A stretch of DNA of 64,000 bases from Candidatus Omnitrophota bacterium (GTDB lineage Bacteria; Omnitrophota; Gorgyraeia; Gygaellales; Profunditerraquicolaceae). The stretch spans positions 3,118 through 67,117 of the forward strand of contig JBAZTA010000001.1 in NCBI GenBank assembly GCA_041662125.1, given 5' to 3'. The notes beneath the pieces are model-generated. The model was not told the origin of the DNA, made no database searches, and was given only the letters and a program-made list of their open reading frames with translations. Below are positions 1 through 64,000 of this stretch, piece by piece. Numbering within the stretch: the first letter of the stretch is position 1; the number at the start of each line of letters is the position of its first letter. Position numbers and translations under genes: made by a program.

Positions 1-240
1 TATAAGTACTTGCTGTTCCCGTAGTATTATCATCTCCGGGAGAAGTCCAGCTTAAATTAATTTCTCCTCTATTTGTACCTGTGGAAGCAGCTAAATTACT
101 CACAGCCGCTGGAGCTGTGGTGTCGATTATTTCTGGAGTCTGAGTAATGTTTAAAACAGGTATTATTGAAAGATCAGAGCTATCGAGCGAAGTATTATGA
201 ACTTCAATAGCCAACAGATTATTGCCATCTTAAAAGATTT
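1..240 (-). pseudogene. Out-of-frame continuation of the 219..2795 ORF. The shifted frame reads [21 protein letters not shown]...APAAVSNLAASTGTNRGEINLSWTSPGDDNTTGTAST (FN3-like) and runs off the window start.
   Basis: Own translation of minus strand downstream of the TAA at 219-221; no stop in the shifted frame to position 1; domain continuity across the shift point. Confidence 0.45.
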
Positions 241-2795
241 AAATATGAACTTAAATCAAAATTTTCAGGAATTCCTGCTTCGTGATTAGACGTGCTCGCT
301 AAGGTATTATATGCAGGGATTCCTGAAATATATGACCGTATTACTTCGATTCCATTTATATATGCAACAAAACCATCATCGTAATCAATAGTTAAAACAA
401 GACCTGTTACTGTAGAAGCATTATTGAGATTAAATGTTTTTCTGGCATATACGCTCGCATAACTATTCTGCATATCTAAGAGTATTGTGACGTCATCACT
501 ATCACCATAGCCTATACCTGTAGCTCCCTCTAACCATAATGCATCATTAAAACTTACACCCGCCCAACTCGTACCTGGATTAGTGATACCTTTAAAATAC
601 TTCCAAGTATCTCCAACAGCAATTGCTGTATACGTACTAGGTGCTACGGTCGTAGTAAAAGTATAGTCACCAGAAACAGATTGATTAACGGCAGCATCTG
701 AGCTTAAGACACGATAATGATAAGTTGTACTCACATTGAGTCCTGTAATGTTCACAGAATGTGACGTATCCATATTTGAATCGAGCGTTGTCTGACTTCC
801 GTACGCTGCTGAGGTTCCGTATTCGACTTGAGAGCTGCTTGCTTCGTTTGTAGTCCAGGTCACGGTTGCGGCCGTGTTGGTAACACCGGATGAAGTTACA
901 CTTGAGATAACCGGGGCAGTAATATCAGGCGCGCTTATAGTAATACTTAAACTTTGAGTATCGATTGCAGTTGCAGAATCAGTAACTAAGACGCCAAAAC
1001 TAAACGCACCTTCAAGTGTCGGAGTCCCGGAAATAACGCCAGTAGAAGAATTCAAAGATAAACCAGTTGGTAAAGATCCTGACGCAATAGACCATATATA
1101 CGGTGCTGTTCCACCAGAAGCTGCCAAGGTCTGGGCATAAACAACATTACGTGTGCCATTGGCAATAGATGAAGTACTAATATTTAGCACTCCTCCAGCG
1201 TAAATTTCTGAAGGGATAGTATTACCTAAATATTCCCAGATATATTTTGTTAAAGTCTGCCCATCAGCGCAAAATCCACGGGTTACATTATTGGTTGTGG
1301 GAAGCGCCAACCCTGTTGGATTGTTTGTCGTTCTAAAGTCTGATCTAATATTATCTTCATATGGGTAAGGCCAAAGGTTATCTACAGTCAAAGTATTATA
1401 TCCGGTTTCTCCCCAAAGTGTTCCATCCAATCCATAGCGATATAGAATCGTAGCCCCTCTATTAGTTCCACCTTCACCTGTGCCATAACAAAAAGAATTC
1501 GTTTCTATCCTCGGTAAATAAAGCAGACCATTATCCGAAGTTATTGTGTGTGTTGACCCTGATGGCGTTGAAGTTATATTATACGAATTGTAATCCTGGA
1601 CATCTATCCCTCGGCTTCCTAAACCTGCAGTATCAATAATTGAGTTTTTTATTGTTGAAGTGATCCATCCACCTTCGTCTGTGGCTCTATCCCAAGCGAA
1701 ATAAGAACCTGAATCTAAATCTCCCAAAGTACAATGATTAGCTGTGGCTATAACTGCCCTTGTACCTGCATCACCGCCCTCATCCCAATAGATCCCCATC
1801 CCATCAACATCCCAAGCGATACAATCCGTTAGGGTATTTGGACCTACGTTCTGGCGATAATTATCAAGGGTATAGAACCCATTGCAACCACCAGCAGCAT
1901 TAAGATTAAGCGCAATACATCCCTGATATGCAACCGATTTTGTGAACTTAGGGGCATAAAAACCTCCATACACATCTGCCATTCCAGGACTCGCAGGATT
2001 CCAGTCAATCGCAATACAATTCTGAAAAAGGATATTGTTTACCGAACTATATTGAGAATCATCACCGCCATAAGCAGCAAAACACGCCTTAGGCTGACCA
2101 GTAGTTTTATAGTCCATCCTAACAACAACCCTGCGGATAATAATATTCGTAGTGTCAGCATAAAGATCGTTATTATCACCGATAACCAATACTCCATAAC
2201 GAATACATCCGCTTGTCCAGCTATCTTCTAGTAGAACATGATCACTCCCTCTTTGTATTACAAATGGTTCTCCATAACCGCTTGTATCTGAACCACTTCC
2301 GGCTGAAGAAATATGCGCTATTCTTTTTATCTTAATATACTGGCAATCAGACGTAGTTAAAGCACTAAAAGTATTAATGATTTTAATACCTTCTACCTGG
2401 ATATATCTTGCCGTCCCTCCTGCGCCCCATATAGCGATTGCCGCATCTCCTCCAGTAACATCCACTCCTTCCCCGTTAAAATCAATTATCGCTTTCCAAT
2501 CGTTTTCTGCCTTGACTATCGTATAATGATTTGCATCAGGACCTGATGGCGGCCTTATTTGATTACTCCAAGTCCTGGCTCCACCAGAAATGTAAGAGTA
2601 AGTTCCGTCCATCAATATCAAAGAATCGCCACCGACCATATGAGTACAACCATAATAAGGCGTTCTCCAGGGATTGACTCTTGTGCCATTACCAGTGGTA
2701 TCGCTGCCCGCCGGAGATACATAATAAGTAGCTGCAAAAGAAATCACCGGTGATAACAATAATAACATTATTATAATTAAAGTTTTTGTTTTCAT
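219..2795 (-). CDS. Secreted multidomain surface protein with signal peptide, right-handed beta-helix-like N-terminal region ([16 protein letters not shown]...), He_PIG-type putative Ig domain, FN3 domain and C-terminal ConA/LamG-like domain. Paralog A.
   Basis: 858-aa ORF; N-terminal hydrophobic signal; sequence motifs of PF05345-like and FN3 domains read from translation. Confidence 0.6.
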
Positions 2796-3030
2796 AGCTA
2801 TTTAAACACTTGTTTTATAATTCGTTTTTTAAAACACTCAATTTCAATTCAAATATAACACAAAAAATAACTCTTGTCAACTTTATATTGAATTTTATTA
2901 AACATGTTAATTATAGTATATAACTATAACCATAATAATTGGTTACAACTGAGCATTTAAACTAGGAAAGGTTAGCTTGTAATTTTTAATTTTACAAGTT
3001 CTAACAACTTTGTGATTTGAGTGGTAATTT

Positions 3031-5214
3031 CTATGATGAGACGATTTTCTTAATAATAAGCACAGTTGGCTTAAGCGCAGCTCTGATCACTACCTCAATC
3101 CACATCTTATCCGTGATAACGCTCGCAACAGACGGACTCCATCTATAATACCAATTAACAAACTTTTTCCCCCATTCGTTTTTCAACAAATATGAATCCC
3201 TGAATTTCCTTAGAATTTTAACTTCAGAAGCATCATAAGAACCATATACAGCGGTCGCTATAAAACATCCGCCGCCGCCCCCTCCTCCTCCGCTGTCGGT
3301 TGAACCGGAAGAATTAGTCCCCGTGTTGGCAAATGCCTCATTGGAATACAGAGAATTTGAGCTACCGCTATACGCACGTACACGGTAATAATATGTAGTG
3401 CTGCTATTTAATCCCGTATCGCTGTATGAAGTCACGTTCTGACCGAGATCGGCTATTTGACTATAGATGCCTAACGACCCCTCTTTTCTTTCCAGTTTAA
3501 AACCCTCCTCAATACCGGAATTATCGGCCCAAGACAGATTAATTGCGCTTATTGATACTACGCTCGCAGTCAAAATAGATGGAGCAGCAATAACATATAT
3601 CTCTGCTGGGATGGTATTACCTAAATACTCCCAAATGTATTTTGTAAGTGTAGTCCCATTAACGCAAAAACCTCTGGTTGTATCATTAGTTTGCGGAAAA
3701 GTACCGGCTCCTTTAGGGGCATTCACTGTTCTAAAATCACTCCTAATCTGGTCTTCATACGGATAAGGCCACAGAGAAGTACCCGTAAGTGTAGCATAAT
3801 CAATTTCTCCCCAAAGCGTGCCATCTACACCATACTTGTAGAAAATGTTTGCTCCGATATCCTTACCTCCCTCACCTGTTCCCTTACAATTAGAACCTGT
3901 CTCAATCCTACAAAGATAAAGAAGCCCATTGTCTGTCGTGATAGAATTTGTCGCTCCTGCCGGCATTGCTACGATATTATAACAATTATATTTTTCTGTA
4001 TCTATATGCGTGTCATTTAAAGCTGAAGTATCTATAATGGAATTTAATAAAGTTGAATTTATCCAATCGCCATTCTGATAATCCCTGTCCCAGGCGTAAC
4101 GCTCACCCGCTGTAAGAGCGCCGATAGTACATTGGTCAGCGGTAGCGGTTACTGATCTTACTCCCGCCTCTCCTCCTCTATCCCAATAAATACCCATACC
4201 TTTGACATCCCAAGCTATACAATCGGCCATTGATGTGGGGCCTATATTTTGGCGATAATTATCAAGCACATAAAACCCATTACAAGTTCCATCTCCGGGT
4301 TTAAGGTTTAAAGCGATGCATCCCTGAAAAGTCACCTGCTTAGTGAATTTGGGGCAGTAATACCCACCATATATATCTGTCATCCCACTCCCCGGGTTCC
4401 AGTCTATAGCAATACAATTCTGAAAAACAATGTTATCAACACTCCCACAATCGGAATCATTGCCTCCATAAGCAGAAAAACATGCCTTTGGCTGACCGGG
4501 AAATTTATAGTCCATACGGATTACTACTCGCCTTACGATTACATGTGTTGTGTCAGAACCACCACTATTCCCATTATCTCCTATAACCAATACTCCATAA
4601 CGAATACAACCACTCGACCAGCTATCTTCCAGTAAAACATAATGGCTATTCCTTGCGATTATAAATGACTCTCCATACCCACTATCATCTGTTCCGCTCG
4701 CAGGAGAAGCTATAATTGCAAGCCTTTTTAGTTTTATGTGGTCACAATCACGCGTATAAACCGCAGTTGTTCCATTAATGACTTTTATACCTTCAACCTG
4801 GATATACTGCTTTGTCTGTCCTGATTCATAAATACGTATCGGCTCATCTCCATCGCTAATAGAACCGCAGCCAGACCAATCAATAATGGCTTGCCAATCA
4901 TTTTCAGCTTTGACAATTGTATAGTTACCTGCCGTGCCATTTGGCGGTCTGATTTGATTATCACAGCCAAGTTGAGTTGGAGTCGTATCAACATAAGTTC
5001 CATTTTTCAAGATTAACGTGTCACCTCCCGCCATTTGAGTACAGGCATAGCGAGGAGTTGCCCAAGGAGTAGGGTTTGAGCCGTTCCCAGTAGTATCACT
5101 GCCAGTAGGTGCAACATAATAAGTCGCTGCAAAGCTATTATGCGCAAAAAAGAAAATGAACAACAAGAAGAAAGTTAAATTAATAAGATTCTGAGCGTTA
5201 AACCTTTTAAACAT
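3031..5214 (-). CDS. Secreted beta-helix/FN3 surface protein, paralog B. It ends in a Gly8 run followed by CFIATAVYGS and an ~70-aa basic/aromatic tail.
   Basis: 727-aa ORF; N-terminal ~520 aa align with paralog A; FN3 segment (YYYRVRAYS); unusual C-terminal tail. Confidence 0.6.
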   Translation of the reverse strand: MFKRFNAQNLINLTFFLLFIFFFAHNSFAATYYVAPTGSDTTGNGSNPTPWATPRYACTQMAGGDTLILKNGTYVDTTPTQLGCDNQIRPPNGTAGNYTIVKAENDWQAIIDWSGCGSISDGDEPIRIYESGQTKQYIQVEGIKVINGTTAVYTRDCDHIKLKRLAIIASPASGTDDSGYGESFIIARNSHYVLLEDSWSSGCIRYGVLVIGDNGNSGGSDTTHVIVRRVVIRMDYKFPGQPKACFSAYGGNDSDCGSVDNIVFQNCIAIDWNPGSGMTDIYGGYYCPKFTKQVTFQGCIALNLKPGDGTCNGFYVLDNYRQNIGPTSMADCIAWDVKGMGIYWDRGGEAGVRSVTATADQCTIGALTAGERYAWDRDYQNGDWINSTLLNSIIDTSALNDTHIDTEKYNCYNIVAMPAGATNSITTDNGLLYLCRIETGSNCKGTGEGGKDIGANIFYKYGVDGTLWGEIDYATLTGTSLWPYPYEDQIRSDFRTVNAPKGAGTFPQTNDTTRGFCVNGTTLTKYIWEYLGNTIPAEIYVIAAPSILTASVVSISAINLSWADNSGIEEGFKLERKEGSLGIYSQIADLGQNVTSYSDTGLNSSTTYYYRVRAYSGSSNSLYSNEAFANTGTNSSGSTDSGGGGGGGGCFIATAVYGSYDASEVKILRKFRDSYLLKNEWGKKFVNWYYRWSPSVASVITDKMWIEVVIRAALKPTVLIIKKIVSS

Positions 5215-5252
5215 CTTTACTCTTTTTTAGAAATTATCATTACATTCTCTAT

Positions 5253-6434
5253 TTACCGACAAAACCCTTTATTACTCCGTGTTTCCTCAATAATATTTAA
5301 AATCTTTTGCGCAATATCATGCCAATTATATTGTGTTTTTGTTATGCTATAACCTTTTTCTATATATTCCGCCACTAAATCTCCGCCAAAGATTATTTTC
5401 TTTATTTCACCCACTAATTCGTCTTCGGTATCCGCATAAAAGAGAAAACCAGTATCAATATTCTTCACCTCATCCAACCTCGTACTGATGACTGGCTTCT
5501 TCATAGAAAGATACTCGAATAATTTAATCGGGCAGGCACCGTGTGAAATCGGAATCTTTTTAAAAACATTTAAACAAATATCCATCGCATCAATATGTTT
5601 TATCACTTCAGCATGCGGTAGGCCTCCGGTCAAGATAATATTTTTTAACTTTTTTGTTTCAATTGAATTCTTCACTTTTTGATATTCTCTGCCAGTGCCT
5701 ACTAACAAAAAAGTATATTGAGTTAATCTTTCAGCAGTATTAAGTATTAACTCAAAGTCAATAAAATACTCAAAAGCGCCAATAAAACCAACAATTGGCT
5801 TTCTTAGTTTCTCTCTTATTGCTTGCCCACTCCCCCAAGAAGATTCTTTAATATTAACCCCGTTGGGAATTACATAGATTTTATTGCCGTTTACAGCTAT
5901 GGAGTCAGCTAATACTTGAGATACTGCAAAGGTAAGATCCGATTTCTTAATCATTTCATTTAGAATTCTATTGCCGATTTTAAAAATTAAAGGATTACTG
6001 AATTTTCCTAATTCATGCTTTAACATTGCATTATAATCATCAGCGAAATCAAAAATCTTCAGGCAAGAGCTAAACTTAAGCAAAGGATATTGAGGTATAT
6101 TATAAAGAAATAGCACATCGATATTATATCTTTTAATTATTTCTTTGACTTTTTTAACAGATTTAAAACTATAATAACCTTTTTTAATAAGCTTATTGAG
6201 CGGAAGTTGTTGATTCCATATATACGAATTAATTTCAACCTCGTGCAAATGCAGATTTTCTGGTAAATCAATTTTTATTTCCTGGAAATTAGTTTCTATT
6301 GATTTCTGAGGAGGAGACTGAATCACGTGAACTTCATGGCCTAATTCCGCTAACAAAGTAAAAATCTGATGATATCTCGTCCAATTAACTGCCTTCCACC
6401 TCGCCATATAGGGAAATAAGAAATTCATTTTCAA
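5253..6434 (-). CDS. Glycosyltransferase family 4 (GT-B, group 1)
   Basis: 393 aa; C-terminal E-x7-E-type motif KLFEYLSMKKPVIST. Confidence 0.6.
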   Translation of the reverse strand: MKMNFLFPYMARWKAVNWTRYHQIFTLLAELGHEVHVIQSPPQKSIETNFQEIKIDLPENLHLHEVEINSYIWNQQLPLNKLIKKGYYSFKSVKKVKEIIKRYNIDVLFLYNIPQYPLLKFSSCLKIFDFADDYNAMLKHELGKFSNPLIFKIGNRILNEMIKKSDLTFAVSQVLADSIAVNGNKIYVIPNGVNIKESSWGSGQAIREKLRKPIVGFIGAFEYFIDFELILNTAERLTQYTFLLVGTGREYQKVKNSIETKKLKNIILTGGLPHAEVIKHIDAMDICLNVFKKIPISHGACPIKLFEYLSMKKPVISTRLDEVKNIDTGFLFYADTEDELVGEIKKIIFGGDLVAEYIEKGYSITKTQYNWHDIAQKILNIIEETRSNKGFCR

Positions 6435-7549
6435 TCCTTTTTAAATTCTTTCAAGATTACGCTTACAATTCTTTTAGCGGCTTTTCCATCGCCATAAGGA
6501 CTTATTGATTTTGACATTTTATTATATTCGCGAATGTCAGAAATTAATAATTGTACTTGTTTAATTATATTGGCCTTATCAACTCCTACAAGCTTAGCTA
6601 CCCCTGCTTTTACTCCTTCTGGTCTTTCGGTCTCCGCTCTCATCACCAAAACCGGTTTACCAAATGTAGGAGCTTCTTCTTGTATACCCCCAGAATCAGT
6701 AAGCACAAGATAAGATTGCTTTAAAAGAAAAACTAGCGTTTGATAATCAATAGGACGGATGAGATGGATACGCTTAATTCCAGAAAGTAATCTATACACT
6801 ACACCCTTAACATTAGGATTAAGATGGACAGGATATACCACTTCTATATCAGGATTATTTTGTACAATTGATTTTATCGCAAGGCATATATTCTCAAGTG
6901 GTAACCCAAAATTCTCTCTTCTATGCGCAGTAACTAAGATTAACCTGCTTTTTACAGGAATGCATAAATTGAAAGCCGATTTAAACTTTCTCTTAGCGAT
7001 AAGTTTGAGAGCATCTACTACAGTATTTCCCGTAAGAAAAATGTTGTCTTTAGGAATGCCTTCTTTTATCAACTCTTTGAACGAACTATTTGTAGGTGCA
7101 AAGTGATGGGTAGCCAATACACTTATTATCCTGCGATTTATTTCTTCCGGAAACGGATTATATCTATCTTTAGTGCGTAACCCGGCCTCAACGTGTCCAA
7201 TGGGAATCCTTTTATAAAAAGCGGCTAATGCCCCTACCATAGCAGTTGTCGTATCACCTTGAACTAAGATTAAATCAGGTTTTACCTTTTCTAAAGTTTT
7301 AGTTAATTCTCTAAGCGCATTTGAGGTCAAAGAATCAAGGGTTTGATTTTCTTGCATCAGGTTCAAATCAACATCAGGCCTAATATTGAAAAGTTTTAAG
7401 ACCTGATCCAGCATTTCCCTATGCTGCGAAGTTACACAAACAATGGTCTTAAATCGTTTAGGATATTTCAAAAATTCCTTCACAACCGGAGCCATTTTAA
7501 TCGCTTCAGGCCTGGTGCCAAAAATAATCATTACCTTTAACCGATTCAT
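6431..7549 (-). CDS. wecB: UDP-N-acetylglucosamine 2-epimerase (non-hydrolysing)
   Basis: 372 aa; N-terminus MIIFGTRPEAIKMAPV typical of WecB/MnaA family. Confidence 0.8.
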   Translation of the reverse strand: MNRLKVMIIFGTRPEAIKMAPVVKEFLKYPKRFKTIVCVTSQHREMLDQVLKLFNIRPDVDLNLMQENQTLDSLTSNALRELTKTLEKVKPDLILVQGDTTTAMVGALAAFYKRIPIGHVEAGLRTKDRYNPFPEEINRRIISVLATHHFAPTNSSFKELIKEGIPKDNIFLTGNTVVDALKLIAKRKFKSAFNLCIPVKSRLILVTAHRRENFGLPLENICLAIKSIVQNNPDIEVVYPVHLNPNVKGVVYRLLSGIKRIHLIRPIDYQTLVFLLKQSYLVLTDSGGIQEEAPTFGKPVLVMRAETERPEGVKAGVAKLVGVDKANIIKQVQLLISDIREYNKMSKSISPYGDGKAAKRIVSVILKEFKKD

Positions 7550-8493
7550 GAGTGCTCCCTTTCTGTTGCCTTCTCGTGCCCTTCAATTATATCCTTATAG
7601 GTAGCAACAAGCATCTCAGGCTCTTTCTCATTAATAAAATCCAAAATACTGCCGAATTTATTCATTTTTAACACATCAAAAGGGTCAATGTAGATATTAA
7701 TATATGAATTGGTAGAAATGCCCAATTCAACCAGCTCTTTAAAAAGATTTATATATTCTTCCTCAGTGCTATGGATCATCCTATAGAACAATCTCTTTGA
7801 ATTGAAAGAATGCCACGTATCAAAAACAGTAAACGGATGCTTCGGACAGGTAGTCAATGGAAATTCCCAAATCTCCTCCTTTGCCATAAAAGGCATGCCG
7901 TGGCTATAGGTATTAGTCAATAAAGTCGAAGATGAATATTTATATCCCAGATCCTTCAATATTCCGTAAATTTCGACAGAAAAAAGGTTCTTGAAATGCG
8001 GAATTCTGCACCCAACAGGAGAATACCCTAGGATGTCTTTACAAACATCATGACATTTTTCAATTTCTGCTTTTTTCTCTTCCCTACATATCAGCTTAAA
8101 TTTTCTCCCTGGGCTTAGGATCTCATTATCCGGATGAGAAAAAGTATGATTCACTATTTCATGTCCGTAATCTAAAATCATTTTATGCTCTCCCGGATAT
8201 TTCTCAATCCAATGGCCAACACAAGCAAAGCTAGTCTTGAAATTATATTTCTTTAATAGCTTGAGGACATCCGGCATAGCTTCCACATCTCTAGGGTAAT
8301 CGCAGTCAAAAGAAATAGTCAAGCAGGATTTTTTGCCTTTCCATGAATTTTGTCTGCCCTTGTTGTTCTCCAAGCTTTTCTTAAGAAAATACCTGGGACA
8401 CAAAGAAGTTATTAACCCAGCTAACAGAATATTACTACTATGATCATTGATCGTTTTGATTATATTTTTTGTCATTATTGATTCATCCCGCAA
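7546..8493 (-). CDS. Polysaccharide deacetylase (CE4/NodB family)
   Basis: NodB motifs SFDCD, HEIVNHTFSHP and CRIPHF read from translation. Confidence 0.65.
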   Translation of the reverse strand: MRDESIMTKNIIKTINDHSSNILLAGLITSLCPRYFLKKSLENNKGRQNSWKGKKSCLTISFDCDYPRDVEAMPDVLKLLKKYNFKTSFACVGHWIEKYPGEHKMILDYGHEIVNHTFSHPDNEILSPGRKFKLICREEKKAEIEKCHDVCKDILGYSPVGCRIPHFKNLFSVEIYGILKDLGYKYSSSTLLTNTYSHGMPFMAKEEIWEFPLTTCPKHPFTVFDTWHSFNSKRLFYRMIHSTEEEYINLFKELVELGISTNSYINIYIDPFDVLKMNKFGSILDFINEKEPEMLVATYKDIIEGHEKATEREHS

Positions 8494-8523
8494 TAAATCC
8501 GGGATCCCGTAAAATTACTTTTA

Positions 8524-9876
8524 TTACCAGCAGATACCATCATACTCCCTATTCTTACCTTTGTTTTCACAGATTCTTACCAAATCAATGATATTCTGTT
8601 CGGGTTTTACTAACTCAAGAATATTCTTAAACTCAGATGCCGAGTTTCCGATGATTATGGTCTCGGCGTGGTTAATTATATCGCTAATACTATCCACCAT
8701 CAACCTAGAAATATGCGGAATAGTATTAAGGATAAAATCGCGGTTAGCTCCGATAAGACTTGAAAGTTTCACATTATTGTCATAAATCTTGACTTCATAA
8801 CCTTTTCCTATAAGCCGCTCGATCAATTCGACCACCGGGCTTTCGCGCAGATCATCAGTACCAGCTTTGAAACTGAACCCCAGAACCCCAATCTTCTTCT
8901 TTCCCTTTGCCATAACCATGTTCAATCCCCGATCAACCTGAAGCTCATTACTAATAAGGATACTGTTAAGAATCGGTAGGTTCAAGTCAAGGCTACGTGC
9001 TTTATAGGTCAAAGCCCGTAGATCTTTAGGAAGACAAGACCCGCCGAAAGCAAACCCTGGTTTCATATAGTAGGGTGATATATTTAGTTTTGTATCTTGG
9101 CAGAAAATATTCATAACTGTATGGCTGTCGATATCGAGCTCCTTACAGATATTGCCGATCTCATTGGCAAAACCGACCTTTAAACCATGCCATACGTTAT
9201 CAACGTATTTAATCATTTCCGCGACTTCTACCTGGGAACGGATAAGCGGGGCTTTAAGTTTTTCATAGATCAAAGCTATGAGGTCGCCGCTTTCCTTGTC
9301 AATCTCGCCAATCACGATCTTAGGAGGGTTGTAATAATCATAGACAGCAGTTCCTTCGCGTAAAAATTCCGGATTAGAACAAACGCCGAAATCTTTGCCA
9401 ACAGTCTTACCGGAAGCTTCTTCTAAAGCCGGTATGACTAGATTACGCATAGTACCCGGTAAACAAGTGCTTCTAATGACTACCACGTGGCGATTGCTTT
9501 TGTTTTTTATGGCTTTACCGATTTCCTCGCAGACCTTTCGAATATGCTTCAGATCCAAGTTGCCGTTCAATTGGCTGGGAGTACCCACACAAACAAAAGA
9601 AATATCGGTTTTAGCTATCACTTCCTCAGTGTTAGTGGTAGCGATTAAACGACCGGCTTTTACATTCTTAGAAATAAGCTCTCCTATATCCTTCTCAATG
9701 ATAGGAGAACATCCCTGATTAATTGCATCAACTTTGCCTTTTGCCGGATCAACGCCTAAGACAGTATGGCCATCTTCAGCCAAGCAAGCCGCAGAAACCG
9801 CTCCAACATAACCGATACCAAAAATACTTATTTTCATTTCCACTCCTTTTTTTATAGAATTATCCGCAATATTCAA
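8524..9876 (-). CDS. Nucleotide-sugar dehydrogenase (UDP-glucose/GDP-mannose dehydrogenase family; possibly UDP-ManNAc dehydrogenase WecC-like given adjacent wecB)
   Basis: 450 aa; N-terminal Rossmann GIGYVGAVSAACLA; family-typical catalytic Cys region GGSCLPKD. Confidence 0.75.
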   Translation of the reverse strand: MNIADNSIKKGVEMKISIFGIGYVGAVSAACLAEDGHTVLGVDPAKGKVDAINQGCSPIIEKDIGELISKNVKAGRLIATTNTEEVIAKTDISFVCVGTPSQLNGNLDLKHIRKVCEEIGKAIKNKSNRHVVVIRSTCLPGTMRNLVIPALEEASGKTVGKDFGVCSNPEFLREGTAVYDYYNPPKIVIGEIDKESGDLIALIYEKLKAPLIRSQVEVAEMIKYVDNVWHGLKVGFANEIGNICKELDIDSHTVMNIFCQDTKLNISPYYMKPGFAFGGSCLPKDLRALTYKARSLDLNLPILNSILISNELQVDRGLNMVMAKGKKKIGVLGFSFKAGTDDLRESPVVELIERLIGKGYEVKIYDNNVKLSSLIGANRDFILNTIPHISRLMVDSISDIINHAETIIIGNSASEFKNILELVKPEQNIIDLVRICENKGKNREYDGICW

Positions 9877-11065
9877 TTAAAATTTTTTCAAAATTCTTAG
9901 TCACTGCCTTCCACTCATAATTTTCCACAACATGCTGTCTAGCGGCTACTCCGATAGTTTTGCGCCTGACAGGATCTTTAAAAAGCCTAATGATCTCTTC
10001 GGCGAATAACTCGTCAGTATCTGCGATTACGATATTTTTATTATTTTCATACTGCAAACCTTCTGCACCGATCGTCGTTGATACAATCGCTTTTTCCATG
10101 GACATCGCCTCAAATACCTTAAGCCTGGTACCGCCACCAACTCTTAAAGGAACAATGTATATCTGAGCGCGATCGATATAAGGCAGAACATCGTCAACGC
10201 TACCAGTGATCTCTACTGAAGAATCAATATTCTTCAATTCCTTCACTTCAGCAGTAGGTAGCCGGCCGACAACTGTCAAATTAACCTGAGGCACAACACT
10301 TTTAACCTTAGGGTAGATCGACTTAACAAAATAAACCATGGCGTCCTCGTTAGGAAGCCAATCCATAGATCCGGTAAATACCAGATTGTAAGATTTTTCT
10401 CCTCCACCGATAGGGCTATAAGCTGTTGTATCTACTCCAGTAGAAATCACAGAAGCATACTTTGCTCCGAAATCCAGAAGCTTCTTCTTGTCACCTTCAG
10501 ATACGGCAATAAAAGCTTTGAACTTTAAGCAGCAGTTTTTTTCATACTTCAACACCTTCAACCATTGCAGAAATAAATACGCTTTTTCGAACAGGTTATT
10601 TCTAACCTTGTAATGCCTTTGCCAGATCATAGATTCGATATTATGTTCAAACAGCACTGTCCTATTCCAGTATCTTTCAGGTATCAATGCTGTAGAAGAT
10701 AAATAATCGCAAACGATTATATCAAAGTCTCCGATATCAATAGTTGAGCTTACTAACTTCCGCATTACAACATCACAATACTTGCTAATAATGTAAGGAC
10801 GGCTGGAAAAAAAATTTAAGAACAGCCTTAGGAAAAAGAAACCTGTGAATTTCTTTTCCATCTTCTTTTTTATGAAAATAAACTTGGAACTGCAATTCTT
10901 CATAAGTTCTACCAGCTCTTTTTCCGCCAAGTAAGCATCATCCAGATAACTTAAATAAGTTATGGAGTGTTCCTTATTCATGTTCTTTAATAAATTGCAG
11001 GTGCGGATATTACCCCCTTTATTTAAAGGATACGGCACCGTCATACTCACCCAAAGTATCTTCAT
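9860..11065 (-). CDS. Glycosyltransferase family 4
   Basis: 401 aa; motif KVFEAMSMEKAIVSTTIGAEG. Confidence 0.6.
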   Translation of the reverse strand: MKILWVSMTVPYPLNKGGNIRTCNLLKNMNKEHSITYLSYLDDAYLAEKELVELMKNCSSKFIFIKKKMEKKFTGFFFLRLFLNFFSSRPYIISKYCDVVMRKLVSSTIDIGDFDIIVCDYLSSTALIPERYWNRTVLFEHNIESMIWQRHYKVRNNLFEKAYLFLQWLKVLKYEKNCCLKFKAFIAVSEGDKKKLLDFGAKYASVISTGVDTTAYSPIGGGEKSYNLVFTGSMDWLPNEDAMVYFVKSIYPKVKSVVPQVNLTVVGRLPTAEVKELKNIDSSVEITGSVDDVLPYIDRAQIYIVPLRVGGGTRLKVFEAMSMEKAIVSTTIGAEGLQYENNKNIVIADTDELFAEEIIRLFKDPVRRKTIGVAARQHVVENYEWKAVTKNFEKILIEYCG

Positions 11066-11085
11066 ATCGAATTTTACTGCCTTTC

Positions 11086-12300
11086 TTAAATATTTACTGA
11101 TTTATTGTACTTTACAGGCTCTGATAAAACTCCCCGAAAAACATTTAAATATTTTCCGGCGGCATTCTCCCATGAACTGCCGTTAAGGCTATTGCGAATC
11201 TGAGCTGCATCCCAATCTTTATCCAATACCTTTTCGAACTTATCAGCAAGCTCCTGCACATTACCTCTTTCAAATAACACTCCGTTAACAGGACTTACCA
11301 TCTCTGGAATGCCTCCGACTCTTGAAGCAACAACCGGTCTTCCGGAAGCAATCGCCTCCAAGATAACATTAGGACACCCTTCCATAATACTGGGAAGGCA
11401 AAGCAAGTCACATGCTCCGTACCAAATAGGCAGTTCCTGCCGGATTTTTTCTCCGACAAAAAACACTTTATCTTTGATATTCTTTCCCTGAGCTTTTTTC
11501 TCGCATTGCGTTTTAAGCTCACCTGCTCCGACCAAAACTAAAATGCAATCATTCTTAGCTTTACGCACCAAACTTTCAAAAGCTTCCAATAAATAATCAA
11601 CGCCTTTAATAATAATAAGCCTACCCACAAAAAGAATAATCTTTGAACTTTTGTTAAAACCAAGCATCTGTCGGCATTCAGTTTTATCTTTCAGATCGAA
11701 TTTTTGCAGTTCAACTCCGTTTCTAATAACTTCTAACTTCTCAACCCTGATACCAAGGCCAATTGCCAGATCTTTTTGTGCCTGACTTACAACAATAGTC
11801 TTATCCGCGCTTTGCAGAGCCCCTTTTATCTGGAACCTTCTTAACCGGTAGGTAGAATATAAATTGAGATCCGTACCTAAAGCCGTAAGCACATGTGGAA
11901 TCTTTAATATCCGTGCTATCCAGCTGACAGCTACTCCGTCAGGAAAAATACACTGGGTATTTATAAGCGATATCTTTTTCTTCTTGGACAACTGTAATAA
12001 TTTCGGCAACAAAGCCAAAAATATTAAGACCGTATGAAAAGCCCCGCATTTGGGCAAAGCAAGGTACTTCGGACTAAAGACTTTTATCCCTTCTATCTCA
12101 AATTCCTCGGGAATAAGGCTGAACTTGCGAAATTTAGCGACTTTGCCCAACAACTTTGGTACCCAGGGTAACGGCGATATTACGGTCAATTCGCAAGTTT
12201 TATTCAAAACCCGCACAATATTATACACAAATATCCCCCGCAGAGGTTCCTGAGGGTTCGGGAAAAGATTGGTGATAACTACTAGTTTCATCTTAGCCAT
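11086..12300 (-). CDS. Glycosyltransferase family 4. Start is probably MAKMKLVVITN, internal to the listed ORF.
   Basis: Motif EGCPNVILEAIASGRPVVASRVGGIPE. Confidence 0.6.
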   Translation of the reverse strand: MAKMKLVVITNLFPNPQEPLRGIFVYNIVRVLNKTCELTVISPLPWVPKLLGKVAKFRKFSLIPEEFEIEGIKVFSPKYLALPKCGAFHTVLIFLALLPKLLQLSKKKKISLINTQCIFPDGVAVSWIARILKIPHVLTALGTDLNLYSTYRLRRFQIKGALQSADKTIVVSQAQKDLAIGLGIRVEKLEVIRNGVELQKFDLKDKTECRQMLGFNKSSKIILFVGRLIIIKGVDYLLEAFESLVRKAKNDCILVLVGAGELKTQCEKKAQGKNIKDKVFFVGEKIRQELPIWYGACDLLCLPSIMEGCPNVILEAIASGRPVVASRVGGIPEMVSPVNGVLFERGNVQELADKFEKVLDKDWDAAQIRNSLNGSSWENAAGKYLNVFRGVLSEPVKYNKSVNI

Positions 12301-12311
12301 TTCTCTTAACC

Positions 12312-13511
12312 TTAAATATTCGGCAAAAAATTCCAGAAAATGTTCTGCGAATATAAAAGGCAGCATTTTTTGCACGAATCGAACAAGCCTTTTTGTTTGA
12401 GTCTCTTCCTAAAATTAACTGCTTTATCGGAATTAATGATCTCATTAATACTGTTCTGCCTCAAATTACCCATAGCAACTGACAAAGAACAGGGATAAAC
12501 ATTACCATAAGGATCTATCCGACAAGAGTACCATGGGGAAAAGCATTTCTTTACGATACTGTAATCAGGAACGTTAAAAAACTTTTTTCTAGTCTTTCTT
12601 CCCACTATCGACATCTCTACAGACTGGTTAAGCTGCTTGGAACGCAAAAGAACAGTTTCAATCTCCTTTTCAAGCATATCTGTATCGATCTTGCCAATCT
12701 CATCTGACATAATAAAACTTTCCTGCTTTATGAAATTGCCCTGAAGCTCTTTTTTGGTATTATCCGCATTTTCCTCGTTAGAAAATATTATCGGGTCTAT
12801 TGTAAGCGGCAACCCCTTTTCTTTAGCGATTCCTACCAATTCAACCAGATGCTCCTGGTTCAACCTTGACACTGTACAAAGAAAATTTAGATTAGGACAA
12901 TTCCTTCCCTGACTGATCTTCTCCCGGCTAATCCAATCCACAGCATTCATGATATTATCGTATATCCTGGCTTTTCTGATAAATTCATGCACTTCTTTAG
13001 GCCCATCTAGAGAGATCGTGATATTATCCACTCCTATCTCTACGACTTTTCTGGCAATTTCCTGAGTTATTAAACCTGCATTAGAAGTATAAGAAACCTT
13101 GAAACCAGACTTTATAGCCAAATCCGTAATCTCCAGGATATCCTTTCTCAAAAAAACCTCGCCTCCGGAGAAATTTATGTATTCCGTACCGAGTTTTTTC
13201 AAGTCTTCAAAAAGCTTTCTGAACTCGCTAACAGCAAGCTCCTTACCATTCTTCATAGACTCCAGCAGACCTTTACCACCGTCAGTATGTATCCCGTAAA
13301 GAGGGCACATCTGACATCTGCAATTGCATAAGAATGTAACTTCTATACAGATCTCTTTAAGGGAACGGATTTTTCCCATGCCAAATAAATAATCAGGATA
13401 ATATGACCTAATCGCCTTACTTAGACCCCGGAGGTTCTTTAGAAAAACCGGAGATATAATTTCCTTCAAAAAAGCCCTCATCCTTATGTTCATGATACAT
13501 TTTCCTTTCAT
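12312..13511 (-). CDS. Radical SAM enzyme with C-terminal SPASM-like Cys cluster
   Basis: CNCRCQMC matches CxxxCxxC; C-terminal CFSPWYSC...PCSLS...CKKCC auxiliary cluster; embedded among glycosyltransferases. Confidence 0.7.
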   Translation of the reverse strand: MKGKCIMNIRMRAFLKEIISPVFLKNLRGLSKAIRSYYPDYLFGMGKIRSLKEICIEVTFLCNCRCQMCPLYGIHTDGGKGLLESMKNGKELAVSEFRKLFEDLKKLGTEYINFSGGEVFLRKDILEITDLAIKSGFKVSYTSNAGLITQEIARKVVEIGVDNITISLDGPKEVHEFIRKARIYDNIMNAVDWISREKISQGRNCPNLNFLCTVSRLNQEHLVELVGIAKEKGLPLTIDPIIFSNEENADNTKKELQGNFIKQESFIMSDEIGKIDTDMLEKEIETVLLRSKQLNQSVEMSIVGRKTRKKFFNVPDYSIVKKCFSPWYSCRIDPYGNVYPCSLSVAMGNLRQNSINEIINSDKAVNFRKRLKQKGLFDSCKKCCLLYSQNIFWNFLPNI

Positions 13512-13518
13512 CTAGCCG

Positions 13519-16500
13519 TTACGCAGCGATCTGGCAATATAACTTTTCATATTCGCTGGTCATTTTTTCAATCGAAAATTGTTCTATAACTACTTGAAGC
13601 GCCCTTCTTCCCATAGTTATCGACTCTTGATGGTTCTGCAACATCCAGATAATAGCCTGCGCCAATTTGTCCGGAGATCTGGAAGGAATTAATAAACCTG
13701 TTTTACTATTAGCGATTACTTCCGGATTTCCTCCGACTTCAGTAGCGATTATCGGCAAAGCCGCTGACATCGCCTCTAAAAGGGTTATTGATAATCCCTC
13801 GCTTAAACTCGATAAGATGAATATATCTAATATTCTTAGAAGTTCTGGGATATCTCTTCTATCCCCAAGGAATATCACTTCTTTTTCTATATTCAATTGC
13901 CTGGCATACTGTTTAAGCTCTTCCATCATCGGACCGTTACCGATAAGCAGCAGTCTAATATCTGGCAGCTGCGAAAAAGCTATTTTGAATCCATCCATTA
14001 ACGTCTTGTGATCCTTGACCGGTGCTAACCTAGCGATATTTCCTATCACCCGGCAAACACTCGGTATACCAAAAACTGTCTTATCCGGTTTTAACGCGGC
14101 TTCATTACTGTATTTCTTAGTGTCTATGCCATTGTAGACGACCTTTATTTTCTTGGCATTTACTTTTGCTTTTACCAATAAATACTCCGCGACATTTTTG
14201 ACCACGCAAACTACCGCAGTGGTCCTGATAGCCAGGTAACGCAGGAAATATATAAGTTTAAACTCTTCAGGCCTTAAAGTTGAATGCTGGGTATGGATAA
14301 TCTTCGTTTTTTTAAGCCCGATACATGCCAATACCGCATAAAACCACTGGGCGGCATTATGAGAATGCACAATATCAATATTCTGATCTTTAAAAAGCTT
14401 ACTTAGTTTAATAATAAGCTTTAAATCTATGCCTTCTTGCTTTTTTTCTTGATAAAATGCAATACCCAACTGCTCAAACTCATTCTTCAGGAAATTCTTT
14501 TCTTTAAACGAACAAACACTGATGTTAAACCGGCTTTTATCTAAAGATCTGCACATTGCCAAGATCAAAGTTTCGATACCGCCAATATCGAAAGAATAAT
14601 TCAAGAATAACAAATTAATCTTTCTATCAATAAGTTTATTTCCTTTTTCCAAGGACAATGGAAAATTAATATTTAAGACTAGGCTTTTTAAGAATAAAAC
14701 TATCGCCTGGATAGTGAAATGGCATCGCATACTCTCAAGGATAAGATACTGTGATTCTTTAATATGTCTGTACCATAACAGGTCCTGGGCGTAATCAATG
14801 TTAATCCGTGCCGTGATTTTCGAGATAAACTTTTTATTGCGTGCAACGAATTCAGGATTATCTCGGGAAAAATTATCAATCACTTTTAGTCGGTTTTTGG
14901 TAACCAACTGATTACTTAAGGAATTAGCGCTTTTCTTGTACTTCACTAGAGGTTGAACAATCAAACCAATCTTATAATTCATACTTACCTTAAGCATAAT
15001 ATCTACATCTTCAGCAGTAGTTAAGCTCTCGCTAAATAAACCCACATCTTCAAGAATTTTCTTTTTAGTTAACATGTAAGAACAAGTTGTAGACTTCTTC
15101 TCAAGGAGCATTTTTAACACTTCTTTAACCCCTAATTCTTCCTTTTTAACAGTCTTTTTAATGTCCGAAAAAGATATTTTCTTATTATTTGCATTTAATA
15201 TCTCAACTTCCGAAATCACCATACCTAATTCTGGATTTGAACTTAACAAATCTATCTGCTTTTTAAGCTTCTCAGGATACCAACGGTCATCTGAATCTAA
15301 AAAAGCCACGTATTCTCCTTTACTTTCCTTAATAGCCTTGTTACGCGCATTAGAACAGCCAACATGTTCATAATACAAATATCTTATTTTATTTTTATAA
15401 CCATTTAATATTTCTTGAGTATTATCAGTAGAGCCGTCATCAGAAACAATGATTTCTACGTTTTTGTATGACTGATTGATAACACTATCGATCGCTTGAC
15501 AGATTAAATCAGCCCTATTATAGGTAGGTATAATAACGCTTATTAGCGGTTCGCCTGGTTTAATAGATATTTCAACCTTTCCTCTATCTTTATAACTCTT
15601 ATCCACATAAGAAATGACTTCTATAAGAAAACTTTTTAGATACAAAAATGTTGCTTTAAGAGAAAAATTATTAAATAGGCTTTTTCTTGCCTGATTGCGG
15701 CTATCATTGATATACCTGTATAACAACAAGTCTTCGGCATATCTTAAATGCACTACAGATATCGTTTTTTTTAGGATATCATTGTTTTCTTTTGCCAAAA
15801 CAGGATAGATTTTTTTAAACTTCGCAATGACCCGTAGCCGGTTCTGAGTAAATAAACTATGACTAAGCGAATTGGCGACTTTACGGTATTTTAAAAGCGA
15901 CTCCGGAAAAAGGGCAATCTTATACTCGGCTGCAATTCTTAGAAAATAATCGATATCTGCGGCTGTCTTTAAATTTTCATCAAACTCTCCAATATAAGCG
16001 ACAACATCCTTCCTAACGATCATATTAGAAAACATCCCCACGAGATTTTTAAGCATATAAGAAAGAACGTGTCCATCGCGAGGAAAATCATTCTTAAAGC
16101 TGCTGCAAAACAGTTTCTTGCCGTTTATATCGATAAACTCTATTTCGCTGATAATAGCTCCGAAACTATCGTTTTTTTCCATAAAGCCTATCAACTTTTG
16201 CAGTCTTTCCAAACACCAGATATCATCTGAATCCAAGAAAGCTATATATTTGCCTCTGGCTTTTTTAACCCCGAAATTCCTGGCGCTTGATTCTCCGCCG
16301 TTATCCTTATAATAATAATCTATTTTGTTCTCATAGGCTTCCAATACTTCCCGGGTATTATCTATTGAACCGTCATCTATAATAATGATCTCGAAATCTT
16401 TGGAAGTCTGCGCCAAAACGCTATCAATAGACTCCGATATGGTATCAGCCCTATTGTATGTCGGAATAAGTACGCTTACCAAAGGAACCTTATTTTCCAT
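13519..16500 (-). CDS. Three-domain glycosyltransferase (GT2-GT2-GT4 fusion)
   Basis: 993 aa; two VLIPTYNRAD/VIIPTYNRAD GT2 N-terminal signatures plus C-terminal GT4 motif LLEAMSAALPIIATEVGGNPE. Confidence 0.65.
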   Translation of the reverse strand: MENKVPLVSVLIPTYNRADTISESIDSVLAQTSKDFEIIIIDDGSIDNTREVLEAYENKIDYYYKDNGGESSARNFGVKKARGKYIAFLDSDDIWCLERLQKLIGFMEKNDSFGAIISEIEFIDINGKKLFCSSFKNDFPRDGHVLSYMLKNLVGMFSNMIVRKDVVAYIGEFDENLKTAADIDYFLRIAAEYKIALFPESLLKYRKVANSLSHSLFTQNRLRVIAKFKKIYPVLAKENNDILKKTISVVHLRYAEDLLLYRYINDSRNQARKSLFNNFSLKATFLYLKSFLIEVISYVDKSYKDRGKVEISIKPGEPLISVIIPTYNRADLICQAIDSVINQSYKNVEIIVSDDGSTDNTQEILNGYKNKIRYLYYEHVGCSNARNKAIKESKGEYVAFLDSDDRWYPEKLKKQIDLLSSNPELGMVISEVEILNANNKKISFSDIKKTVKKEELGVKEVLKMLLEKKSTTCSYMLTKKKILEDVGLFSESLTTAEDVDIMLKVSMNYKIGLIVQPLVKYKKSANSLSNQLVTKNRLKVIDNFSRDNPEFVARNKKFISKITARINIDYAQDLLWYRHIKESQYLILESMRCHFTIQAIVLFLKSLVLNINFPLSLEKGNKLIDRKINLLFLNYSFDIGGIETLILAMCRSLDKSRFNISVCSFKEKNFLKNEFEQLGIAFYQEKKQEGIDLKLIIKLSKLFKDQNIDIVHSHNAAQWFYAVLACIGLKKTKIIHTQHSTLRPEEFKLIYFLRYLAIRTTAVVCVVKNVAEYLLVKAKVNAKKIKVVYNGIDTKKYSNEAALKPDKTVFGIPSVCRVIGNIARLAPVKDHKTLMDGFKIAFSQLPDIRLLLIGNGPMMEELKQYARQLNIEKEVIFLGDRRDIPELLRILDIFILSSLSEGLSITLLEAMSAALPIIATEVGGNPEVIANSKTGLLIPSRSPDKLAQAIIWMLQNHQESITMGRRALQVVIEQFSIEKMTSEYEKLYCQIAA

Positions 16501-16502
16501 AA

Positions 16503-17771
16503 TTAACCTCTATGTTCAAAAGCCATAATCCTCAGCCTTTCGATCACAAGTCTTAATTTTTCGATAGACCCTAGGCTGCGGCAAGGAACTTTCACTTTCA
16601 TAAGCCTACCAAAATTCAATACCTTGCTTTCTTTAGATAAAACATCTCCCAAGACAATCTCGCCTTCTTCATTTGCCTGATGCAGCTTATGCTTTTCATC
16701 GGTATACTTTAAATTCTGTTTAGTAACAACAGTAAGTCCTTTTACTACCCCGGGGTTATGGTTAGTGACGATTATCCCATCAGAGGTGGAAGAAATAGAT
16801 ATGTTTTTCACCTGTTCAAGTCTATCTAGTAAATCGCTGGTCGGCACAAACCAACCTTCTTTCCTACTGGCTAAATCTTCAAGAATTTCTTCAATATCCC
16901 GGCGTAAAACATAGTTGTCGTCATTAATTTTTTCACAGAAACCCGCGGCAAAATGTGTATAAACTATGCAACTTCCCCTTTCCCTGACAAGTTTATTAAC
17001 GTTTTTCTTCGTCAATAGTTTGCTAAAAAAAATCCCGTTATAACCGTCTGAAAAAGAAAACCAGTAATTCACATAAGGTTTTTCCTGTTCATGATAAGGC
17101 ATGCTCGGGTTGAATTTAAGGGTATTAATCTGCGAAGTCCCCCATAAACGCAGATATTTGGTTTTTTCCCTGCAAATATCGCCCCAGAAATACGGACTTT
17201 TGCGGTCCTCTCCGCTGAAATCAATCTTGGAATACATACTAACTAAATAACGCCATAGAGCATTACTAGAAATATTCCTACCCCAGTAAATGTTTTCCTT
17301 GTTCTTGGAATGCATTATGTTTATTTTAGGGTAACAACCAATGACCTCTTTAAATCTTTCATAACCTCTTCTGGTGACATCACTCGTATCATGACCGGAA
17401 GTAACAGTGTGTAGCGCTATCTCAAAACCTTTCTTCTGAAAATACTTGATGAACTTCAAATACGCAGCGTCTTCTAAAGTAGCACTTTCTTGCTGTTCCA
17501 TCTGATCCGGCATTGCCTCAAGATCTTTCGGTTTGAACACCCAGCAAGCGATCGTAGTCTTGAAACCCAGTTTATCCAAGGTATCATAGACTACTTTTAC
17601 CTTCTCTAGCTTTGCTCCATCGGGATCATCAGTCACAGTAAAGGCGAAATTCAATCCATCTGGGTAAGGCGAAACATAAAACACCGGCAACATTCTTTGC
17701 CGATAGAGCAAGAACGATGCCAACATCATTATCACCAAAATTAATAATAATCTATCGATTTTTAATTTCAT
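16503..17771 (-). CDS. Hypothetical membrane-anchored protein, possibly a divergent deacetylase-like fold
   Basis: 422 aa; single N-terminal TM; weak TVTDDPDG / HTVTSGHD motifs; 4-bp overlap with neighbours. Confidence 0.3.
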   Translation of the reverse strand: MKLKIDRLLLILVIMMLASFLLYRQRMLPVFYVSPYPDGLNFAFTVTDDPDGAKLEKVKVVYDTLDKLGFKTTIACWVFKPKDLEAMPDQMEQQESATLEDAAYLKFIKYFQKKGFEIALHTVTSGHDTSDVTRRGYERFKEVIGCYPKINIMHSKNKENIYWGRNISSNALWRYLVSMYSKIDFSGEDRKSPYFWGDICREKTKYLRLWGTSQINTLKFNPSMPYHEQEKPYVNYWFSFSDGYNGIFFSKLLTKKNVNKLVRERGSCIVYTHFAAGFCEKINDDNYVLRRDIEEILEDLASRKEGWFVPTSDLLDRLEQVKNISISSTSDGIIVTNHNPGVVKGLTVVTKQNLKYTDEKHKLHQANEEGEIVLGDVLSKESKVLNFGRLMKVKVPCRSLGSIEKLRLVIERLRIMAFEHRG

Positions 17772-19033
17772 TTTATGATATATGAGTAATAATACATCGA
17801 CATTATGACTACGATACTCAGAACATTCATTGCGTCCTTCCAGGTGAATTTTATATCTACCTCCTGCACACTCTTATGTAAAATATTTACTGCAGCAGCG
17901 CAAAGACCTAAAAGTAGATAAAATATATCAATCTCGTTAGTGACGAACAAAGTGCTGACATTAAGACCGATCAGACTTACCATCAATGCCGTTCCTAAAG
18001 ACGTAATATTTTCTTCTTTTAATTCGGCAATTACTTTTAATTTATATATCTGGCGCAATCCCTTAAAAGAAAAATATATTAAAGCCACCCATACAAAAAT
18101 TCCTATTCCACCGATCTCAGCGAGGTTTTGCATAAAATTACTGTGAGCAAGCATGTGACGAGAAGTAACCTGGATATATCTTCCTTTACCAACCCCAAAA
18201 AGCATATTTTCTTTAAAACACTCAATTGCATTGCTCCAAAGCCTTGTTCTTTCATGCACAGATGCTTCTTGGGTACTAATCTGACTCATACGCGAAGGAG
18301 CAAAATATACCAACATTACCCCAGCCAATAAGACGCCAATTATTATAGCGAACTTTTTATTTCTTAACTTCAGCATCGGATATAATAATAAGCTGATTAT
18401 CAACGTAAGAAAGCCACCTCTTGAATTGGTGGTATAAATCCCGGCAATCATGCATCCGCAAAGCAAGAAATTAATCACTCTAAAGAATAATGAATAATGA
18501 CCGAAGGAAAATTCCATCGCAAAAGGAACGGTTATATTCAGAAGTAACGACATCGCGTTTGCCCCATTCCATAACCCCACCCATTTTGTCCTTACTCCTA
18601 CACCACTATGGTAGAAATCCTGCCCGGCAATTCCGATCCCTCCGCTTATGAACTGAGAGACCGCCTGGACTGCGATAACACAAGAAAGCAACCCCATAAA
18701 GAACATGGTGTTCTTCAATTTCCTAGGAGTATTGACCAAGAGAATGATCATAAAGAAAATACAGGCCTTTTTAAAAAACAAGATGAATTCCTGTATGCCC
18801 ATATCCATATAACCGTTTACCGCGTCAGAAACTAGAATGATCAAAAGCAAAGCCATTAATAAAGAATATTGGGGTATCTTCACAAGCTTTACGCCGCTCT
18901 TGATTTTAATCATTAAACCAAGTATTAACGCCGGGATTATTACCAAAAAATCTACAGGCCAACCCAACAATTGTGGCACCCAGTCTTGGGGACGGATATA
19001 CAGATTTATCAGATACGTGTAGATTAAGATCAT
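17768..19033 (-). CDS. O-antigen ligase/polymerase-like membrane protein (Wzy_C domain)
   Basis: 421 aa polytopic; motifs TNSRGGFL and HSNFMQNLAEIGGIG typical of Wzy_C. Confidence 0.55.
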   Translation of the reverse strand: MILIYTYLINLYIRPQDWVPQLLGWPVDFLVIIPALILGLMIKIKSGVKLVKIPQYSLLMALLLIILVSDAVNGYMDMGIQEFILFFKKACIFFMIILLVNTPRKLKNTMFFMGLLSCVIAVQAVSQFISGGIGIAGQDFYHSGVGVRTKWVGLWNGANAMSLLLNITVPFAMEFSFGHYSLFFRVINFLLCGCMIAGIYTTNSRGGFLTLIISLLLYPMLKLRNKKFAIIIGVLLAGVMLVYFAPSRMSQISTQEASVHERTRLWSNAIECFKENMLFGVGKGRYIQVTSRHMLAHSNFMQNLAEIGGIGIFVWVALIYFSFKGLRQIYKLKVIAELKEENITSLGTALMVSLIGLNVSTLFVTNEIDIFYLLLGLCAAAVNILHKSVQEVDIKFTWKDAMNVLSIVVIMSMYYYSYIIK

Positions 19034-19052
19034 TTTTTATCAGCTGCTTTTT

Positions 19053-20555
19053 TTACCTTTTTATTCCCTTTAAAAGATCCTTGCGTTCATTTTCATTAAA
19101 GCCATAGAAAAAGCTGAAGATTATAAACAAAACTGCTCCCGCTAATCCTGCGGGAAACAACATCAAATATGAAGGCTTAATAAAACTTCTTAATGTAAAA
19201 GCAAAACATATGAAGAAAACCATGGATTTAATTACTGCCGGTAGTAGTGTTTTAAAGTAATAAAGGTACAATTTCAAACCAATTACCCTACAGACATAGA
19301 TGGGTTGAATGAATAAATTCATAACTGAATATGGGATTGTTACTCCCAATGCAATGCCCAAAAGGCCGTATTTTTTTACTAAAATCAAACTTAAAATCAG
19401 ATTAGAGAATCCTTCAATCGTATTAGCGAAAAAAGTGAACTTATGTTTAGAAATTCCGTAAAGTAATCCGCCTGTGGGAGTTTGCATAAGACAAAAAATA
19501 TTGGCTACGGTTAACATTGCCAACAAAGGATAAGCGGAAACATAAGCTTCCCCCATCCAAACCTGGATAAAATCGCGGCCCAAAATCAGAATTAAAGCAC
19601 CGATTAATATTGCTATATAACAGCTTATTTTGGTCGTAAATAGGAATTTTTCCCGTATTGAATTATAATCGTTTTTCCCTTCATATTGACTAAAAACCGG
19701 CATCAAAATCCCCATACTGCTCATCATAGCCTGGGAAAAATACTCTGTAAGACGTAAAGCTATGGAATAGATTGTGACTTCTTTCAAACCTAAAAAAGCG
19801 GCAATAATGAAGGAGGAAACTCGGAAACGCATCATCAGAGCGATATTCGCTCCCGCTGTTACAAAGCTGTATTTGAATATCGACTTGATTTTAGCCCTGT
19901 CTATCATATTTCGGGAAAAAACCATGTTTTTGTCCACTTTTTTCGCAAAAATAAAGGTCATGGCATACATCAGCATCTCGGTTGTAAAAGTTATCATCGC
20001 TAAAGTAAATAACCCGTTGTAGCGCTTCAAAAGAGTAAAAACTAAAGTTATGCGCAGAATATGGGTTACTATCTCTGTGGTAGTGTTTAAATCGTAACGC
20101 AGATGTGCTATCAGCACTCCTTTAAAAACTCGCATAGGAAAACCTATGGCTAAACTAAGACTAAGAACGGGTAGGATTGTTTGAAAAAGCCTTAGATTTA
20201 CGGCATCTTTTATAATATACGGTGATATAAAAACTAAGACTGCGGAAACCATAAGAATTACCACCCCGATAATCATATACAAATACAAAATGGTATTAAT
20301 AATCTTATTCATTTCCCGATCGTCATTGACTCCTATAGCCCTGGAAACAAATCTTTGTACTGCCTGCATCAGACCGAAATCAAACAGACCATAATATCCC
20401 ATGAAAGTGCCAATCAATACCCATAACCCATACATTTTGTCCCCAATGAAATGGATAATAAACGGCATCATCAACAATCCTACAATGGCGCTGATGAAAA
20501 ACTCAGTCACTCGGAAAGCCGAACCTTTTACCAAACGCTGTGCTTTTGAACTCAT
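19053..20555 (-). CDS. Polysaccharide/oligosaccharide flippase (MOP/Wzx family)
   Basis: 500 aa, ~12-14 TM segments, family-typical N-terminus. Confidence 0.6.
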   Translation of the reverse strand: MSSKAQRLVKGSAFRVTEFFISAIVGLLMMPFIIHFIGDKMYGLWVLIGTFMGYYGLFDFGLMQAVQRFVSRAIGVNDDREMNKIINTILYLYMIIGVVILMVSAVLVFISPYIIKDAVNLRLFQTILPVLSLSLAIGFPMRVFKGVLIAHLRYDLNTTTEIVTHILRITLVFTLLKRYNGLFTLAMITFTTEMLMYAMTFIFAKKVDKNMVFSRNMIDRAKIKSIFKYSFVTAGANIALMMRFRVSSFIIAAFLGLKEVTIYSIALRLTEYFSQAMMSSMGILMPVFSQYEGKNDYNSIREKFLFTTKISCYIAILIGALILILGRDFIQVWMGEAYVSAYPLLAMLTVANIFCLMQTPTGGLLYGISKHKFTFFANTIEGFSNLILSLILVKKYGLLGIALGVTIPYSVMNLFIQPIYVCRVIGLKLYLYYFKTLLPAVIKSMVFFICFAFTLRSFIKPSYLMLFPAGLAGAVLFIIFSFFYGFNENERKDLLKGIKR

Positions 20556-21559
20556 ATTTTCCCTTTTATCGCATCGATTATCCCAACAACATTGTTATTA
20601 AGCCAATCTTTCTTATCTGAAGCATCCATTAAGAATATTTGTCGGTACCTGTGTAGCACATGATCCAGCCAAAACAGAACCATCATCGGCTTGACCAGAT
20701 CACCTGGTAAGCCAAGCACGTCCAAATGAGCTTTTATGATCTGCTGCTCCCAAGAAGTAAAATTACCTTTTAAATATCTGTCGGTCAAACTCTTGGCTAC
20801 AGATTCTCCTGTAACTAATTTATGCTTATATATCAAAAGAAAAAAGATATCTAGAAGCGGCAATACTTCTTTATTCGATAAATCCCAGTCTATTACCCCT
20901 TTGATTTTCCGGCTTTTGGCATCAAAAAGGATATTCTCGATCTTATAATCTCCGTGCATCCAGACAGTCTTTATCAACCTGCCCGATAACTGCTTTTGGA
21001 CATTATCCTTGATCTTTTTTAGGTCTTTTTTTTGACTTTCATCAAGATAAAACGCAAGCCTTTCGAAATCAGCCCCAGCTAATTTCTCAAAATTACCGTT
21101 ATCAACCCGAATCTCCTTTGCGGTTTCTTTTTGAAAGCTTAGCAGGAAATCAGAAGCTTGAACGATAAACTCATCAATCAGACTGACCGGCACGGCCAAA
21201 GAAAAACCGAACAGCCTGGTCTCGCTAAAGCACCAGCGATCCTGAAGCTTCTCTTCGCTTAAAAACTTTGGGACAAACCCGGCAATGCTGGTATTTGCCA
21301 ATCCTTCCAATATCGACCTGTTATTCCGACACCTTAACAGGCTTAATTCATCATTAGGGATACGCACGACTTTATCTTCTGTCACTATCAAAACAGCATC
21401 CGGGCAACCTTTGATCACCTTTTTGACGTTCTTTAATCCTAAAAGCTTGATAGCTTCTGATACTTCTGGATACTTATTTATTGTCCAAAAGTCTACGACA
21501 CTCTTTTTCAAAACATCCTTAAAAATCATCCAGTTATCTGCAATGCTTAAAGAACTCAT
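20552..21559 (-). CDS. Phosphotransferase of the APH/choline-kinase protein-kinase-like fold
   Basis: 335 aa; HGDYKIENILFD ... IDWDLS catalytic/Mg-binding motifs. Confidence 0.5.
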   Translation of the reverse strand: MSSLSIADNWMIFKDVLKKSVVDFWTINKYPEVSEAIKLLGLKNVKKVIKGCPDAVLIVTEDKVVRIPNDELSLLRCRNNRSILEGLANTSIAGFVPKFLSEEKLQDRWCFSETRLFGFSLAVPVSLIDEFIVQASDFLLSFQKETAKEIRVDNGNFEKLAGADFERLAFYLDESQKKDLKKIKDNVQKQLSGRLIKTVWMHGDYKIENILFDAKSRKIKGVIDWDLSNKEVLPLLDIFFLLIYKHKLVTGESVAKSLTDRYLKGNFTSWEQQIIKAHLDVLGLPGDLVKPMMVLFWLDHVLHRYRQIFLMDASDKKDWLNNNVVGIIDAIKGKI

Positions 21560-22683
21560 ATTTTCAGGAACCTAAAATTCTTAACGGTTTTCCAATCTTC
21601 AAGGCTGACACCCGCCTCTATTGATTTAATAACATTGACCATCTGGCGGGCGCTCACAAAATGCGTAAGATAGTTACGGCCGTCGTTATAATGCTGGATA
21701 AACATGGCAAACAGTTTATCCAGCCCCTGACCTAGTAAATAGTCCATTGAAGCTTCCTGGCAGCCATGAGCATACAACTTCAAGAACAAACAATCCGGCT
21801 TGCCCTTAACATGGATACCAGAATGTATCCATCTTTTTATCCTTTTTAGGCTTACCGGGTAATCATGGGCAAGGCAGCCGTTTTCAATTAACGGAGCAAG
21901 TTCGGATTTATCCCTAAAAAGACCTAAAGAAAGCGGCCCCTGCACCATTAATAACCCTTCCCTGTCAGTTTTTTCTTTTTGAGCGGCTATTCCGCGATCA
22001 TGGGACTTAGGCTTTTTCGGATCATCGACAGCGTAATAAATGCTGTTGATCTTAGAAGTTTGTGTCAAATCCGGAGCCGACGGCATGGTAAAATCGGCAA
22101 AACAACCGGTCTCTTCTAAGATCTGCAACTCATTGTCTATCCCACACCAGCGCTTGTCAGGCCGCGAATTATCCAATGCCCAATTACCGTGGATAAAGCC
22201 GTAGGAAACTCCTCCAGTATTCTTATCCCTGGATAAAAGGGAGTGTTTAGAAGTTAGAATATCCTTGAACTCATTCAGGCTTTTGCGAAGATTACTTTCC
22301 GTATCATTATCATGATGTAAATGGATCTCTACTTCTCCGAAGCCGCGATGGCAAAGATCAGAAAGCATGGCCAAATACTGCGGCTGATACTCTTCTATTG
22401 GATAGAAAAAAGTATATTGCGGAACATTGCCTTTGCCGTTATTATATCTATTAGCTATTTTAGGCCATTGTTCATACCATCTTTTTACCCTTTCCAGGCC
22501 TATTTCATACGAAACTTTCTGCCAAAAAGGTTCAAAATGGTCGCAAATACTTAAAAAAATATGTGTTAGTCCTTTTCGGCGAACAGGTAAAAACATCTTA
22601 ACTAAAGCATCAAATGCATAACCGACAATCCAATTATCTATCTTCTTGAAATCCCTCGATGTCCATTCAAAACGGTTAAACAT
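21556..22683 (-). CDS. Hypothetical protein (operon member, function unknown)
   Basis: 375 aa ORF, 4-bp overlaps with neighbours. Confidence 0.3.
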   Translation of the reverse strand: MFNRFEWTSRDFKKIDNWIVGYAFDALVKMFLPVRRKGLTHIFLSICDHFEPFWQKVSYEIGLERVKRWYEQWPKIANRYNNGKGNVPQYTFFYPIEEYQPQYLAMLSDLCHRGFGEVEIHLHHDNDTESNLRKSLNEFKDILTSKHSLLSRDKNTGGVSYGFIHGNWALDNSRPDKRWCGIDNELQILEETGCFADFTMPSAPDLTQTSKINSIYYAVDDPKKPKSHDRGIAAQKEKTDREGLLMVQGPLSLGLFRDKSELAPLIENGCLAHDYPVSLKRIKRWIHSGIHVKGKPDCLFLKLYAHGCQEASMDYLLGQGLDKLFAMFIQHYNDGRNYLTHFVSARQMVNVIKSIEAGVSLEDWKTVKNFRFLKI

Positions 22684-22697
22684 CTTTATCTTAATAA

Positions 22698-23618
22698 TTA
22701 CCGATTATTCTGGATAGCAAGCCAATTACTAATCTTCTCCAGAAGTACCTGTTGTGAATCCAATGAATGGAATTCATGATTAGCATTTACCACACTAAGG
22801 ACCTCAAACCATTCCTTGTTCTTACCGGTCAAATATCTGTTCTGAAACTTATATTTGAACTCCTTAGCCACGAAATCATTCTGTCCGGTTATGAAAAGGA
22901 TATTCCTTTTTGAAGCCACGTACGAAGTAAAAGCATTCACGAATTTCCTGTTCAACGGCCTACCGAAACCTTCTTCTTTATCGCGGCCTTCTTTTTTACG
23001 TGTCTTTTCCTTGATCACCATAAAAACCATTTGCCCAAGTTTCAGCGGGTTAATCTTAAAAGTAACTAGCTTTAACCAGTATTTCAAATTAAAGATCTTT
23101 TTTAAAGGAGATTCCAAAGCCATCATGGCCGCTAAAGGATTCACATCATAATCCTCTTGTGCGGAATCAAGGTAAACCGGGGGGTCAAGCGATATCACAC
23201 CGCTTATTCTTTTATCAATATCAGCGGCGAGTAAAGACGTTACCCCTCCACCGCACAAACCAGTCATAAAAATCTTATCAGGATCAATCTTTTGAGATAA
23301 GAAATTGATAGCCCCTAAAACATCTTCAACAAAAAACCCATTCTCTATTTTGACAAAATTCAGCACGCTTGGACCAGAGACCAGTTCGCCCTCGCTGTGA
23401 CCAAGGCCGTGAGAATCAAAACGAAAAACATAAAAACCTTGGCGGCACAGCATACGTGCGATCTTTACATATAATCTATGAGGTCCCACCCTATCGAGCA
23501 ATCCTGAATTAAGCATTATCACCAGACTTCTCTTGACGGTATTTCCAGGTTCAGGGCTATGAAGCACACCATAGAGTTTCTGCCCTGCGTTATTATTGAA
23601 ACCAATGATCTCTTCCAT
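22698..23618 (-). CDS. Alpha/beta-hydrolase fold protein with Cys at the nucleophile elbow (GLCGGG; dienelactone-hydrolase-like)
   Basis: 306 aa; G-x-C-x-G in place of G-x-S-x-G. Confidence 0.5.
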   Translation of the reverse strand: MEEIIGFNNNAGQKLYGVLHSPEPGNTVKRSLVIMLNSGLLDRVGPHRLYVKIARMLCRQGFYVFRFDSHGLGHSEGELVSGPSVLNFVKIENGFFVEDVLGAINFLSQKIDPDKIFMTGLCGGGVTSLLAADIDKRISGVISLDPPVYLDSAQEDYDVNPLAAMMALESPLKKIFNLKYWLKLVTFKINPLKLGQMVFMVIKEKTRKKEGRDKEEGFGRPLNRKFVNAFTSYVASKRNILFITGQNDFVAKEFKYKFQNRYLTGKNKEWFEVLSVVNANHEFHSLDSQQVLLEKISNWLAIQNNR

Positions 23619-24446
23619 TTATGCTTTATCCTTGATCCATGAGAGGGTTTTTTCGAATAATTCCTTGTGGTCGGGAATAAAATTCTTTGCGCTTTTCCAA
23701 TTAAAAACCCTAGCCAATAAAAGATAATCCAACGGCTTATTCTTTTCTTTGCAATGGGTTAGGAAATTCTTGATAAATCTATCTGGCAGATTAATCCTTT
23801 CAGCCAATTCCACCACTAAAGTAGGCACATTCTGACCGTTTGAATCCATTAATAAATCTACTTTCTTAAGTTGTGAAAGAAGGCACTGGTTAAGTATAAA
23901 CCCCTCGACCTCAATAAAGCCTTCATTAGAGATGTTTTCGATCAATTTTTGCCTACTGAACTTTATTTTACCGAAATTCGCCATTTGAGAAGCAAGATTA
24001 ATCCTTAACCAGTCCAGCACGTACTCATTGCCGTTTATTACCGGATGCCATAATACTTTAAAATCTATCCCAGTTTTCTGCGGATCTACCAACCCGGCAA
24101 GCGCAGCCCCGAAGCTTATGCCTACCAAACCCAGCCGTTCTACTTTTGTCTCCTGCCTTAAAAAATCAATTGCAGCCTTGATATCTGCGATACGACTTGT
24201 GATATCCGCCTCTTCAAAACTCCCCTCGCTGTCTCCTTCACCAAAATAATCAAACAGAAACACGCATAAACCTTCAGACGCAAGCTGCCTTGAGAAGTTT
24301 ACAAATACTCTTTTGGTGCGATGCCTTTCTTCAGCGATCGGCTGGCAGATCACTATCCCGAATTTATTAACAGGACTTTCCGAACAAAAAAGTATTCCAA
24401 ATAACTTCTGATTATTCTGATTTTTGAAAAAAAACGTTTTTTCCAT
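23619..24446 (-). CDS. Alpha/beta-hydrolase fold protein (GISFG nucleophile elbow)
   Basis: 275 aa; G-x-S-x-G motif; abuts previous hydrolase. Confidence 0.5.
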   Translation of the reverse strand: MEKTFFFKNQNNQKLFGILFCSESPVNKFGIVICQPIAEERHRTKRVFVNFSRQLASEGLCVFLFDYFGEGDSEGSFEEADITSRIADIKAAIDFLRQETKVERLGLVGISFGAALAGLVDPQKTGIDFKVLWHPVINGNEYVLDWLRINLASQMANFGKIKFSRQKLIENISNEGFIEVEGFILNQCLLSQLKKVDLLMDSNGQNVPTLVVELAERINLPDRFIKNFLTHCKEKNKPLDYLLLARVFNWKSAKNFIPDHKELFEKTLSWIKDKA

Positions 24447-24462
24447 TCTTAAATAGTGTCCT

Positions 24463-25380
24463 TTAACAAGCAGTTATCCGGTTATAAACACCGGGAATCA
24501 AAGTAATCATTAGTTTCAACAGGATCTTCAGATCAAATTTGTATTTCAGCGCAGTTAACAGCCATCTGCGCGCTTCAAGCCTCTGTGTAGGTATAAAATA
24601 CCCGTGAGCCACATCAAAAGCTGCATCGAACAACCTTCCCTTATAGAGATTGATGCCTACTATCCTGCGGCATTCCGGAAAAATATCGGCCATCTTCTTC
24701 AAGGTTTTAAAGTGGTTAACATCCATCAAAACACTTCTTTTGGAAAGAGAACTCGAATGTGTCCGCCACTTTGCTAAGCTCAAGTCAAGGAATCCTAATT
24801 CTAAATTATAGGCTATCCTTAAAAACATATCATAATCATCCGTGCCCTTGAGTTCTTCATCGAAAAAACCGACTTTATTGAAGACTGTCTTCTTGACCAT
24901 TACGGTCTGGGGAGCGATAAAATTGCTTTTGAACAGTTCTTTAAAACATATCCCGCTGCAAGGCTTGATACTTCGATATTTCAGATAGCTGTCAGCAAGC
25001 ACCTTATCATTTTCGTCAATTAAAACGCAATCGGAATAAACGAATGAACAATCCTGGTCCTTCCTAAAAAATTCCAGTTTCTTCGCCAATGAATCAGGAG
25101 TATAAATATCATCCTGATCGATAAAAGCGATATATTCTCCACGACTTATCTTTATTCCGACATTCCTACCGTGCGAAGGGCTTCCAGAATTTTCCTGATA
25201 AATATAAATTATACGTTTATCTCCGAATGATTCGATCACCTTGCGGGAATCATCGCGTGATCCGTCATCCACGCAGATCAGCTCAAAATCCTGGCAAGTC
25301 TGGCTCAAAACGCTGTTTATGGTCCTGGATAAGAATTGTTCGCCGTTATAAACGGGCATGATTATACTAACCATTATCAT
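24463..25380 (-). CDS. Glycosyltransferase family 2
   Basis: 305 aa; IIMPVYNGEQFL...DDGSRD GT2 signature. Confidence 0.7.
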   Translation of the reverse strand: MIMVSIIMPVYNGEQFLSRTINSVLSQTCQDFELICVDDGSRDDSRKVIESFGDKRIIYIYQENSGSPSHGRNVGIKISRGEYIAFIDQDDIYTPDSLAKKLEFFRKDQDCSFVYSDCVLIDENDKVLADSYLKYRSIKPCSGICFKELFKSNFIAPQTVMVKKTVFNKVGFFDEELKGTDDYDMFLRIAYNLELGFLDLSLAKWRTHSSSLSKRSVLMDVNHFKTLKKMADIFPECRRIVGINLYKGRLFDAAFDVAHGYFIPTQRLEARRWLLTALKYKFDLKILLKLMITLIPGVYNRITAC

Positions 25381-26255
25381 CGAGACTTAGAAAGCAGGAA
25401 TTTCAAAAGTTCTTCGCCTATTCTTTTTCTTCCCAATTCATTGAGATGACCTTCATCACTGGAATATTCAGCGATGAAAGTATAATATTTCCAACCGCTC
25501 TTAACGAAGAATTCCCTTTTCCCATCTGGATAGGTCGATTCGAATCGGGCTAAGTCAAAGACTTTATCCCCATATTTTTCAATTAAAAGCTTATTGAAGT
25601 TATTACGACTGATATTATTCGCATCTGTCCACATAGAATAGCCAATCATTCTCTTTATTTTAGCCTTTATTCCCGCAGGAGTCACTATGAACGGTACCGT
25701 AAAGTGCAGGAATTTTACTTTCGGATATTTCGCTTCCAGATAAGAAAAAGTATCAACATAATACTGAAAAGTCTTCATTATATCGACATCTTCGCGGATA
25801 TCGATATAACAAAATTTAAAAAATGCAATATCCACATAATCGCCTACTCCGCTGTCCATGATTTTCTTGAAATCATCAATCTTAAAAATCGGATCCCTGT
25901 TTTGGCCAATATTTGAATGAGCAAAAACAGGAGAATCAAAATCAAAAGGATTTTTCGTTTCTTTAATATTAAGCTTAAAATCAGGGTTTTCTTTCATAAT
26001 ATCCCTTATTCCATTAATAATATTTAAACCTACTGACTGATGGCCAAAATATACTTTCTTATTAAGTAAACCTTCAAATTGCTGCTGGGTAATATTGACA
26101 AGATTACTCTTAGCTAATTTTATTTCCCCCATACTTTCTCCTTTGCACCCTAGTATTGATAAAGTTGTTAAGAATACTATAAAAAACCTCATTTTATCCT
26201 CCCTTATATTTTGCTTAAAAGAACTATCTATTGTAGTTACTTCTATACCAATCAA
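25377..26255 (-). CDS. Hypothetical lipoprotein (possible SGNH-like esterase)
   Basis: 292 aa; signal peptide with LSILGC lipobox. Confidence 0.3.
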   Translation of the reverse strand: MIGIEVTTIDSSFKQNIREDKMRFFIVFLTTLSILGCKGESMGEIKLAKSNLVNITQQQFEGLLNKKVYFGHQSVGLNIINGIRDIMKENPDFKLNIKETKNPFDFDSPVFAHSNIGQNRDPIFKIDDFKKIMDSGVGDYVDIAFFKFCYIDIREDVDIMKTFQYYVDTFSYLEAKYPKVKFLHFTVPFIVTPAGIKAKIKRMIGYSMWTDANNISRNNFNKLLIEKYGDKVFDLARFESTYPDGKREFFVKSGWKYYTFIAEYSSDEGHLNELGRKRIGEELLKFLLSKSR

Positions 26256-27159
26256 TAGTCTTATTAATTCCCCTCTTAAAGTTTATTTTTGCGTACCAGC
26301 CTAATTCCTTGAAAATCTTTGTGCAATCTAGAGAATAGCGAATATCATGGCCCGGCCTGTCTTTGACGAACTCAATCATATCTTCCGGAGCAGCCATTAC
26401 ACGCAGGATCATTTTAACCGTATCAATATTCCGGAGCTCCTGACCTGATCCGATATTGTACGCCTGGCCTATCGTGCCTTTTTTAATAACGAGCCACACC
26501 GCCTCTGCGCAATCGGACACATACAGCCATTCCCGCACATTCTGGCCCTTTGCGTACACCGGGATCTTCTTTCCCGCAAGTACCTTATAGACCGCAACAG
26601 GGATAAGTTTTTCAGGAAACTGCCACGGCCCGTAATTATTGCTCGGCCTCACTACAATAACCGGCATGCCATATGTACGATGATACGCCATTACCAACAT
26701 ATCACCAGCAGCTTTGCTAACCGAATATGGCGAATTCGGGTTAAAGGGAGAACTTTCTGTAAAGCTCCCTTTTGCTATTTCACCATATACTTCATCAGTT
26801 GAAATATGAACAAACCTCTTAACCTTGAATTTTCTAACGCAATCGAGCATCAACTGAGTGCCTTTTACGTTCGTATCCATAAAAGGTGATGCGTCTTCGA
26901 TACTACGGTCAACATGCGATTCAGCGGCAAAATGAGCAACCATTGCCGGTCTTTCATTCTGAAATATTGACTCAAGCATGCTTTTATTACAGATATCAAC
27001 CTTATAAAATTTAAATTTACCTCTAACGTCATCAATCCGTTTCAAATCTCCAGCGTAGGTCAACTTATCAACCACGATAATCTGATAGCCTTTTTTTACT
27101 CCCTGCCTAACAAATTCGCTTCCGATAAATCCGGCGCCTCCAGTCACCAAAACTTTCAT
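26224..27159 (-). CDS. rfbB: dTDP-glucose 4,6-dehydratase (start at MKVLVTGG)
   Basis: SDR extended family N-terminus TGGAGFIGS; YxxxK region; adjacent rfbD/rfbA. Confidence 0.8.
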   Translation of the reverse strand: MKVLVTGGAGFIGSEFVRQGVKKGYQIIVVDKLTYAGDLKRIDDVRGKFKFYKVDICNKSMLESIFQNERPAMVAHFAAESHVDRSIEDASPFMDTNVKGTQLMLDCVRKFKVKRFVHISTDEVYGEIAKGSFTESSPFNPNSPYSVSKAAGDMLVMAYHRTYGMPVIVVRPSNNYGPWQFPEKLIPVAVYKVLAGKKIPVYAKGQNVREWLYVSDCAEAVWLVIKKGTIGQAYNIGSGQELRNIDTVKMILRVMAAPEDMIEFVKDRPGHDIRYSLDCTKIFKELGWYAKINFKRGINKTIDWYRSNYNR

Positions 27160-27971
27160 TTTACATACTCCTTTACGCATTCATCTAGAACGTCTTGAAT
27201 CATTCGAACATGAAAGCCGGTTTTTTCTAGTTTATCAACTGACATTACCAGATTTGTCCTTACCAATCCAAGATTGCGATAATCGATGACTGTATAATTA
27301 AAATCAGGCCTATATTTTTTGTATATTTCCATTAATTCCGGATAACGAAGCCCATCTTTATTGACGGTATTAAAGATACCACGAGCGTCAATCTTTAGTA
27401 AATGTTTAACCATTTCAATAAAATCAGGCACATATGTTACAGAATTGGGGATATCAATCACCTTGCCATACTTTAGCAATTTATCCAATACGTTTTTCGG
27501 GTGTGACTTATTATCCAAAGGTATCCTAATTCTAACAACTAGAACATTATATTGTTTTGCTAATACTGCTAAAGCTCGTTCCGCATAAATCTTGGTCCGA
27601 GAATAATACAAATCAAAAAAATCAGGGATATCTTCCTCAGTAATTGGTTTTTGTCGGTTATAATCATAGTGATAAATACAACCGCTTGAGATATGCATAA
27701 ACTTAATCTTACGGCGTAAAGCTACCTCTGCCAAGATCAAAGGAACGAATGTATTCGCCTGCAAAGCCATATCTTTTTCTAATTCGCAATCATCAACATT
27801 TGTCTTTCCAGTAAAACCGATACAATTAATTATGGTGTCAGGCTGAAATTTGGTAATTTCCTCTTCAGCATCATTTAAATTATTGATAAGCCTCTCTGTC
27901 ACTGAACAAGAAAACTCTTTCTGCAATTTACTTCCAATAAATCCTTTACCAAAGATTAATATATTCATCAT
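27156..27971 (-). CDS. rfbD: dTDP-4-dehydrorhamnose reductase
   Basis: 271 aa; NILIFGKGFIGS; gene neighbourhood. Confidence 0.65.
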   Translation of the reverse strand: MMNILIFGKGFIGSKLQKEFSCSVTERLINNLNDAEEEITKFQPDTIINCIGFTGKTNVDDCELEKDMALQANTFVPLILAEVALRRKIKFMHISSGCIYHYDYNRQKPITEEDIPDFFDLYYSRTKIYAERALAVLAKQYNVLVVRIRIPLDNKSHPKNVLDKLLKYGKVIDIPNSVTYVPDFIEMVKHLLKIDARGIFNTVNKDGLRYPELMEIYKKYRPDFNYTVIDYRNLGLVRTNLVMSVDKLEKTGFHVRMIQDVLDECVKEYVK

Positions 27972-27978
27972 TATCTTA

Positions 27979-28833
27979 CTACAAAGAAGTTAAATATTGG
28001 CCATAACTGGTTGAAAAATCACTAGCTAATGCATGCAATTGTATTCTGTTAATAAAACCCATTCTATAGGCTACTTCTTCAATACAGCCTACTTTTAATC
28101 CCTGCCTATCTTCTACCGTTTTAATAAACATAGAAGCATCTATTAACGATTCATATGTTCCAGTATCAAGCCAAGCAAATCCCCTGCCTAAAGTCAAAAC
28201 GGTTAACTGACCTTTTTCTAAATATACGTTATTTACATCTGTAATCTCTAGTTCTCCTCTCTCTGAAGGTTTTATGCGTTTTGCAATATCTATTACCTGA
28301 TTATCATAGAAATACAACCCAGTAACAGCCCAGTGAGATTTTGGCTGCTTTGGTTTTTCTTCAATGGAAAGAGCGCGAAATTTTTCATCAAATTCTACCA
28401 CTCCATAACGCTCTGGATCTTTAACGTAATAACTTAAAACCATTGCTCCCTGTTTTAACATAGCTGCTTGGCTGAGTATTTCGGTAAGATTATGCCCATA
28501 AAAAATATTATCCCCCAACACTAATGATACTGTATCTTTACCAATAAAATCTTCACCAATAAGAAAGCTCTCAGCAAGACCAGCAGGCTTTTCCTGCTGC
28601 GCATAAGTTAAATTAATACCTAACTTTATGCCATCACCTAAAAGATCCTCGAATCTCGGTAAATCCTTTGGGGTAGAAATAATAAGGATATCCTTTATTC
28701 CACTTAACATTAATACCGAAAGAGGATAATAAATCATTGGTTTATCATAAATTGGGAGCATTTGCTTACAAACTCCCTTGGTAATTGGATACAACCTTGT
28801 AGCTTTGCCGCCAGCTAATATTATTCCTTTCAT
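27979..28833 (-). CDS. rfbA: Glucose-1-phosphate thymidylyltransferase
   Basis: [41 protein letters not shown] is near-consensus RmlA. Confidence 0.85.
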
Positions 28834-28835
28834 AC

Positions 28836-29835
28836 CTATATACCTGTCTCTTTCAGTCTCTCTTTTACATAAGTAACTGCTTTAAAATCTTCTTTTATCT
28901 CAAACTTCTTTAATCCTTCTTCTCTTGACATAACTCCACTTCTTACCATACCAGCTATTTCAAACGCATAAGGATGAAACTTGTGTTTCTCAATATGCAC
29001 CTGATTGGCAAAAGTATTAAGCAAACAATTTGTGGAATTAGAATCTAAACCCTCGGGATTAATCCAACCAAGTTCTTTGATTTCTTTAATAATTACATGC
29101 TCATCGTAATCCATAAAAGCCAACGGACTAACATTATAAGGGAAAGCGTGCGATTTAAACTGCTCATCAGTTAGAAAGTAGCGATTAATTCCTTCCCCTA
29201 CCAGATCATGCATTGGTTTACGATACATTTCCTGGGTAGTTTTAAACAGCCCAGGATTAATCTTCATAATTGAAGACCGAATTGGAGCCTGACCAGGTGA
29301 CCAGCCCCATGCCATAAGGGGTATCTGTTTTTCTAAAGCAATTTTTAACGCAGTAAATTTGACCAAGCCTATACAAGAAGTACAAATAGTACTTGCCCTT
29401 TCTAATGCTTTTGCTGAATACATAGTATCTTTAATACCAGCAGAAAATATCTTTTTAAGTAGTTGAAAATCAGATTTAAATACGATACTATCTACTCCTA
29501 AGTTTTCACAGATAGTGCGAATATTCTTAAAGGCTTGCTCAGAAATAAATCCATTATCAAAAGTAATGGCAAGTACCCTTAAATTAAACACTCTCTTGAG
29601 CAAATATAATGTGTAAGTGCTATCTTTACCACCAGAATATGCTAAAGTTGCATCATAATCGCTCTTACCTTTAACTTGTTTGATTAAATCCAGGAATTTA
29701 GTGTAATATTCTTGTTTTTCGTCTTTAAGAGCAGCTTCCCCTTTGAAATCGCGGCAGAAGTTACAAACACCTTTATCATCAAAATTGATACCGGGGAACG
29801 TTTCCGGAAGAATACATTTTGTACAGATTTTCATA
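28836..29835 (-). CDS. N-acetyl sugar amidotransferase (WbuX/PseA-like PP-loop enzyme; start at MKICTKC)
   Basis: N-terminal C-x-x-C pairs plus SGGKDS PP-loop. Confidence 0.65.
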
Positions 29836-29836
29836 A

Positions 29837-31822
29837 TTAACCTCTTTTTAGATTGCTTCGTCGCGCTTCGCGCTCCCCGCAATGACACGGGGGGCTATTT
29901 TCAGCTATAAACTGCTTGTGCAGTAAGAGTGTTGTAATAACACCAACAATTGCCATGTTGTCTTTGGCGCTCAATAAAGATGTATCAGTTGTTTTACACT
30001 TCTTTACTAAGTTAGTAACCATTAAAGGATCAAAATAATTCGTTTTTTTTAAGTTATCTTCGGATAACAAATCTTCTACATAGGAATGCTGCTTACCATG
30101 GAAGAAACTCGCGCTATCTGGAGATCTATATCCTTGTTTTTTTCGTTTGCATATTTCTTCTGGTAAATAAGGCTTAGCGATTTTCTTTAGAAGATACTTT
30201 TCATTCATAACTTTTAGTTTCATTTGAGGTGGAAGTTGCGCGCAGAATTCTATAACCCTATAATCCAGGAAAGGAAACCTACCCTCTACAGAATTAGCCA
30301 TCATCATTCTATCCCCTTGAGAAGATAAAAGGTTTCCTGAAAGCAATGTAGCTGCCTCAATATATTGAGCTTGAGAAAGACTATCCCAACTGGTGAATTG
30401 TTTAGGAAAAGACTCTTCAAAGTTATCAACACTTTTGCAATTATTTAACTCGTTTTTAACTTCACGTGAGAATAACGATTTAATTCTTGAAGTTATGTCC
30501 CATCTCGGCAAGTGAGAATAAGATTTTGTATCGGTTTTCAATAAATGATTGCGATAAAACCCTTCTAAAAAAGCAGAAGTTGTCTTGGGCCAGTTTGGTA
30601 TATAGCTGTAAAGTTTTCGCATTAACAAAGGCCTCGATCTTGAATCAGGGTATTTTGCCCAAAAACGGCGGATTTTCATCTCTCGGAAAAGGTCATAACC
30701 ACCTAAAATCTCATCCGCGCCTTCACCGGTAAGAACAACTTTGATATTATTCTGCCGGACAAGTTTAGATAAAATAAATAAAGGAGCAGGAGCAGTCCTA
30801 ATTAAAGGTTTCTCCGCATGCCAAACAACCTGAGGCATAATTTCGCCTATACCAGAATACCCACAGGTAACACCTTTATGCTCTGTTCCAAGAAAATCAG
30901 CCATTTTACGCTGGAAGGCGCCTTCATCGTAATTGGAATCGCTAAAACTTACTGAAAAAGTCTCCAGCTTATTATTAAAATGCTTTTTAACTAACGCGGT
31001 AATAAGTGAAGAATCGAGCCCTCCGCTTAAATAAGCTGCCACAGGGACGTCCGCGCGCAATCGCAGCATAATTGAATCTTTCAATAATTCAAGCAATTCC
31101 GATGCATACTCATCTTCGTTACTTTTTTGGGTTTCTCCTGGAGTATAATAATCAAGTTCCCAATACCGTTTAATATCAATAGTTCCATTGCGCGCAAGAA
31201 GATAATGCGCAGGAGGAAGTTCTTTTATCCCTTCAAAAACGGTCTGTTCAGAAATTGTCGACCAAAAAGTAAATACCTGGTCAAACCCCTTAACGTCAAA
31301 TGCTCGATTTACGCGAGTATCGCTAAAAATCGCCTTAATTTCTGAAGCAAATATCAAAGAACCATCGACAGTCGTATAAAAAAGAGGACGAATTCCCATT
31401 CTATCCCTTGCTAAAAGTAGGCTTTTCTGTCTGGTATCCCAAATCGCAAAAGAAAACTGACCGTTTAAATCGTCAAACATGCCTGTGCCCTTTTCTTCAT
31501 AAAGGTGAATAAGAACTTCAGTATCTGACTTAGTATAAAACTGATGCCCTTTCTTTACTAATTCTTCACGAATTTCCAAATAATTAAATATTTCACCGTT
31601 AAAAACGATCCAAATACTTTTATCTTCATTATGCATCGGCTGTTGACCGCCGCTTAAATCAATAATACTTAACCGTGCGTGTCCCAAACCAATATCGGAA
31701 TCTTTATAAATGCCGAATTCATCAGGGCCGCGATAACGCATAGTTGTTATCATTCGCTTTAGCAGTTCAGTGTCTATTTGGTGTTGTTTGGTTAGGTTAT
31801 AGATTCCTGCAATGCCACACAT
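29837..31822 (-). CDS. Asparagine synthase (glutamine-hydrolysing) family amidotransferase
   Basis: 661 aa; MCGIAG N-terminal Cys nucleophile; SGGLDSS PP-loop. Confidence 0.8.
   Translation of the reverse strand: MCGIAGIYNLTKQHQIDTELLKRMITTMRYRGPDEFGIYKDSDIGLGHARLSIIDLSGGQQPMHNEDKSIWIVFNGEIFNYLEIREELVKKGHQFYTKSDTEVLIHLYEEKGTGMFDDLNGQFSFAIWDTRQKSLLLARDRMGIRPLFYTTVDGSLIFASEIKAIFSDTRVNRAFDVKGFDQVFTFWSTISEQTVFEGIKELPPAHYLLARNGTIDIKRYWELDYYTPGETQKSNEDEYASELLELLKDSIMLRLRADVPVAAYLSGGLDSSLITALVKKHFNNKLETFSVSFSDSNYDEGAFQRKMADFLGTEHKGVTCGYSGIGEIMPQVVWHAEKPLIRTAPAPLFILSKLVRQNNIKVVLTGEGADEILGGYDLFREMKIRRFWAKYPDSRSRPLLMRKLYSYIPNWPKTTSAFLEGFYRNHLLKTDTKSYSHLPRWDITSRIKSLFSREVKNELNNCKSVDNFEESFPKQFTSWDSLSQAQYIEAATLLSGNLLSSQGDRMMMANSVEGRFPFLDYRVIEFCAQLPPQMKLKVMNEKYLLKKIAKPYLPEEICKRKKQGYRSPDSASFFHGKQHSYVEDLLSEDNLKKTNYFDPLMVTNLVKKCKTTDTSLLSAKDNMAIVGVITTLLLHKQFIAENSPPCHCGEREARRSNLKRG
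29851..29898 (-). other. Conserved 5'-leader motif (GTGTCATTGCG-GC hairpin with GAAG loop-CGAAGCAATC) upstream of the N-acetyl sugar amidotransferase gene
   Basis: Shares GATTGCTTCG + GC hairpin (CTTCG loop) + CGCAATGACAC with 44139-44205. Confidence 0.5.
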
Positions 31823-31833
31823 TGTTTAGCTCC

Positions 31834-33240
31834 TTACACCAACTCGTTTCTTCTAATTTTCCCGGTTGAAGTTTTAGGTAATGAATCCCTAAATTCTACT
31901 ACTTTAGGTAATTTATATAAAGCCAGGTTTTGTTTGCAAAACAGTAAAACATCTCTTTCATTCATATCCACGCCATTCTTAACCACACACAATTTAATCG
32001 CCTCTCCTAAGATCTCATCAGGCATTCCTACTGCCGCGCATTCCAATATCCCCGGCATACGACAAACTACTTCCTCTATTTCCAATGGGCTGATCCGGTT
32101 AGCGCCGCTTTTGATCATTTCTTTCTTACGGCTGACTAGATAAATGAAGCCATCTTCATCAATCTTAGCTAAATCTCCTGTCCAAAGGCCTTCTTTCTTT
32201 AGAACTTTCTCGGTTTCTTCAGGAGAATTCCAGTAACCCAACATTATATTAGCTCCCCTGGCCACAATTTCACCTATTTCACCAGGGTTAACCTTCTGAC
32301 CTGCTTCATCTAAAACATCAAGTTCTACTCCTGGAATGGCTTTACCAATTGAGCCCATCTTTTTAGATAATGATTCAGGCTCCAAATAGGTTAATCTTGC
32401 GCAGGCTTCGGTCTGGCCATACATAACGTAGAAATTGATTTGAGGGAACAAGTTCTGAAATTCCTTAATCATAGCAAGAGCCATAGCTCCACCAGCCTGA
32501 GTTACATACCTTATTTTGTCTAACTTATAATTACGCAGAGCTGATTTACGCAATAATATCGAATAATGTGAAGGAACACCGGCAAAAGCAGTAACGCCTT
32601 CTCTTTCCATTGTTTCTAAGATCACATTAGGATAAAGAAAACGATTATCTAAAACCAAAGTTGCCCCCGCTTTAATATGCGTTGTTAAAAGCGAAGTCCC
32701 ATAAGAATAATAAAAGGGTAAAATAACCATCATTCTATCTGATGCGCTCAGATTGAGATATTTGACAATAGAATCTGCATTGGCATTGAGGTTAGCGTGG
32801 GAAAGCATGACACCTTTGGGTTTACCGGTCGTGCCGCTGGTGTAGATGATCATTGCAAGATCGCTAGAAAAAATAGGGACAGTCCCCAAAAAGCGGGGAC
32901 AGTCCCTATTTTTTTCTATCCCAGTTTTTTTAATAATGAATTTTGGTGAACAGTCGGATAAAATAACGGTAAGTTCTCTATCTACCATTTGGGTATTTAA
33001 GGGAACGACTACGCCACCTGCTTTCAATATCCCAAAGAAAGAGCTGATATATTCAGGGGAGTTTTCTAAAAGCAAAGCGACTCTTTCACCTTTTTTAAAG
33101 CCTTTTTCAGTCAGATAACCAGCTACAGCATTAGAACGCCTATCAAGCTCGGAATAGGTAATGCGCTCTTTCTGATAGACTACAGCTATCTTATCAGGAT
33201 ATTGTTTAGAGCTATTTTCTAATGATTCGTGTAACAGCAT
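31834..33240 (-). CDS. AMP-dependent synthetase/ligase (acyl-CoA/acyl-ACP ligase, FadD-like)
   Basis: 468 aa; IIYTSGTTGKPKGV AMP-binding motif. Confidence 0.8.
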   Translation of the reverse strand: MLLHESLENSSKQYPDKIAVVYQKERITYSELDRRSNAVAGYLTEKGFKKGERVALLLENSPEYISSFFGILKAGGVVVPLNTQMVDRELTVILSDCSPKFIIKKTGIEKNRDCPRFLGTVPIFSSDLAMIIYTSGTTGKPKGVMLSHANLNANADSIVKYLNLSASDRMMVILPFYYSYGTSLLTTHIKAGATLVLDNRFLYPNVILETMEREGVTAFAGVPSHYSILLRKSALRNYKLDKIRYVTQAGGAMALAMIKEFQNLFPQINFYVMYGQTEACARLTYLEPESLSKKMGSIGKAIPGVELDVLDEAGQKVNPGEIGEIVARGANIMLGYWNSPEETEKVLKKEGLWTGDLAKIDEDGFIYLVSRKKEMIKSGANRISPLEIEEVVCRMPGILECAAVGMPDEILGEAIKLCVVKNGVDMNERDVLLFCKQNLALYKLPKVVEFRDSLPKTSTGKIRRNELV

Positions 33241-33245
33241 TTTAA

Positions 33246-33518
33246 TTATTTATTTAGTTTCTTTTTAATAAAGTTGCCTAATTGATTAATTGAATCTAAG
33301 TTTTCAGGAAGCAATTCTTCATCATCAATTTTTATATTAAAGGCGTCCTCTACAAAGCTTACTACTTCTAATATACCGGTTGAGTCAACGATACCTTTGC
33401 CCATAAAGGAATCATCGTCTTTTAGATTTGAATCATTCCCCAGCAGGAAGTTTTCCTTAATAAAATTCTTTAGGCTCTTTTTAATATCTGCCTCAGATAG
33501 GGTTTCCATTGGTTCCAT
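33246..33518 (-). CDS. Acyl carrier protein
   Basis: 90 aa; GIVDSTGILE phosphopantetheine attachment Ser context. Confidence 0.7.
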   Translation of the reverse strand: MEPMETLSEADIKKSLKNFIKENFLLGNDSNLKDDDSFMGKGIVDSTGILEVVSFVEDAFNIKIDDEELLPENLDSINQLGNFIKKKLNK

Positions 33519-33558
33519 TGATTATCCTCCTTCAAAACAATTTATTAATATTTTTAAA

Positions 33559-34314
33559 TTACTTATGATTCATGCTATGTACTTGCTGCGATGCCTCTTT
33601 TAAAGCCTCAAGATCTCCTAAATCAAACCAAGTCCCCTTACAAACATTACCATAGACCCTGTCATGTTTGGTGAGCCACTTAATATAAGAGCCCGGGGTA
33701 TCATTGTAATTCCCTTGCCCCATATAATTGTTGATTAAATGTATTTTTTGTTTAGGAATAAAATAAATACAGGTAGCAATAAAACGTGATTTTGGACTCT
33801 TTGGTTTCTCCTGGAAATCAGTTACCAGCGAATTTGAATCGACTTGCGCAATTCCAAAACGCGTTAAGTCTGTTGCTTCATTATCATCGCGATACAGACA
33901 AATCGCATGATACGGTGAATTTTTACGGGCAAACAAAATAAAATCATTCAAACTAAAATCAAACAAGTTGTCTCCTGCGACAATAAGCAAGTCATCATCA
34001 ATCGCACATTCTTTAATTGAAAGATTAATATCACCGACTGCCCCAAGTCTATCTTCTACGGTATTGCTACCATCATTGACTAATCGGTATTTCAACGTAT
34101 CTTTGGGTTTACGCGAAAGCCATTCGTTGAATTGACTATAAAACTTATTGTTTGAAACAATCACAACTTCATTAATAGCCTTCACAGTCTTAATCTTATC
34201 TATTATATAGTCAATAATGGCCCTACCACCTAAGTCCAAAAGTGGTTTTGGAGTATCCTTAGTTAACGGATACAATCGAGTCGCGTAACCTGCAGCTAAT
34301 ATGAGAGCTTTCAT
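33559..34314 (-). CDS. Sugar-phosphate nucleotidyltransferase (NTP_transferase family)
   Basis: 251 aa; MKALILAAGYATRLYPLTKDTPKPLL. Confidence 0.7.
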   Translation of the reverse strand: MKALILAAGYATRLYPLTKDTPKPLLDLGGRAIIDYIIDKIKTVKAINEVVIVSNNKFYSQFNEWLSRKPKDTLKYRLVNDGSNTVEDRLGAVGDINLSIKECAIDDDLLIVAGDNLFDFSLNDFILFARKNSPYHAICLYRDDNEATDLTRFGIAQVDSNSLVTDFQEKPKSPKSRFIATCIYFIPKQKIHLINNYMGQGNYNDTPGSYIKWLTKHDRVYGNVCKGTWFDLGDLEALKEASQQVHSMNHK

Positions 34315-34317
34315 ACT

Positions 34318-35637
34318 TTAAAGCCTCCAATAAAGCAAACTTGAGTTCTTAAATGTTTCTTTATCAAAAATACCTTTAATATCAATTACTACGCCTTTAC
34401 TTCCATTGTGGCACATATGGTCTTTTAAAACTTCCAGATTTAACTCTCGTTTAAAAATATTGTGGTTTACGGCAATTACTACTGCATCCACTTTTAAGTT
34501 CATACTGTAATCAGTTAACTCAACACCATATTCGTGTTTTACTGCTTCCTTTTCAGCTAGGGGGTCACAAATAATAACTTCAATAGCATATTCCTTGAGT
34601 TCATTAATAATATCAATTACTCTTGAATTCCGGATATCACTGACATCTTCCTTAAAGGTAATTCCCATTACAATGACTTTTGCGCCTTTAACAGTTTTAT
34701 CAGCTTCAATAAGCTGTTTTACCGTTTGTTCGGCTATATATTTACCCATATCATCATTGATCCGCCTTCCGGCAAGTATTACCTGGGGATGATACCCTAA
34801 CTCTTCGGCTTTAAAGGTTAAATAATACGGGTCAACGCCAATACAATGGCCGCCGACTAATCCCGGGGTCATTTTTATAAAATTCCATTTGGTCCCGGCA
34901 GCTTTCAACACTGAAAGCGTATCTATGCCCATCTTGTGAAAGATCACGGCAAGCTCATTCATAAGGGCGATATTCAGGTCTCGTTGAGTATTTTCGATGA
35001 CTTTAGCAGCTTCGGCACATTTGATCGACTCAGCCCTATAAACTCCGGCTTTAACCACTAAGCCATAAACTCCGGCGACCTCATCCAATGTTTCTTTATC
35101 AGAACCTGAAACCACTTTTATAACATTGGTTATCGTATGTTCTTTATCTCCCGGGTTAATACGCTCTGGCGAATAACCGACCTTAAAATCCTTGCCATAT
35201 TTTAGCTTTGAGAATTCTTCTAAAATAGGCACGCACACGTCTTCTGTCACTCCAGGATAAACAGTCGATTCAAACACCACGATACTGCCTTTAGTCAAAT
35301 TCTTCCCAACTGTTTCTGAAGCACTGGTCATGCAAAAAAGATCAGGTTGCTTATTTTTTGTTATCGGTGTAGGAACTGCAATAATAATAAATCGAGCTTC
35401 TTTAAGTTTTGCAGGGTCAGAAGTAACTTCCAATAACGAAGAATCTCTAATTAATTCAGTCGAAGTCTCTCCATTAATATCAGTATAATTTTTAAGTTCA
35501 GCGACCCTTTTCTTATTTAAATCAAAACCAATAGTATGAACAATTTTGCCGAATTCAACCGCCAGCGGTAACCCAACATACCCCAAGCCGACTACTGCAA
35601 TCTTTTCTGTCTTGTTTTTTATCCCTTCGTATATCAT
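34318..35637 (-). CDS. UDP-N-acetyl-D-glucosamine/mannosamine dehydrogenase-type nucleotide-sugar dehydrogenase
   Basis: 439 aa; IAVVGLGYVGLPLAVEFG Rossmann; GGHCIGVDPYY catalytic Cys region. Confidence 0.75.
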   Translation of the reverse strand: MIYEGIKNKTEKIAVVGLGYVGLPLAVEFGKIVHTIGFDLNKKRVAELKNYTDINGETSTELIRDSSLLEVTSDPAKLKEARFIIIAVPTPITKNKQPDLFCMTSASETVGKNLTKGSIVVFESTVYPGVTEDVCVPILEEFSKLKYGKDFKVGYSPERINPGDKEHTITNVIKVVSGSDKETLDEVAGVYGLVVKAGVYRAESIKCAEAAKVIENTQRDLNIALMNELAVIFHKMGIDTLSVLKAAGTKWNFIKMTPGLVGGHCIGVDPYYLTFKAEELGYHPQVILAGRRINDDMGKYIAEQTVKQLIEADKTVKGAKVIVMGITFKEDVSDIRNSRVIDIINELKEYAIEVIICDPLAEKEAVKHEYGVELTDYSMNLKVDAVVIAVNHNIFKRELNLEVLKDHMCHNGSKGVVIDIKGIFDKETFKNSSLLYWRL

Positions 35638-35732
35638 TTGCCTCTCCTATGTCATTATCTTATAAGGAATGATTCTAAAAAAGTTTAACCAATTTAAAAG
35701 TTTTTATTGACATTTAGGTTAGCGTTTACTTA

Positions 35733-36689
35733 TTATTTATTTAACGCTATCTTAAACCACGCTACTGTACGGCGTAAGCCTTCCTCAAAGTTTACTTTTG
35801 GCTCAAAATTAAGGACTCTTTTAATTTTTGAAATATCTGCTAACGTACGAAAAACATCGCCCGCGCGAAGCGGCAATAATTTAGGTTCTATTGTTTTACC
35901 AATTATCTTATTTAATAACTCAACTAATTGCAGAACGGTATTATCTTGACCATTTGCGACATTCAAGAATTCATGTTTAATACCTGGCGTAGTTGCAGCA
36001 AGAATATTTGCTTCCACTACATTATCAATATAGGTAAAATCCCGTGATTGCTTGCCCGTGCCAAAAATCGGAGGCTGTTGATCATTCAGGATACAATGAA
36101 TAAATTTAGGAATAACAACCGCATATTCATCATCAAGAGCTTGCTTAGGGCCAAACACGTTAAAATACCTTAAACAAACGGTCTCTACTCCGAAATGCTC
36201 TGAGAAAATTCTACAATAATATTCACCTGCTAATTTCGACAATGCATAAGGAGAAATAAGCTTTGGGTAATCAGTTTCCTGCTGGGGGAATTTATCAGTA
36301 TCCCCATACGCAGAACTTGATGAAGCCATAGCAAAACGTTTAACCTTATTTTCCCTTGCTGCTTCAAGCATGTTCAGCGTTCCATCAATATTAACCTTAT
36401 TATATTCATGAGGAGTAGTCATCGATTTAGGCACACTGCGTAAAGCTGCCTGATGTAAAATGGCATCAACTCCTTTGGTTGCTTTTAAACATGTTTCTTT
36501 ATCACAAATATCGCCTTTTATAAGCGTATAGCGGTTAGCGTTTTGAGTATAATCCTTAGTAAAAAATAAATTCTCTTCTTTGCCGCTTGAGAAATTATCC
36601 AGGACAACCACAGAATGTCCATCTTTGAGCAACCGTTCGACAATATGTGAACCAATAAAACCTGCACCTCCAGTTACTAGAATCTTCAT
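35733..36689 (-). CDS. NAD-dependent sugar epimerase (UDP-GlcNAc/UDP-glucose 4-epimerase family)
   Basis: 318 aa; MKILVTGGAGFIGSHIV; YALSK catalytic motif. Confidence 0.75.
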   Translation of the reverse strand: MKILVTGGAGFIGSHIVERLLKDGHSVVVLDNFSSGKEENLFFTKDYTQNANRYTLIKGDICDKETCLKATKGVDAILHQAALRSVPKSMTTPHEYNKVNIDGTLNMLEAARENKVKRFAMASSSSAYGDTDKFPQQETDYPKLISPYALSKLAGEYYCRIFSEHFGVETVCLRYFNVFGPKQALDDEYAVVIPKFIHCILNDQQPPIFGTGKQSRDFTYIDNVVEANILAATTPGIKHEFLNVANGQDNTVLQLVELLNKIIGKTIEPKLLPLRAGDVFRTLADISKIKRVLNFEPKVNFEEGLRRTVAWFKIALNK

Positions 36690-36710
36690 TATAATATTCT
36701 CCTCTATTAA

Positions 36711-37301
36711 TTATTTTTTATTTAAAAGACGCGCGGGGACACCGACAACTACCCCACCATCAGGAACATGCTTATTTCTTGTCACGACCGATCCTGCTCC
36801 AGTCATTGCTTTTCTGCCGACTCTTACCGGTGCTACTAAAATCGAACCACTACCGATAAAAGCACCTTTTTTAATGAGTGTTCTGTGCTTATTTTTACCA
36901 TCATAATTAGCAACAATAGTTCCTGCGCCTATATTAACGTCTTCTTCAACGAAAGCATCTCCGATATACGTGAGATGTTTTACCTTAGAGCCGTTAGAGA
37001 TAACCGAACGCACTATTTCAACAAAATTTCCGATTGTAACATCATTCTTTATCGTAACTCCCTTACGAATGCGCGCGAAAGGGCCAATAGTGCAACCCTT
37101 GCCGATTTTTACATCTGATTCAATAATCGTTGAAGGGTATACAACGGTATCAGCGCCGATTTTCACATTTTCTCCGATATGGGTAGTGAAGGGGTCGATG
37201 ATTTTGACTCCTTTGGTGATGAATTTGTAAATGCGGGTGATCCGTTCTTTGTCTTGTCTTATTAATTCGTCTATCATTTTGCAGTTATTGTTGTTCTTCA
37301 T
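36711..37301 (-). CDS. Hexapeptide-repeat acetyltransferase resembling the C-terminal (GlcN-1-P acetyltransferase) domain of GlmU
   Basis: 196 aa; [31 protein letters not shown] closely matches GlmU LbH domain; adjacent to glmM. Confidence 0.6.
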
Positions 37302-37351
37302 TAAAACCTCGATTTAAGTTGTATTCAAGTAATAATAATTTTCGACATTTC

Positions 37352-37429
37352 AAGACCGGGTCTTTCCAATATTTAAGTCCTACAACTTAAGACCCGGTCT
37401 TATCAAGTGTTCGCCCAAGACCCGGTCTT
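37352..37429. repeat. REP/BIME-like cluster: 3 copies of AAGACC(C/G)GGTCTT
   Basis: Copies at 37352-37364, 37389-37401, 37417-37429; between acetyltransferase start and glmM stop. Confidence 0.8.
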
Positions 37430-38796
37430 TATACTCCTAATTCCTGTTTGATCACTGAAGCTAAAGAATGGGCGATGGAATCGATTTCTGCCTTATCCTT
37501 GCCTTCTACCATGACGCGAGCCAAGGTTTCAGTACCCGAATATCGTAAAAGTATCCTGCCATTATCTTTAAGCTGCGCCAGACTGTGTTTTAAAGCGTCT
37601 CGGATCACAGGAACCTCTTCAAATGGTTTCTTTTCCTTAACTTTGATATTTACTAATATCTGCGGGTATTTTTTCATACAAGAGGATAACGCGCTAAGTT
37701 TCCTTCCTGTTTGCTGCATAACTTTCAAAATCTCCAAAGAGACTATCAGCGCATCACCTGAAGTTGACTGTTGCAGGAAAATAATATGGCCTGCCTGCTC
37801 GCCACCAAAAATCAGGTTGTTTTTCAGTAGAGCCTCAGTGACATTCCTATCTCCAACGTCAGTGCGAATAAGTTTTCCTCCTGCCTTCAGAAGTGCTTCT
37901 TCCAAGCCGAAATTACTCATGACTGTCGCCACAATGCTTTTCATAGGCAGCTTATTTTCTTTAATAAGTTGAGTGCCGACTATTGCCATAATAAAATCAC
38001 CGTCAAGGATATTGCCCAGTTCATCCGACAGGATCACCCGGTCTCCATCTCCATCATAAGAAAAACCGATATCCGCCTTATTCTTAAGTACTGCTTTTGC
38101 CATATTCTCAGGGTGAAGAGCTCCGCAGTTTAAATTGATATTTTTACCGTTTGGCTGGTCGTTTAAAACAAATACTTTCGCGCCTAATTCTTTAAATAAC
38201 TGTACCGCAATGCTATAGAGAGCGCCATGAGCGCAATCAACGACAATTTTGAGCTCGCTTAAGTCCAAATTGGATGCTTTTGATTTCAGGAAATCAATGT
38301 AAAGCCTTTCTCCATCATGCGCGTGAGTTACCAACCCTGATTCATCAACAGATAATTTGTCGGAATCGATAAAGCTGCCACTCACTAATTCTTCCATCAT
38401 CTTTTCTTGCGTATCAGAAAGTTTATACCCGGAACTTGAGAAAAACTTAATGCCGTTTTCTTCCGCGCGATTGTGAGACGCGGAAATCATAATCCCCATA
38501 TCAGCTTTCAATCTTCTGGTTAAAAATGACAGGCCCGGAGTCGAGACAATACCCACTAAAGACACATCTACTCCGCAAGCAGAAATACCGCCTACTAAAA
38601 GTTTTTCGATTACTTCACAACTAAGCCTGGTATCCTTACCGATAATGATCTTATAATGCTTCTGTCCTATTTTTCTTTGATTATGCAACAATTGCGCAGC
38701 TGCCTTACCAATTTTTAATATCATTTCATCGGTTAAAGGATATTCTCCGGGTGTTCCGCGGATCCCGTCAGTTCCGAAAAGTTTGTTTTTGCTCAT
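37429..38796 (-). CDS. glmM: Phosphoglucosamine mutase
   Basis: 455 aa; LFGTDGIRG N-terminus; active-site SASHNRAEENG. Confidence 0.85.
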   Translation of the reverse strand: MSKNKLFGTDGIRGTPGEYPLTDEMILKIGKAAAQLLHNQRKIGQKHYKIIIGKDTRLSCEVIEKLLVGGISACGVDVSLVGIVSTPGLSFLTRRLKADMGIMISASHNRAEENGIKFFSSSGYKLSDTQEKMMEELVSGSFIDSDKLSVDESGLVTHAHDGERLYIDFLKSKASNLDLSELKIVVDCAHGALYSIAVQLFKELGAKVFVLNDQPNGKNINLNCGALHPENMAKAVLKNKADIGFSYDGDGDRVILSDELGNILDGDFIMAIVGTQLIKENKLPMKSIVATVMSNFGLEEALLKAGGKLIRTDVGDRNVTEALLKNNLIFGGEQAGHIIFLQQSTSGDALIVSLEILKVMQQTGRKLSALSSCMKKYPQILVNIKVKEKKPFEEVPVIRDALKHSLAQLKDNGRILLRYSGTETLARVMVEGKDKAEIDSIAHSLASVIKQELGV

Positions 38797-38845
38797 TTTT
38801 TATTCCTATTAGTAATAAACAGTTATTTTCTATTTAATCAGATTT

Positions 38846-38894
38846 AAGACCCGGTCTTTTCTACAATTAAAATCACCAGCCAAGACCGGGTCTT
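38846..38894. repeat. REP-like 49-nt hairpin element (2 inverted 13-mers, 23-nt loop)
   Basis: Copies at 38846-38858 and 38882-38894; near-identical, in reverse orientation, to 43486-43534. Confidence 0.8.
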
Positions 38895-38914
38895 GTTAGT
38901 CGGCAATGACAAAT

Positions 38915-39703
38915 TTATAAATACCGGTAAATATATTCAGGGATATGATATTGAACATTGGTCAAGACATACCCTAAGATCTTAACGCGTGCCTGGCGTA
39001 ATATATCTTCACCATGCTTAATGATCCCTCGCTGGGTACGATTAGCTTGGATCACCATGACAACTCCGTCAGTCTGAGCCCCAATTAATCCTGCATCAGT
39101 TACCGGGATAATAGGAGGTGAATCAAAAATAACGTAATCAAACTTTTCTTTAAGTGTAGTTATTAAATTCTTAAATTTTATTGAATTAAGCAGCTCTGCC
39201 GGATTATGAGGCACTTTACCAGAAGGTAAAAACATAAGATTATCAATACCGATATTAACTACAACCTCATCGACATTTACTCCGTTACTGATCAACTCAG
39301 ATAAACCGGCTTCAGACTTAATACCTATATATTTACTTGTCTTACCCCTGCGCAAATCAGCATCAACCAGAAGTATGCGTTTCTTATTTAAATCATGCGC
39401 CATCGAAACAGCCAAGTTTATTGAAGTAACGCTTTTGCCTTCACTATGAATTGAACTGGTAATGGTGATCGCTTTGATAGGTTTTTCCGAGTTAATCGCT
39501 TGTATATTGGTCCTTAAAGTACGGTACTGTTCCGCAACAGTTGAATGAGGGTCGTAGAATGATACAATGCGCGGATCATATTTTGCATCGACCGTCTTTT
39601 GAGCAACAAACTGATAGGTCGTTTCTAATTTTTCATCTAACTTATCTATACGTGATAGCCTTTCTTCAGCAGCTTTTTTTAATGCATCAGTAATCTTTCC
39701 CAT
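38915..39703 (-). CDS. Polysaccharide co-polymerase tyrosine autokinase, cytoplasmic ATPase domain (BY-kinase, CpsD/CapB-like)
   Basis: 262 aa; Walker-A-like SEGKSVTS; C-terminal Tyr cluster YHIPEYIYRYL. Confidence 0.7.
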   Translation of the reverse strand: MGKITDALKKAAEERLSRIDKLDEKLETTYQFVAQKTVDAKYDPRIVSFYDPHSTVAEQYRTLRTNIQAINSEKPIKAITITSSIHSEGKSVTSINLAVSMAHDLNKKRILLVDADLRRGKTSKYIGIKSEAGLSELISNGVNVDEVVVNIGIDNLMFLPSGKVPHNPAELLNSIKFKNLITTLKEKFDYVIFDSPPIIPVTDAGLIGAQTDGVVMVIQANRTQRGIIKHGEDILRQARVKILGYVLTNVQYHIPEYIYRYL

Positions 39704-39712
39704 TTTTTCTCC

Positions 39713-40705
39713 TTAAAGCATGATTGAATGCTGCAAACACGTTAAATAATTATAGCAGCTATTACAGCAGAGCTGTTCTTGGCCTTTGGTTCCGCGATCC
39801 CATTTTAAACCGCAATCATTATAATGCATACAGTGAGTACAACAATGAGTCTTCTTATTGCCAATAACGAATGTACCATTAATATCATTTTGCTCTTGCA
39901 CTAATTCTCTATCTTTTATAACCTCTATTACCATACCTTCATTAATTATCTTTGTATCAGAAATATAGCCTGAAAGTAACGCGCTGTCGCAAATAAGGTT
40001 TATGATCCTGGGAACCCCTCGAGAATGACGGTAAATTAGATTAAGCGCCTGCGGCTGGAATATTTCAGCGTGTCCGTTTGAGCTCACCAATGCAAGCCTA
40101 TGCAGAACATAAGCAGTTGTTTCCTCTTGAGTTAAGGGAAAAATATGGTAGTGCAAAGCAATCCGCTGCCTGAATTGTTCAAGTTTTTTATGCCCTAATT
40201 TCTTTTTTAGCTCCGGCTGGCCAATAAGTATTATCTGCAAAAGCTTATCCGTCTCGGTTTCAAGATTAGAAAGCATCCTGACTTCTTCCAAGACATTGTG
40301 GCTTAAGTTCTGCGCTTCATCAATAATTAAAACAACATTGGTATTTTCAGCAAGCTGTTTGATTAAATAGTCGTTGAGCAAAGAAAGCATTTTCTGCTTA
40401 TTCCCGGCTTTATGCTCGATTTCAAGCTCTTCTAAGATTTGAGCTATAAGATCACGAGCTGTCAGATGAGTATTGGTGATCAAGGCGACCTTAGTATTAC
40501 TATCAAGTTTATTTAATAACGTCCGGGTGACAGTCGTTTTTCCCGCGCCAATCTCTCCGGTAATGACCACAAACCCTTTTCTTTCCTCAATAGCATAGAT
40601 CAGGCTATTCAGTGCCTCCGTATGCTTAGAGCTGGGGAAAAAGAATTTTGGGTTCGGTGTTACATTAAATGGTTTATCTTTAAAGCAAAAGAATTTTTCG
40701 TACAT
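39713..40705 (-). CDS. ExeA-like AAA ATPase (type found in exosortase/PEP-CTERM EPS loci) with a 45-aa Cys-rich C-terminal extension
   Basis: 330 aa; Walker A GEIGAGKTT; Walker B IIDEAQ; 9 Cys in C-terminal tail. Confidence 0.6.
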   Translation of the reverse strand: MYEKFFCFKDKPFNVTPNPKFFFPSSKHTEALNSLIYAIEERKGFVVITGEIGAGKTTVTRTLLNKLDSNTKVALITNTHLTARDLIAQILEELEIEHKAGNKQKMLSLLNDYLIKQLAENTNVVLIIDEAQNLSHNVLEEVRMLSNLETETDKLLQIILIGQPELKKKLGHKKLEQFRQRIALHYHIFPLTQEETTAYVLHRLALVSSNGHAEIFQPQALNLIYRHSRGVPRIINLICDSALLSGYISDTKIINEGMVIEVIKDRELVQEQNDINGTFVIGNKKTHCCTHCMHYNDCGLKWDRGTKGQEQLCCNSCYNYLTCLQHSIML

Positions 40706-40706
40706 A

Positions 40707-42002
40707 TTATTGTTTAAGTAGTGAATAAAGCATTGAGAGCACCATCACAAATATACCGCCTGCTAACCCTGAAATAATTAACAAACGTTGCCTATGTTTT
40801 TCATTATCTATCTCTTCACGAGTCGTTATGCGAGAAATTGCCCCTAAAATAGGAAATTTCAGATGATTTTTAGCATCATCAATATCAAGGAAAGATTGAT
40901 CCATGAACTCACGAGCGAATACTAATCCTACCCCTGCAGCACATCCAACAAAAAGACCCACGAATACAAAGAGTATCTTTGGTTTCTTCGGCTTTAAAGG
41001 CAACCTCGGAGGATCAATAATGGTATAGCGCGTGCCTTGTTTTGAAGCTTCAAGCCGCTGTGTGATCTTAGCTGTTTCTAACCTCTGAAGCAGCATATTG
41101 TAAATTTGCTCATTAACCCTGATATCTTGAGCCTTGGCTGAATCTAATTTATCCATCAAAAACAACTTATATATTGTTCCATTGACATCGCTTGTGCTAT
41201 TATCAACAGCTACAGGAGAAGCAGAATTTTCCGTATTAAGCTTTTCTAATTCAACCGCAAGAGTTTCACGCATCGCTTTTGTAATTGGCTTCTCAGAATC
41301 AGCAATTTTATATTCCCCGGATTCAAGCGCTTTTTTAGCCTGGTCAACTTTATACTTTAATTCTTTGACCAGCGGATGCTCTACTGTTGAATTAATAGTC
41401 AATACCCTTAACTGCTCCTCTAAATCAGCGATTTCTGATTCTTTAACTTTTCTTTTGTAAACCTGTAATTGCTCTTTAAGGAAATTAATCGCGACATCAG
41501 TTTCTTTGGTTTGAGAACGCATGCTTTCTTCAACAAACAGATCAGTTAATGTCTTAACCACTTTATAAGCAGTTTGAGGATCTTTATCTCCATACGATAT
41601 CCTGATAATGCTTTGAGCGCTCAGTTCTACCCTAATTTTCTTTGCCAGATCCTTAATAAAATCTTCAAACTGAGATTGGCTCTCTACATTTTTCGCTAAT
41701 TCAAGTTTCTTCACCAAGTCCGTGAGATTATTCCAGCCAAGCAAGCGTTCCCGTATCGTCTGCAGCCTTTGAGAAAAACTGGCGGAAACCGCTAAATCCT
41801 GGATCAGTGGATTAATAGTCCTTTGCTCTTCAACTAAAATTGCGGTTGATGCTTCATAAGTCGCCGGAAGGACAAAATATGCAACCACCCCTAAAACTAA
41901 TCCTATATACAGAGGCGTCAAAACAAACCATTTTCTGCGAAAGAAAAGTTTCAGGTATGCTAATGGATTGTTATATTTTTGTAAGGGAGTTTCATTTTCC
42001 AT
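40707..42002 (-). CDS. Polysaccharide chain-length determinant (Wzz/GumC-type co-polymerase; transmembrane/periplasmic domain partner of the BY-kinase)
   Basis: 431 aa; two TM segments flanking coiled-coil periplasmic region. Confidence 0.65.
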   Translation of the reverse strand: MENETPLQKYNNPLAYLKLFFRRKWFVLTPLYIGLVLGVVAYFVLPATYEASTAILVEEQRTINPLIQDLAVSASFSQRLQTIRERLLGWNNLTDLVKKLELAKNVESQSQFEDFIKDLAKKIRVELSAQSIIRISYGDKDPQTAYKVVKTLTDLFVEESMRSQTKETDVAINFLKEQLQVYKRKVKESEIADLEEQLRVLTINSTVEHPLVKELKYKVDQAKKALESGEYKIADSEKPITKAMRETLAVELEKLNTENSASPVAVDNSTSDVNGTIYKLFLMDKLDSAKAQDIRVNEQIYNMLLQRLETAKITQRLEASKQGTRYTIIDPPRLPLKPKKPKILFVFVGLFVGCAAGVGLVFAREFMDQSFLDIDDAKNHLKFPILGAISRITTREEIDNEKHRQRLLIISGLAGGIFVMVLSMLYSLLKQ

Positions 42003-42019
42003 ATCAATTTCCTTTAATT

Positions 42020-42889
42020 TTATTGTGCTCTTGGTCTTGTAGGAGTCCTGACTGCTGTTACTGCTCCCGTACCGGTAGTTGCCGCGGCTGCGCCACCTGC
42101 TGCTGCTGTTAAAGGTTCAGTTACCGGATTAATTATCCTGGTAACTTTTGCCATGATTGTTGATGGAACGTATAATACATCCCCGGGATGCATATCAATA
42201 TTCTGTTTAAGATTCCCCCCATAAAGAAGGGAATATAAATTCACGTATTTAGTTTTGGGGTTACCTTTCTTATCAGGAGTGATCAAACGGCATTTTCTGG
42301 TTGCAGATGCTAATGTAGGAAGCCCTGCCTCAACGATTGCTTCTCGTACCGGCATACTTTCAGAACGCATATAATATTTACCTGGCCTGCCAACCTCTCC
42401 TAATACATAGTAAACCTTACTACGGTATTCTAAAATAGTAACGTTAACTTCAGGATTAACCGCGTATGTTGATATAAGCTGTCTTATTTTGGCTTCTAAT
42501 TCTTTTTTAGTCAAGCCCGTTACATCAACATCCCCGACATATTCATACTGAATCTTGCCTTCTAAATTCACGGGGAATACACCGCTAAATTCCTGGTGGC
42601 GCTGAACCGTAATTTCAATAATATCATCAGGGCCAAGGGTATAAATCACTTCTTCGTTAGTTTTCACTGCTTTAGCCTCTGTAGCTGCCGGTACTAGTTG
42701 TTCTTGAACTTGAGCTTGGACAACTTCTGACGCTTGTTGAGCAGGCGCCTGCACTGTTGCCTCTGTAACCACAACAGTTTCTTGCGATTTCTTCACAGTC
42801 TCTTGAGCGCTCACCCAGGATATATGTAAAAAAGATATAATTAACACCAAACAAAAGCTAAATTTCTTTACCATTTCCATCCTCCACAT
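42020..42889 (-). CDS. Polysaccharide export outer-membrane/periplasmic protein (Wza family)
   Basis: Signal peptide; Poly_export-type PGDVLYVP motif. Confidence 0.7.
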   Translation of the reverse strand: MWRMEMVKKFSFCLVLIISFLHISWVSAQETVKKSQETVVVTEATVQAPAQQASEVVQAQVQEQLVPAATEAKAVKTNEEVIYTLGPDDIIEITVQRHQEFSGVFPVNLEGKIQYEYVGDVDVTGLTKKELEAKIRQLISTYAVNPEVNVTILEYRSKVYYVLGEVGRPGKYYMRSESMPVREAIVEAGLPTLASATRKCRLITPDKKGNPKTKYVNLYSLLYGGNLKQNIDMHPGDVLYVPSTIMAKVTRIINPVTEPLTAAAGGAAAATTGTGAVTAVRTPTRPRAQ

Positions 42890-43073
42890 AAAAAATTATA
42901 GTCTCTTTAAAGTTTTTAAGCTTCTTAAAATCCAGCTTATCGTAAATCCTCCAGCCGCGCCAATCTCGCTTAGGCTGTTGGACTTTACCGGATTTCTCCC
43001 AACGAACGATCGTTTTAGGAGTCACTCCGATCCTGTCTGCAACATCTGTTATAGTCATTTTGCTGTTCCCCAC
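42858..43073 (-). CDS. Small helix-turn-helix DNA-binding protein (MerR/excisionase-like HTH)
   Basis: 71 aa; ITDVADRIGVTPKTIVRWEKSGK. Confidence 0.55.
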   Translation of the reverse strand: MGNSKMTITDVADRIGVTPKTIVRWEKSGKVQQPKRDWRGWRIYDKLDFKKLKNFKETIIFYVEDGNGKEI

Positions 43074-43106
43074 CTCAGCCCCCTTTTAGTAATTAGGTAA
43101 TTTTAT

Positions 43107-43142
43107 TGTCCTACTATGTCCTGGTATGTCTATGTCTGTCCA
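43107..43142 (-). promoter_or_regulatory. Direct GACATA/GGACA repeats in promoter region of HTH-wza operon
   Basis: Minus strand reads GGACAGACATAGACATACCAGGACATAGTAGGACA, 35-70 bp upstream of HTH start. Confidence 0.35.
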
Positions 43143-43448
43143 ATAAGTACGTATATATAATATATAAGCATTATACATGCCAAGTCAAGAGCTTAATTAA
43201 ATAATTAATAACAAGTACTGTAAGTGGCTGAAGATAATACGCTTGCGAATGCTTTATTGTCCCGGAAAATTAGAAGAAAAAAGAGGGAAAATTGAAATGT
43301 TGCGGAAATGAAACTTTTAGCTTTAGTTTAGATTTTGTTATTGCTTCAGAGCACTAATTGTAAGTCACTGCAGGATATAGCTTTATACCATGTGTTGTTT
43401 TATGTAAACAGGTGTTTGTAAAGATTACAAAAAGTATCGCTATATCTT

Positions 43449-43534
43449 AAGACCGGGTCTTTTTAATAATAAAATACAACCATTCAAGACCCGGTCTTGG
43501 CTGGTGATTTTAATTATAGAAAAGACCGGGTCTT
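43449..43534. repeat. REP/BIME-like cluster: 3 alternating 13-mers
   Basis: 43449-43461, 43486-43498, 43522-43534. Confidence 0.8.
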
Positions 43535-43548
43535 GGTCTTGTAGAATC

Positions 43549-43872
43549 TTATCTCTGCTGTTGCTGAGGCGGCTGTTGCCCCTGAGAAGGCATATTCATC
43601 CTTTGGGAAGAATGAAATCTCATCGGATCATTCTGGAAATTACGCATCATATCATTGTTGCGCGGGCACATTTTAGACATTAAAAACAGATTATTCGCGA
43701 TCAAAAAGAAACTTAAAACAATGATAAAGATCCCAATAGCCAAACCGATCTGTTTCATAGTCTTCTCTTCCTGATTGGCAAAATAACACACAATATAACC
43801 TAATGCTAATGCCACCAATAATACCGCTTCATTCGCCAAACTCATCTCGATACCAGGCATTCCACCCATCAT
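43549..43872 (-). CDS. Small membrane protein with Gln-rich C-terminus
   Basis: 107 aa; two hydrophobic helices; C-terminal QGQQPPQQQQR. Confidence 0.4.
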   Translation of the reverse strand: MMGGMPGIEMSLANEAVLLVALALGYIVCYFANQEEKTMKQIGLAIGIFIIVLSFFLIANNLFLMSKMCPRNNDMMRNFQNDPMRFHSSQRMNMPSQGQQPPQQQQR

Positions 43873-43910
43873 AAGTCCCTCCTCATTTAGGTTAATTACC
43901 AGATCATTTA

Positions 43911-44093
43911 CTATTTAATACAATCAATCCTCCAGCAACACGCCAGTTGCTCGCAATAACTCTTCATACTGGCAAAACAGTCATAATTACCTTCTTTTCG
44001 CTGTATCATCCGGATCAACTCTTTTTTGGGATATTTCCATGGATCCCGCATGCCTAACCCTTTTGCTTTTTTCTGAACCTCAGAAAGACGCAT
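43911..44093 (-). CDS. Small Cys-rich protein (5 Cys in last 22 aa)
   Basis: 60 aa; RBS-like GGGAGG upstream; CFASMKSYCEQLACCWRIDC. Confidence 0.4.
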   Translation of the reverse strand: MRLSEVQKKAKGLGMRDPWKYPKKELIRMIQRKEGNYDCFASMKSYCEQLACCWRIDCIK

Positions 44094-44138
44094 ACTTACC
44101 TCCCTTTACCTATATATGTAACGACCGACATTTTAAAA

Positions 44139-44205
44139 GATTGCTTCGCCCCTTCGGGGCTCGCAATGACACGAATTGAAACGCTCGCAATGACACAAGA
44201 GCGAT
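44139..44205 (-). other. Second copy of the same leader motif (CGCAATGACAC duplicated) upstream of small Cys-rich ORF
   Basis: GATTGCTTCGCCCCTTCGGGGCTCGCAATGACACgaattgaaacgCTCGCAATGACAC. Confidence 0.5.
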
Positions 44206-44210
44206 ATCTT

Positions 44211-44260
44211 AAGACCGGGTCTTGGCTGTAACTAAAATTTAGCTGTTAAGACCCGGTCTT
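44211..44260. repeat. REP-like 50-nt hairpin element
   Basis: 44211-44223 and 44248-44260, 24-nt spacer. Confidence 0.8.
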
Positions 44261-44282
44261 ATCAAAGCAACGCTCTTTAACA

Positions 44283-44996
44283 CTAAATATAGAAAGCCCT
44301 TCTTAAATCATCCCTGCGGCGTTCCGCAGCCAAAACAAAATCACTTATCTTTGCCTGATCGTAAAGCGCGAAGCTGTTATTAAGAGAAAACGACGCTAAT
44401 TGAATCCCTTTACTCACCTTGCCATCCTGGGAAGCAGTTTCCATGATCGCAAACGTAGCCAATTCCAAGCTATGGCTTAACGAGATTTCTTTAGTATATA
44501 ACGTGTTCAATAAATAGGTTGCTAGTGGCGTGATCCCTATCGCCATAAACCCCAGCAAAGTCCATCGGTGCGGCGCAAAATTGCGTTCGCTATGCAAAGT
44601 GAATATCTCCGGAGAGTCAATAAAACGAGCGTTACCGATATCCTTACGATATCCAACCAAAACAATATGCAAGGTCGGACGGTCTTCAAAGGCCACCTCA
44701 TCAAACCATTCATTATATTTCTTTATCGCGCAGTCACGGCAGGTGATCAACAATTCATCAACGCTTAAAAGCCGGTAATTCGGAATTTGGTGCAATTCAT
44801 AATAAATTACATCAATAATACTTGACCCCAGCCCTCCGTCACCGGCGATAGCCAACCCGCAAAAATCGCTGAGTTCAAAAACCTTCTTTACCGTGTCATT
44901 AACGGTCGTTGGACCACGGGGGTCACCGCTGGTGACCCTGCTGTCAGCAGCAATCGCTATACCGTCTTTCGCAATAATACCAATAGCCAGAGTCAT
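44283..44996 (-). CDS. Proteasome-family Ntn hydrolase homolog (Anbu/HslV-like) with Thr immediately after Met
   Basis: 237 aa; MTLAIGIIAKDGIAIAADSRVTSG ... GLAIAGDGG. Confidence 0.6.
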   Translation of the reverse strand: MTLAIGIIAKDGIAIAADSRVTSGDPRGPTTVNDTVKKVFELSDFCGLAIAGDGGLGSSIIDVIYYELHQIPNYRLLSVDELLITCRDCAIKKYNEWFDEVAFEDRPTLHIVLVGYRKDIGNARFIDSPEIFTLHSERNFAPHRWTLLGFMAIGITPLATYLLNTLYTKEISLSHSLELATFAIMETASQDGKVSKGIQLASFSLNNSFALYDQAKISDFVLAAERRRDDLRRAFYI

Positions 44997-45391
44997 TATA
45001 CTTTGTAGACCTTGTCTTTGGTCCTTACCCGGGAATCAACCAAAAGCCCGATCTCATCGCCCTTCTTAGCTTTTTGAATAGAAACCCTATCGATCTGCAT
45101 TGAGATTATTTTCTGCTTAAAATCTGTTGTAAACCCTTTAATCCGTATCGTGTCTCCTACTAAAACAGGCGATTTTAATTTTATCACCGCTGCCCTGACT
45201 TGCGTAAAATAATGCGTGATCTCACCCAAAAGGAACTCTTTTTTCTTAGGTTTCTTAGATGACTTTGCAGGAGGGGAAGAAGGTTTTTTCTTTGCAACAG
45301 GTTTTTTCGCAACAACCTTCTTGAGCGGCTTTTTCTTAATGATTTTCTTCTTTGAAGCTGAAGCTGATCTTTTTTTCTTCTTCAAAACCAT
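44996..45391 (-). CDS. Lys-rich (histone H1-like tail) protein with C-terminal beta-barrel domain
   Basis: 131 aa; N-terminal 50 aa >50% Lys; stop overlaps start of proteasome homolog. Confidence 0.45.
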   Translation of the reverse strand: MVLKKKKRSASASKKKIIKKKPLKKVVAKKPVAKKKPSSPPAKSSKKPKKKEFLLGEITHYFTQVRAAVIKLKSPVLVGDTIRIKGFTTDFKQKIISMQIDRVSIQKAKKGDEIGLLVDSRVRTKDKVYKV

Positions 45392-45478
45392 ATTCCCTCC
45401 TCATCTCAATCGGGAAACCAAAGGATCAAGAAAGTAAAAGCCTTGTTCAGGTTAATACGTAAGATAATAAAGGAGATA

Positions 45479-46555
45479 CTAAACTTCAACCAGGGAATCC
45501 ATCTGGCCGTATGGATTCAATGCTTTTGTAGGGTTACTGGGGTCTTCAGTCCAGACACCGTCAACCACAAACCGGTAACGGTAACTCCCCGGACCGACGT
45601 TTAATTTCCTCGTCCACATGCCATCCCTTTTCTCCATAGTGCTCGCTTTATCGAGTTTCCAATCATTAAATTCACCCACCAGGAAAACTTCTTTTGCCGC
45701 AGGCGCATAGATAGAGAAAGTTAATTGGTTCAATTTCGGGATTTCTTCTTTCAAGATCTCCACCAATTTATCATGGATGGCAGGCATAACATTGGAGAAT
45801 TTCTCATTCATAATGACTTCACGGGACAAACTAAAATAATCCTTGGTCCCTCGGGAATATTTATCATATGCCAGAACATGTTTACCCGCATTCTGGGCTT
45901 CTTTAAGCTTGACATTAACGTGGACGATCGTATTAAATAACCGGTCTTTAAACGCAACCTTGATCTTGTCCAGCATGGTAAATGAATGACGAAGCCGAGA
46001 GTCAAAATTAGTCAATAAGACCCACCAGGCGACAGTGTGGTTGAGCCGTTCACGCACTAAATCCATGATCTCAACTAACTGAGTTAAACCTTCCAAAGAA
46101 AACCTGCTTGCTTCAACAGGTATAATGATCTCATCGGTGGCGCGGATAGCATTGATAGTCAAAAGGCCTAAATTAGGCGGGCAATCAATGATAATATAGT
46201 CATAACTATGCTTGAATTCATTGAGTTTATCCCAAAGACGCGATTCACGGCCGATCTCACCGGCTAATTCCTGTTCAAGAGTACTCAAGACTATTCTCGA
46301 TGGAGCAATATCGAAATTATCGTCAACCTTCTGGATGATATCGCTGAATTTTGCCTTCTTATTCGTTAATTTTGAAAGGACATTATAAATACTAAGATCA
46401 GCTTTTATATTCAAACCTAATGTCGCATGCGCCTGAGGATCCAGATCTACGAGCAATACGTTACGTTTATTCGCTGCTAACGATGCAGCCAGGTTCACCG
46501 CTGTCGTTGTTTTGCCACAACCACCTTTTTGATTCGTGATTGAGATGATGCGCAT
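45479..46555 (-). CDS. ParA/MinD-family deviant Walker ATPase fused to C-terminal CBM48/AMPK-beta-like glycogen-binding domain
   Basis: KGGCGKTT deviant Walker A; C-terminal [20 protein letters not shown]...[18 protein letters not shown]. Confidence 0.7.
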
Positions 46556-46618
46556 ACCTCATCCTCCTTTGCTCAATAGATTATTAACCTACGTCACCTT
46601 GGCTCATGAATGAATTAA

Positions 46619-47275
46619 TTAATGCAATAACCGGACATTATCCAAATACACAGCCCCATCTTTATTAAGGGCATTCCATTCTTCTATGATAAAAGATACA
46701 CTGGACATCTCTGTCCAATCGGTTATTTGCTTGAAATCATCGAGATTTATCTTAAACGCTTGCCACTTGTTCGTCAGGTCTCTTATATATATCTCAGACT
46801 TTTCATTGAACGCATTAACAAACTCAACGCGCAGCGCCAGTGAATCCATATAGTTTGATTTCTTACCCGAGAATTCCAAAACGTGATAGAAAACAAGGTT
46901 CTGCTTATTCAAATTAATGGAGAAAAGCTGCTTTTGGGAAGGATTAAAACTATACCCTATCTTAATGACTTCGGGATGCAGGACGTGCGTAACCTGTGAG
47001 GAGAGCGTAATATTCTTGCCTCTGGTGAGGGCAAATGAAACCAGGAACAAGAATACAACCAACACTACCGCGATGCCGATGAAGACAACATGCTTTGACT
47101 CACGCGGTTTCTCTTTATTAACCTGGTCCCGCCGCAGAGGAGTATCTAAATATATTTTTGCAAGGTGTTCATAAATATCTTTTTTTTCCATTTCATCTTT
47201 TTTATAACATAAAACCGGGTCGATGTCAACAGGTTTAACCAATTTAATAGTACGATTTCTTTTTCGCGCGGTCAT
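46619..47275 (-). CDS. Membrane-anchored hypothetical protein with C-terminal beta-sandwich (CBM-like) domain
   Basis: 218 aa; one TM; C-terminal GAVYLDNVRLL. Confidence 0.35.
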   Translation of the reverse strand: MTARKRNRTIKLVKPVDIDPVLCYKKDEMEKKDIYEHLAKIYLDTPLRRDQVNKEKPRESKHVVFIGIAVVLVVFLFLVSFALTRGKNITLSSQVTHVLHPEVIKIGYSFNPSQKQLFSINLNKQNLVFYHVLEFSGKKSNYMDSLALRVEFVNAFNEKSEIYIRDLTNKWQAFKINLDDFKQITDWTEMSSVSFIIEEWNALNKDGAVYLDNVRLLH

Positions 47276-47286
47276 TTTTTCATATT

Positions 47287-48849
47287 TTAAAATGAATCCA
47301 ATGGCTTCTTTAAATATTCAGGGATCTCTTTATTGATCAATGTATAAAAATTAGATAAGTGCGTTCGGAAAAGTTTGTCAAACCGCCCCCCATCATCGCC
47401 ATCGCCATACCACCAGAACCAATCGCTTCCTTCACAGATATACATCTGTTTCCACGCCATTTCACTGATCGTCCCGCCGGCATCACGTATCTTTTTTAAT
47501 TCTTCCCGGGCAAGCGCTAAATACTCCCAGGCGCGGACCTTAAAAGGATTGCCGATCCATTTTCCGAAATCGCCATAGATCCACGACCCCGTCCCCAAAG
47601 TATCTATTTCATGTTGAGCGGGGAATTTTCCCAGGTATTCAGAAACGGTAACCGTCTTTAAGAACGCTGCTTCAGAAAGCTTCTTATATAATACATTCAA
47701 GAAATCATGGCCGTCATTAGTAAAATGCTCCCAGGCATTCTCTCCATCCATGGCAATGGTCACTAAAACATCTTCATGTTTAAAAGCGGTGGCGATGTTC
47801 TCTAAATGTTTTAAAAGATCGGCTACCGCATCCTCCGGCCGCCAGCTATGATAGACGAATCCGATCAAATCAGAAAGATTGCGGTCCCTGAAAATTATAT
47901 TAACATTGCCTTCCTTGCGTTTTAAAAGATGAGGCTGATACAATAACACCGTATCCCTCTTCTTTTTCTTTAATGATTTAAATAAAATCGCTTCATCAGT
48001 GACGATCCATTTTACCCCCGACTGAATAATGAAGGGAAGTATCTGTTCACAAACCGACTCTTCAGACGGCCACATACCTGCGGCAGTTGCTCCAAACCTC
48101 GTCTTATAAAAATCAAGGGCGCTATCAATCTGCGCTTTAGCATCCTCAGGATACGCAAACGGGATACTCGGCAATAGAGTTTTAGGATTCGCGTCCCGGG
48201 CGGTGTTAGTGCTATATAATAAAGGTAATATAGGATGGTAATAGGGGCTTATCGTAACCTCGACTTGTTTACCTGCAACGCATTTCTTATACGCGGGGAT
48301 GATCTCTTCAATGATCTCAAACTGCTTATCCAGAACAACCAGCTTATCATCTTCGGAGAAAAACCTCCCCTTGTCCACGATAGCGCGCAGATCAGGCATA
48401 TTCTGACGGAAAGAGGGGTCAAACCATGCCAAGTTAAACCAGACCTGCAGATCTAAATAATCCTGAGTGTTAAACTCTTTACGGGATGCTTTCTTGAAGA
48501 ATAATTCATAATACCGGGGATGCATCGCGATTACTTTATCCTTGTTGATCATAAAAAAATTGTTCAGGATAAACTCTTTTTCGTCGAGCAGTAATTCAGC
48601 CGCCGGCTTATAGGAAAGTTCTAAAAATTTATCTTTTACTATGCCATGCGCATAATCTTCGACCTGCTCTAATAAAGACGGGACAAGATTAAATGTTAAA
48701 TGGACTGCAGGATATTTTTCTACGAGCCTGACCATATCCAGGTAATCTTTTATCGCGTGCAGCCGCACCCAGGGTAAATCTGTCTCCTGAGTAAGGAGGT
48801 TCTTGTAATACGGCTGGTGCATGTGGAAGATTATGGCGAGATAAAGCAT
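47287..48849 (-). CDS. Glycoside hydrolase family 57 protein (alpha-glucan acting)
   Basis: 520 aa; N-terminal IIFHMHQPYY GH57 signature. Confidence 0.75.
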   Translation of the reverse strand: MLYLAIIFHMHQPYYKNLLTQETDLPWVRLHAIKDYLDMVRLVEKYPAVHLTFNLVPSLLEQVEDYAHGIVKDKFLELSYKPAAELLLDEKEFILNNFFMINKDKVIAMHPRYYELFFKKASRKEFNTQDYLDLQVWFNLAWFDPSFRQNMPDLRAIVDKGRFFSEDDKLVVLDKQFEIIEEIIPAYKKCVAGKQVEVTISPYYHPILPLLYSTNTARDANPKTLLPSIPFAYPEDAKAQIDSALDFYKTRFGATAAGMWPSEESVCEQILPFIIQSGVKWIVTDEAILFKSLKKKKRDTVLLYQPHLLKRKEGNVNIIFRDRNLSDLIGFVYHSWRPEDAVADLLKHLENIATAFKHEDVLVTIAMDGENAWEHFTNDGHDFLNVLYKKLSEAAFLKTVTVSEYLGKFPAQHEIDTLGTGSWIYGDFGKWIGNPFKVRAWEYLALAREELKKIRDAGGTISEMAWKQMYICEGSDWFWWYGDGDDGGRFDKLFRTHLSNFYTLINKEIPEYLKKPLDSF

Positions 48850-48865
48850 AGGGAATTTATTGGCC

Positions 48866-48982
48866 TGTGTGTTGTTTTCTACAACTTACACCCGGCGCTT
48901 ATAGGAAATGCGCCGGTGTGTTGCTTTCCGCTCACCCGGCCATATTGGAAAATGGCCGGTGTGCCGCTTTCTGCGGCAACAA
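48866..48982 (-). repeat. 2.5 tandem copies of a ~45-bp hairpin-forming unit (ACCCGGC...GCCGGTGTG)
   Basis: Units start gtgtgttgttttc / gtgtgttgctttc / gtgtgccgctttc; each contains an imperfect 9-11-bp inverted repeat. Confidence 0.6.
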
Positions 48983-48986
48983 AAAA

Positions 48987-49014
48987 CCCCCGGGGGAAAC
49001 GTACCCCCCGAGGG
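48987..49014 (-). terminator. Rho-independent terminator for the OM beta-barrel gene
   Basis: Minus strand CCCTCGGGGGGTACGTTTCCCCCGGGGG followed by TTTTTT, 25 nt after stop. Confidence 0.6.
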
Positions 49015-49039
49015 CATATTAATTACATGATCGCTACTA

Positions 49040-50473
49040 TTAGAATGTCACCTTCATGGAACCGACAACCTGGCTGGCTTTTTTATTATTTCCAGCGACA
49101 AACACATTACCAGGCATGAATATTCCGGTATTTAAACCGAACTGAACGTCTTCAGTATAATCATAGGTAACACCTAAATCAATTTCACTACCAAGATATT
49201 TCTTACCGGCTTTTACCGCGTAGGTAGGATCTCCCGCGACTCCTGAGAAATTAATCAGATTATTACCGGTAAAAGAATTGTTAAGCCTTATATAGTAGTA
49301 ATTCAACGCTACTTTTAGGTCTTCCATCGGCTTAACACTGCCATTCAAATTCAACAACTGCGCATTCGAGTACCCTAAGATCTTGTTGAATAAGGTCCCG
49401 CCTGCCTGATCTTCGAACATGGGATCCCAACCTGTATAGCTATCAGAAGTACTGCGAGCTTTATCACCAGAAAGAAAGGTGTAGCTTCCGCCAACGCTTG
49501 GGGTATATTTCTTGCTCGGCATCGCCATATTCGCTATCGCTTGAAGAGCAAAAGCTCTAACCTGACGATTTTTATTTGCATCCGGCGCTGAAGCTACATC
49601 ATTCGGATACAAGGTTGTATTAGCCTGATGCTCGCCAAACTGGAAAGCGCCTTCTATCCCTAATATCATATTTTCGATGCCTGTGAAAGCTAATCTGGCA
49701 CCGGTTGTATTTAATGTTTCAGAGCTGGTGATAGCGCCAATGCTACCTGTATCTCTGTTTCTGGAGAACAAGTAAACCTCGGCATTCAAGTTATCATCAA
49801 TCTTGAAACCGGCGTTTACTCCATACAAATTAATATCATCTTCAATTGCGACGCTATTTTCATTGATCTTGGAATAAACAACATCAAGCACCAAAGGATC
49901 GAAATTCAAAGTTGCTCTCATCGCGTCAAATGCTTTGCTGCTGCTTAAATCATCCAAAGAACCAGGTAAACCACGCTTATCGGTAGTACCATGCCCAGTA
50001 CCAATACCATTGGTTGAAGCTGCGCCGATAACCAAACCATTACCGAATTTCATTTCCTGACGGCCGATGCTCAACGTTAAATGAGGATTCAAGAATTCCT
50101 TTAACGTAACATACGCCAAGTCCAAATCGATTTCGGTAGTATTGGCAACCGTAGTGGTTCCTGCGGCATTAAGCTGATTTCCAGCTCCCCACACTCTTTC
50201 GTTTAATAATCTGACTACGGTAGAGACATTATCAGTAAGATCAGCCTCAACTTTGACTCTCACGTTTGAAATTAATGCTGTGATCTTACGGCTGAAACCT
50301 TGGGTTGTCGCTGTTATATCAGCAGTTTTCAAAGATAAATTATTTCTAGCAACACCCATTACCGTGATATCTCCGCTGACTTTCACATTCTGGACCTCTG
50401 CGAATGCAGTAAAAGCCATACCTACTACAAACGCAAGAGCAATTACTACGATTAAACGTTTACTCATTTGCAT
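49040..50473 (-). CDS. Outer-membrane beta-barrel protein (porin-like), signal peptide, C-terminal Phe
   Basis: 477 aa; cleavable signal; alternating amphipathic strands; terminal ...KVTF. Confidence 0.55.
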   Translation of the reverse strand: MQMSKRLIVVIALAFVVGMAFTAFAEVQNVKVSGDITVMGVARNNLSLKTADITATTQGFSRKITALISNVRVKVEADLTDNVSTVVRLLNERVWGAGNQLNAAGTTTVANTTEIDLDLAYVTLKEFLNPHLTLSIGRQEMKFGNGLVIGAASTNGIGTGHGTTDKRGLPGSLDDLSSSKAFDAMRATLNFDPLVLDVVYSKINENSVAIEDDINLYGVNAGFKIDDNLNAEVYLFSRNRDTGSIGAITSSETLNTTGARLAFTGIENMILGIEGAFQFGEHQANTTLYPNDVASAPDANKNRQVRAFALQAIANMAMPSKKYTPSVGGSYTFLSGDKARSTSDSYTGWDPMFEDQAGGTLFNKILGYSNAQLLNLNGSVKPMEDLKVALNYYYIRLNNSFTGNNLINFSGVAGDPTYAVKAGKKYLGSEIDLGVTYDYTEDVQFGLNTGIFMPGNVFVAGNNKKASQVVGSMKVTF

Positions 50474-50704
50474 ACCTCCTTTAGAATATAAATGAAGAAT
50501 ATAATGAACTAGGTATCAAGGACTTTCTCCTAGAGAATTACATATATATGTATATCATTGGATTTTCCTGACTTCAGGCTTATTTTAACGTTCACCTCCT
50601 CTATGCCATGATTAAAGTCATATCCAATGGTATAACACCCGAATTGTATTATTTTTTAACATAATCGCCGGTACTTGTCAAGCATTTTTTTAGCTGGCGG
50701 TAAG

Positions 50705-51172
50705 CTATTTTATCGGATCTTTGACTGCTGTTTTTGCCTTTACAGGCGCTTGGGATTTCGGGCCAAAAGAAACGGTGATGGTTATCGCGTTTCCCTTAGC
50801 TGATACATTGACAATACAGGTTTCTGTTTCGCGATCAAAATTGAGCACGCGCTGGCCATATTCAATGATATTCAGAAGATCCCACTTACACATCGCCATC
50901 TGTTCTTTATAGAAATTAACCACTTGGTCAGGATCAGCCTTGCCCTGGTATCTCAATACGCCGACACGCACGCCAGTAGCTTCAAAAGAATAAGAATCCT
51001 TAGGCGTTAATTTAAAACCCGCAGGTACCGGTATATCGCTAAAACGCACGGCAGCTGACGGCTCAAGCAAACCTTGAGTCTTTGATGAAGGATCATTGGT
51101 AAACGAAGCGCATCCGCAGAAAAAGATCAAAACAGCTATCGTTACTGCTACAATCCCTGCATTCGGTTTCAT
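50705..51172 (-). CDS. Hypothetical lipoprotein
   Basis: 155 aa; signal peptide with Cys (IFFCGCA). Confidence 0.4.
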   Translation of the reverse strand: MKPNAGIVAVTIAVLIFFCGCASFTNDPSSKTQGLLEPSAAVRFSDIPVPAGFKLTPKDSYSFEATGVRVGVLRYQGKADPDQVVNFYKEQMAMCKWDLLNIIEYGQRVLNFDRETETCIVNVSAKGNAITITVSFGPKSQAPVKAKTAVKDPIK

Positions 51173-51192
51173 GAGAACCTCCAGTATAATTT

Positions 51193-51309
51193 AAGACCCG
51201 GTCTTATCTATAATTTAGAACTACAATTCAAGACCGGGTCTTGCACACAACTACGAACCAAGACCGGGTCTTGAGATATCTTTCTTACTTCTTGAAAAGA
51301 CCCGGTCTT
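51193..51309. repeat. REP/BIME-like cluster: two 50-nt hairpin elements (4 copies of the 13-mer)
   Basis: 51193-51205, 51230-51242, 51260-51272, 51297-51309. Confidence 0.8.
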
Positions 51310-51335
51310 AAATTATAACCATCCCGAATCTTCTA

Positions 51336-51998
51336 TTACCTACTCTTAGTTGCCAAAAACTTACTCACATTCTTACAAACCGCATCAATATCTTTACTGC
51401 TCAATCCAACTTTTAAAGCGACTCCCCTTAAAGCCACAGGTGTAATGATATCCGCGGGCCCATGGCTGTCAGTATTAAACACGAGCTTCGCTCCCAATTT
51501 CAAAGCAAGTTTGGCAACATGGTTATTCGTCTTGCCATGGCCATGGCGGCTGGTTATCTCTAAAAGAATGCCCTTCTTTCTTGCCAGGATGACGTCTGCT
51601 TCACTAATAAGCCCCGGATGTGCCAGGATATCAATATCTGCCTCTAATGCAGCCTTATTAGTCCCAGGGACAACCGGTTCAACCCCAGTCTCTCCATGCG
51701 CGACAATAATCTTAATGCCATTTTTCCTGGCATACGCGGATAATGGTTTAAACTGAGCAACAGGCACATGGGTCAATTCTACACCCGGTAACACTTTAAT
51801 AGGCGAATTTTTAGGCCAATAACGGCAAAATTCAACGATAGCTTTCGTATTTGATTTGATATTGCTATAATCAGCGTGATCCGTAATAGCAATGATAGTA
51901 TATCCCAACGCGGCATAGCGGGCGGCAACTTCCGAGGGAAGTAAAACACCGTCGCTTAATAATGAATGGCAATGTAAATTGAAAGTATACAACCGCAC
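51336..51998 (-). CDS. PHP-domain metal-dependent phosphoesterase
   Basis: 220 aa; N-terminal FNLHCHSLLSDG; ITDH motif. Confidence 0.65.
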   Translation of the reverse strand: MRLYTFNLHCHSLLSDGVLLPSEVAARYAALGYTIIAITDHADYSNIKSNTKAIVEFCRYWPKNSPIKVLPGVELTHVPVAQFKPLSAYARKNGIKIIVAHGETGVEPVVPGTNKAALEADIDILAHPGLISEADVILARKKGILLEITSRHGHGKTNNHVAKLALKLGAKLVFNTDSHGPADIITPVALRGVALKVGLSSKDIDAVCKNVSKFLATKSR

Positions 51999-52054
51999 TC
52001 CTTCGAAGCCCCACCGGAGCTTTGCTTATCAATGGGCGTAGAAGAGTAAGGTAA

Positions 52055-52128
52055 TGCCCCTGGCTGGAATCGAACCAGCCACACGCAGTTTAGGAAACTG
52101 CTGCTCTATCCTTATGAGCTACAGGGGC
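52055..52128 (-). tRNA. tRNA-Arg (anticodon CCT)
   Basis: Hand-folded cloverleaf: acceptor GCCCCTG/CAGGGGC, D-stem GCTC/GAGC, anticodon stem GCAGT/ACTGC with loop TTCCTAA, T-arm GCTGG-TTCGATT-CCAGC, discriminator A, CCA not encoded. Confidence 0.85.
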
Positions 52129-52154
52129 TACAAGGGCATTACTTAATTTTCTCG

Positions 52155-52667
52155 TTAGTATTTTATCAACGCAAAAAACGGATAACCTTTGATCTTTTCT
52201 TTACCCTTTAAACCGGTAAGCTCAATAAGACAGGCAACACCAATAATCTTTCCCTGAAGCTGTTTCACTAAATCTATAACTGCTTTGATCGTCCCGCCGG
52301 TAGCTAAAAGGTCATCAATGATCAAAACCCTCTCTCCCGGCTTTATGGCATCCTGATGAATTTCCAGGGTATCAGTACCGTATTCTAGGTCATAGGTGAC
52401 AGAACTTGTTTTCCAGGGAAGCTTGCCTTTCTTACGCACCGGAATAAACCCGGCACCCAATTTGTGCGCCAAAGCGCCCCCCAGAATGAACCCCCGTGAC
52501 TCAACAGCAACGATCTTAACGATTTTTTTATTCTTATATTTACGGACAAGCTCATCGACTGCTTTTTTAAAGGCTTTTTTATCCATCAAAAGAGTAGTTA
52601 TATCACGGAACAAGATCCCCGCTTTCGGAAAATCAGGAATATCGCGGATAGCAGCCTTAAGGTCCAT
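52155..52667 (-). CDS. apt: Adenine phosphoribosyltransferase
   Basis: 170 aa; PRPP-binding VLIIDDLLATGGT. Confidence 0.85.
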   Translation of the reverse strand: MDLKAAIRDIPDFPKAGILFRDITTLLMDKKAFKKAVDELVRKYKNKKIVKIVAVESRGFILGGALAHKLGAGFIPVRKKGKLPWKTSSVTYDLEYGTDTLEIHQDAIKPGERVLIIDDLLATGGTIKAVIDLVKQLQGKIIGVACLIELTGLKGKEKIKGYPFFALIKY

Positions 52668-53484
52668 ATTTCCACTCCTTTTCCTGCTGTTTAATAAAAT
52701 TACGCAGCTTCTTTAAAGCCTCTTCCTCGATCTGGCGTATACGCTCCCGGGAAAGGTTCAATTTCTTTGCCACCTCTGCCAAGGTGTGCGTCGTCCCATC
52801 CATGAGCCCAAAACGATAATCTAAAACCTTGCGTTCCCGTTCGGACATCTTTCCCATAAGGTTCTCAACGCGCTCCTTATTCAAGAAGCGTTCTACATCG
52901 GCATTAGGAGGAGAAATACCTTCATCCTGGACGAGGTCCATGACCGACCCCTCATCATCTTCCCCGACCGGAGCCTCAAGCGACGATGTCTTTGTCGATA
53001 ACCAAAAATTTATCTCTTCCACCTTATCTTTGGAGATCTTTATTTTCTTAGCGATCTCTTCATCCTGAGGGACACGTTTTAATTTCTGTGTCAACTGTTC
53101 CCTGGTCTTCTTCCATTTTGAGATCATCTCGTTCATATAAACCGGCAGGCGGATAACTTTGCCCTGCTGGCCGATAGCGCGGATAATTCCCTGGCGTATC
53201 CACCAGGCAGCATACGTTGAGAAACGGAATCCCTTTTTGGGATTAAATTTATCCACGGCTTTCATCAATCCGAGGTTGCCTTCTTCGATCAAATCCAGTA
53301 ACGGTGTGCCGAAATGGATATAGCGTTTGGCAATATTAATGACCAGCCGCAGGTTAGAACGAATCATTTTTTTACGGGCTTCATCATTGCCGCGCAGAGC
53401 CTTAGTACCAAATTCAACTTCCTGTTGAGCTGTCAAAAGCGGGATGGTCCTTACTTCTTTGAGATACGTTTTGAGAGATTCCAT
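52657..53484 (-). CDS. RNA polymerase sigma factor, sigma-70 family (group 2-like, no region 1.1)
   Basis: 275 aa; regions 2.1-2.4 (FSTYAAWWIRQ) and 4.2 HTH (TLAEVAKKLNLSRERIRQIE). Confidence 0.75.
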   Translation of the reverse strand: MESLKTYLKEVRTIPLLTAQQEVEFGTKALRGNDEARKKMIRSNLRLVINIAKRYIHFGTPLLDLIEEGNLGLMKAVDKFNPKKGFRFSTYAAWWIRQGIIRAIGQQGKVIRLPVYMNEMISKWKKTREQLTQKLKRVPQDEEIAKKIKISKDKVEEINFWLSTKTSSLEAPVGEDDEGSVMDLVQDEGISPPNADVERFLNKERVENLMGKMSERERKVLDYRFGLMDGTTHTLAEVAKKLNLSRERIRQIEEEALKKLRNFIKQQEKEWKYGP

Positions 53485-53571
53485 TATTTCAAATCCTTCG
53501 GTAAAAGGCTACCGGTACACCTGGTTACAAACTCGAATAGCTTTGTGATCAGGTGTACCGATAACATTTAA

Positions 53572-56316
53572 TTATTTCTTCTTTGCAGCTTTATCTTTTA
53601 AAACGACCTGAGCTGCGGCCAATTTCGCGATAGGAACCCGAAATGGCGAACAACTCACATAATCCATGCCAATACGATGGCAGAACTCAACCGAACGAGG
53701 CTCTCCTCCGTGTTCACCGCAAATACCTACTTCGAGAGTTTTATTGGTTGAGCGGCCGCGCTGAATACCTATCTTGATCAATTCTCCGACACCCACCTGG
53801 TCGATCGTTTGGAACGGGTCTTCAGGAAGAATGCCTTTATTGATATATTCGGGTAAAAACCCTCCGATATCATCACGGGAAAAACCAAAACTCATCTGAG
53901 TAAGGTCATTGGTCCCGAATGAAAAGAACTGCGCGACCGTTGCCAGCTTATCCGCGACTAAAGCAGCGCGCGGGATCTCGATCATCGTCCCGAACATATG
54001 CTTGATCTTCTTGATATTATATTTCTTCAAAACATCCGCATAGACTTTCTTTGCCAATGCCAGCTGATCATCCAGCTCTTTAACGTCGCAAACAACAGGG
54101 ATCATGATCTCAGGATACGGTTTCTTGCCTTCTTTCACAAGCTCTGCTGCTGCTTCAAAGATCGCCTGGATCTGCATAGCGCTAACCTCTGGATACGTCA
54201 CCCCTAACCGGACACCACGGTGCCCCATCATGGGGTTTGATTCATGTAAAGCGTCAGCGCGCTTGGAAAGTTCAGCCAAAGTTACATTCAAATCCTTTGC
54301 TAACTGTTCCAGTTTGCTTTGTTCACGCGGCACAAACTCATGCAACGGAGGATCAAGGAGCCGGAAAACTACCGGAAACCCGTCCATAGCGGCAAGCGTG
54401 CCCTTAATATCCTTTTTAAGGTACGGGATCAATTCATTGACCGCTTTCTTCCTCTCTTCTTCCGTCTTAGACATGATCATTTTACGTAAGATAAACAGCG
54501 CCTCATCAGAACCTTTACCGTAAAACATATGTTCGGTCCTGAACAACCCGATACCTTCAGCGCCAAACTGCCTGGCTTTCTTGGCATCATCAGGAGTATC
54601 AGCATTGGTACGGATCCCTAATTTCTTAATGGCTCCGCAAATATTAAGGAATTCAGTCAAAAGCTTATTTTCTTCACTGGCATCCATCATCGCCAATTCA
54701 CCGGCATAGACGTTTCCTTTAGTGCCATTTAAGGTGATCCAATCGCCTTCCTTTAATGATTTACCATCAATAAGCATTTCTTTCTTGCCATGTTCAACAT
54801 GAATGGCGCTGCAGCCGACAATACAGCACTTGCCCCATCCACGCGCGACCAATGCCGCATGTGAGGTCATACCGCCCCGGGCAGTTAAAATCGCCTGCGC
54901 GGCACGCATACCCTCAACATCTTCGGGATTAGTCTCTTCACGCACGAGGATGACCTTTTTGCCGTGTTTTGCCCACTCAACTGCATCATGCGATGAGAAA
55001 ACGATCTGGCCTTTTGCTCCTCCCGGACCTGCCGGTAAGCCTTTAGCTAAGGGTTTCTGGGTCAATTCTACTTTTGGGTCAATGATCGGATGCAATAATT
55101 CATCCAATTGTGAAGGTGTTACTCTCATCACCGCTTCCTCTTTGGTAATGAGCTTTTCTTTAAGCATATCAACCGCCATACGCACTGCCGCAGGGCCGTT
55201 ACGTTTTCCAACGCGGCACTGTAACATAAAAAGACGGCCTTTTTCAATAGTAAACTCAATATCCTGCATATCGCGGTAATGCTTTTCCAGGCGGCCGCGG
55301 AATGACGCAAGCTCCTTGTAAAGCGTTGGCATGCATTTTTCCATCGCAACCAGGTCTTTATTATGGTCGGATTTAGAAGCTTCATTAACCGGCGCGGGCG
55401 TGCGTATACCGGCAACAACGTCCTCACCTTGAGCATTGATCAAATATTCGCCATAGAAATAGTTCTCGCCATTACCCGGGTTACGGGAAAAGGCAACGCC
55501 GGTTGCTGAATCATTACCCATATTTCCAAACACCATGGTCTGGACATTGACCGCTGTTCCCCATTCATCGGGAATATTTTCGATACGGCGATAGCTGATA
55601 GCGCGCTTTCCGTTCCAGGAAGAAAACACCGCGCTGATCCCTCCCCACAACTGCTGTTTAGGGTCATCGGGAAACTCTTTTTTCAAGACTTCCTTGATCT
55701 TGGCTTTAAACATGCTGCAAAGTTTCATCAGGTCTTCAGCGGTCAGATCTGTGTCAATGGCATACCCTTTTTCCTTTTTCAACGCTGCCATAATTCTTTC
55801 CAACTGCTTACGGATACCTTCATCATCTTTAGGCTCGATACCGGCAGCTTTTTCCATAACGACGTCGGAATACATCATGATCAATCGGCGATAGGCATCA
55901 TAAACAAAACGGTCGTTGCCGCCGCTCTGCTTGATCAATCCGGGAATGGTCTTTTCAGTCAAACCGACATTTAAAACCGTTTCCATCATCCCGGGCATTG
56001 ATCGACGGGCTCCTGAACGCACAGAAACCAAAAGCGGACTCTCCATATCCCCGAACTTTCTCCCCATTAACTTTTCTACTTTCGCAAGCGCTGTCTCAAC
56101 CTGCTGGGTTAAACCAGCAGGATATTTCTTTTTATTCTGGTAATAATATATACAAACATCGGTGGTGATCGTAAATCCGGGAGGAACAGGCAATTTCAGG
56201 TCCTTATGTCCTGCCATTTCCGCTAAATTCGCTCCCTTACCACCGAGCAGATTTTTCATGCTTTCATTGCCATCTGCTTTACCTCCGCCGAAACTATACA
56301 CATACTTCTTTACCAT
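53572..56316 (-). CDS. ppdK: Pyruvate, phosphate dikinase
   Basis: 914 aa; PEP-utilising His region GGMTSHAALVARGWG; PPDK N-terminal ATP-grasp. Confidence 0.85.
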   Translation of the reverse strand: MVKKYVYSFGGGKADGNESMKNLLGGKGANLAEMAGHKDLKLPVPPGFTITTDVCIYYYQNKKKYPAGLTQQVETALAKVEKLMGRKFGDMESPLLVSVRSGARRSMPGMMETVLNVGLTEKTIPGLIKQSGGNDRFVYDAYRRLIMMYSDVVMEKAAGIEPKDDEGIRKQLERIMAALKKEKGYAIDTDLTAEDLMKLCSMFKAKIKEVLKKEFPDDPKQQLWGGISAVFSSWNGKRAISYRRIENIPDEWGTAVNVQTMVFGNMGNDSATGVAFSRNPGNGENYFYGEYLINAQGEDVVAGIRTPAPVNEASKSDHNKDLVAMEKCMPTLYKELASFRGRLEKHYRDMQDIEFTIEKGRLFMLQCRVGKRNGPAAVRMAVDMLKEKLITKEEAVMRVTPSQLDELLHPIIDPKVELTQKPLAKGLPAGPGGAKGQIVFSSHDAVEWAKHGKKVILVREETNPEDVEGMRAAQAILTARGGMTSHAALVARGWGKCCIVGCSAIHVEHGKKEMLIDGKSLKEGDWITLNGTKGNVYAGELAMMDASEENKLLTEFLNICGAIKKLGIRTNADTPDDAKKARQFGAEGIGLFRTEHMFYGKGSDEALFILRKMIMSKTEEERKKAVNELIPYLKKDIKGTLAAMDGFPVVFRLLDPPLHEFVPREQSKLEQLAKDLNVTLAELSKRADALHESNPMMGHRGVRLGVTYPEVSAMQIQAIFEAAAELVKEGKKPYPEIMIPVVCDVKELDDQLALAKKVYADVLKKYNIKKIKHMFGTMIEIPRAALVADKLATVAQFFSFGTNDLTQMSFGFSRDDIGGFLPEYINKGILPEDPFQTIDQVGVGELIKIGIQRGRSTNKTLEVGICGEHGGEPRSVEFCHRIGMDYVSCSPFRVPIAKLAAAQVVLKDKAAKKK

Positions 56317-56373
56317 TGCTTTTAAAACCCTCCTTTTTCGGATTAATCGTTATGTTCGTCAGTGTCAACGAAA

Positions 56374-57675
56374 TTAACGCAATTTATCTTCTAAATACTG
56401 TTTTAACGCATCGACGCTGACGCGTTCCTGAAGCATCGTATCCCTGTCTCTGACAGTAACCTGTTTATCTTCCAGAGAAGCCACATCAACGGTAACACAA
56501 TACAACGTGCCGATCTCATCTTGGCGCCGGTATAATTTGCCGATCGCCCCCGTATCATCATAGGTGGTCACCAAAGTTTTCTTGAGATCCAGGGCGATCT
56601 TCTTTGCTAATTCGACTATTTCCGGCCTGTTCTTCAACAAAGGAAACACCGCTACCTTGGTCGGCGCTAACTCTTTATGCAGCTTTAAAACAACGCGAAT
56701 GTCGTCCTTGACATTCTCCTCGTTGTAGGCGTCAATTAAAAACGCCAGAATGCTTCGGTCAATGCCTCCGGAAGGCTCGATAATATACGGATAAACCTTT
56801 TCTTTCGCCTGATCATCGAAAAACGAAAGCTCTCGACCGCTATATTCGGTATGCTGACGCAGGTCAAAATCAGTGCGGTTAGCGATCCCCTCCAATTCCG
56901 ACCAGCCAAACGGGAAATTATATTCAATATCAGTACATGCTTTGGCGTAATGCGCCAGTTCATCGCCGGCATGCGCGCGTTTTCTGAGGTTTTCTTCTTT
57001 GATCCCTAATTTTTTATACCAGGCAAACCGCTCTGAAACCCAATATTCATAAAACTTGTCCGCTTCCGTTGGACGCACAAAATACTCGATCTCCATCTGT
57101 TCGAATTCCCGCGTCCGAAAAGTAAAATTACCGGGCGTGATCTCATTCCTGAATGATTTTCCGATCTGGGCCATTCCAAAAGGAAGCTTGGGATGGCGAG
57201 AATCCAGAATATTCAGGAAATTAACAAACATCCCTTGCGCAGTTTCAGGGCGCATATAGATGGCATTAGAAGCATCCTCAACCGGCCCCTGATGGGTTTT
57301 AAACATCAAGTTAAACTGCCTGCTTTCGGTCAGCTCTCCACCGCATTCCGGGCATTTTTCTTTATTTTTCAGGTCCTCTATCTTAAAACGCTTCTTACAA
57401 GATTTACAGTCGCTTTTTAGATCAAAGAAATTCTTGGTATGGCCTGAGGCCTCCCAAACCTTGGGATGCATCAAAATAGCCGCATCCAAACCATAAATAT
57501 CATAGCGCTCATGAACATTGGTTTTCCACCAGAAACGCTTAACATTATTCTTCAATTCAACGCCAAACGGCCCGTAATCCCAGGTATTAGACAAACCGCC
57601 ATATATATCAGAAGAGGGAAAAATAAACCCCCGGCGTTTGCACAAAGAAACTATTTTATCCATTAAATCAGCCAT
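56374..57675 (-). CDS. glyQS: Glycine--tRNA ligase (dimeric GlyQS type)
   Basis: 433 aa; class II motifs; N-terminus FIFPSSDIYGGLSNTWDYGPFG. Confidence 0.85.
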   Translation of the reverse strand: MADLMDKIVSLCKRRGFIFPSSDIYGGLSNTWDYGPFGVELKNNVKRFWWKTNVHERYDIYGLDAAILMHPKVWEASGHTKNFFDLKSDCKSCKKRFKIEDLKNKEKCPECGGELTESRQFNLMFKTHQGPVEDASNAIYMRPETAQGMFVNFLNILDSRHPKLPFGMAQIGKSFRNEITPGNFTFRTREFEQMEIEYFVRPTEADKFYEYWVSERFAWYKKLGIKEENLRKRAHAGDELAHYAKACTDIEYNFPFGWSELEGIANRTDFDLRQHTEYSGRELSFFDDQAKEKVYPYIIEPSGGIDRSILAFLIDAYNEENVKDDIRVVLKLHKELAPTKVAVFPLLKNRPEIVELAKKIALDLKKTLVTTYDDTGAIGKLYRRQDEIGTLYCVTVDVASLEDKQVTVRDRDTMLQERVSVDALKQYLEDKLR

Positions 57676-57747
57676 AATTTATTAGTTTTATCTTAAAATA
57701 CCTCGATTGTCAATAAAATTCTACCTTACACCTAGCCTTGACATACC

Positions 57748-57816
57748 AAGACCGGGACTTATCAATGATAAAACACCACAATTCAAGTCCCGGTCTTATT
57801 ATCAGGCCCGGGACTT
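57748..57816. repeat. REP-like hairpin element, variant with compensatory substitutions, plus a partial third copy
   Basis: AAGACCGGGaCTT 57748-57760 and AAGtCCCGGTCTT 57785-57797; internal spacer matches 62247-62270. Confidence 0.7.
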
Positions 57817-57829
57817 ACACTCCGCGCAA

Positions 57830-58657
57830 TTACCCCATCTTCTTTAACTCTTCATCCTTAATAGTAAAACTATACTGCGGGGAAGGAAATGTCCCTTCCG
57901 TAACCTCTTTTTTATATTCTTGGACTGCTTTTGTTATTACAGCAGAAACATCAGCATATTTTTTTACGAATTTAGGCGTGTAGCGCTCAAAAAGGCCCAA
58001 CAGGTCATAGGTGACCAAAACCTGTCCGTCACAGAGTACCCCCGCGCCGATACTAATTGTGGGGATCTTTATTTTTTCCGTTATCATACCGGCAATTTTA
58101 TCTGGCACACATTCAAGCACGATCGCAAAACACCCCAGATCAGCAAGCGCGCATGCTTGTTGGATGAGTTTCTTGGCGCTTTCAGCATCCTTTCCCTGAA
58201 CTTTAAATCCGCCTAATTTATCCGCAGTCTGAGGCGTTAAACCGATATGCCCCATAACCGCAATACCGGATTTGATGAGCGTCCCGGTAACCTCTAAACA
58301 GCGGTCAAACCACTCCAGCTTCACCGCGTCAGCGCCTGCTTCATCAATAAACCGGCGCGCATTTGTTAGCGCATTTTCCGGTTTGAGCTGATACGATTCA
58401 AAAGGCATATCCCCTACAACCAATGCCTGTTTTACCGCGCGGCTGACTGCCTTAGTATGATGTAACATCTCAACCATCCCTACCTGTGTCGTCGAATCAA
58501 GGCCCAAAACAACATTTGCCAGGGAATCTCCTACTAAAATGATATCTATCCCTGCCCTGTCAATTAAGGAAGCCAAAGGATAATCATATGCGGTAAGCAT
58601 GGTAATTTTGCGTTTTCCCTTAAGCGATACAATATCCTGAACACTTATTTTCTTCAT
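57830..58657 (-). CDS. panB: 3-methyl-2-oxobutanoate hydroxymethyltransferase
   Basis: 275 aa; KITMLTAYDYP...ILVGDSLANVVLG. Confidence 0.85.
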   Translation of the reverse strand: MKKISVQDIVSLKGKRKITMLTAYDYPLASLIDRAGIDIILVGDSLANVVLGLDSTTQVGMVEMLHHTKAVSRAVKQALVVGDMPFESYQLKPENALTNARRFIDEAGADAVKLEWFDRCLEVTGTLIKSGIAVMGHIGLTPQTADKLGGFKVQGKDAESAKKLIQQACALADLGCFAIVLECVPDKIAGMITEKIKIPTISIGAGVLCDGQVLVTYDLLGLFERYTPKFVKKYADVSAVITKAVQEYKKEVTEGTFPSPQYSFTIKDEELKKMG

Positions 58658-58659
58658 TT

Positions 58660-59901
58660 TTACTGTGTAAATTGCGCTACTAACAATGCGATAGAAAGCC
58701 CGACCATCGCTACAACCGTCCCGATAGCAAAAAAATTATAAACTTTTGAGTTGGTATATTTACCCATCAAACGTTTATTATTGACCAAAAGAAGCATAAA
58801 GATCAAAACAAACGGCAGGAGCAAACCATTGGTTGCCTGAGAGATCAACATGATCGGGATGAGTTTAACACCCGGCAATAAGATCACCGCCGCGCCGATA
58901 ATAATAATAGCGGTATACAGAGAATAAAATTGCGGCGCTTCGCGGAACCGGCGGTTAACCCCTACTTCCCATCCCATACCTTCACAAACCGAGTACGCCG
59001 TCGATAAAGGAAGGATACAGGCAGAGAAGATCGACGCATTCAAGAGCCCAAACGCAAATAAATAAAAACAATGCTGGCCCGCGAAAGGTTTAAGAGCCAG
59101 TGCCGCATCTTTAGCTGTTTCTATCCGGATACCGTGTCTGAATAAGGTATTAGCGCAAACAATAACAATAAAAACAGCGATTATATTAACCATAAATGCT
59201 CCCACCACAACATCAAGCTTACTGTATTTATAGTTTTTAAGCTTAATATCCTTTTCCACCACTGAGGCCTGCTGGTAAAACTGCATCCACGGGGCAATGG
59301 TCGTTCCAATGACCCCCATGAGCATAAATAAATACGCTTTGTCAAAACGGAATTCCGGCTTAATGGAACTGGCAAAAACCTCATTCCAGTCTGGTTTTGA
59401 CAAAAATCCGGAAACCACATAACAAACATAAAAAAGACAGGCGAACAAAAACACCTTTTCCACTGATTTATAGGTCCCCTTGACGATCAGCCACCAGACA
59501 AATAAGGCGGATCCGCTTACCATAAGATATTTATTGATACCCAACAGTTCTGCGCTGGCGGCAATACCTGCGAATTCGGAGATCGTATTAAAAATATTCG
59601 ATAATATAAGGACAACCATCGCGTAAAAGGTGACCTTGACGCCAAACTCCTCCCTGATCAGGTCCGCTAAGCCCTTTCCCGTGACTACCGCCATCCTGCT
59701 GCACATTTCCTGAATAATTACCAGCGCGATGATGATCGGGATAAAAGACCAGATAAGTGAATACCCGAAATGCGCGCCGGCTACAGAATACGTCGTAATT
59801 CCGCCGGCGTCGTTATCGACATTAGCCGTGATCATTCCCGGGCCCATAATGGAAAGGAAGATCAGGATCTCAGCCCAGAATTTTTTTATTTTCTTGATCA
59901 T
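58660..59901 (-). CDS. NRAMP (SLC11)-family divalent cation transporter homolog lacking canonical DPGN and MPH metal-site motifs
   Basis: 413 aa; ~11 TM; GPGMITANVDNDAGG...FGYSLIW aligns to NRAMP TM1 region. Confidence 0.55.
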   Translation of the reverse strand: MIKKIKKFWAEILIFLSIMGPGMITANVDNDAGGITTYSVAGAHFGYSLIWSFIPIIIALVIIQEMCSRMAVVTGKGLADLIREEFGVKVTFYAMVVLILSNIFNTISEFAGIAASAELLGINKYLMVSGSALFVWWLIVKGTYKSVEKVFLFACLFYVCYVVSGFLSKPDWNEVFASSIKPEFRFDKAYLFMLMGVIGTTIAPWMQFYQQASVVEKDIKLKNYKYSKLDVVVGAFMVNIIAVFIVIVCANTLFRHGIRIETAKDAALALKPFAGQHCFYLFAFGLLNASIFSACILPLSTAYSVCEGMGWEVGVNRRFREAPQFYSLYTAIIIIGAAVILLPGVKLIPIMLISQATNGLLLPFVLIFMLLLVNNKRLMGKYTNSKVYNFFAIGTVVAMVGLSIALLVAQFTQ

Positions 59902-61253
59902 AAGGTCGTTTTGGTTTTGATTTTCTTAAGCCTGCGCCAGGCGATCGCGATAACCTGGCTTAAAATATCATCAACGGTGATTATCCCCTGCAAAACGTTA
60001 TTTTCATCAACCACAGGAATAGCATTATACTTATATTTTTCCATACGATAGGCGACTTCTTTAACGCTGCTGTCTAAATGCACACAATACGTTTTGGGGA
60101 AAGCGGCATTCTGTATCGGTTCCTGCGGTTGGGCTAAAAGAAGCCTTCTAAAACTAGTTGATCCGATCAAATGGTTAACCTCATCAACAATATAAACAAA
60201 CTGCGCTGGTTCAACTTTAAAGGTGCGTTCCTTAATTTGCTTTAAAACGGTTTCAATAACAGTATCTTTGGGAAACGATATATATTCCGCGACCATCAAA
60301 CCTCCCGCGGAATCACTGGAATACCCTAATAACTGCGATAATTTCTTGGCTTGCTTACTTTCCATCAGGCTTAAAAACCGTTCTGAGGTATCTTTCGGTA
60401 ATTGCTCCAGAATATCGGTGGCTTCATCAGAAGGGATACTGTTTAAAATATCAACGATTTCTTTCGGGTCTACTTCTTCGATCAATGATTTCTGCGCTTT
60501 CGCGTCGATATTCATGAATATTTTCGCTTTATTTTTCAGGTCTAATGACTTAAAAAGAACACTCTGATGCTGCATATCAAGGTCAAGGAATATCTCGCCG
60601 AGATCAGCGGCAGGAATATTATTGAATTGTTTCTGCGGAACATTTATCTTAATGGTCATACTGACCGGATTAACCGACAAAGGCTGGATATTTTTCCAGG
60701 TGATCAAATGCTCATTTTCCAAATATGGGGCTTTATCATTAATAAGGCGCACCAGGAAATCCACAACCTTCTCGAACCCTAAACGGCGCAGCAATCCCCG
60801 CAAACTGATATCAACGTGAGCGATCATTAAAGACTGGTCAACTTCCAAAAGATGGATATCGTTGATCCGGATAACTTTATGATTATAGGTATCAACGACC
60901 TGCTGGTCAAGGATATCACGGCGAAGCGTCAATGCTTCCTTATTATTGTGCTTTTCCTTAAAACTGAGCTTTGTTTTATCGGTTTTTAAGGTCACCTCTT
61001 TTCCATCGATTTCCTGAATATCCGCCCAATCAACTACCGCGTATCGACGGCTAAAAAAACCGGTGCGGATGATCATCTGCGCCGATTGCGGATAGACTTC
61101 GCTGGGTTTTACCATAACATCATATAATTCACCGACGAGCTCTCCCTTACTATCGATAACCGGCCTATCCATAAGCGCAGAGAAATAAATAAACATCTTC
61201 TTGGCATTTTCATTGACTAAATCTTGTCTTTCCTGCTTCCCGAACATAGCCAA
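59898..61253 (-). CDS. Soluble MgtE-type cytoplasmic module (PRC-barrel-like N-terminus, MgtE_N domain, CBS pair) without a transmembrane domain
   Basis: 451 aa; MgtE_N signature ...SDSAGGLMVAEYISF; tandem CBS; 4-bp overlap with downstream NRAMP gene. Confidence 0.55.
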   Translation of the reverse strand: MAMFGKQERQDLVNENAKKMFIYFSALMDRPVIDSKGELVGELYDVMVKPSEVYPQSAQMIIRTGFFSRRYAVVDWADIQEIDGKEVTLKTDKTKLSFKEKHNNKEALTLRRDILDQQVVDTYNHKVIRINDIHLLEVDQSLMIAHVDISLRGLLRRLGFEKVVDFLVRLINDKAPYLENEHLITWKNIQPLSVNPVSMTIKINVPQKQFNNIPAADLGEIFLDLDMQHQSVLFKSLDLKNKAKIFMNIDAKAQKSLIEEVDPKEIVDILNSIPSDEATDILEQLPKDTSERFLSLMESKQAKKLSQLLGYSSDSAGGLMVAEYISFPKDTVIETVLKQIKERTFKVEPAQFVYIVDEVNHLIGSTSFRRLLLAQPQEPIQNAAFPKTYCVHLDSSVKEVAYRMEKYKYNAIPVVDENNVLQGIITVDDILSQVIAIAWRRLKKIKTKTTL

Positions 61254-61261
61254 CCTTTTTC

Positions 61262-62218
61262 TTATTGAAAGCCATCCTGCGCTTCGATGACCTTTATCGT
61301 AACACCGGGAAACTCTTTTGCCAGCGCTTCCCCTTTTTGTCTTCCTAAAACAAATATCGCTGTTGACAAAGCATCGGCAGTCAAACCATCATCAGCAATA
61401 ACCGTTACCGATATAACCTTTGAATCCGCTGGGTATCCGGTCTTTGGATCCATGATATGCGCGTAACGCAGGTTATTGTTAGTAAAATACTGTTCGTAAT
61501 CGCCGGAGGTAGATACTGCTTTATTCTTGAGCGCCATTTCCGCGACAAAACTTTGATGCCGCGGGTCCCGTACGGCGACATGCCAGGGCTCACCGAATTT
61601 ATCACCTAAACAATAGATCTGCCCGCCGGCATTGATCAAACAATTTTTTATGCCTGCGTCTTTTAATGCCTGCACGGCGCAATCAACCGCGTATCCTTTG
61701 GCAATAGCTCCGGCGTCTAATTTCATCCCGGAAAGCTTGAATTTTACCACAGTATCATGCAAATTAAAAATGATTTTTTCAAATCCGACACAACTCAAAA
61801 CTTTTTCTATTTCTTCTTTACCGGGAACCCGGTAATTTTTATCGGTAAAACCCCATACATCCATAAGAGGGCCGATCGTAATATCAAAGGCGCCTGCGCT
61901 TTTTTCCCAAAAGAAACGCGCTTTATCAAGCAGATACAAAGTTTGCAGGCTTACCCGCCATTGCCCACGCTGGTTTAACTCAAAAATATCACTCCCTTTT
62001 TTATATTTACTTAACAAATTCTCGATCTTCTTGATCTCATCAAAGACAATGGCAGGCGCCCGCTTTTCAGGAGAAACAACCTCAACAAACGTCCCCATCA
62101 TGACGCGCCGATCACGGTAAAGCTCATGGCTGCGGCAGCCGGGAAGAAAGTTGGAAATCAAAAGCAAAACGGAAAAAGACAGGAATAAAGAACTATTGCG
62201 TCTAGTAATTCTGTTCAT
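61262..62218 (-). CDS. apbE: FAD:protein FMN transferase (ApbE family lipoprotein); real start MNRITRR
   Basis: Signal peptide with LPGC lipobox; C-terminal DDGLTADALSTAIFVLG ApbE motif. Confidence 0.75.
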   Translation of the reverse strand: MNRITRRNSSLFLSFSVLLLISNFLPGCRSHELYRDRRVMMGTFVEVVSPEKRAPAIVFDEIKKIENLLSKYKKGSDIFELNQRGQWRVSLQTLYLLDKARFFWEKSAGAFDITIGPLMDVWGFTDKNYRVPGKEEIEKVLSCVGFEKIIFNLHDTVVKFKLSGMKLDAGAIAKGYAVDCAVQALKDAGIKNCLINAGGQIYCLGDKFGEPWHVAVRDPRHQSFVAEMALKNKAVSTSGDYEQYFTNNNLRYAHIMDPKTGYPADSKVISVTVIADDGLTADALSTAIFVLGRQKGEALAKEFPGVTIKVIEAQDGFQ

Positions 62219-62233
62219 GAACTCTAGCTTCTT

Positions 62234-62347
62234 AAGACCGGGTCTTATCAATGATAAAACGCAACCTTTCAAGACCCGGTCTTATTGCTCGCTTTAAAAG
62301 ACCCGGTCTTGAATTGTAAACCTAAGTTATAGATAAGACCGGGTCTT
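62234..62347. repeat. REP/BIME-like cluster: two 50-nt hairpin elements (4 copies of the 13-mer)
   Basis: 62234-62246, 62271-62283, 62298-62310, 62335-62347. Confidence 0.8.
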
Positions 62348-62406
62348 AAAGTATTATTGGTTACTGGATAGGTATAGTTAAGCTGTTAATTGAATAGTTT
62401 GAGAAG

Positions 62407-63333
62407 TTATAATGCGACAGGATAGCTTGCTTCTATAGTCTTGATCAGATCCACCAGCATCGCATTTACCGGTACAGAAATGCTTAATTCCTGGCCAAAA
62501 CGCACAATGACACCGTTAATAAAATCGATCTCCGTGCGCTGCTTGCGTAAAACATCCTGCAGCATGGAAGAAATGTTTCCTGAGGTAGCTTCACAGACCG
62601 CTTCAACTTTAGCCAACGGATCGTCATAGATCAACTTGATCCTTTTTCGTTTGGCAATTTTGACTGCTTCTGTCACCGCTTCGATCAAAATCCTGCGGCT
62701 GCCCTCAAATTCAATAAGAGCGCCATTATGCAAATGGGTAAGGGCGCTCAGGGCATTGATACCGACATTAACAATTAATTTTGACCATACAAGGCTTTTA
62801 ATATCGCGCGAAACCTTTGTTTCAAAACCTGCTTTATTGAAAAGTTCCCGGATAGAACGCATCGCGACAGGAATCTTACCATCGATAAGCCCCATCACCG
62901 TCTCACCCTTACCCGCGTATTTTATGCGGCCGGGTGCAAGCAGGATCGAACCAAGGTTTGTCACTCCCCCGATGACTTTTTCTGCTCCGACGCATTCTCC
63001 CAGGACTTCACAATTGCCAATACCATTCTGCAAGGTAAGGACCAGGGTATCATTGCCCACTAAAGGCTTTGCCTGAGCGATCGCGATCTTAGTATCATAG
63101 GATTTTACGCAGACCAGCAATAAATCAACTATCCCGATCTCACCCGGATCAACGCTTGCCTTCACTTTTGCATTCCAACTGCCCGAGACCCCCTCAACAT
63201 TGATCCCCTGTTTATTGATCAGGCTGGCGCGTTCTTTATGCTTATCAAAAAGCCAGATCTCTTCTTTTGTTTTAGAGAAATACGCGGCGAACAAACATCC
63301 CATTGCTCCGGGGCCGACAATAGCTATTTTCAT
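62407..63333 (-). CDS. panE: 2-dehydropantoate 2-reductase (ketopantoate reductase)
   Basis: 308 aa; MKIAIVGPGAMGCLFAAY Rossmann; ApbA/PanE C-terminal domain. Confidence 0.75.
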   Translation of the reverse strand: MKIAIVGPGAMGCLFAAYFSKTKEEIWLFDKHKERASLINKQGINVEGVSGSWNAKVKASVDPGEIGIVDLLLVCVKSYDTKIAIAQAKPLVGNDTLVLTLQNGIGNCEVLGECVGAEKVIGGVTNLGSILLAPGRIKYAGKGETVMGLIDGKIPVAMRSIRELFNKAGFETKVSRDIKSLVWSKLIVNVGINALSALTHLHNGALIEFEGSRRILIEAVTEAVKIAKRKRIKLIYDDPLAKVEAVCEATSGNISSMLQDVLRKQRTEIDFINGVIVRFGQELSISVPVNAMLVDLIKTIEASYPVAL

Positions 63334-63430
63334 CGTTTCACCTTAGATTTCAAACATCTCTTCCTACTTCCCATACGATACCACCGCGCGTATCCACGCG
63401 CAACAAAAAAATACCTATCCTCATATACCT

Positions 63431-64000
63431 TTAAGCCAATACCATCCGGGGAATTGGCGTATGATCAGCCTGCTCGAGCTTATTGAGGACTTTTTGAGAT
63501 TTAAGCTCTTTTTCCAGATGAAAATTCAAGAAAGAATTCAACACCAGCTCGAGCTCTTTCTTGATCACCGGGTTCATACCCAGATTAAGGTTATTCCTGA
63601 AGTCATTACGCTCAATATGCAGTATCGTAGCGATGGTGCCGCGAAAGATCGTCCGTGCCTGATGATCACGGCCGCAGCAGCTGCCGCACAAAAGCCCACC
63701 GAGGCTCAGGCTGAATTTTGTTTGCTCAAAAGTTTTTTTTGAGCAAACAACACAAGAATCCAAATGCGGTTTAAAACCGGAAAGAGAAAGTATCTTGATC
63801 TTAAATATGGTCATCACCCGCTCAGGATTTGCCGTAACAGCCAACTCCTTAAGAGTTGTCAGGATCAATTCAAAAACATCCCCATTGAGATCTTCGTGCT
63901 CCATGACAGCATGGACGATTTCGACCGCCAAACTTGCCATGCTTATTTTGGTGATATCAGAACGTATCTGATTAAAATTATCTTGAGTATCGCACTGGCT
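63431..64000 (-). CDS. recO: DNA repair protein RecO, C-terminal part; ORF continues past window end
   Basis: C-x-x-C...C-x-x-C zinc motif (CVVCSKK...CGSCC); frame open to position 64000. Confidence 0.55.
   Translation of the reverse strand, partial: SQCDTQDNFNQIRSDITKISMASLAVEIVHAVMEHEDLNGDVFELILTTLKELAVTANPERVMTIFKIKILSLSGFKPHLDSCVVCSKKTFEQTKFSLSLGGLLCGSCCGRDHQARTIFRGTIATILHIERNDFRNNLNLGMNPVIKKELELVLNSFLNFHLEKELKSQKVLNKLEQADHTPIPRMVLA

Follow-up and report, generated by a model that had tools for sequence, protein, structure and literature searches.

The gene at positions 3031..5214 (minus strand) of a 64,000-nucleotide stretch of DNA from a Candidatus Omnitrophota bacterium (hereafter the window) raises the question of what the glycine- and cysteine-containing tail at the end of its product is, and what it does for the protein that carries it. 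The gene, referred to here as paralog B, is an uninterrupted open reading frame encoding 727 amino acids and ending in ...SGSTDSGGGGGGGG-CFIATAVYGS...KPTVLIIKKIVSS followed by the stop codon. Its product is identical to P0239, a protein from a Candidatus Omnitrophota MAG that is named 'CFI-box-CTERM domain-containing protein [Candidatus Omnitrophota bacterium]' by NCBI. Read from the N to the C terminus, and with all features on the minus strand, the protein begins with a predicted Sec signal peptide (residues 1–29; 5128..5214), which was read from the sequence and modelled as a helix over residues 7–25. Cleavage is predicted after SFA, between MFKRFNAQNLINLTFFLLFIFFFAHNSFA and ATYYV, and this mature start corresponds to the conserved first residues of the homologue alignment. 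The signal peptide is followed by a right-handed, PL9-like β-helix passenger (residues about 30–545; 3580..5127), which was assigned from an AF2 model with pLDDT mostly >90 and from Foldseek, and by a fibronectin type III domain (residues 544–627; 3334..3585) that matched Pfam PF00041 with E = 2.2e-7 and 31.4 bits against a cutoff of 25. A precomputed match to PF22842 is also listed for the passenger. A low-complexity Ser/Thr/Asn/Gly linker, read from the sequence (3268..3333), closes with eight glycines (3268–3291) and leads directly into the 78-residue tail, which starts at Cys650 (codon 3265–3267). The tail consists of the CFI-box-CTERM domain with its four predicted helices (residues 650–718; 3061..3267) and nine final residues that make up the basic end of helix 4 (KKIVSS) and, with the stop codon, occupy 3031..3060 without any transmembrane segment.

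The tail was identified by profile searches. It matched the curated NCBIfam family NF041770 (CFI_box_CTERM) with 93.6 bits (E = 4.7e-27) when the whole protein was used and with 98.4 bits when the tail alone was used, the curated cutoff being 40 bits. Positions 1–69 of the 69 in the profile were aligned with residues 650–718 of the 727 in the protein, a full-length match to a C-terminal domain. The signature residues of the family (G-C-F-I-A-T-A-x-Y-G, L-R-x-F-R-D, G, Y-Y and S-P), which show little or no variation in alignments A1, A2 and A3, are all found in the window tail. From its sequence, the tail is almost certainly a genuine CFI-box-CTERM domain. Its identity is already known, as the family is curated and the same protein is so named in GenBank, and the tail as such is an ordinary finding within the window. 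The initial annotation had described the Gly8-CFIATAVYGS tail, named a 'CFI-box' type of domain, looked to a conserved CFIATAxYGS box in homologues and set the tail apart from PEP-CTERM, LPXTG and Por-type signals, and in each of these respects it was correct: no NCBIfam model besides NF041770, including those for PEP-CTERM, LPXTG and Por-type signals, matched the tail at E <= 1.

The 78 residues beyond the glycine run carry a net charge of +7. In the AF2 model (pLDDT 81, pTM 0.65), the CFI domain forms four helices, namely FIATAVY, EVKILRKFRDSYLL, GKKFVNWYYRWSPSVASVITDK and WIEVVIRAALKPTVLII... No transmembrane segment was found in the window tail, in which the maximum Kyte-Doolittle mean over 19 residues is 1.41, and the end of the protein (...LIIKKIVSS), previously described as a terminal hydrophobic stretch, is the end of an amphipathic helix and not a membrane span. 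As modelled, the CFI box, with ~70 amino acids, forms a self-contained and strongly cationic module that has four predicted helices and follows a flexible, Gly-rich linker. Searches for relatives of the domain in the PDB gave 0 matches by profile against PDB sequences and 0 by Foldseek of the tail model. When 121 CFI members were scanned against Pfam at E <= 5, the only recurrent match was a weak one to DUF4760 (8 members, best E = 0.011).

The neighbouring paralog A (1..2795, minus strand), whose β-helix is 64% identical to that of paralog B, had been reported to lack the tail, a statement that was not borne out. The gene runs past the start of the window, and its open reading frame within the window (219..2795) stops as a result of a 2-bp deletion at about 230/231, called relative to the otherwise matching Logan contig L001; past the deletion, the frame of paralog A continues off the window start. 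What looks like a missing tail in paralog A is due to the frameshift and to the end of the window. Neither the 858-aa nor the 849-aa form of paralog A gave a match in exact-product look-ups. In a syntenic sister Omnitrophota MAG (L082), the orthologue of paralog A (6914-16699) encodes 3261 amino acids, is 52% identical over 1500 amino acids and ends in Gly13-CFIATAAYGS..., and the positional orthologue of paralog B (4462-6438) has the same arrangement of fn3 domain, Gly7 and CFI box. Both paralogs of the sister genome thus have the tail, with Gly runs of 7, 8 and 13 among the orthologues. A metagenome scan for the 3' end of paralog A returned the contig of the sister MAG and not the 646-kb contig from which the window comes. 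Judged by orthology, a CFI box is most likely present at the end of paralog A as well. The possibility that the tail of paralog B is a frameshift or read-through artefact was rejected because its orthologue in the sister genome keeps the same tail.

NF041770 is a very large family, with about 31,600 clusters at 50% identity from bacteria and archaea, and its members are found in diderm, monoderm, CPR and archaeal lineages and in most prokaryotic phyla. It has neither a Pfam model nor a solved structure, and a full-text search of the literature open to searching returned no relevant paper. The CFI domain is almost always C-terminal. Across 319 family domains, the mean net charge is +6.2, with a positive charge in 96%, and aromatic residues account for 14%. 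The Cys is invariant and is followed by Phe or Tyr, with Gly directly before it in 270 of the 319 (85%); the alignments also show an invariant Thr, Arg, Asp and Tyr pair, and the small residues of the box (A-T-A..G) are likewise invariant. Along helices 2–4, each of the three tail classes shows the periodic alternation of hydrophobic and polar residues that is seen in folded amphipathic bundles. Members of the long-tail class, 25 of 33 of which have signal-peptide-like N termini, continue from helix 4 through [K/R/Q][Y/H]P into a transmembrane helix and then RRKK. Among the 100 top-scoring representatives, 93 lack both a signal peptide and a transmembrane segment, although this is not a family-wide share, as the representative lists are biased to the subfamily of the NF041770 profile itself. 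Binding repeats and zinc ribbons make up most of their N-terminal partners, with LRR_5 in 12 and Sel1 in 6 in addition to TPR, Ank and HEAT. In sequence, nothing sets the window copy apart from the family. It belongs to a subclass in which the signal peptide is combined with a short tail devoid of a transmembrane helix, whereas other members either lack the signal peptide or have an added transmembrane helix and basic cluster.

A Wzx/Wzy-type exopolysaccharide locus of ~43 kb, making uronic-acid sugars, ends with paralogs A and B and contains Wza, Wzz/GNVR, Wzy, a flippase, two UDP-sugar dehydrogenases and many glycosyltransferases. In Foldseek, the passenger matched two PL9 enzymes best, the rhamnogalacturonan lyase 5OLR (E = 6e-10) and Pel9A (1RU4), and after these PL6 lyases and AlgE4; its fold resembles those of uronate-polymer lyases and epimerases. 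The right-handed β-helix is shared with the PL9 lyases (Foldseek E = 6e-10 to 8e-8), but identity to them is only 15-16% and the passenger gave 0 sequence-level matches in the PDB; its own setting is a uronic-acid exopolysaccharide locus. On the basis of the model, lyase, epimerase or hydrolase activity would all be possible. Most passenger homologues have no tail at all, and others carry different anchoring modules where the tail would be (a T9SS-like domain, a MYXO-CTERM-like tail, a transmembrane helix or dockerin-like modules). One of these homologues, P0285, has a MYXO-CTERM-like tail in the same position, made up of a Gly-rich GC, a transmembrane segment and RRRR.

Several accounts of what the tail does were weighed against these data, beginning with those that call for a dedicated partner enzyme. 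The initial annotation had pointed to a radical SAM/SPASM gene in the same co-directional locus, and such a gene is indeed present at 12312-13511, six genes (9 kb) upstream of the CFI gene. The CFI box might accordingly be the substrate of a maturase that cross-links its Cys through a thioether, a reading also helped by the maturase-like radical SAM/SPASM genes found two genes downstream of the short Firmicutes CFI proteins P0019 and P0020. However, the window enzyme lies between glycosyltransferase genes, and its best NCBIfam scores of 83-84 bits are far below cutoffs of 170-650, which places it in no recognised peptide-maturase family. The comparison was extended by all-against-all clustering of 1147 ORFs, which came from 80 CFI loci (1.06 Mb) of GTDB genomes. 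No partner gene was conserved among these loci, the only recurrent non-CFI family being generic sigma-54 regulators (11 loci), and no homologue of the window radical SAM protein was detected in them by phmmer. A CxxxCxxC motif occurred in just 10 of the 1147 ORFs, and the only such gene adjacent to a CFI gene was AmmeMemoRadiSam-like and confined to one Planctomycetota lineage; phmmer, a three-sequence radical SAM profile and the motif scan together gave only background or lineage-specific matches. A radical SAM gene is lacking in the related loci P0029 and P0034, and in the P0019 and P0020 loci a 37-43-aa ORF adjoins the maturase gene and is the likelier substrate. The co-location claimed for the window therefore stood but the partnership did not; a radical SAM partner for the family is largely refuted, and modification of the window tail by this enzyme is very improbable.

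The initial annotation had noted a resemblance to sorting or processing tags. Such a signal in the strict sense would be cleaved by a dedicated enzyme near the Gly-Cys bond or near the junction of [Y/H]P and the transmembrane helix, with covalent attachment of the passenger to lipid or envelope, for example via the Cys. Tripartite C-terminal signals of this kind include PEP-CTERM/exosortase, LPXTG/sortase, MYXO-CTERM and PGF-CTERM/archaeosortase, some of which are preceded by pre-signal domains such as the PGF-pre-PGF domain. Like them, the CFI box is a C-terminal module that follows a low-complexity linker on secreted surface proteins; it opens with an invariant Gly-Cys, the long-tail relatives end in a motif, transmembrane helix and basic cluster similar to those of PEP-CTERM, LPXTG and MYXO-CTERM proteins, and P0285 carries its MYXO-CTERM-like tail at the equivalent position. 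Yet the known signals are motifs of 3-6 residues next to a transmembrane helix, whereas the CFI box is a folded helical domain of 70 amino acids; in members with a transmembrane helix, the conserved box precedes it by ~65 residues. The window tail has neither a transmembrane segment nor a basic terminal cluster of that type, shows none of the tripartite architecture of PEP-CTERM, LPXTG, GlyGly-CTERM, MYXO-CTERM or PGF-CTERM and matches no curated model for them. It also differs from the T9SS (Por) C-terminal domain, a β-sandwich of ~80 amino acids, in being predicted all-helical and in giving no such match in NCBIfam or Pfam. No sortase, exosortase, rhombosortase or similar enzyme was detected among the ~42 window ORFs that were scanned with Pfam or NCBIfam, and none was a recurrent neighbour in the 80 loci. 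Most top-scoring members lack a signal peptide, and we know of no sorting enzyme common to the diderm, monoderm, CPR and archaeal lineages in which the family occurs. Such a signal is doubtful, although it deserves more weight than cleavage by the domain itself, in which Cys650 would attack the Gly649-Cys650 bond (an N-to-S acyl shift) and the passenger would be released or transferred to another nucleophile. Hedgehog and inteins cleave between Gly and Cys-Phe in this way, and the nucleophilic Cys at +1 is matched by Gly649-Cys650-Phe651, by the conserved Gly and aromatic residue flanking the Cys across the family and by invariant Thr, Arg, Asp and Tyr residues that could support such chemistry. 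Against this, four predicted helices in ~70 amino acids are not the Hint β-fold of about 130-150 amino acids with its intein blocks, and no Pfam Hint or intein model matched the tail. Self-processing is improbable. Oligomerisation is also unlikely, although about as credible as sorting: the four-helix tail would multimerise in the manner of C-terminal foldon-type or intramolecular-chaperone domains, adding avidity to binding repeats and aiding assembly of the β-helix enzyme. Such a module would depend neither on the compartment nor on the N-terminal partner, and most partners are repeat or binding modules; the invariant small residues would suit tight helix packing, and the co-occurrence of the domain with a transmembrane helix in long-tail proteins would be accounted for. 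In BFVD, the tail came closest to a phage protein (E = 0.22, TMq 0.61) whose annotation includes an intramolecular chaperone auto-processing domain, but this match is not significant, and neither Pfam, with Peptidase_S74 included, nor the PDB by Foldseek gave a match; no significant match to the S74 chaperone-of-endosialidase domain was thus found in sequence or fold. Most passenger homologues fold without the tail, and a charge of about +6 per domain argues against simple self-association. Viral copies are also rare, being found by tblastn in 2 of 50,697 phage records and in 3 IMG/VR loci, and the idea of a phage module was rejected; PHROGs gave one marginal, partial match to the tail (phrog_5604, E = 0.0055) and none to the CFI region of four other members.

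The reading that we favour, tentatively and with somewhat less than even confidence, is that the CFI box, uncleaved and without a dedicated partner enzyme, acts non-covalently in retention or assembly at an anionic envelope surface. It would serve as a foot that holds the passenger at such a surface beside the membrane and so might keep a polymer-trimming or polymer-modifying enzyme next to the export machinery; for paralog B, the cytoplasmic membrane on its periplasmic side or an acidic polymer under export could provide the surface. We infer that the domain binds a surface, that it is not cleaved and that exopolysaccharide processing benefits. The transmembrane helix and basic cluster that follow the domain in long-tail relatives would place it directly at the membrane surface, and since many CFI proteins look cytoplasmic, the domain would have to work on either side of the membrane. 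Consistent with retention are the full-length NF041770 match, the NCBI name and the keeping of the tail in both sister paralogs; the four-helix prediction, amphipathic periodicity, cationic and aromatic composition and lack of a transmembrane segment in the window tail; the order of elements in the long-tail class; the scarcity of signal peptides among the top representatives and the lack of a conserved neighbour in the 80 loci; and the alternative anchoring modules on passenger homologues, the exopolysaccharide locus and the uronate-polymer-enzyme-like fold of the passenger.

C-terminal amphipathic-helix anchors are found in Escherichia coli PBP5 and PBP6 at the periplasmic face and in MinD and FtsA at the cytoplasmic face. 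The comparison with the CFI box concerns a possible mechanism and not the family: in each case a cationic, amphipathic C-terminal segment stays uncleaved and could keep a soluble domain at one or the other membrane face. The known anchors are single helices of 10-20 amino acids with loose sequence needs, whereas the CFI box has four helices and an invariant set of Cys, Thr, Arg, Asp and Tyr. Some points speak against retention. A pure anchor would be redundant beside the transmembrane helix of the long-tail class, and in sequence the invariant Cys, Thr, Arg, Asp and Tyr pair look more like an active or ligand site than like a generic amphipathic anchor. The invariant Gly-Cys at the start of the domain would imply an added chemical role, such as metal binding, a thiol link or acylation. 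A more far-reaching reading, which we consider a long shot, is that bacteria and archaea share in the CFI box a universal C-terminal module with a chemical activity of its own. With help from the invariant Thr, Arg, Asp and Tyr, its Gly-Cys would then form a thioester or carry a lipid or metal and attach very diverse passengers to the membrane or envelope, on either side, covalently or via a cofactor and with no dedicated sorting enzyme involved.

Overall, the observation made in the initial annotation was partly confirmed and its interpretation partly supported. If the chemically active reading were true, the CFI box would represent a new, enzyme-independent anchoring chemistry in tens of thousands of protein families. 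The CFI family is a large known unknown, and the role of its Cys and the placement of its passengers, if shown, would annotate very many proteins; for the Omnitrophota, they would tell how exopolysaccharide-processing enzymes stay at the envelope.

Paralog B, the 727-aa translation of ORF 3031..5214 on the minus strand, begins with a signal-peptide-like N terminus (MFKRFNAQNLINLTFFLLFIFFFAHNSFA followed by ATYYV), which leads into a long beta-rich region, an fn3 domain (residues 544–627, PF00041 match) and a Ser/Thr/Asn/Gly linker whose last eight residues are glycines. The initial annotation described the tail beyond this Gly8 linker accurately; it comprises 78 residues, CFIATAVYGSYDASEVKILRKFRDSYLLKNEWGKKFVNWYYRWSPSVASVITDKMWIEVVIRAALKPTVLIIKKIVSS. 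In an NCBIfam scan, paralog B matched NF041770 (CFI_box_CTERM) at 93.6 bits (E = 4.7e-27; curated cutoff of 40), the match spanning model positions 1–69 of 69 and residues 650–718 of the protein. No second NCBIfam family matched the tail at E ≤ 1, and a Pfam scan of paralog B left it without any model. A database protein identical to paralog B (P0239), which sits on a 646,436-bp contig, is named as a CFI-box-CTERM protein by NCBI. The family name tentatively put forward in the initial annotation is therefore correct, and what the tail is can be regarded as settled; the feature was well spotted and well named, but already known.

The neighboring paralog A (ORF 219..2795, minus strand) had been thought to lack the tail, a view that did not hold because the window copy is truncated both by a deletion and by the window start. 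Judged from a Logan contig carrying the same genes (L001), paralog A has at least 1481 aa. Relative to the otherwise matching L001, the window shows a 2-bp (CA) deletion at about 230/231 (CTTTTACAAGATGG to CTTTTAAGATGG; window 225–235, minus strand), which lies inside the ORF and cuts the protein to 858 aa, with the correct frame running on to window position 1. The deletion may reflect misassembly, strain variation, or genuine pseudogene formation. The locus is syntenic in a sister Omnitrophota MAG (L002/L082), which carries genes for a GT4, an epimerase, a UDP-GlcNAc 2-epimerase, and proteins of 658 and 3261 aa. The 3261-aa protein aligns collinearly with paralog A (52% identity across 1500 aa) and terminates in a CFI box, Gly13-CFIATAAYGSYDAVDVKVLRSFRD..., and the 658-aa protein, the positional ortholog of paralog B, ends Gly7-CFIATAVYGSYDASEVKVLRLFRD.... 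Both paralogs are thus tailed in the sister genome, and paralog A of the window genome probably carries the tail as well. That the paralog B tail is an artefact was rejected, given that its positional ortholog ends in the same type of tail. Relatedness between the two genomes (window 3031–5214 versus L082:4462-6438 and L082:6914-16699) is mosaic: the paralog A and B beta-helices are 64–69% identical inside each genome, and the positional B orthologs share 46% identity overall, with about 92% in fn3 plus linker and 55–60% in the tails. These identities suggest that the tandem paralogs exchanged sequence through gene conversion or domain shuffling.

Searches with a profile built from the paralog B tail and the ten first hits returned 31,588 clusters (50% identity) at E ≤ 1e-3 and 23,410 at E ≤ 1e-10. 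An exact-pattern scan of GTDB genomes gave 248 loci from Omnitrophota, Desulfobacterota, Planctomycetota, Nitrospirota, Chloroflexota, Campylobacterota, Firmicutes, Bacteroidota, CPR, and several archaeal lineages. The box sits at the C terminus in essentially every case. Behind the few "internal" copies come a transmembrane helix, a basic cluster, and a further signal peptide, an order that suggests two coding units sharing one frame. This arrangement, in which a second protein with its own signal peptide or lipobox follows in frame, was seen in L043:3-3632, L065:3832-6474, and P0122–P0125, and in L043 and L065 the second protein is an outer-membrane-barrel-like domain with an aromatic last residue; either a natural two-in-one organization or the loss of a stop codon may explain these cases. 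Conserved positions in the hit alignments, which comprise best-scoring hits and are thus skewed toward the consensus, are Cys, Ala-Thr, Tyr, Leu-Arg-x-Phe-Arg-Asp, Gly, Tyr-Tyr, and Ser-Pro, with Gly directly before Cys in 270 of 319 domains. Pfam DUF4760 matched the CFI region weakly in 8 of the 121 members of one hit alignment (A2; best E = 0.011), which may be remote similarity or noise.

AlphaFold2 predicted four helices for the box (pLDDT 81, pTM 0.65; 121-sequence alignment), and neither Foldseek with this model against the PDB nor a profile search of PDB sequences gave a match. The domain is cationic (mean net charge of +6.2, positive in 96% of 319 domains), with an aromatic content of 14%. 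Hydrophobic/polar alternation runs through helices 2–4 in all subclasses, as folded amphipathic bundles, unlike membrane spans, would be expected to show. Three architectures were found. The window protein belongs to the class with a signal peptide and a short tail; a second class with a signal peptide adds [K/R/Q][Y/H]P, a transmembrane helix, and RRKK, this long tail being present in 33 of 83 genome hits (signal-peptide-like N termini in 25 of the 33). The third has a short tail with neither signal peptide nor transmembrane segment and accounts for 93 of the 100 top representatives, its N-terminal partners including BspA-type LRR (12), Sel1 (6), TPR, ankyrin, HEAT, zinc ribbon, cold-shock, WYL, HNH, NERD, and DuOB domains.

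The passenger upstream of the tail is modeled as a right-handed beta-helix (pLDDT above 90), a fold it shares with its nearest solved structures, the PL9 lyases 5OLR and 1RU4, followed by PL6 alginate/chondroitin lyases and the AlgE4 epimerase. This prediction fits an enzyme acting on a uronic-acid polymer. Paralogs B and A come last in a co-directional, minus-strand Wzx/Wzy-type exopolysaccharide locus of ∼43 kb, which runs from about 42.9 kb to the window start (∼200) and encodes Wza, a Wzz/GNVR protein, ATPases, sugar-nucleotide enzymes including two UDP-sugar 6-dehydrogenases, amidotransferases, an acyl-CoA ligase, a flippase, Wzy, many glycosyltransferases, a deacetylase, and a 2-epimerase. 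The asparagine-synthase-type amidotransferase and the acyl-CoA ligase resemble exosortase-A/PEP-CTERM accessory families, yet score below cutoff (475 versus 817 and 404 versus 592 bits), and no exosortase was found among the window ORFs scanned. One 993-aa ORF (13519–16500, minus strand) fuses two GT2 domains to a GT4 domain.

The proposed link to radical SAM/SPASM enzymes is not supported as a family-wide partnership. The window gene (12312–13511, minus strand) lies between the GT2-GT2-GT4 fusion gene and two GT4 genes, falls under every NCBIfam family cutoff, and may modify sugar rather than peptide. Across 80 CFI loci (1.06 Mb, 1147 ORFs), phmmer with its product gave no match, CxxxCxxC was present in 10 ORFs, and the sole recurrent non-CFI family was sigma-54 response regulators (11 loci). 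Of these 10, the adjacent ones come from four related Planctomycetota loci (L012, L027, L040, and L046) and represent an AmmeMemoRadiSam-like gene; there, tandem ∼1000-aa long-tail CFI proteins stand near this opposite-strand gene, which has the motif CNLSCQFCQNW, the distance being about 3 kb in L040 and 10–80 bp in the other three, apparently a case of lineage-specific synteny. The exception is two short gut-Firmicutes CFI proteins with Cys-rich N termini (P0019 and P0020), which have a RiPP-maturase-like radical SAM/SPASM gene two genes downstream, followed by a 37–43-aa ORF, in small islands beside an Xre-type regulator (L142–L147). Two related loci, P0029 and P0034, lack it; in the related loci L148–L150, the regulator is accompanied by an unknown gene of ∼146 aa, with no radical SAM gene.

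The most economical reading, offered tentatively, is that the CFI box, as a cationic helical module acting autonomously, would hold or assemble its passenger at an anionic, membrane-adjacent surface, reinforced in some lineages by the transmembrane helix. Most passenger homologs lack a tail, and a few bear another module at the same position: a T9SS-like domain (P0240), a MYXO-CTERM-like tail (P0285), a transmembrane helix (P0298), dockerin-like modules (P0243, P0286, P0303, and P0312), or a CFI box (P0274). This variety suggests that the position serves localization. A signal recognized by a putative dedicated sorting enzyme is judged unlikely. A classical cleaved sorting signal and a radical SAM substrate are both disfavored: a transmembrane segment is missing from the window tail, many members lack a signal peptide, the box occurs in bacteria and archaea with differing envelopes, and no partner gene is conserved across the sampled loci. 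Confidence in the holding module is nevertheless modest, because the long-tail proteins retain the box despite an anchor of their own and because the invariant Gly-Cys and polar residues hint at chemistry beyond it. Cys-driven self-processing is considered very improbable, and a role in oligomerization or as a folding helper is judged unlikely. If the box is a holding module, its role in paralog B would be to retain an exopolysaccharide-processing enzyme in the envelope. What is of interest is the CFI-box family, as an uncharacterized module, rather than the window copy.

Follow-up and report, generated by a model that had tools for sequence, protein, structure and literature searches.

The intact radical SAM gene that we call rSAM, located within 64,000 nucleotides of Candidatus Omnitrophota DNA (the whole stretch analyzed, referred to here as the window), is predicted from its sequence to encode a radical SAM enzyme with a single twitch-type auxiliary domain. 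We consider it reasonably probable that this enzyme belongs to an uncharacterized clade dedicated to Wzx/Wzy-type polysaccharides and acts on a sugar or on the lipid-linked repeat unit. Relatives of rSAM are found in many uncultured bacteria within operons that, like this one, build a cell-surface polysaccharide, which makes a sugar the most likely target of the enzyme, and not a peptide or the neighboring surface protein. The gene and its parts are as follows.

12312-13493, minus strand: rSAM, radical SAM/twitch-domain enzyme of 393 amino acids (open reading frame and translation, Pfam, identity with P0001)
13383-13493, minus strand: basic, amphipathic, all-helical N-terminal extension of about 37 residues (DSSP, composition)
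13305-13328, minus strand: CNCRCQMC, residues 56-63 of the 393-residue form, a CxxxCxxC motif
12360-12545, minus strand: predicted twitch-type auxiliary Fe-S domain, residues 317-378 (Pfam SPASM, BtrN alignment)

The listed open reading frame occupies 12312-13511 on the minus strand and runs to an in-frame ATG at 13511, giving 399 amino acids. We regard the ATG at 13493, which is M7 of that frame, as the likely start because a Shine-Dalgarno-like motif, AAAGGA, lies about 9 nt upstream of it, homologues begin at the matching position, and the database twin P0001, which is 100% identical to rSAM, has 393 amino acids. The gene is separated by 25 nt from the upstream gene for a GT2-GT2-GT4 protein (stop at 13519) and by 11 nt from the downstream GT4 gene, provided that the latter starts at ATG 12300 and not at the listed GTG 12375; ATG 12300 is the probable start, and the NCBIfam alignment of this GT4 begins at residue 29 of the GTG-started frame. 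The original prediction described rSAM as translationally coupled to these neighbors; the tight packing was confirmed, but there is no overlap of stop and start codons.

The radical SAM identity of the gene, also predicted originally, is real: the match to Pfam Radical_SAM (PF04055), at 4.1e-22 and 79.6 bits against a cutoff of 29.5, and that to Pfam SPASM, at 1.2e-14 and 54.7 bits against a cutoff of 21.5, are both far beyond chance. The CxxxCxxC motif noted earlier is present at residues 56-63, and C56, C60, and C63 are the predicted ligands of the SAM-binding [4Fe-4S] cluster; these three are invariant in the 31 family members and occur in 124-126 of 126 wider relatives, whereas C58 of the same motif is not conserved across the wider clade. 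The SAM-binding GGE motif (G110-G111-E112) is invariant in family members and wider relatives alike. In the AF2 model, which has a mean pLDDT of 92.5, six alternating strands and helices form a partial (beta/alpha)6 barrel. By motif, profile, GGE, and barrel, rSAM is thus placed in the radical SAM superfamily, with SAM-cleaving activity as a prediction. Ahead of the barrel, DSSP assigned helices at 3-12, 15-29, and 31-37 and no strands before beta1. The first 40 residues contain 4-11 K+R versus 1-5 D+E across the family, with a hydrophobic moment of up to 0.83, and this basic amphipathic character suggests membrane association. An RRE (PqqD-like winged helix) was not found, the N-terminus being entirely helical and neither rSAM nor its neighbors having a PqqD-like Pfam match.

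The Pfam SPASM HMM also matches a single-cluster domain like that of rSAM. There are six cysteines in the C-terminal region, C317, C324, C335, C374, C377, and C378, of which all except the variable C324 are invariant in the 31-member family; among the 126 wider relatives C317 is present in 125, C335 in 122, C374 in 125, C377 in 124, and C378 in 110. The seven-cysteine SPASM motif with its two auxiliary clusters (CX9-15GX4C ... CX2CX5CX3C ... C) is not found in rSAM. Its first half is there, as C317-x12-G-x4-C335, but CX2CX5CX3C is absent from all 31 family members, and after C374-x2-C377-C378 only 15 residues remain, none of them cysteine. What rSAM does have is the twitch arrangement C...beta-hairpin...C...helix...CxxC, with a beta-hairpin at 323-333 and then a helix at 356-368 in the AF2 model, and with the four cysteines in 122-125 of 126 relatives. 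C317, C335, C374, and C377 align with C169, C187, C232, and C235 of BtrN, and when the C-terminal segment was searched alone, BtrN was its only match in the PDB (1.5e-5, or 3.3e-13 with the family profile). Because of the five conserved C-terminal cysteines, the BtrN-like alignment, and the lack of CX2CX5CX3C, we assign the auxiliary domain to the twitch type and not to full SPASM; it probably carries one auxiliary [4Fe-4S] cluster, on C317, C335, C374, and C377. The C-terminal cysteine cluster had originally been read as "SPASM/twitch": the auxiliary domain and its twitch character hold, and full SPASM does not.

As predicted, rSAM is embedded among GT4 and GT2 genes of a polysaccharide locus, as judged by Pfam and NCBIfam matches of its neighbors. 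The locus is operon-like, of the Wzx/Wzy type, and tightly packed, extending over about 40 kb (approximately 219-42889), and it includes the following features.

3031-5214, minus strand: surface protein with a beta-helix (Pel9A-like), fn3, a Gly8 linker, and a CFI-box-CTERM (NF041770)
5253-11065, minus strand: GT4, UDP-GlcNAc 2-epimerase, NodB-type polysaccharide deacetylase, UDP-sugar 6-dehydrogenase, and a stp1-like GT4 (Pfam, NCBIfam)
11086-12300, minus strand: GT4 glycosyltransferase (TuaC/stp2-like), downstream neighbor of rSAM (Pfam, NCBIfam)
13519-16500, minus strand: GT2-GT2-GT4 triple glycosyltransferase of 993 amino acids, upstream neighbor of rSAM (Pfam)
16503-17771, minus strand: protein of 422 amino acids with an N-terminal TM segment (weak DUF2334 match)
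17768-19033, minus strand: Wzy-type polymerase (Pfam Wzy_C)
19053-20555, minus strand: Wzx/MOP flippase (Pfam Polysacc_synt)
20552-42889, minus strand: rest of the operon-like locus (profile matches, gene spacing), comprising an APH-type kinase, two alpha/beta hydrolases (hydr1/2_PEP-like), a GT2, and a dTDP-sugar/SDR set with RmlA; WbuX-like and AsnB-like amidotransferases, an acyl-CoA ligase with ACP, and further nucleotide-sugar enzymes; and a BY-kinase-like ATPase, an AAA_22 ATPase, a Wzz/GNVR co-polymerase, and a Wza-like exporter

The GT2-GT2-GT4 protein gave stp2-like and TuaG-like NCBIfam matches, both below cutoff. Orthologues of the 422-residue DUF2334-like protein occur at 45-49% identity in related loci L001, L002, and L004, making it a recurrent partner of the rSAM family, and in three loci, L001, L004, and L089, rSAM is followed by a gene that has no Pfam match and overlaps it by 4 nt; in L089 the equivalence of this gene to the DUF2334-like protein was judged by size and position alone.

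The locus also has features in common with exopolysaccharide loci that reportedly carry the XrtA/PEP-CTERM (exosortase) system. Both the window and related loci contain stp1/stp2-like GT4s, an AsnB-like amidotransferase, hydr1/hydr2_PEP-like hydrolases, a ligase_PEP_1-like ligase, and a NodB deacetylase, and an EpsH exosortase lies within 10 kb of the rSAM relative in L001, L089, and L090. The stp1, stp2, hydr1/2_PEP, ligase_PEP_1, and eps_aminotran_1 matches all fall below the curated NCBIfam cutoffs, and no exosortase was found within the 64-kb window, so the window does not qualify as an XrtA/PEP-CTERM locus. Its sorted surface protein differs as well, having a CFI-box tail where the XrtA system has a PEP-CTERM tail, and we know of no radical SAM component described for that system.

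A word-indexed homologue search gave the 31-member family, and the apparent "cliff" in its results proved with an exhaustive HMM search to be a sensitivity artifact; the clade has about 1,845 representatives at 50% identity (E <= 1e-30). We examined 14 independent family loci from several phyla, with relatives scoring 358-655 bits. All but two of them (L005 and L007, which are not polysaccharide loci) are glycan loci, and these 12 span Nitrospirota, "Deltaproteobacteria", Omnitrophota, Alphaproteobacteria, Binatia, Schekmanbacteria, and others. Three gene orders recur: Wzx/rSAM/DUF2334-like (L001, L004, L089), formyltransferase/rSAM/GFO_IDH_MocA/SDR/GT4 (L006, L008, L009), and rSAM/Wzy/GT4/MTase/GT4 (L010, L012). 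The flippase gene is immediately upstream of rSAM in L001, L002, L004, and L089. The window itself is syntenic with L088, which repeats the gene order of 5253-11065 minus the dehydrogenase. Among the relatives are GT2-rSAM fusions, namely P0183 (GT2+rSAM+SPASM, 244 bits to the family profile) and P0078, whose neighbors are DegT, methyltransferases, and GT4. For more distant relatives, at least three glycan-type open reading frames were present in 15 of 53 loci versus none of the 15 in the comparison set. A sugar moiety was one of the substrates originally proposed, and the 12 of 14 glycan loci together with the GT2 fusions support it; from these we infer the class of substrate. The various family contexts do not share any one nucleotide-sugar gene that would name the target sugar.

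An alternative that we regard as unlikely is that rSAM modifies a lipid, either the polyprenyl carrier or an acyl substituent supplied by the acyl-CoA ligase/ACP/hydrolase set, and not a sugar carbon. The suggested membrane association of the N-terminus is compatible with this, as are the ligase_PEP_1-like, ACP, and hydr1/hydr2_PEP-like genes of the window and the presence of the lipid-modifying enzyme GDGT-MAS among the PDB matches. However, the ligase/ACP/hydrolase set does not lie beside most family members (an AMP-ligase was seen only in L002), the GT2 fusions indicate glycan chemistry, and the match to GDGT-MAS, at 4e-9, is weak and limited to the core.

The other proposed substrate class was protein, and we give still less credence to a maturase that crosslinks or oxidizes a residue in an unannotated peptide or in a protein of the locus, one example being the CFI-box tail with its Cys. 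The best-known role of SPASM/twitch radical SAM enzymes is to mature peptides and proteins, SkfB, CteB, SuiB, and anSME are among the top fold and profile matches, and the CFI-box-CTERM protein, with an invariant-looking Cys, is encoded in the same operon. Its CFI box is clear (NF041770, 93.6 bits; the Pel9A-like annotation was found on the twin locus L087). The co-occurrence of rSAM and CFI-tail proteins, proposed earlier as a check, was examined from both sides, and none was found. By regex and tblastn, none of the 14 independent family loci has a CFI box; the syntenic L088 is among them and lacks a CFI-type surface protein at that position. Conversely, 80 metagenomic CFI-box loci, which total 543 kb and include 22 of 8 kb or more, contained no family-level rSAM; their one rSAM was a generic enzyme of 95 bits, whereas family members score 358 bits or higher. 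In view of this two-way absence the CFI-tail protein was rejected as the substrate; we consider it part of the locus and not linked to rSAM. A hidden precursor peptide was rejected for lack of space: the original observation that no small precursor gene is adjacent can be widened, since no intergenic gap exceeds 40 nt across 3031-35637, about 32 kb of operon, and no recurrent small open reading frame was seen beside family members in the loci examined. The all-helical N-terminal region of about 37 residues lacks an RRE-like beta-sheet, and the family contexts have no non-glycan protein partner in common.

An anSME-like activator that introduces formylglycine or another group into an alkaline-phosphatase-superfamily enzyme (Sulfatase/Phosphodiest) of the locus is very improbable and was rejected, for although such genes lie within 10 kb in L001, L002, L004, and L089 and also flank relatives in L091, and anSME is among the PDB matches, no homologue was found by tblastn in the window, nor in L003, L006, L088, or L090, anSME is a full SPASM enzyme with two auxiliary clusters whereas the rSAM family lacks CX2CX5CX3C, and no anSME model was among the best 25 of 69 NCBIfam families. 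Moreover, NPP-type phosphodiesterases use a Thr/Ser nucleophile and not formylglycine.

We return to a sugar as the target of rSAM. SAM would be reductively cleaved to give a 5'-deoxyadenosyl radical, which would abstract H from a sugar carbon of either a nucleotide-sugar precursor or an undecaprenyl-diphosphate-linked repeat unit at the cytoplasmic face of the membrane; we favor the latter because the N-terminus is basic and amphipathic and Wzx, Wzy, and GT genes are adjacent. The substrate radical might then regain H from a free cysteine that is conserved (C378, or C206, which only half of the wider clade shares), leading to epimerization as in NeoN and HygY, or lose an electron to the auxiliary cluster, leading to oxidation or dehydration as in BtrN and AprD4. 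The product would be a sugar beyond the reach of ordinary NAD-dependent enzymes, made without oxygen. The specific chemistry is a guess: an epimerase is possible and a dehydrogenase or dehydratase equally so, something else is a somewhat likelier outcome than either one taken singly, and epimerization or oxidation are the likeliest chemistries that we can suggest. Our boldest proposal, which we hold tentatively, is that the clade performs a radical sugar transformation new to cell-surface polysaccharides, on the Und-PP-linked repeat unit just before Wzx flipping; oxygen-independent epimerization, deoxygenation, or C-C/C-O rearrangement would be examples. If this were true, the canonical Wzx/Wzy pathway would gain a tailoring step catalyzed by a radical SAM enzyme, and many uncultured bacteria would be expected to have unusual sugars in their EPS.

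Annotations often place radical SAM genes within capsule, O-antigen, and EPS loci, and in the literature that we searched, the coverage of which was incomplete, there was no characterized radical SAM enzyme from a Wzx/Wzy, exosortase, or EPS locus. To our knowledge all sugar-acting twitch enzymes come from antibiotic pathways. The present analysis defines a coherent, widespread clade with a fixed cysteine signature, conserved glycan-locus contexts, and GT2 fusions, which is a concrete target for finding oxygen-independent sugar chemistry in the surface polysaccharides of uncultured bacteria, and it removes a tempting but unsupported link between rSAM and the CFI-box sorting signal.

Comparison with known radical SAM enzymes did not place rSAM in a curated family; NCBIfam, a PDB sequence search, and Foldseek gave superfamily-level matches only. 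Classification with radical SAM subfamily HMMs, as had been suggested, yielded no match at or above cutoff among the best 25 of 69 NCBIfam families, the highest scores being for N_Twi_rSAM (84 bits, cutoff 170) and W_rSAM_matur (83.3 bits, cutoff 380), with AhbD, NirJ, MftC, PqqE, MoaA, and others further below their cutoffs; the twitch type came from the cysteine pattern and the BtrN-like alignment. Membership in a characterized sugar-modifying radical SAM family would have spoken against the original reading, and no NCBIfam or PDB family claimed rSAM. The closest solved structures are 12-18% identical and no characterized homologue exceeds 18%. In Foldseek the best whole-fold matches included SkfB, CteB, and SuiB, level with BlsE, MoaA, DesII, and viperin; peptide and sugar or nucleotide enzymes match equally, and therefore the fold does not discriminate the substrate class. 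SkfB (6EFN), CteB (5WGG), SuiB (5V1Q), and anSME (4K36) were the top Foldseek and profile matches to the core (1e-12 to 1e-15), and SkfB is itself a twitch enzyme with a peptide substrate. These peptide maturases are 13-17% identical to rSAM, which unlike them has no RRE, no precursor or target gene, and no seven-cysteine SPASM motif, and their setting is RiPP or sulfatase whereas that of rSAM is glycan-related.

Among sugar-acting enzymes, BlsE (cytosylglucuronate decarboxylase of blasticidin S, PDB 7VOB) gave the top TM-scores in the fold search (0.63/0.74, rmsd 4.0), with 16% identity and sequence similarity confined to residues 85-180. The window also encodes two UDP-sugar 6-dehydrogenases, which make uronic acids, but a BlsE-like uronate decarboxylation was set aside because the syntenic L088 and most family loci lack the dehydrogenase. 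Full-length similarity at the level of orthology was absent for BtrN, BlsE, and DesII, with structure-based identities of 12-16%. NeoN, HygY, and AprD4, which are radical SAM epimerases and dehydratases acting on sugars in aminoglycoside pathways, abstract H from a sugar carbon and resolve the radical through a Cys H-donor or the auxiliary cluster. The rSAM family has the extra cysteine C378, plus C206 in the close subfamily, and in L006, L008, and L009 NAD(P)-type oxidoreductases follow rSAM in a manner reminiscent of the AprD4/AprD3 pairing; this resemblance is only a lead, and no NCBIfam or PDB match ties these enzymes to rSAM. The match to BtrN (butirosin 2-deoxy-scyllo-inosamine dehydrogenase, PDB 4M7T/4M7S) is restricted to the twitch domain. 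BtrN, of about 250 amino acids, lacks the 37-residue N-terminal helices and the 235-316 insert of rSAM, has N at the position of the conserved C378, and belongs to an aminoglycoside antibiotic pathway, whereas the setting of rSAM is Wzx/Wzy polysaccharide assembly. As predicted for rSAM, it has the twitch architecture with a single auxiliary cluster; it acts on a carbohydrate-like substrate without requiring a leader peptide.

About 35 genes, all read from the minus strand (219-42889), form the co-directional array that holds the radical SAM gene; between 3031 and 35637 none of its intergenic gaps is longer than 40 nt. The array includes the following features.

219-2795, minus strand: one of two beta-helix surface proteins at the array's end; secreted, with a He_PIG/fn3-like C-terminus and without a CFI box
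3031-5214, minus strand: its secreted beta-helix paralogue, with fn3, a Gly8 linker and a CFI-box-CTERM tail
12312-13511, minus strand: intact radical SAM ORF, as it stands in the ORF list and translation
13519-16500, minus strand: GT2-GT2-GT4 fusion of 993 aa, upstream of the radical SAM gene
16503-17771, minus strand: protein of 422 aa with a TM segment at its N-terminus and only a weak match to DUF2334
22698-24446 and 29837-33518, minus strand: XrtA/PEP-CTERM-type accessory set (hydr1_PEP-like, hydr2_PEP-like, eps_aminotran_1-like AsnB, ligase_PEP_1-like, ACP)
within 219-42889, minus strand: Wza-like exporter, Wzz/GNVR co-polymerase, BY-kinase-like ATPase, AAA_22 ATPase
within 219-42889, minus strand: RmlA, SDRs, two UDP-sugar dehydrogenases, phosphomannomutase, UDP-GlcNAc 2-epimerase (nucleotide-sugar enzymes)
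within 219-42889, minus strand: WbuX-like and AsnB-like amidotransferases
within 219-42889, minus strand: acyl-CoA ligase with ACP, two alpha/beta hydrolases, APH-type kinase
within 219-42889, minus strand: Wzx flippase and Wzy polymerase
within 219-42889, minus strand: many GT2/GT4 enzymes and a NodB deacetylase

Outside this locus, a ParA/MinD-type ATPase fused to a CBM48/AMPK-type glycogen-binding module (45479-46555) and a GH57 glycoside hydrolase (47287-48849), both on the minus strand, lie one gene apart.

The radical SAM ORF was intact at the coordinates originally given and lies on the minus strand; its start is most likely the second in-frame ATG, at 13493, judging from an AAAGGA about 9 nt upstream, the equivalent starts of family members and the length (393 aa) of P0001, a database protein 100% identical to the product; residues are numbered from this ATG. 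This start lies 25 nt beyond the end of the GT2-GT2-GT4 gene. The downstream GT4 gene probably starts at ATG 12300, 11 nt past the radical SAM stop; its listed GTG start at 12375 would give a 64-nt overlap, and the first 28 residues of the GTG-initiated ORF lie outside its NCBIfam alignment. From these gaps we conclude that the gene and its neighbors are tightly packed without any overlap of stop and start codons, so that the original term, translational coupling, is loose.

The product contains the CNCRCQMC motif and matched the Pfam Radical_SAM (4.1e-22) and SPASM (1.2e-14) models, both well above the curated cutoffs. When the 31 nearest proteins (31-71% identity) were aligned, the cysteines present in every one were C56/C60/C63, which belong to the SAM cluster, C317, C335, C374, C377, and C378, with C324 variable. 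Only 15 residues, all free of cysteine, follow C374-K-K-C377-C378, so that the SPASM signature lacks its CX2CX5CX3C half. Of 126 representatives with a single domain, drawn from an exhaustive profile search, C317, C335, C374, C377, and C378 were kept in 125, 122, 125, 124, and 110, respectively, C206 in 63 and C58 in 10. When the C-terminal 95 residues alone were compared with all PDB sequences, the sole match was BtrN (1.5e-5; 3.3e-13 using the family profile), with C317/C335/C374/C377 aligned to BtrN C169/C187/C232/C235 (alignment numbering), the residues that coordinate the one auxiliary cluster of BtrN. A confident AlphaFold2 model (mean pLDDT 92.5, pTM 0.90) predicted, besides the partial barrel, a helix preceded by a beta-hairpin (323-333), consistent with a twitch domain; the approximately 37 residues ahead of the barrel were modeled exclusively as helices, indicating that an RRE-like fold is absent. 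The protein thus joins radical SAM machinery to an auxiliary domain resembling that of BtrN, and we class it as twitch-type, with probably one auxiliary cluster and with one extra conserved cysteine, C378; the broader SPASM/twitch designation was borne out by domains and cysteines and is narrowed accordingly.

None of the 25 NCBIfam families listed, of 69 matched, reached its curated cutoff, the best being N_Twi_rSAM (84 versus 170) and W_rSAM_matur (83 versus 380), with the rest worse. A word-indexed homologue search gave an apparent family boundary after 31 proteins (E rising from 4e-54 to 4e-22); when 1.84 billion representatives were searched exhaustively with an HMM, 1,845 reached E ≤ 1e-30 and the scores fell off continuously, showing that this boundary was a sensitivity artefact and that family size judged from the first search alone would have been wrong. 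The multidomain matches included P0183, a GT2-rSAM-SPASM fusion (244 bits to the family profile), and most other long matches consisted of radical SAM modules repeated in tandem, two to four per protein. Among the predicted polypeptides built in this way from radical SAM/SPASM modules related to the family are P0143, P0147, P0159, P0168, and P0220 (928-1927 aa), one of them also with a B12-binding domain.

Twelve of 14 independent loci carrying family members (358-655 bits with the family HMM) were glycan loci, and three gene orders recurred: Wzx/rSAM/DUF2334-like (loci L001, L004, and L089; in L002, Wzx/rSAM/NodB deacetylase), formyltransferase/rSAM/GFO_IDH_MocA oxidoreductase/SDR/GT4 (L006, L008, and L009, from differing lineages), and rSAM/Wzy/GT4/methyltransferase/GT4 (L010 and L012). 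The L088 enzyme was 65% identical in a locus syntenic with the window, deacetylase and GT4 genes flanked the gene in L003 and L090, and exosortase genes lay near it in L001, L089, and L090; an exosortase gene sought across the 64-kb window was not found. The exceptions were L005, where housekeeping genes surround the gene but a PMT_2 GT-C lies downstream, and L007, where it lies amid KdpD, URO-D, and ABC transporter genes. More distant relatives showed the same trend: P0032 lies amid GT2, GT2-rSAM, B12-rSAM, and sulfatase-family genes, and P0078 is a GT2-rSAM fusion adjoining DegT, methyltransferases, and GT4. A crude, BLAST-based count that under-detects took in 53 generic relatives for which 12 kb or more of sequence was available: 15 had at least three glycan-type ORFs close by, versus none of 15 in a comparison set. 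We concluded that the gene is passed on within loci for polysaccharide assembly, with no single target sugar conserved across all its contexts.

Related EPS loci hold further radical SAM genes of other kinds. A second rSAM/SPASM gene adjoins FemAB-like and GNAT acyltransferases in L001 (5385-6542) and L003 (1781-2950), L089 (1-2164) carries two B12-binding rSAMs, and L091 (1266-10392) has five rSAM genes, one a GT2-rSAM fusion. Bacteria of this kind may often employ radical chemistry in their EPS loci. The L088 counterpart of the GT2-GT2-GT4 protein is a shorter GT2-GT4 of 682 aa.

The 422-aa protein had no sequence relatives in the PDB; its copies in L001, L002, and L004 were 45-49% identical to it. 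In L001, L004, and L089 a gene with no Pfam match follows the radical SAM gene with a 4-nt overlap of its stop, and the counterparts are as follows, that in L089 assigned by size and position only.

L001, 11191-12489: counterpart of the 422-aa protein
L004, 11185-12579: counterpart of the 422-aa protein
L089, 11185-12477: counterpart of the 422-aa protein

This protein may be a functional partner of the enzyme, perhaps a NodB-like deacetylase.

The original prediction had offered the CFI-tailed protein (3031-5214) as a possible substrate. Its CFI box is genuine (NF041770, 93.6 bits, residues 650-718, after the Gly8 linker); however, a motif regex and tblastn with the domain found no CFI box in the family loci, the sole match being L087, the window's own twin. 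Conversely, 80 metagenomic CFI-box loci (543 kb; 22 of at least 8 kb) contained no family-level rSAM and just one generic rSAM (95 bits). Since co-occurrence was absent in both directions, we rejected this substrate; the peptide reading of the enzyme was likewise rejected. Both beta-helix paralogues are Pel9A-like by the annotation of L087 and probably serve the locus as lyases or depolymerases of glycans at the surface; for the CFI-box protein, a surface-anchored enzyme of this type is the simpler reading.

We infer that the enzyme would abstract hydrogen from a sugar carbon, the substrate being either a nucleotide-sugar precursor, as hinted by the formyltransferase, GFO_IDH_MocA, and SDR arrangement, or an Und-PP-linked repeat unit at the membrane, as hinted by the basic amphipathic N-terminus and the adjacency of Wzx, Wzy, and GT genes. 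A conserved free cysteine (C378 or C206) might return hydrogen to the radical, giving epimerization; alternatively, the auxiliary cluster might take up an electron from the radical, with oxidation or dehydration as the outcome. An anSME-like role on Phosphodiest/Sulfatase neighbors is unlikely: such genes are missing from the window and from several family loci, the cysteine pattern points to one auxiliary cluster, and NPP-type enzymes are not known to use formylglycine. Action on a lipid would fit the N-terminal 40 residues, whose strongly basic, amphipathic character is seen throughout the family, and the ligase/ACP set encoded in the window, but has a low probability, as that set is not conserved alongside the gene and the GT2 fusions indicate glycans.

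Flagging this gene was justified, and the analysis adds the resolution of its twitch domain, the delineation of a large unnamed glycan-locus-associated clade, and the GT2 fusions. Full-text searches of the literature found no characterized radical SAM enzyme from an EPS locus of the Wzx/Wzy or exosortase type, a result that does not prove that none exists. The accessory genes of the window resemble those of XrtA/PEP-CTERM EPS loci, yet every NCBIfam score was below cutoff, and the CFI-box tail occurs here in a locus that otherwise resembles PEP-CTERM/exosortase systems in these genes. The enzyme itself looks ordinary for its superfamily and subclass, the twitch radical SAM enzymes, both of them already known, and would take on greater significance if its chemistry proves new for surface polysaccharides.

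What the first reader, a model, noticed from the sequence alone, without database searches (positions are those of the whole stretch)
37352..62347. Genome-specific REP/BIME-like hairpin element family built from the palindrome AAGACC(C/G)GGTCTT
Twenty copies of a 13-bp palindrome occur at 7 intergenic sites. They are always arranged as inverted pairs separated by 23-24 nt, giving ~50-nt stem-loop elements with 1-2 elements per site. All sit between the stop of one gene and the start of the next. At 57748-57797 the two arms carry reciprocal substitutions (GGGaCTT / AAGtCCC) that preserve arm-arm complementarity, which argues for selection on the inter-arm hairpin. None occurs in the first 37 kb (the glycan locus), which could reflect operon compaction or a separate origin.
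Basis: seen in the sequence. Interest (0 to 1): 0.55.

Follow-up and report, generated by a model that had tools for sequence, protein, structure and literature searches.

The report
REPIN repeats with a RAYT partner
The paired AAGACC(N)GGTCTT palindromes are real: they are a previously undescribed family of small mobile hairpin repeats (REP doublets, "REPINs") in Candidatus Omnitrophota, and their dedicated tyrosine transposase (RAYT) gene is bracketed by the same palindrome in every related genome checked, so this is a new example of a well-known kind of element.

Summary
The window holds 18 exact and 2 single-mismatch copies of AAGACCNGGTCTT at seven intergenic sites (0 expected). They form ten inverted doublets with 23-24 nt spacers.

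The family is not genome-specific. The same doublets occur in 7 Omnitrophota-type MAGs and in more than 120 metagenome contigs, with lineage-specific spacers of 20-27 nt. The centre bases of the two arms are complementary in 142 of 154 unique doublets. Three stem pairs show compensatory changes, which supports the long inter-arm hairpin.

A Y1/HUH transposase of the REP-associated type (RAYT) is flanked on both sides by these arms in all 7 orthologues examined (54-100% identity). One of them is in the same sequencing run as the window's contig and very probably in the same MAG. The RAYT sits at a conserved syntenic locus.

No target-site duplications were found. 48-nt copies occur in frame inside genes such as purL. 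Elements are gained or lost between relatives.

Verdict: a REPIN-RAYT system, a new member of a known kind. Mobilisation by the RAYT and any effect on mRNA are inferred, not shown.

The parts
37352..37401 (+). REPIN doublet: G-centred arm, 24-nt spacer, C-centred arm. The strand given is that of the family's spacer consensus (atCTaTAATtaAAAACTACaatTC), which is antisense to the flanking genes.
   Evidence: RNA fold shows the 13-bp stem. The orthologous copy in L052 is nearly identical.
37417..37429 (.). Solo third arm (C-centred), 15 nt after the doublet. Its last base overlaps the stop codon of glmM (37429-38796, minus strand).
38846..38894 (+). REPIN doublet, C..G, 23-nt spacer. It lies between a ParA-like/AAA_31 gene and glmM.
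   Evidence: Fold -25.6 kcal/mol, z -4.3. 98% reverse-complement match to 43485-43534.
43449..43498 (+). REPIN doublet, G..C, 24-nt spacer. The orthologous copy in L047/L138 carries T..A at the centre.
43486..43534 (-). Second REPIN, C..G, 23-nt spacer, in the opposite orientation. It shares the middle arm (43486-43498) with the previous doublet.
44211..44260 (+). REPIN doublet, G..C, 24-nt spacer. It is absent at the corresponding place in relatives L047/L138. It is preceded 14 nt upstream by a copy of a different repeat (TCGCAATGACAC).
51193..51242 (+). REPIN doublet, C..G, 24-nt spacer. Left half of a BIME-like head-to-head pair.
   Evidence: (I4)
51260..51309 (-). REPIN doublet, G..C, 24-nt spacer. 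Right half of the pair, in inverted orientation, 17 nt from the first.
57748..57797 (+). REPIN doublet with the compensated arm variant GGGACTT / AAGTCCC. It lies between panB and a class II aminoacyl-tRNA synthetase gene.
   Evidence: The same variant recurs in L014, L028, L073, L088, L102 and next to the RAYT in L152.
57804..57816 (.). Degenerate third arm AGGCCCGGGACTT, 6 nt after the doublet.
62234..62283 (+). REPIN doublet, G..C, 24-nt spacer. It lies between the panE/apbA-like and apbE genes.
62298..62347 (-). REPIN doublet, C..G, 24-nt spacer, in inverted orientation, 14 nt from the previous one. 91% reverse-complement match to 51186-51242.
   Evidence: (I1)

Best explanation
These elements are REPINs: inverted doublets of a short palindromic REP whose core is AAGACC-N-GGTCTT, often extended to TCAAGACCNGGTCTTGA. 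They form the non-autonomous half of a REPIN-RAYT system in Candidatus Omnitrophota. The partner is a single-copy, vertically inherited Y1/HUH tyrosine transposase of the REP-associated type (RAYT), whose own gene is bracketed by the same REP.

Inferred mechanism, by analogy with the E. coli and Pseudomonas systems:
- On single-stranded DNA, each REP or the whole doublet folds into a hairpin.
- The RAYT recognises the hairpin, nicks it and rejoins it through its HUH/Tyr active site. The roughly 50-nt doublet is thereby moved or copied without a target-site duplication.
- Copies survive where they do little harm: just after stop codons or between cistrons, or, when the length is a multiple of three (48 nt), in variable loops of proteins.
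- Once transcribed, each doublet forms a stable 13-bp stem-loop in the mRNA (about -25 kcal/mol). This could act as a 3' stabiliser or processing site, but that role is not shown.

Shown: the repeat family, its doublet architecture, maintenance of arm-arm pairing, the lack of target-site duplications, presence/absence differences between relatives, in-frame copies in genes, and the consistent RAYT association.

Inferred: that the RAYT mobilises the doublets, that the intermediate is single-stranded DNA, and any effect on RNA.
For: Repeat family and distribution
- 20 arms at 7 sites against 0 expected.
None occur in viral contigs.
- Of 392 exact arms, 380 have a neighbouring arm within 60 nt.

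Arm-arm pairing
- Centre bases are complementary in 142 of 154 unique doublets. In the unbiased metagenome set the figure is 94 of 100, against 0.26 expected (p about 1e-47).
- The inter-arm helix is paired in 99.2% of cells. Three pairs show double changes, and the centre pair takes all four Watson-Crick forms (GC 18, UA 14, CG 11, AU 2). The intra-arm mini-hairpin has no compensations and 19 broken cells.
- The orthologous copies W 43449 (G..C) and L138 529 (T..A) differ by a double compensatory change.

RAYT association
- L013 has a 198-aa Y1_Tnp ORF (PF01797, E 1.6e-13) with arm arrays on both sides.
- Its homologues P0002, P0003, P0005, P0006, P0010 and P0015 (54-75% identity) each have an arm 33-34 nt before the ATG and 14-15 nt after the stop, or whole doublets there.
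- In L165 the two flanking arms carry a reciprocal change (GAGATCG.. / ..CGATCTT).
- The best NCBIfam match is REP_Tyr_transpos (50-65 bits) against 18 bits for IS200.
- A profile of these proteins hits ISDra2 TnpA (1.3e-8) and E. coli TnpA-REP 4ER8 (1.3e-7). The HUH histidines and the Tyr are invariant.
- The RAYT locus is syntenic in P0003, P0006, P0010, P0014 and P0015: BNR/sortilin-like, RAYT, thioredoxin, CbiA/DRTGG, pta, ackA, panD, def.
- P0002 is MFA6217665.1, labelled [Candidatus Omnitrophota bacterium]. The window's proteins are MFA6216056.1 and MFA6216074.1 with the same label. Both P0002 and the window's contig are found in run SRR18595301.

Other behaviour
- No target-site duplication of 3 nt or more around 121 isolated doublets.
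- In-frame copies in ORFs occur for 6 of 32 doublets of 48 nt, against 1 of 123 for all other lengths (a 46-nt copy). Two purL orthologues carry them at different positions.
- Doublets are present in one relative and absent in another at W 44211 and L140 1761.
- Flanking genes are both antisense to the spacer consensus in 30 cases and both sense in 7; 4 contexts are convergent and none divergent (p 2e-4).

Definitions of REPIN and RAYT are taken from PMC3116915, PMC3337134 and PMC5581495.
Against: - No RAYT lies in the window itself. Its presence in the same genome rests on the shared sequencing run, the same organism label and nearby accession numbers, not on a read-through assembly.
- The RAYT scores below NCBIfam's curated cut-off for REP-associated tyrosine transposases (50-65 bits against 80).
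- The arms lack the GTAG/CTAC foot typical of enterobacterial, Pseudomonas and Stenotrophomonas REPs. A GTAG occurs only inside some spacers.
- Two other RAYT-like genes in contigs that carry these doublets (L108, L116) are flanked by different, classical GTAG...CTAC REPs. A RAYT near a doublet is therefore not automatically its partner.
- The one usable filled/empty comparison in the window (44211) is imprecise, so the exact element boundaries and cleavage sites are unknown.
- The orientation bias is confounded with replication direction, and the copies are not phylogenetically independent.
Confidence: 0.85

Rival explanations
1. Miniature inverted-repeat transposable elements (MITEs): deletion derivatives of a DDE-type insertion sequence whose 13-nt terminal inverted repeats are the arms.
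For: Each element has terminal inverted repeats and is small and multicopy.
Against: No target-site duplication of 3 nt or more at any of 9 boundary offsets. No transposase other than the Y1 type recurs next to the arms in 1 Mb of loci. The only gene consistently bracketed by the arms is a Y1/HUH protein.
Confidence: 0.03
2. The arms are the ends of an autonomous IS200/IS605-type insertion sequence, and the doublets are merely its decayed ends. On this view the Y1 protein is an ordinary multicopy transposase rather than a domesticated RAYT.
For: The protein belongs to Pfam Y1_Tnp. It is below NCBIfam's RAYT cut-off. Its best PDB match is ISDra2 TnpA.
Against: The gene occupies the same syntenic slot (BNR-like gene, RAYT, thioredoxin, pta/ackA) in at least five species-level relatives. 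It occurs once in the 1 Mb sampled. It scores 50-65 bits on the RAYT model against 18 on the IS200 model. JGI annotates the homologues as RayT. The doublets outnumber the gene by orders of magnitude.
Confidence: 0.05
3. Host-evolved RNA elements, not mobile DNA: intercistronic stem-loops that terminate transcription or stabilise or process mRNA.
For: All window copies lie after stop codons. Folds are stable (-25 to -59 kcal/mol, z -2.6 to -9.0). There is a strong orientation bias relative to transcription and none lie in divergent promoter regions. One copy sits in a 23S-5S spacer.
Against: No U-tract follows either arm, and the 23-24 nt loop is unlike an intrinsic terminator. The genome has canonical terminators elsewhere, for example 49015-48986. 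Identical 13-mers across species with unrelated spacers, in-frame copies in ORFs, gain and loss between relatives, and the RAYT linkage all point to a mobile origin. A secondary RNA role is not excluded.
Confidence: 0.05
4. Operator or nucleoid-protein sites (a 6-1-6 palindrome bound by a dimer), or DNA-uptake sequences arranged as inverted pairs.
For: Each arm is a 13-bp palindrome. The arm's own symmetry is kept by a symmetric double change in a distant RAYT lineage (TCAAGGCCTGGCCTTGA).
Against: A symmetric dimer site gives no reason for the centre bases of two arms to be complementary (94 of 100). It also gives no reason for variants that break the arm palindrome yet keep arm-arm pairing. 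About 97% of arms are paired at fixed spacing and solo arms are rare, unlike uptake sequences. Sites occur inside ORFs in frame.
Confidence: 0.02

Closest known systems
REPIN-RAYT systems of Pseudomonas fluorescens SBW25 and E. coli (REP/BIME with TnpA-REP; RAYT groups 2 and 3)
   Same: A short palindromic REP arranged mostly as inverted doublets that form a long hairpin. The two halves evolve in concert. Copies are mostly extragenic and at 3' ends of genes, and occur in clusters of alternating orientation. A Y1/HUH gene is bracketed by the same REP and sits at a conserved chromosomal locus. There is no target-site duplication.
   Different: - Host phylum is Omnitrophota, not Proteobacteria.
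- The REP is a near-perfect 13-17-nt palindrome without the GTAG/CTAC foot.
- The doublet is only 46-53 nt.
- The REP core is unchanged across RAYT orthologues down to about 54% identity, while the spacers are lineage-specific.
- The RAYT is too divergent to pass NCBIfam's cut-off.
- 48-nt copies are fixed in frame in ORFs.
Rickettsia palindromic elements (RPEs)
   Same: Palindromic repeats that are tolerated as in-frame insertions in protein-coding genes, including housekeeping genes, as well as in intergenic DNA.
   Different: RPEs are 100-150 bp, have no known dedicated transposase and are mostly ancient and immobile. Here the elements are about 50 nt, mostly intergenic and linked to a RAYT. 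(Comparison from general knowledge, not tested here.)
IS200/IS605 insertion sequences (IS608, ISDra2)
   Same: Same enzyme superfamily (Y1 HUH; profile E 1e-8 to 5e-4 to ISDra2 and IS608 TnpA). Hairpin recognition on single-stranded DNA and no target-site duplication.
   Different: Those are autonomous, multicopy elements with imperfect subterminal hairpins and a target tetra- or pentanucleotide. Here the gene is single-copy and syntenic, and the multicopy entity is the gene-less doublet.

Membership tests
REP/REPIN-RAYT system | Short (about 15-40 nt) palindromic repeat unit able to form a hairpin | tested here: met
   The core is a 13-nt palindrome AAGACC-N-GGTCTT, extended to TCAAGACCNGGTCTTGA in most subfamilies.
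REP/REPIN-RAYT system | Many copies, overwhelmingly extragenic | tested here: met
   20 arms at 7 intergenic sites in 27 kb against 0 expected. 148 of 155 unique doublets in 1 Mb of related loci lie outside long ORFs. A whole-genome count was not possible.
REP/REPIN-RAYT system | REPs occur mainly as inverted doublets that form a hairpin (the REPIN), with the two halves kept complementary | tested here: met
   380 of 392 arms are paired. Centre bases are complementary in 142 of 154 doublets. Three stem pairs show compensatory changes and 99.2% of cells are paired.
REP/REPIN-RAYT system | A Y1/HUH transposase gene (RAYT) flanked by the same REP | tested here: met
   7 of 7 orthologues (L013, L152-L160, L164, L165) have arms on both sides. 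L152 comes from the window's own sequencing run and accession series. The gene is not inside the window.
REP/REPIN-RAYT system | RAYT is single-copy and vertically inherited (same locus in related genomes) | tested here: met
   The same neighbours (BNR/sortilin-like gene upstream; thioredoxin, CbiA/DRTGG, pta, ackA, panD, def downstream) are seen for P0003, P0006, P0010, P0014 and P0015. There is one copy in the 1 Mb sampled. Copy number per complete genome was not measured.
REP/REPIN-RAYT system | Conserved GTAG/CTAC tetranucleotide at the foot of the REP (enterobacterial, Pseudomonas and Stenotrophomonas REPs) | tested here: not met
   The arms are flanked by TC...GA, not GTAG...CTAC. GTAG appears only inside the 24- and 25-nt spacers. 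This feature belongs to particular RAYT groups and not to the class as a whole.
REP/REPIN-RAYT system | RAYT protein passes a curated RAYT model | tested here: inconclusive
   NCBIfam REP_Tyr_transpos is the best hit (E 1e-13 to 1e-18, 50-65 bits) but falls below its 80-bit cut-off. The IS200 model gives 18 bits against a cut-off of 55. The Pfam Y1_Tnp threshold is passed. The HUH histidines and Tyr are invariant.
REP/REPIN-RAYT system | RAYT binds and cleaves its REP as single-stranded DNA | not testable with these tools
   Needs purified protein and oligonucleotides.
BIME (E. coli mosaic of REPs) | Clusters of REPs in alternating orientation joined by a small set of conserved linker motifs | tested here: inconclusive
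   Alternating-orientation clusters exist (sites 3, 5, 7; L013 has a 129-nt four-arm unit repeated three times). The 14-17-nt linkers in the window are not clearly a conserved motif set.
MITE derived from a DDE transposon | Terminal inverted repeats plus a target-site duplication | tested here: not met
   No direct repeats of 3 nt or more above shuffled expectation at 9 boundary offsets in 121 isolated elements.
Intrinsic (Rho-independent) terminator | GC-rich stem with a short loop, followed by a U-tract | tested here: not met
   The loop is 23-24 nt. Flanks are GAAA or (A/G)T, with no T-run. The terminator scan picks up only the intra-arm mini-stems at site 5.
Rfam RNA families | Match to a curated covariance model | tested here: not met
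   Only a tRNA-Arg passes the gathering threshold in the window. The E-value search of 42880-44300 gives only chance miRNA-model hits with E above 0.5.

The most novel reading that the evidence does not exclude
This could be an ancient, phylum-wide REPIN-RAYT partnership in the ultra-small Omnitrophota. Its 13-17-nt recognition core would have stayed essentially frozen while the RAYT diverged to about 54% identity and the spacers turned over. Closely related cores sit next to RAYT homologues in a Patescibacteria-labelled contig. Its 48-nt variants have repeatedly been fixed in frame in essential proteins such as PurL. Together with the strong transcription-strand bias, that would point to a host-integrated replicator with a cellular role, such as mRNA 3' structure or protein loop innovation, rather than a passive parasite.
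Probability: 0.3. Interest if true: 0.6.

Novelty: new member of a known kind. Interest (0 to 1): 0.4.

Why it matters
REPIN-RAYT systems have been characterised almost entirely in Proteobacteria, and only RAYT groups 2 and 3 were reported to have highly abundant REPINs (PMC5581495).

This finding provides a clean, easily searchable example in an uncultivated phylum with small genomes. It has several useful properties:
- an unusually short and conserved REP core;
- several coexisting REP families;
- natural in-frame insertions in proteins.

It gives annotators a marker that explains assembly breaks (the Logan contig L151 ends exactly at an arm) and odd 16-residue inserts (..RPGL....DRVL..). 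It gives the REPIN field an independent lineage in which to test long-term persistence and co-evolution of RAYT and REP.

Tried and rejected
- Literature search for the 13-mers: no paper holds them. 'Omnitroph* + palindromic + repeat' returned nothing relevant.
- Rfam at the gathering and E-value thresholds: nothing.
- Viral contigs: no doublets.
- All-against-all BLAST of ORFs near the elements: no recurrent neighbouring protein. The only apparent paralogue pair (L001) looked like spurious ORFs over tRNA-like sequence, judged by eye from the translation and not checked with a tRNA scan.
This found two RAYT-like ORFs (L108, L116). They turned out to be flanked and interrupted by other, classical REPs: GTAGGGGCACGGCATGCCGTGCCCCTAC and GGCCTGATAAATCAGGCAACTAC. 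This first suggested 'no RAYT link'. The true partner was found only by listing ORFs bracketed by arms.
- Filled versus empty site comparisons to define exact ends. Only W 44211 against L138/L047 and L140 against W 29839-29905 were usable, and both are imprecise because other repeats occupy the sites.
- Target-site duplication scan: negative.
- Reading the TATAAT in the spacer as a promoter: the consensus scan gives no excess of promoter-like sites and no consistent -35 box. Dropped.
- Exact-protein look-up of glmM for strain variants: returned only the same sequence.
- PDB search with the single RAYT sequence: only spurious Rad50 hits. The profile search was needed.

Full report
**Observation.**
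AAGACCNGGTCTT occurs 18 times exactly in the window, against none in 100 dinucleotide-preserving shuffles. Two further copies with one mismatch each lie at 57748 and 57785.

The 20 arms fall at seven sites:

| Site | Coordinates | Arms |
|---|---|---|
| 1 | 37352-37429 | 3 |
| 2 | 38846-38894 | 2 |
| 3 | 43449-43534 | 3 |
| 4 | 44211-44260 | 2 |
| 5 | 51193-51309 | 4 |
| 6 | 57748-57797 | 2 |
| 7 | 62234-62347 | 4 |

- All genes in this part of the window are on the minus strand, and every site lies between a stop codon and the next start. The flanking genes are ordinary chromosomal ones: glmM, polysaccharide export genes, panB, panE, apbE, an aminoacyl-tRNA synthetase and ppdK.
- Ten arm pairs are separated by 23-24 nt. 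In each pair the centre base is G in one arm and C in the other, so the arms are genuine 13-nt inverted repeats.
- The reciprocal substitution at site 6 is as described: AAGACCGGGACTT and AAGTCCCGGTCTT are exact reverse complements, while each arm alone is no longer a palindrome.
- Minor corrections: sites 1 and 3 have three arms; junctions between adjacent doublets are 14-17 nt; and site 6 has a degenerate third arm at 57804-57816.
- No arm or degenerate doublet occurs in the first 37 kb. That region has only three intergenic gaps of 48 nt or more, against fifteen in the rest, of which seven carry elements. Operon compaction is a sufficient explanation.

**The family is not genome-specific.**
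- A scan of one genome per species found the doublet in 30 loci from 7 MAGs, all labelled Candidatus Omnitrophota or 'uncultured Planctomycetales'.
None were found in viral contigs.
- The window's own proteins are GenBank MFA6216056.1 and MFA6216074.1, 'MAG... [Candidatus Omnitrophota bacterium]', on a 646-kb contig.
- In about 1 Mb of collected loci there are 392 exact arms, of which only 12 are solo. Spacers cluster at 20, 21, 22, 24 and 27 nt.
- The arms are invariant across lineages, but the spacers fall into lineage-specific subfamilies:
  - a 24-nt type, atCTaTAATtaAAAACTACaatTC, which is the window's type;
  - a 27-nt type, GTAACttaTT..CAA..TT.C;
  - a 25-nt type;
  - a 20/22-nt type with centre bases A..T, whose spacer GAGCACAGTAATTACTGTGCTC is itself a palindrome, making the whole element a perfect palindrome of about 50 nt.
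- In most subfamilies the arm extends to TCAAGACCNGGTCTTGA.

**The inter-arm hairpin is maintained.**
- Among unique doublets the centre bases are complementary in 142 of 154. In the metagenome set, where the search pattern left both centres free, the figure is 94 of 100 against 0.26 expected.
- On a gap-free alignment of 48 distinct 24-nt-type elements, the 13-bp inter-arm helix is paired in 99.2% of cells. Three pairs show changes on both sides. The centre pair takes all four Watson-Crick forms (GC 18, UA 14, CG 11, AU 2), and positions 4/10 flip A-U to U-A.
- The alternative of two intra-arm mini-hairpins has no compensations and 19 broken cells.
- At an orthologous locus, the window's copy at 43449 (G..C) corresponds to a T..A copy in relatives L047/L138, whose flanks are about 80% identical.
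- As RNA, each doublet folds at about -25 kcal/mol with z-scores of -2.6 to -9.0. The same pairing is available to single-stranded DNA.
- One caveat applies. Copies are related by descent, so counts of cells are not counts of independent events.

**Behaviour as mobile DNA.**
- Copies of 48 nt (22-nt spacer, 16 codons) lie in frame inside long ORFs in 6 of 32 cases, against 1 of 123 for all other lengths (a 46-nt copy).
- In two purL orthologues (72% identical), the element sits at different positions. It is read as KDPVLQEDKVTCKTGSL in L009 and RPGLESNSRTNQDRVL in L021. Each is opposite a gap or variable linker in the other.
- The window's doublet at 44211 has no counterpart in L047/L138. L140 has a doublet where the window (29839-29905) has a different repeat.
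- No target-site duplication of 3 nt or more flanks 121 isolated doublets at any of nine assumed boundary offsets. This argues against a DDE-type MITE and fits Y1/HUH chemistry.
- Orientation, defined by the spacer consensus, is biased relative to the flanking genes: both antisense in 30 cases, both sense in 7. Four contexts are convergent and none divergent (p 2e-4). This bias may reflect selection at the RNA level or strand-specific insertion during replication; the two cannot be separated here.

**The RAYT.**
It found two Y1_Tnp ORFs, in L108 and L116.
- Both are flanked and even interrupted by other, classical REPs: GTAGGGGCACGGCATGCCGTGCCCCTAC and GGCCTGATAAATCAGGCAACTAC. These genomes therefore carry more than one REP system, and those two RAYTs are not the partner.
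- Listing ORFs bracketed by arms revealed the partner. L013:5142-5738(-) encodes a 198-aa Y1_Tnp protein (PF01797, E 1.6e-13, nearly the full profile).
- On one side of that gene are three tandem 129-nt four-arm units. On the other are a degenerate arm plus one unit.
- Its homologues are named 'REP element-mobilizing transposase RayT' by JGI and 'transposase [Candidatus Omnitrophota bacterium]' by NCBI.
- Every orthologue whose DNA could be fetched is bracketed by the arms:

| Protein | Identity to L013 RAYT | Locus | Flanking arms |
|---|---|---|---|
| P0002 | 75% | L152 | doublets on both sides, including the GGGACTT/AAGTCCC variant |
| P0003 | 61% | L164 | CAAGACCGGGTCTTG 33-34 nt before the ATG; CAAGACCCGGTCTTG 14-15 nt after the stop |
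| P0006 | 59% | L153-155 | same arrangement as P0003 |
| P0010 | 58% | L156-157 | same arrangement as P0003 |
| P0015 | 54% | L158-160 | same arrangement; one mismatch upstream |
| P0005 | 58% | L165 | GAGATCGGGTCTT upstream and AAGACCCGATCTT downstream, a reciprocal change that keeps the two gene-flanking arms complementary |

- The gene lies in a conserved neighbourhood in P0003, P0006, P0010, P0014 and P0015. A BNR/sortilin-like gene is upstream; thioredoxin, CbiA/DRTGG, pta, ackA, DJ-1, panD and def are downstream. This is the single-copy, vertically inherited pattern that distinguishes RAYTs from IS200 transposases (PMC5581495).
- Protein comparisons agree:
  - The best NCBIfam model is REP_Tyr_transpos (50-65 bits, below its 80-bit cut-off), against 18 bits for IS200.
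  - A profile of these proteins matches ISDra2 TnpA (E 1.3e-8), E. coli TnpA-REP 4ER8 (1.3e-7) and IS608 TnpA.
  - The HUH histidines and the tyrosine are invariant.
- P0002 is MFA6217665.1. This is 1,609 accession numbers above the window's GlmM, with the same organism label. Both P0002 and the window's contig are recovered from run SRR18595301. L151 is 100% identical to window 32482-38894 and ends exactly at an arm. I infer that the RAYT belongs to the window's genome; this is not proven.
- More distant homologues carry related cores. AAGTCCGGGTCTT lies before a Curtissbacteria-labelled RAYT (54%). TCAAGGCCTGGCCTTGA lies after a 49% homologue, a symmetric double change that keeps the arm's own palindrome. 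This is as expected if the single arm is also recognised as a small hairpin.

**Interpretation.**
The elements meet the defining features of REPINs with a cognate RAYT (PMC3116915, PMC3337134):
- a palindromic REP;
- a predominance of inverted doublets;
- concerted evolution of the two halves;
- mostly extragenic location;
- a RAYT bracketed by the same REP at a conserved locus.

They lack the GTAG/CTAC foot seen in the proteobacterial REPs, and the RAYT is too divergent for NCBIfam's cut-off. Mobilisation by the RAYT through single-stranded hairpin intermediates, and any role of the transcribed stem-loops in mRNA stability or processing, are inferences from the E. coli and Pseudomonas systems. 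They are not intrinsic terminators: there is no U-tract, the loop is 23-24 nt, and a canonical terminator exists elsewhere at 49015-48986.

**Novelty.**
No paper in the library contains the motif, and no Rfam family matches. The kind of element is well known, but this family, its host phylum and some of its properties appear undescribed. Those properties are the very short and conserved core, lineage-specific spacers, coexistence with other REP families and in-frame copies in proteins. I rate it a new member of a known kind, of moderate interest.

Noticed in passing
window 32868-32914 (inside ORF 31834-33240, minus strand): A second, unrelated palindromic doublet, AAAAAATAGGGACAGTCCCCAAAAAGCGGGGACAGTCCCTATTTTTT, lies in frame inside an AMP-dependent ligase-like gene. 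It is read as ..NRDCPRFLGTVPIF.. just before the YTSGTTGKPKG motif. The same GGGACAGTCCC doublets occur six times in L021, twice inside purL ('GTVP...GDSP'). In-frame REP-like insertions therefore seem common in these genomes.
   Followed up: partly
window 44137-44172, 44185-44196, and 29840-29888 (reverse complement): A third repeat family: AGATTGCTTCG-[variable GC-rich stem, often with a TTCG loop]-CTCGCAATGACAC. The inner stem varies with compensatory changes between copies in the window, L010, L014, L021, L026, L027, L047 and L088. In five copies an AAGACC arm follows 13-14 nt downstream. There is no Rfam match.
   Followed up: partly
L108 2349-3029(-) and L116 390-929(+): Two other RAYT-like genes sit in contigs that also carry AAGACC doublets. 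Each is flanked and interrupted in frame by its own classical REP: GTAGGGGCACGGCATGCCGTGCCCCTAC, giving repeated 'GARHAVPL'; and GGCCTGATAAATCAGGCAACTAC. Several REP-RAYT systems coexist.
   Followed up: partly
L108 3991-4036 (also L077 7335-7380): An AAGACC doublet (A..T type, 20-nt spacer) appears to lie in the spacer between the 23S and 5S rRNA genes, so it would be transcribed within the rRNA operon. The rRNA identity was judged by eye from the sequence and was not checked with Rfam.
   Followed up: no
L161 (Curtissbacteria-labelled RAYT P0021) and L163 (P0050): RAYT homologues at 54% and 49% identity, outside the syntenic Omnitrophota locus, carry related cores. AAGTCCGGGTCTT lies before the gene in L161, and TCAAGGCCTGGCCTTGA after it in L163. 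This hints at co-evolution of RAYT and REP, or at transfer between Omnitrophota and Patescibacteria.
   Followed up: partly
window 42858-43073(-) and 43911-44093(-): Two small unlisted ORFs occupy the long 'gaps' next to sites 3 and 4. One is a 71-aa protein that looks like a MerR/excisionase-type helix-turn-helix. The other is a 60-aa Cys-rich protein. Both were judged by eye and not searched.
   Followed up: no
L151 (Logan SRR18595301 contig, identical to window 32482-38894): The short-read contig ends exactly at the first base of the arm at window 38894. The RAYT contig L152 begins and ends in the same repeat. These doublets break short-read assemblies.
   Followed up: yes
window 1-37000 versus 37000-64000: G+C is somewhat lower in the glycan locus (0.34-0.41) than downstream (0.38-0.47), with one tRNA-Arg(CCT) at 52055-52128(-). 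GC skew is negative throughout, consistent with all genes lying on the minus strand.
   Followed up: no
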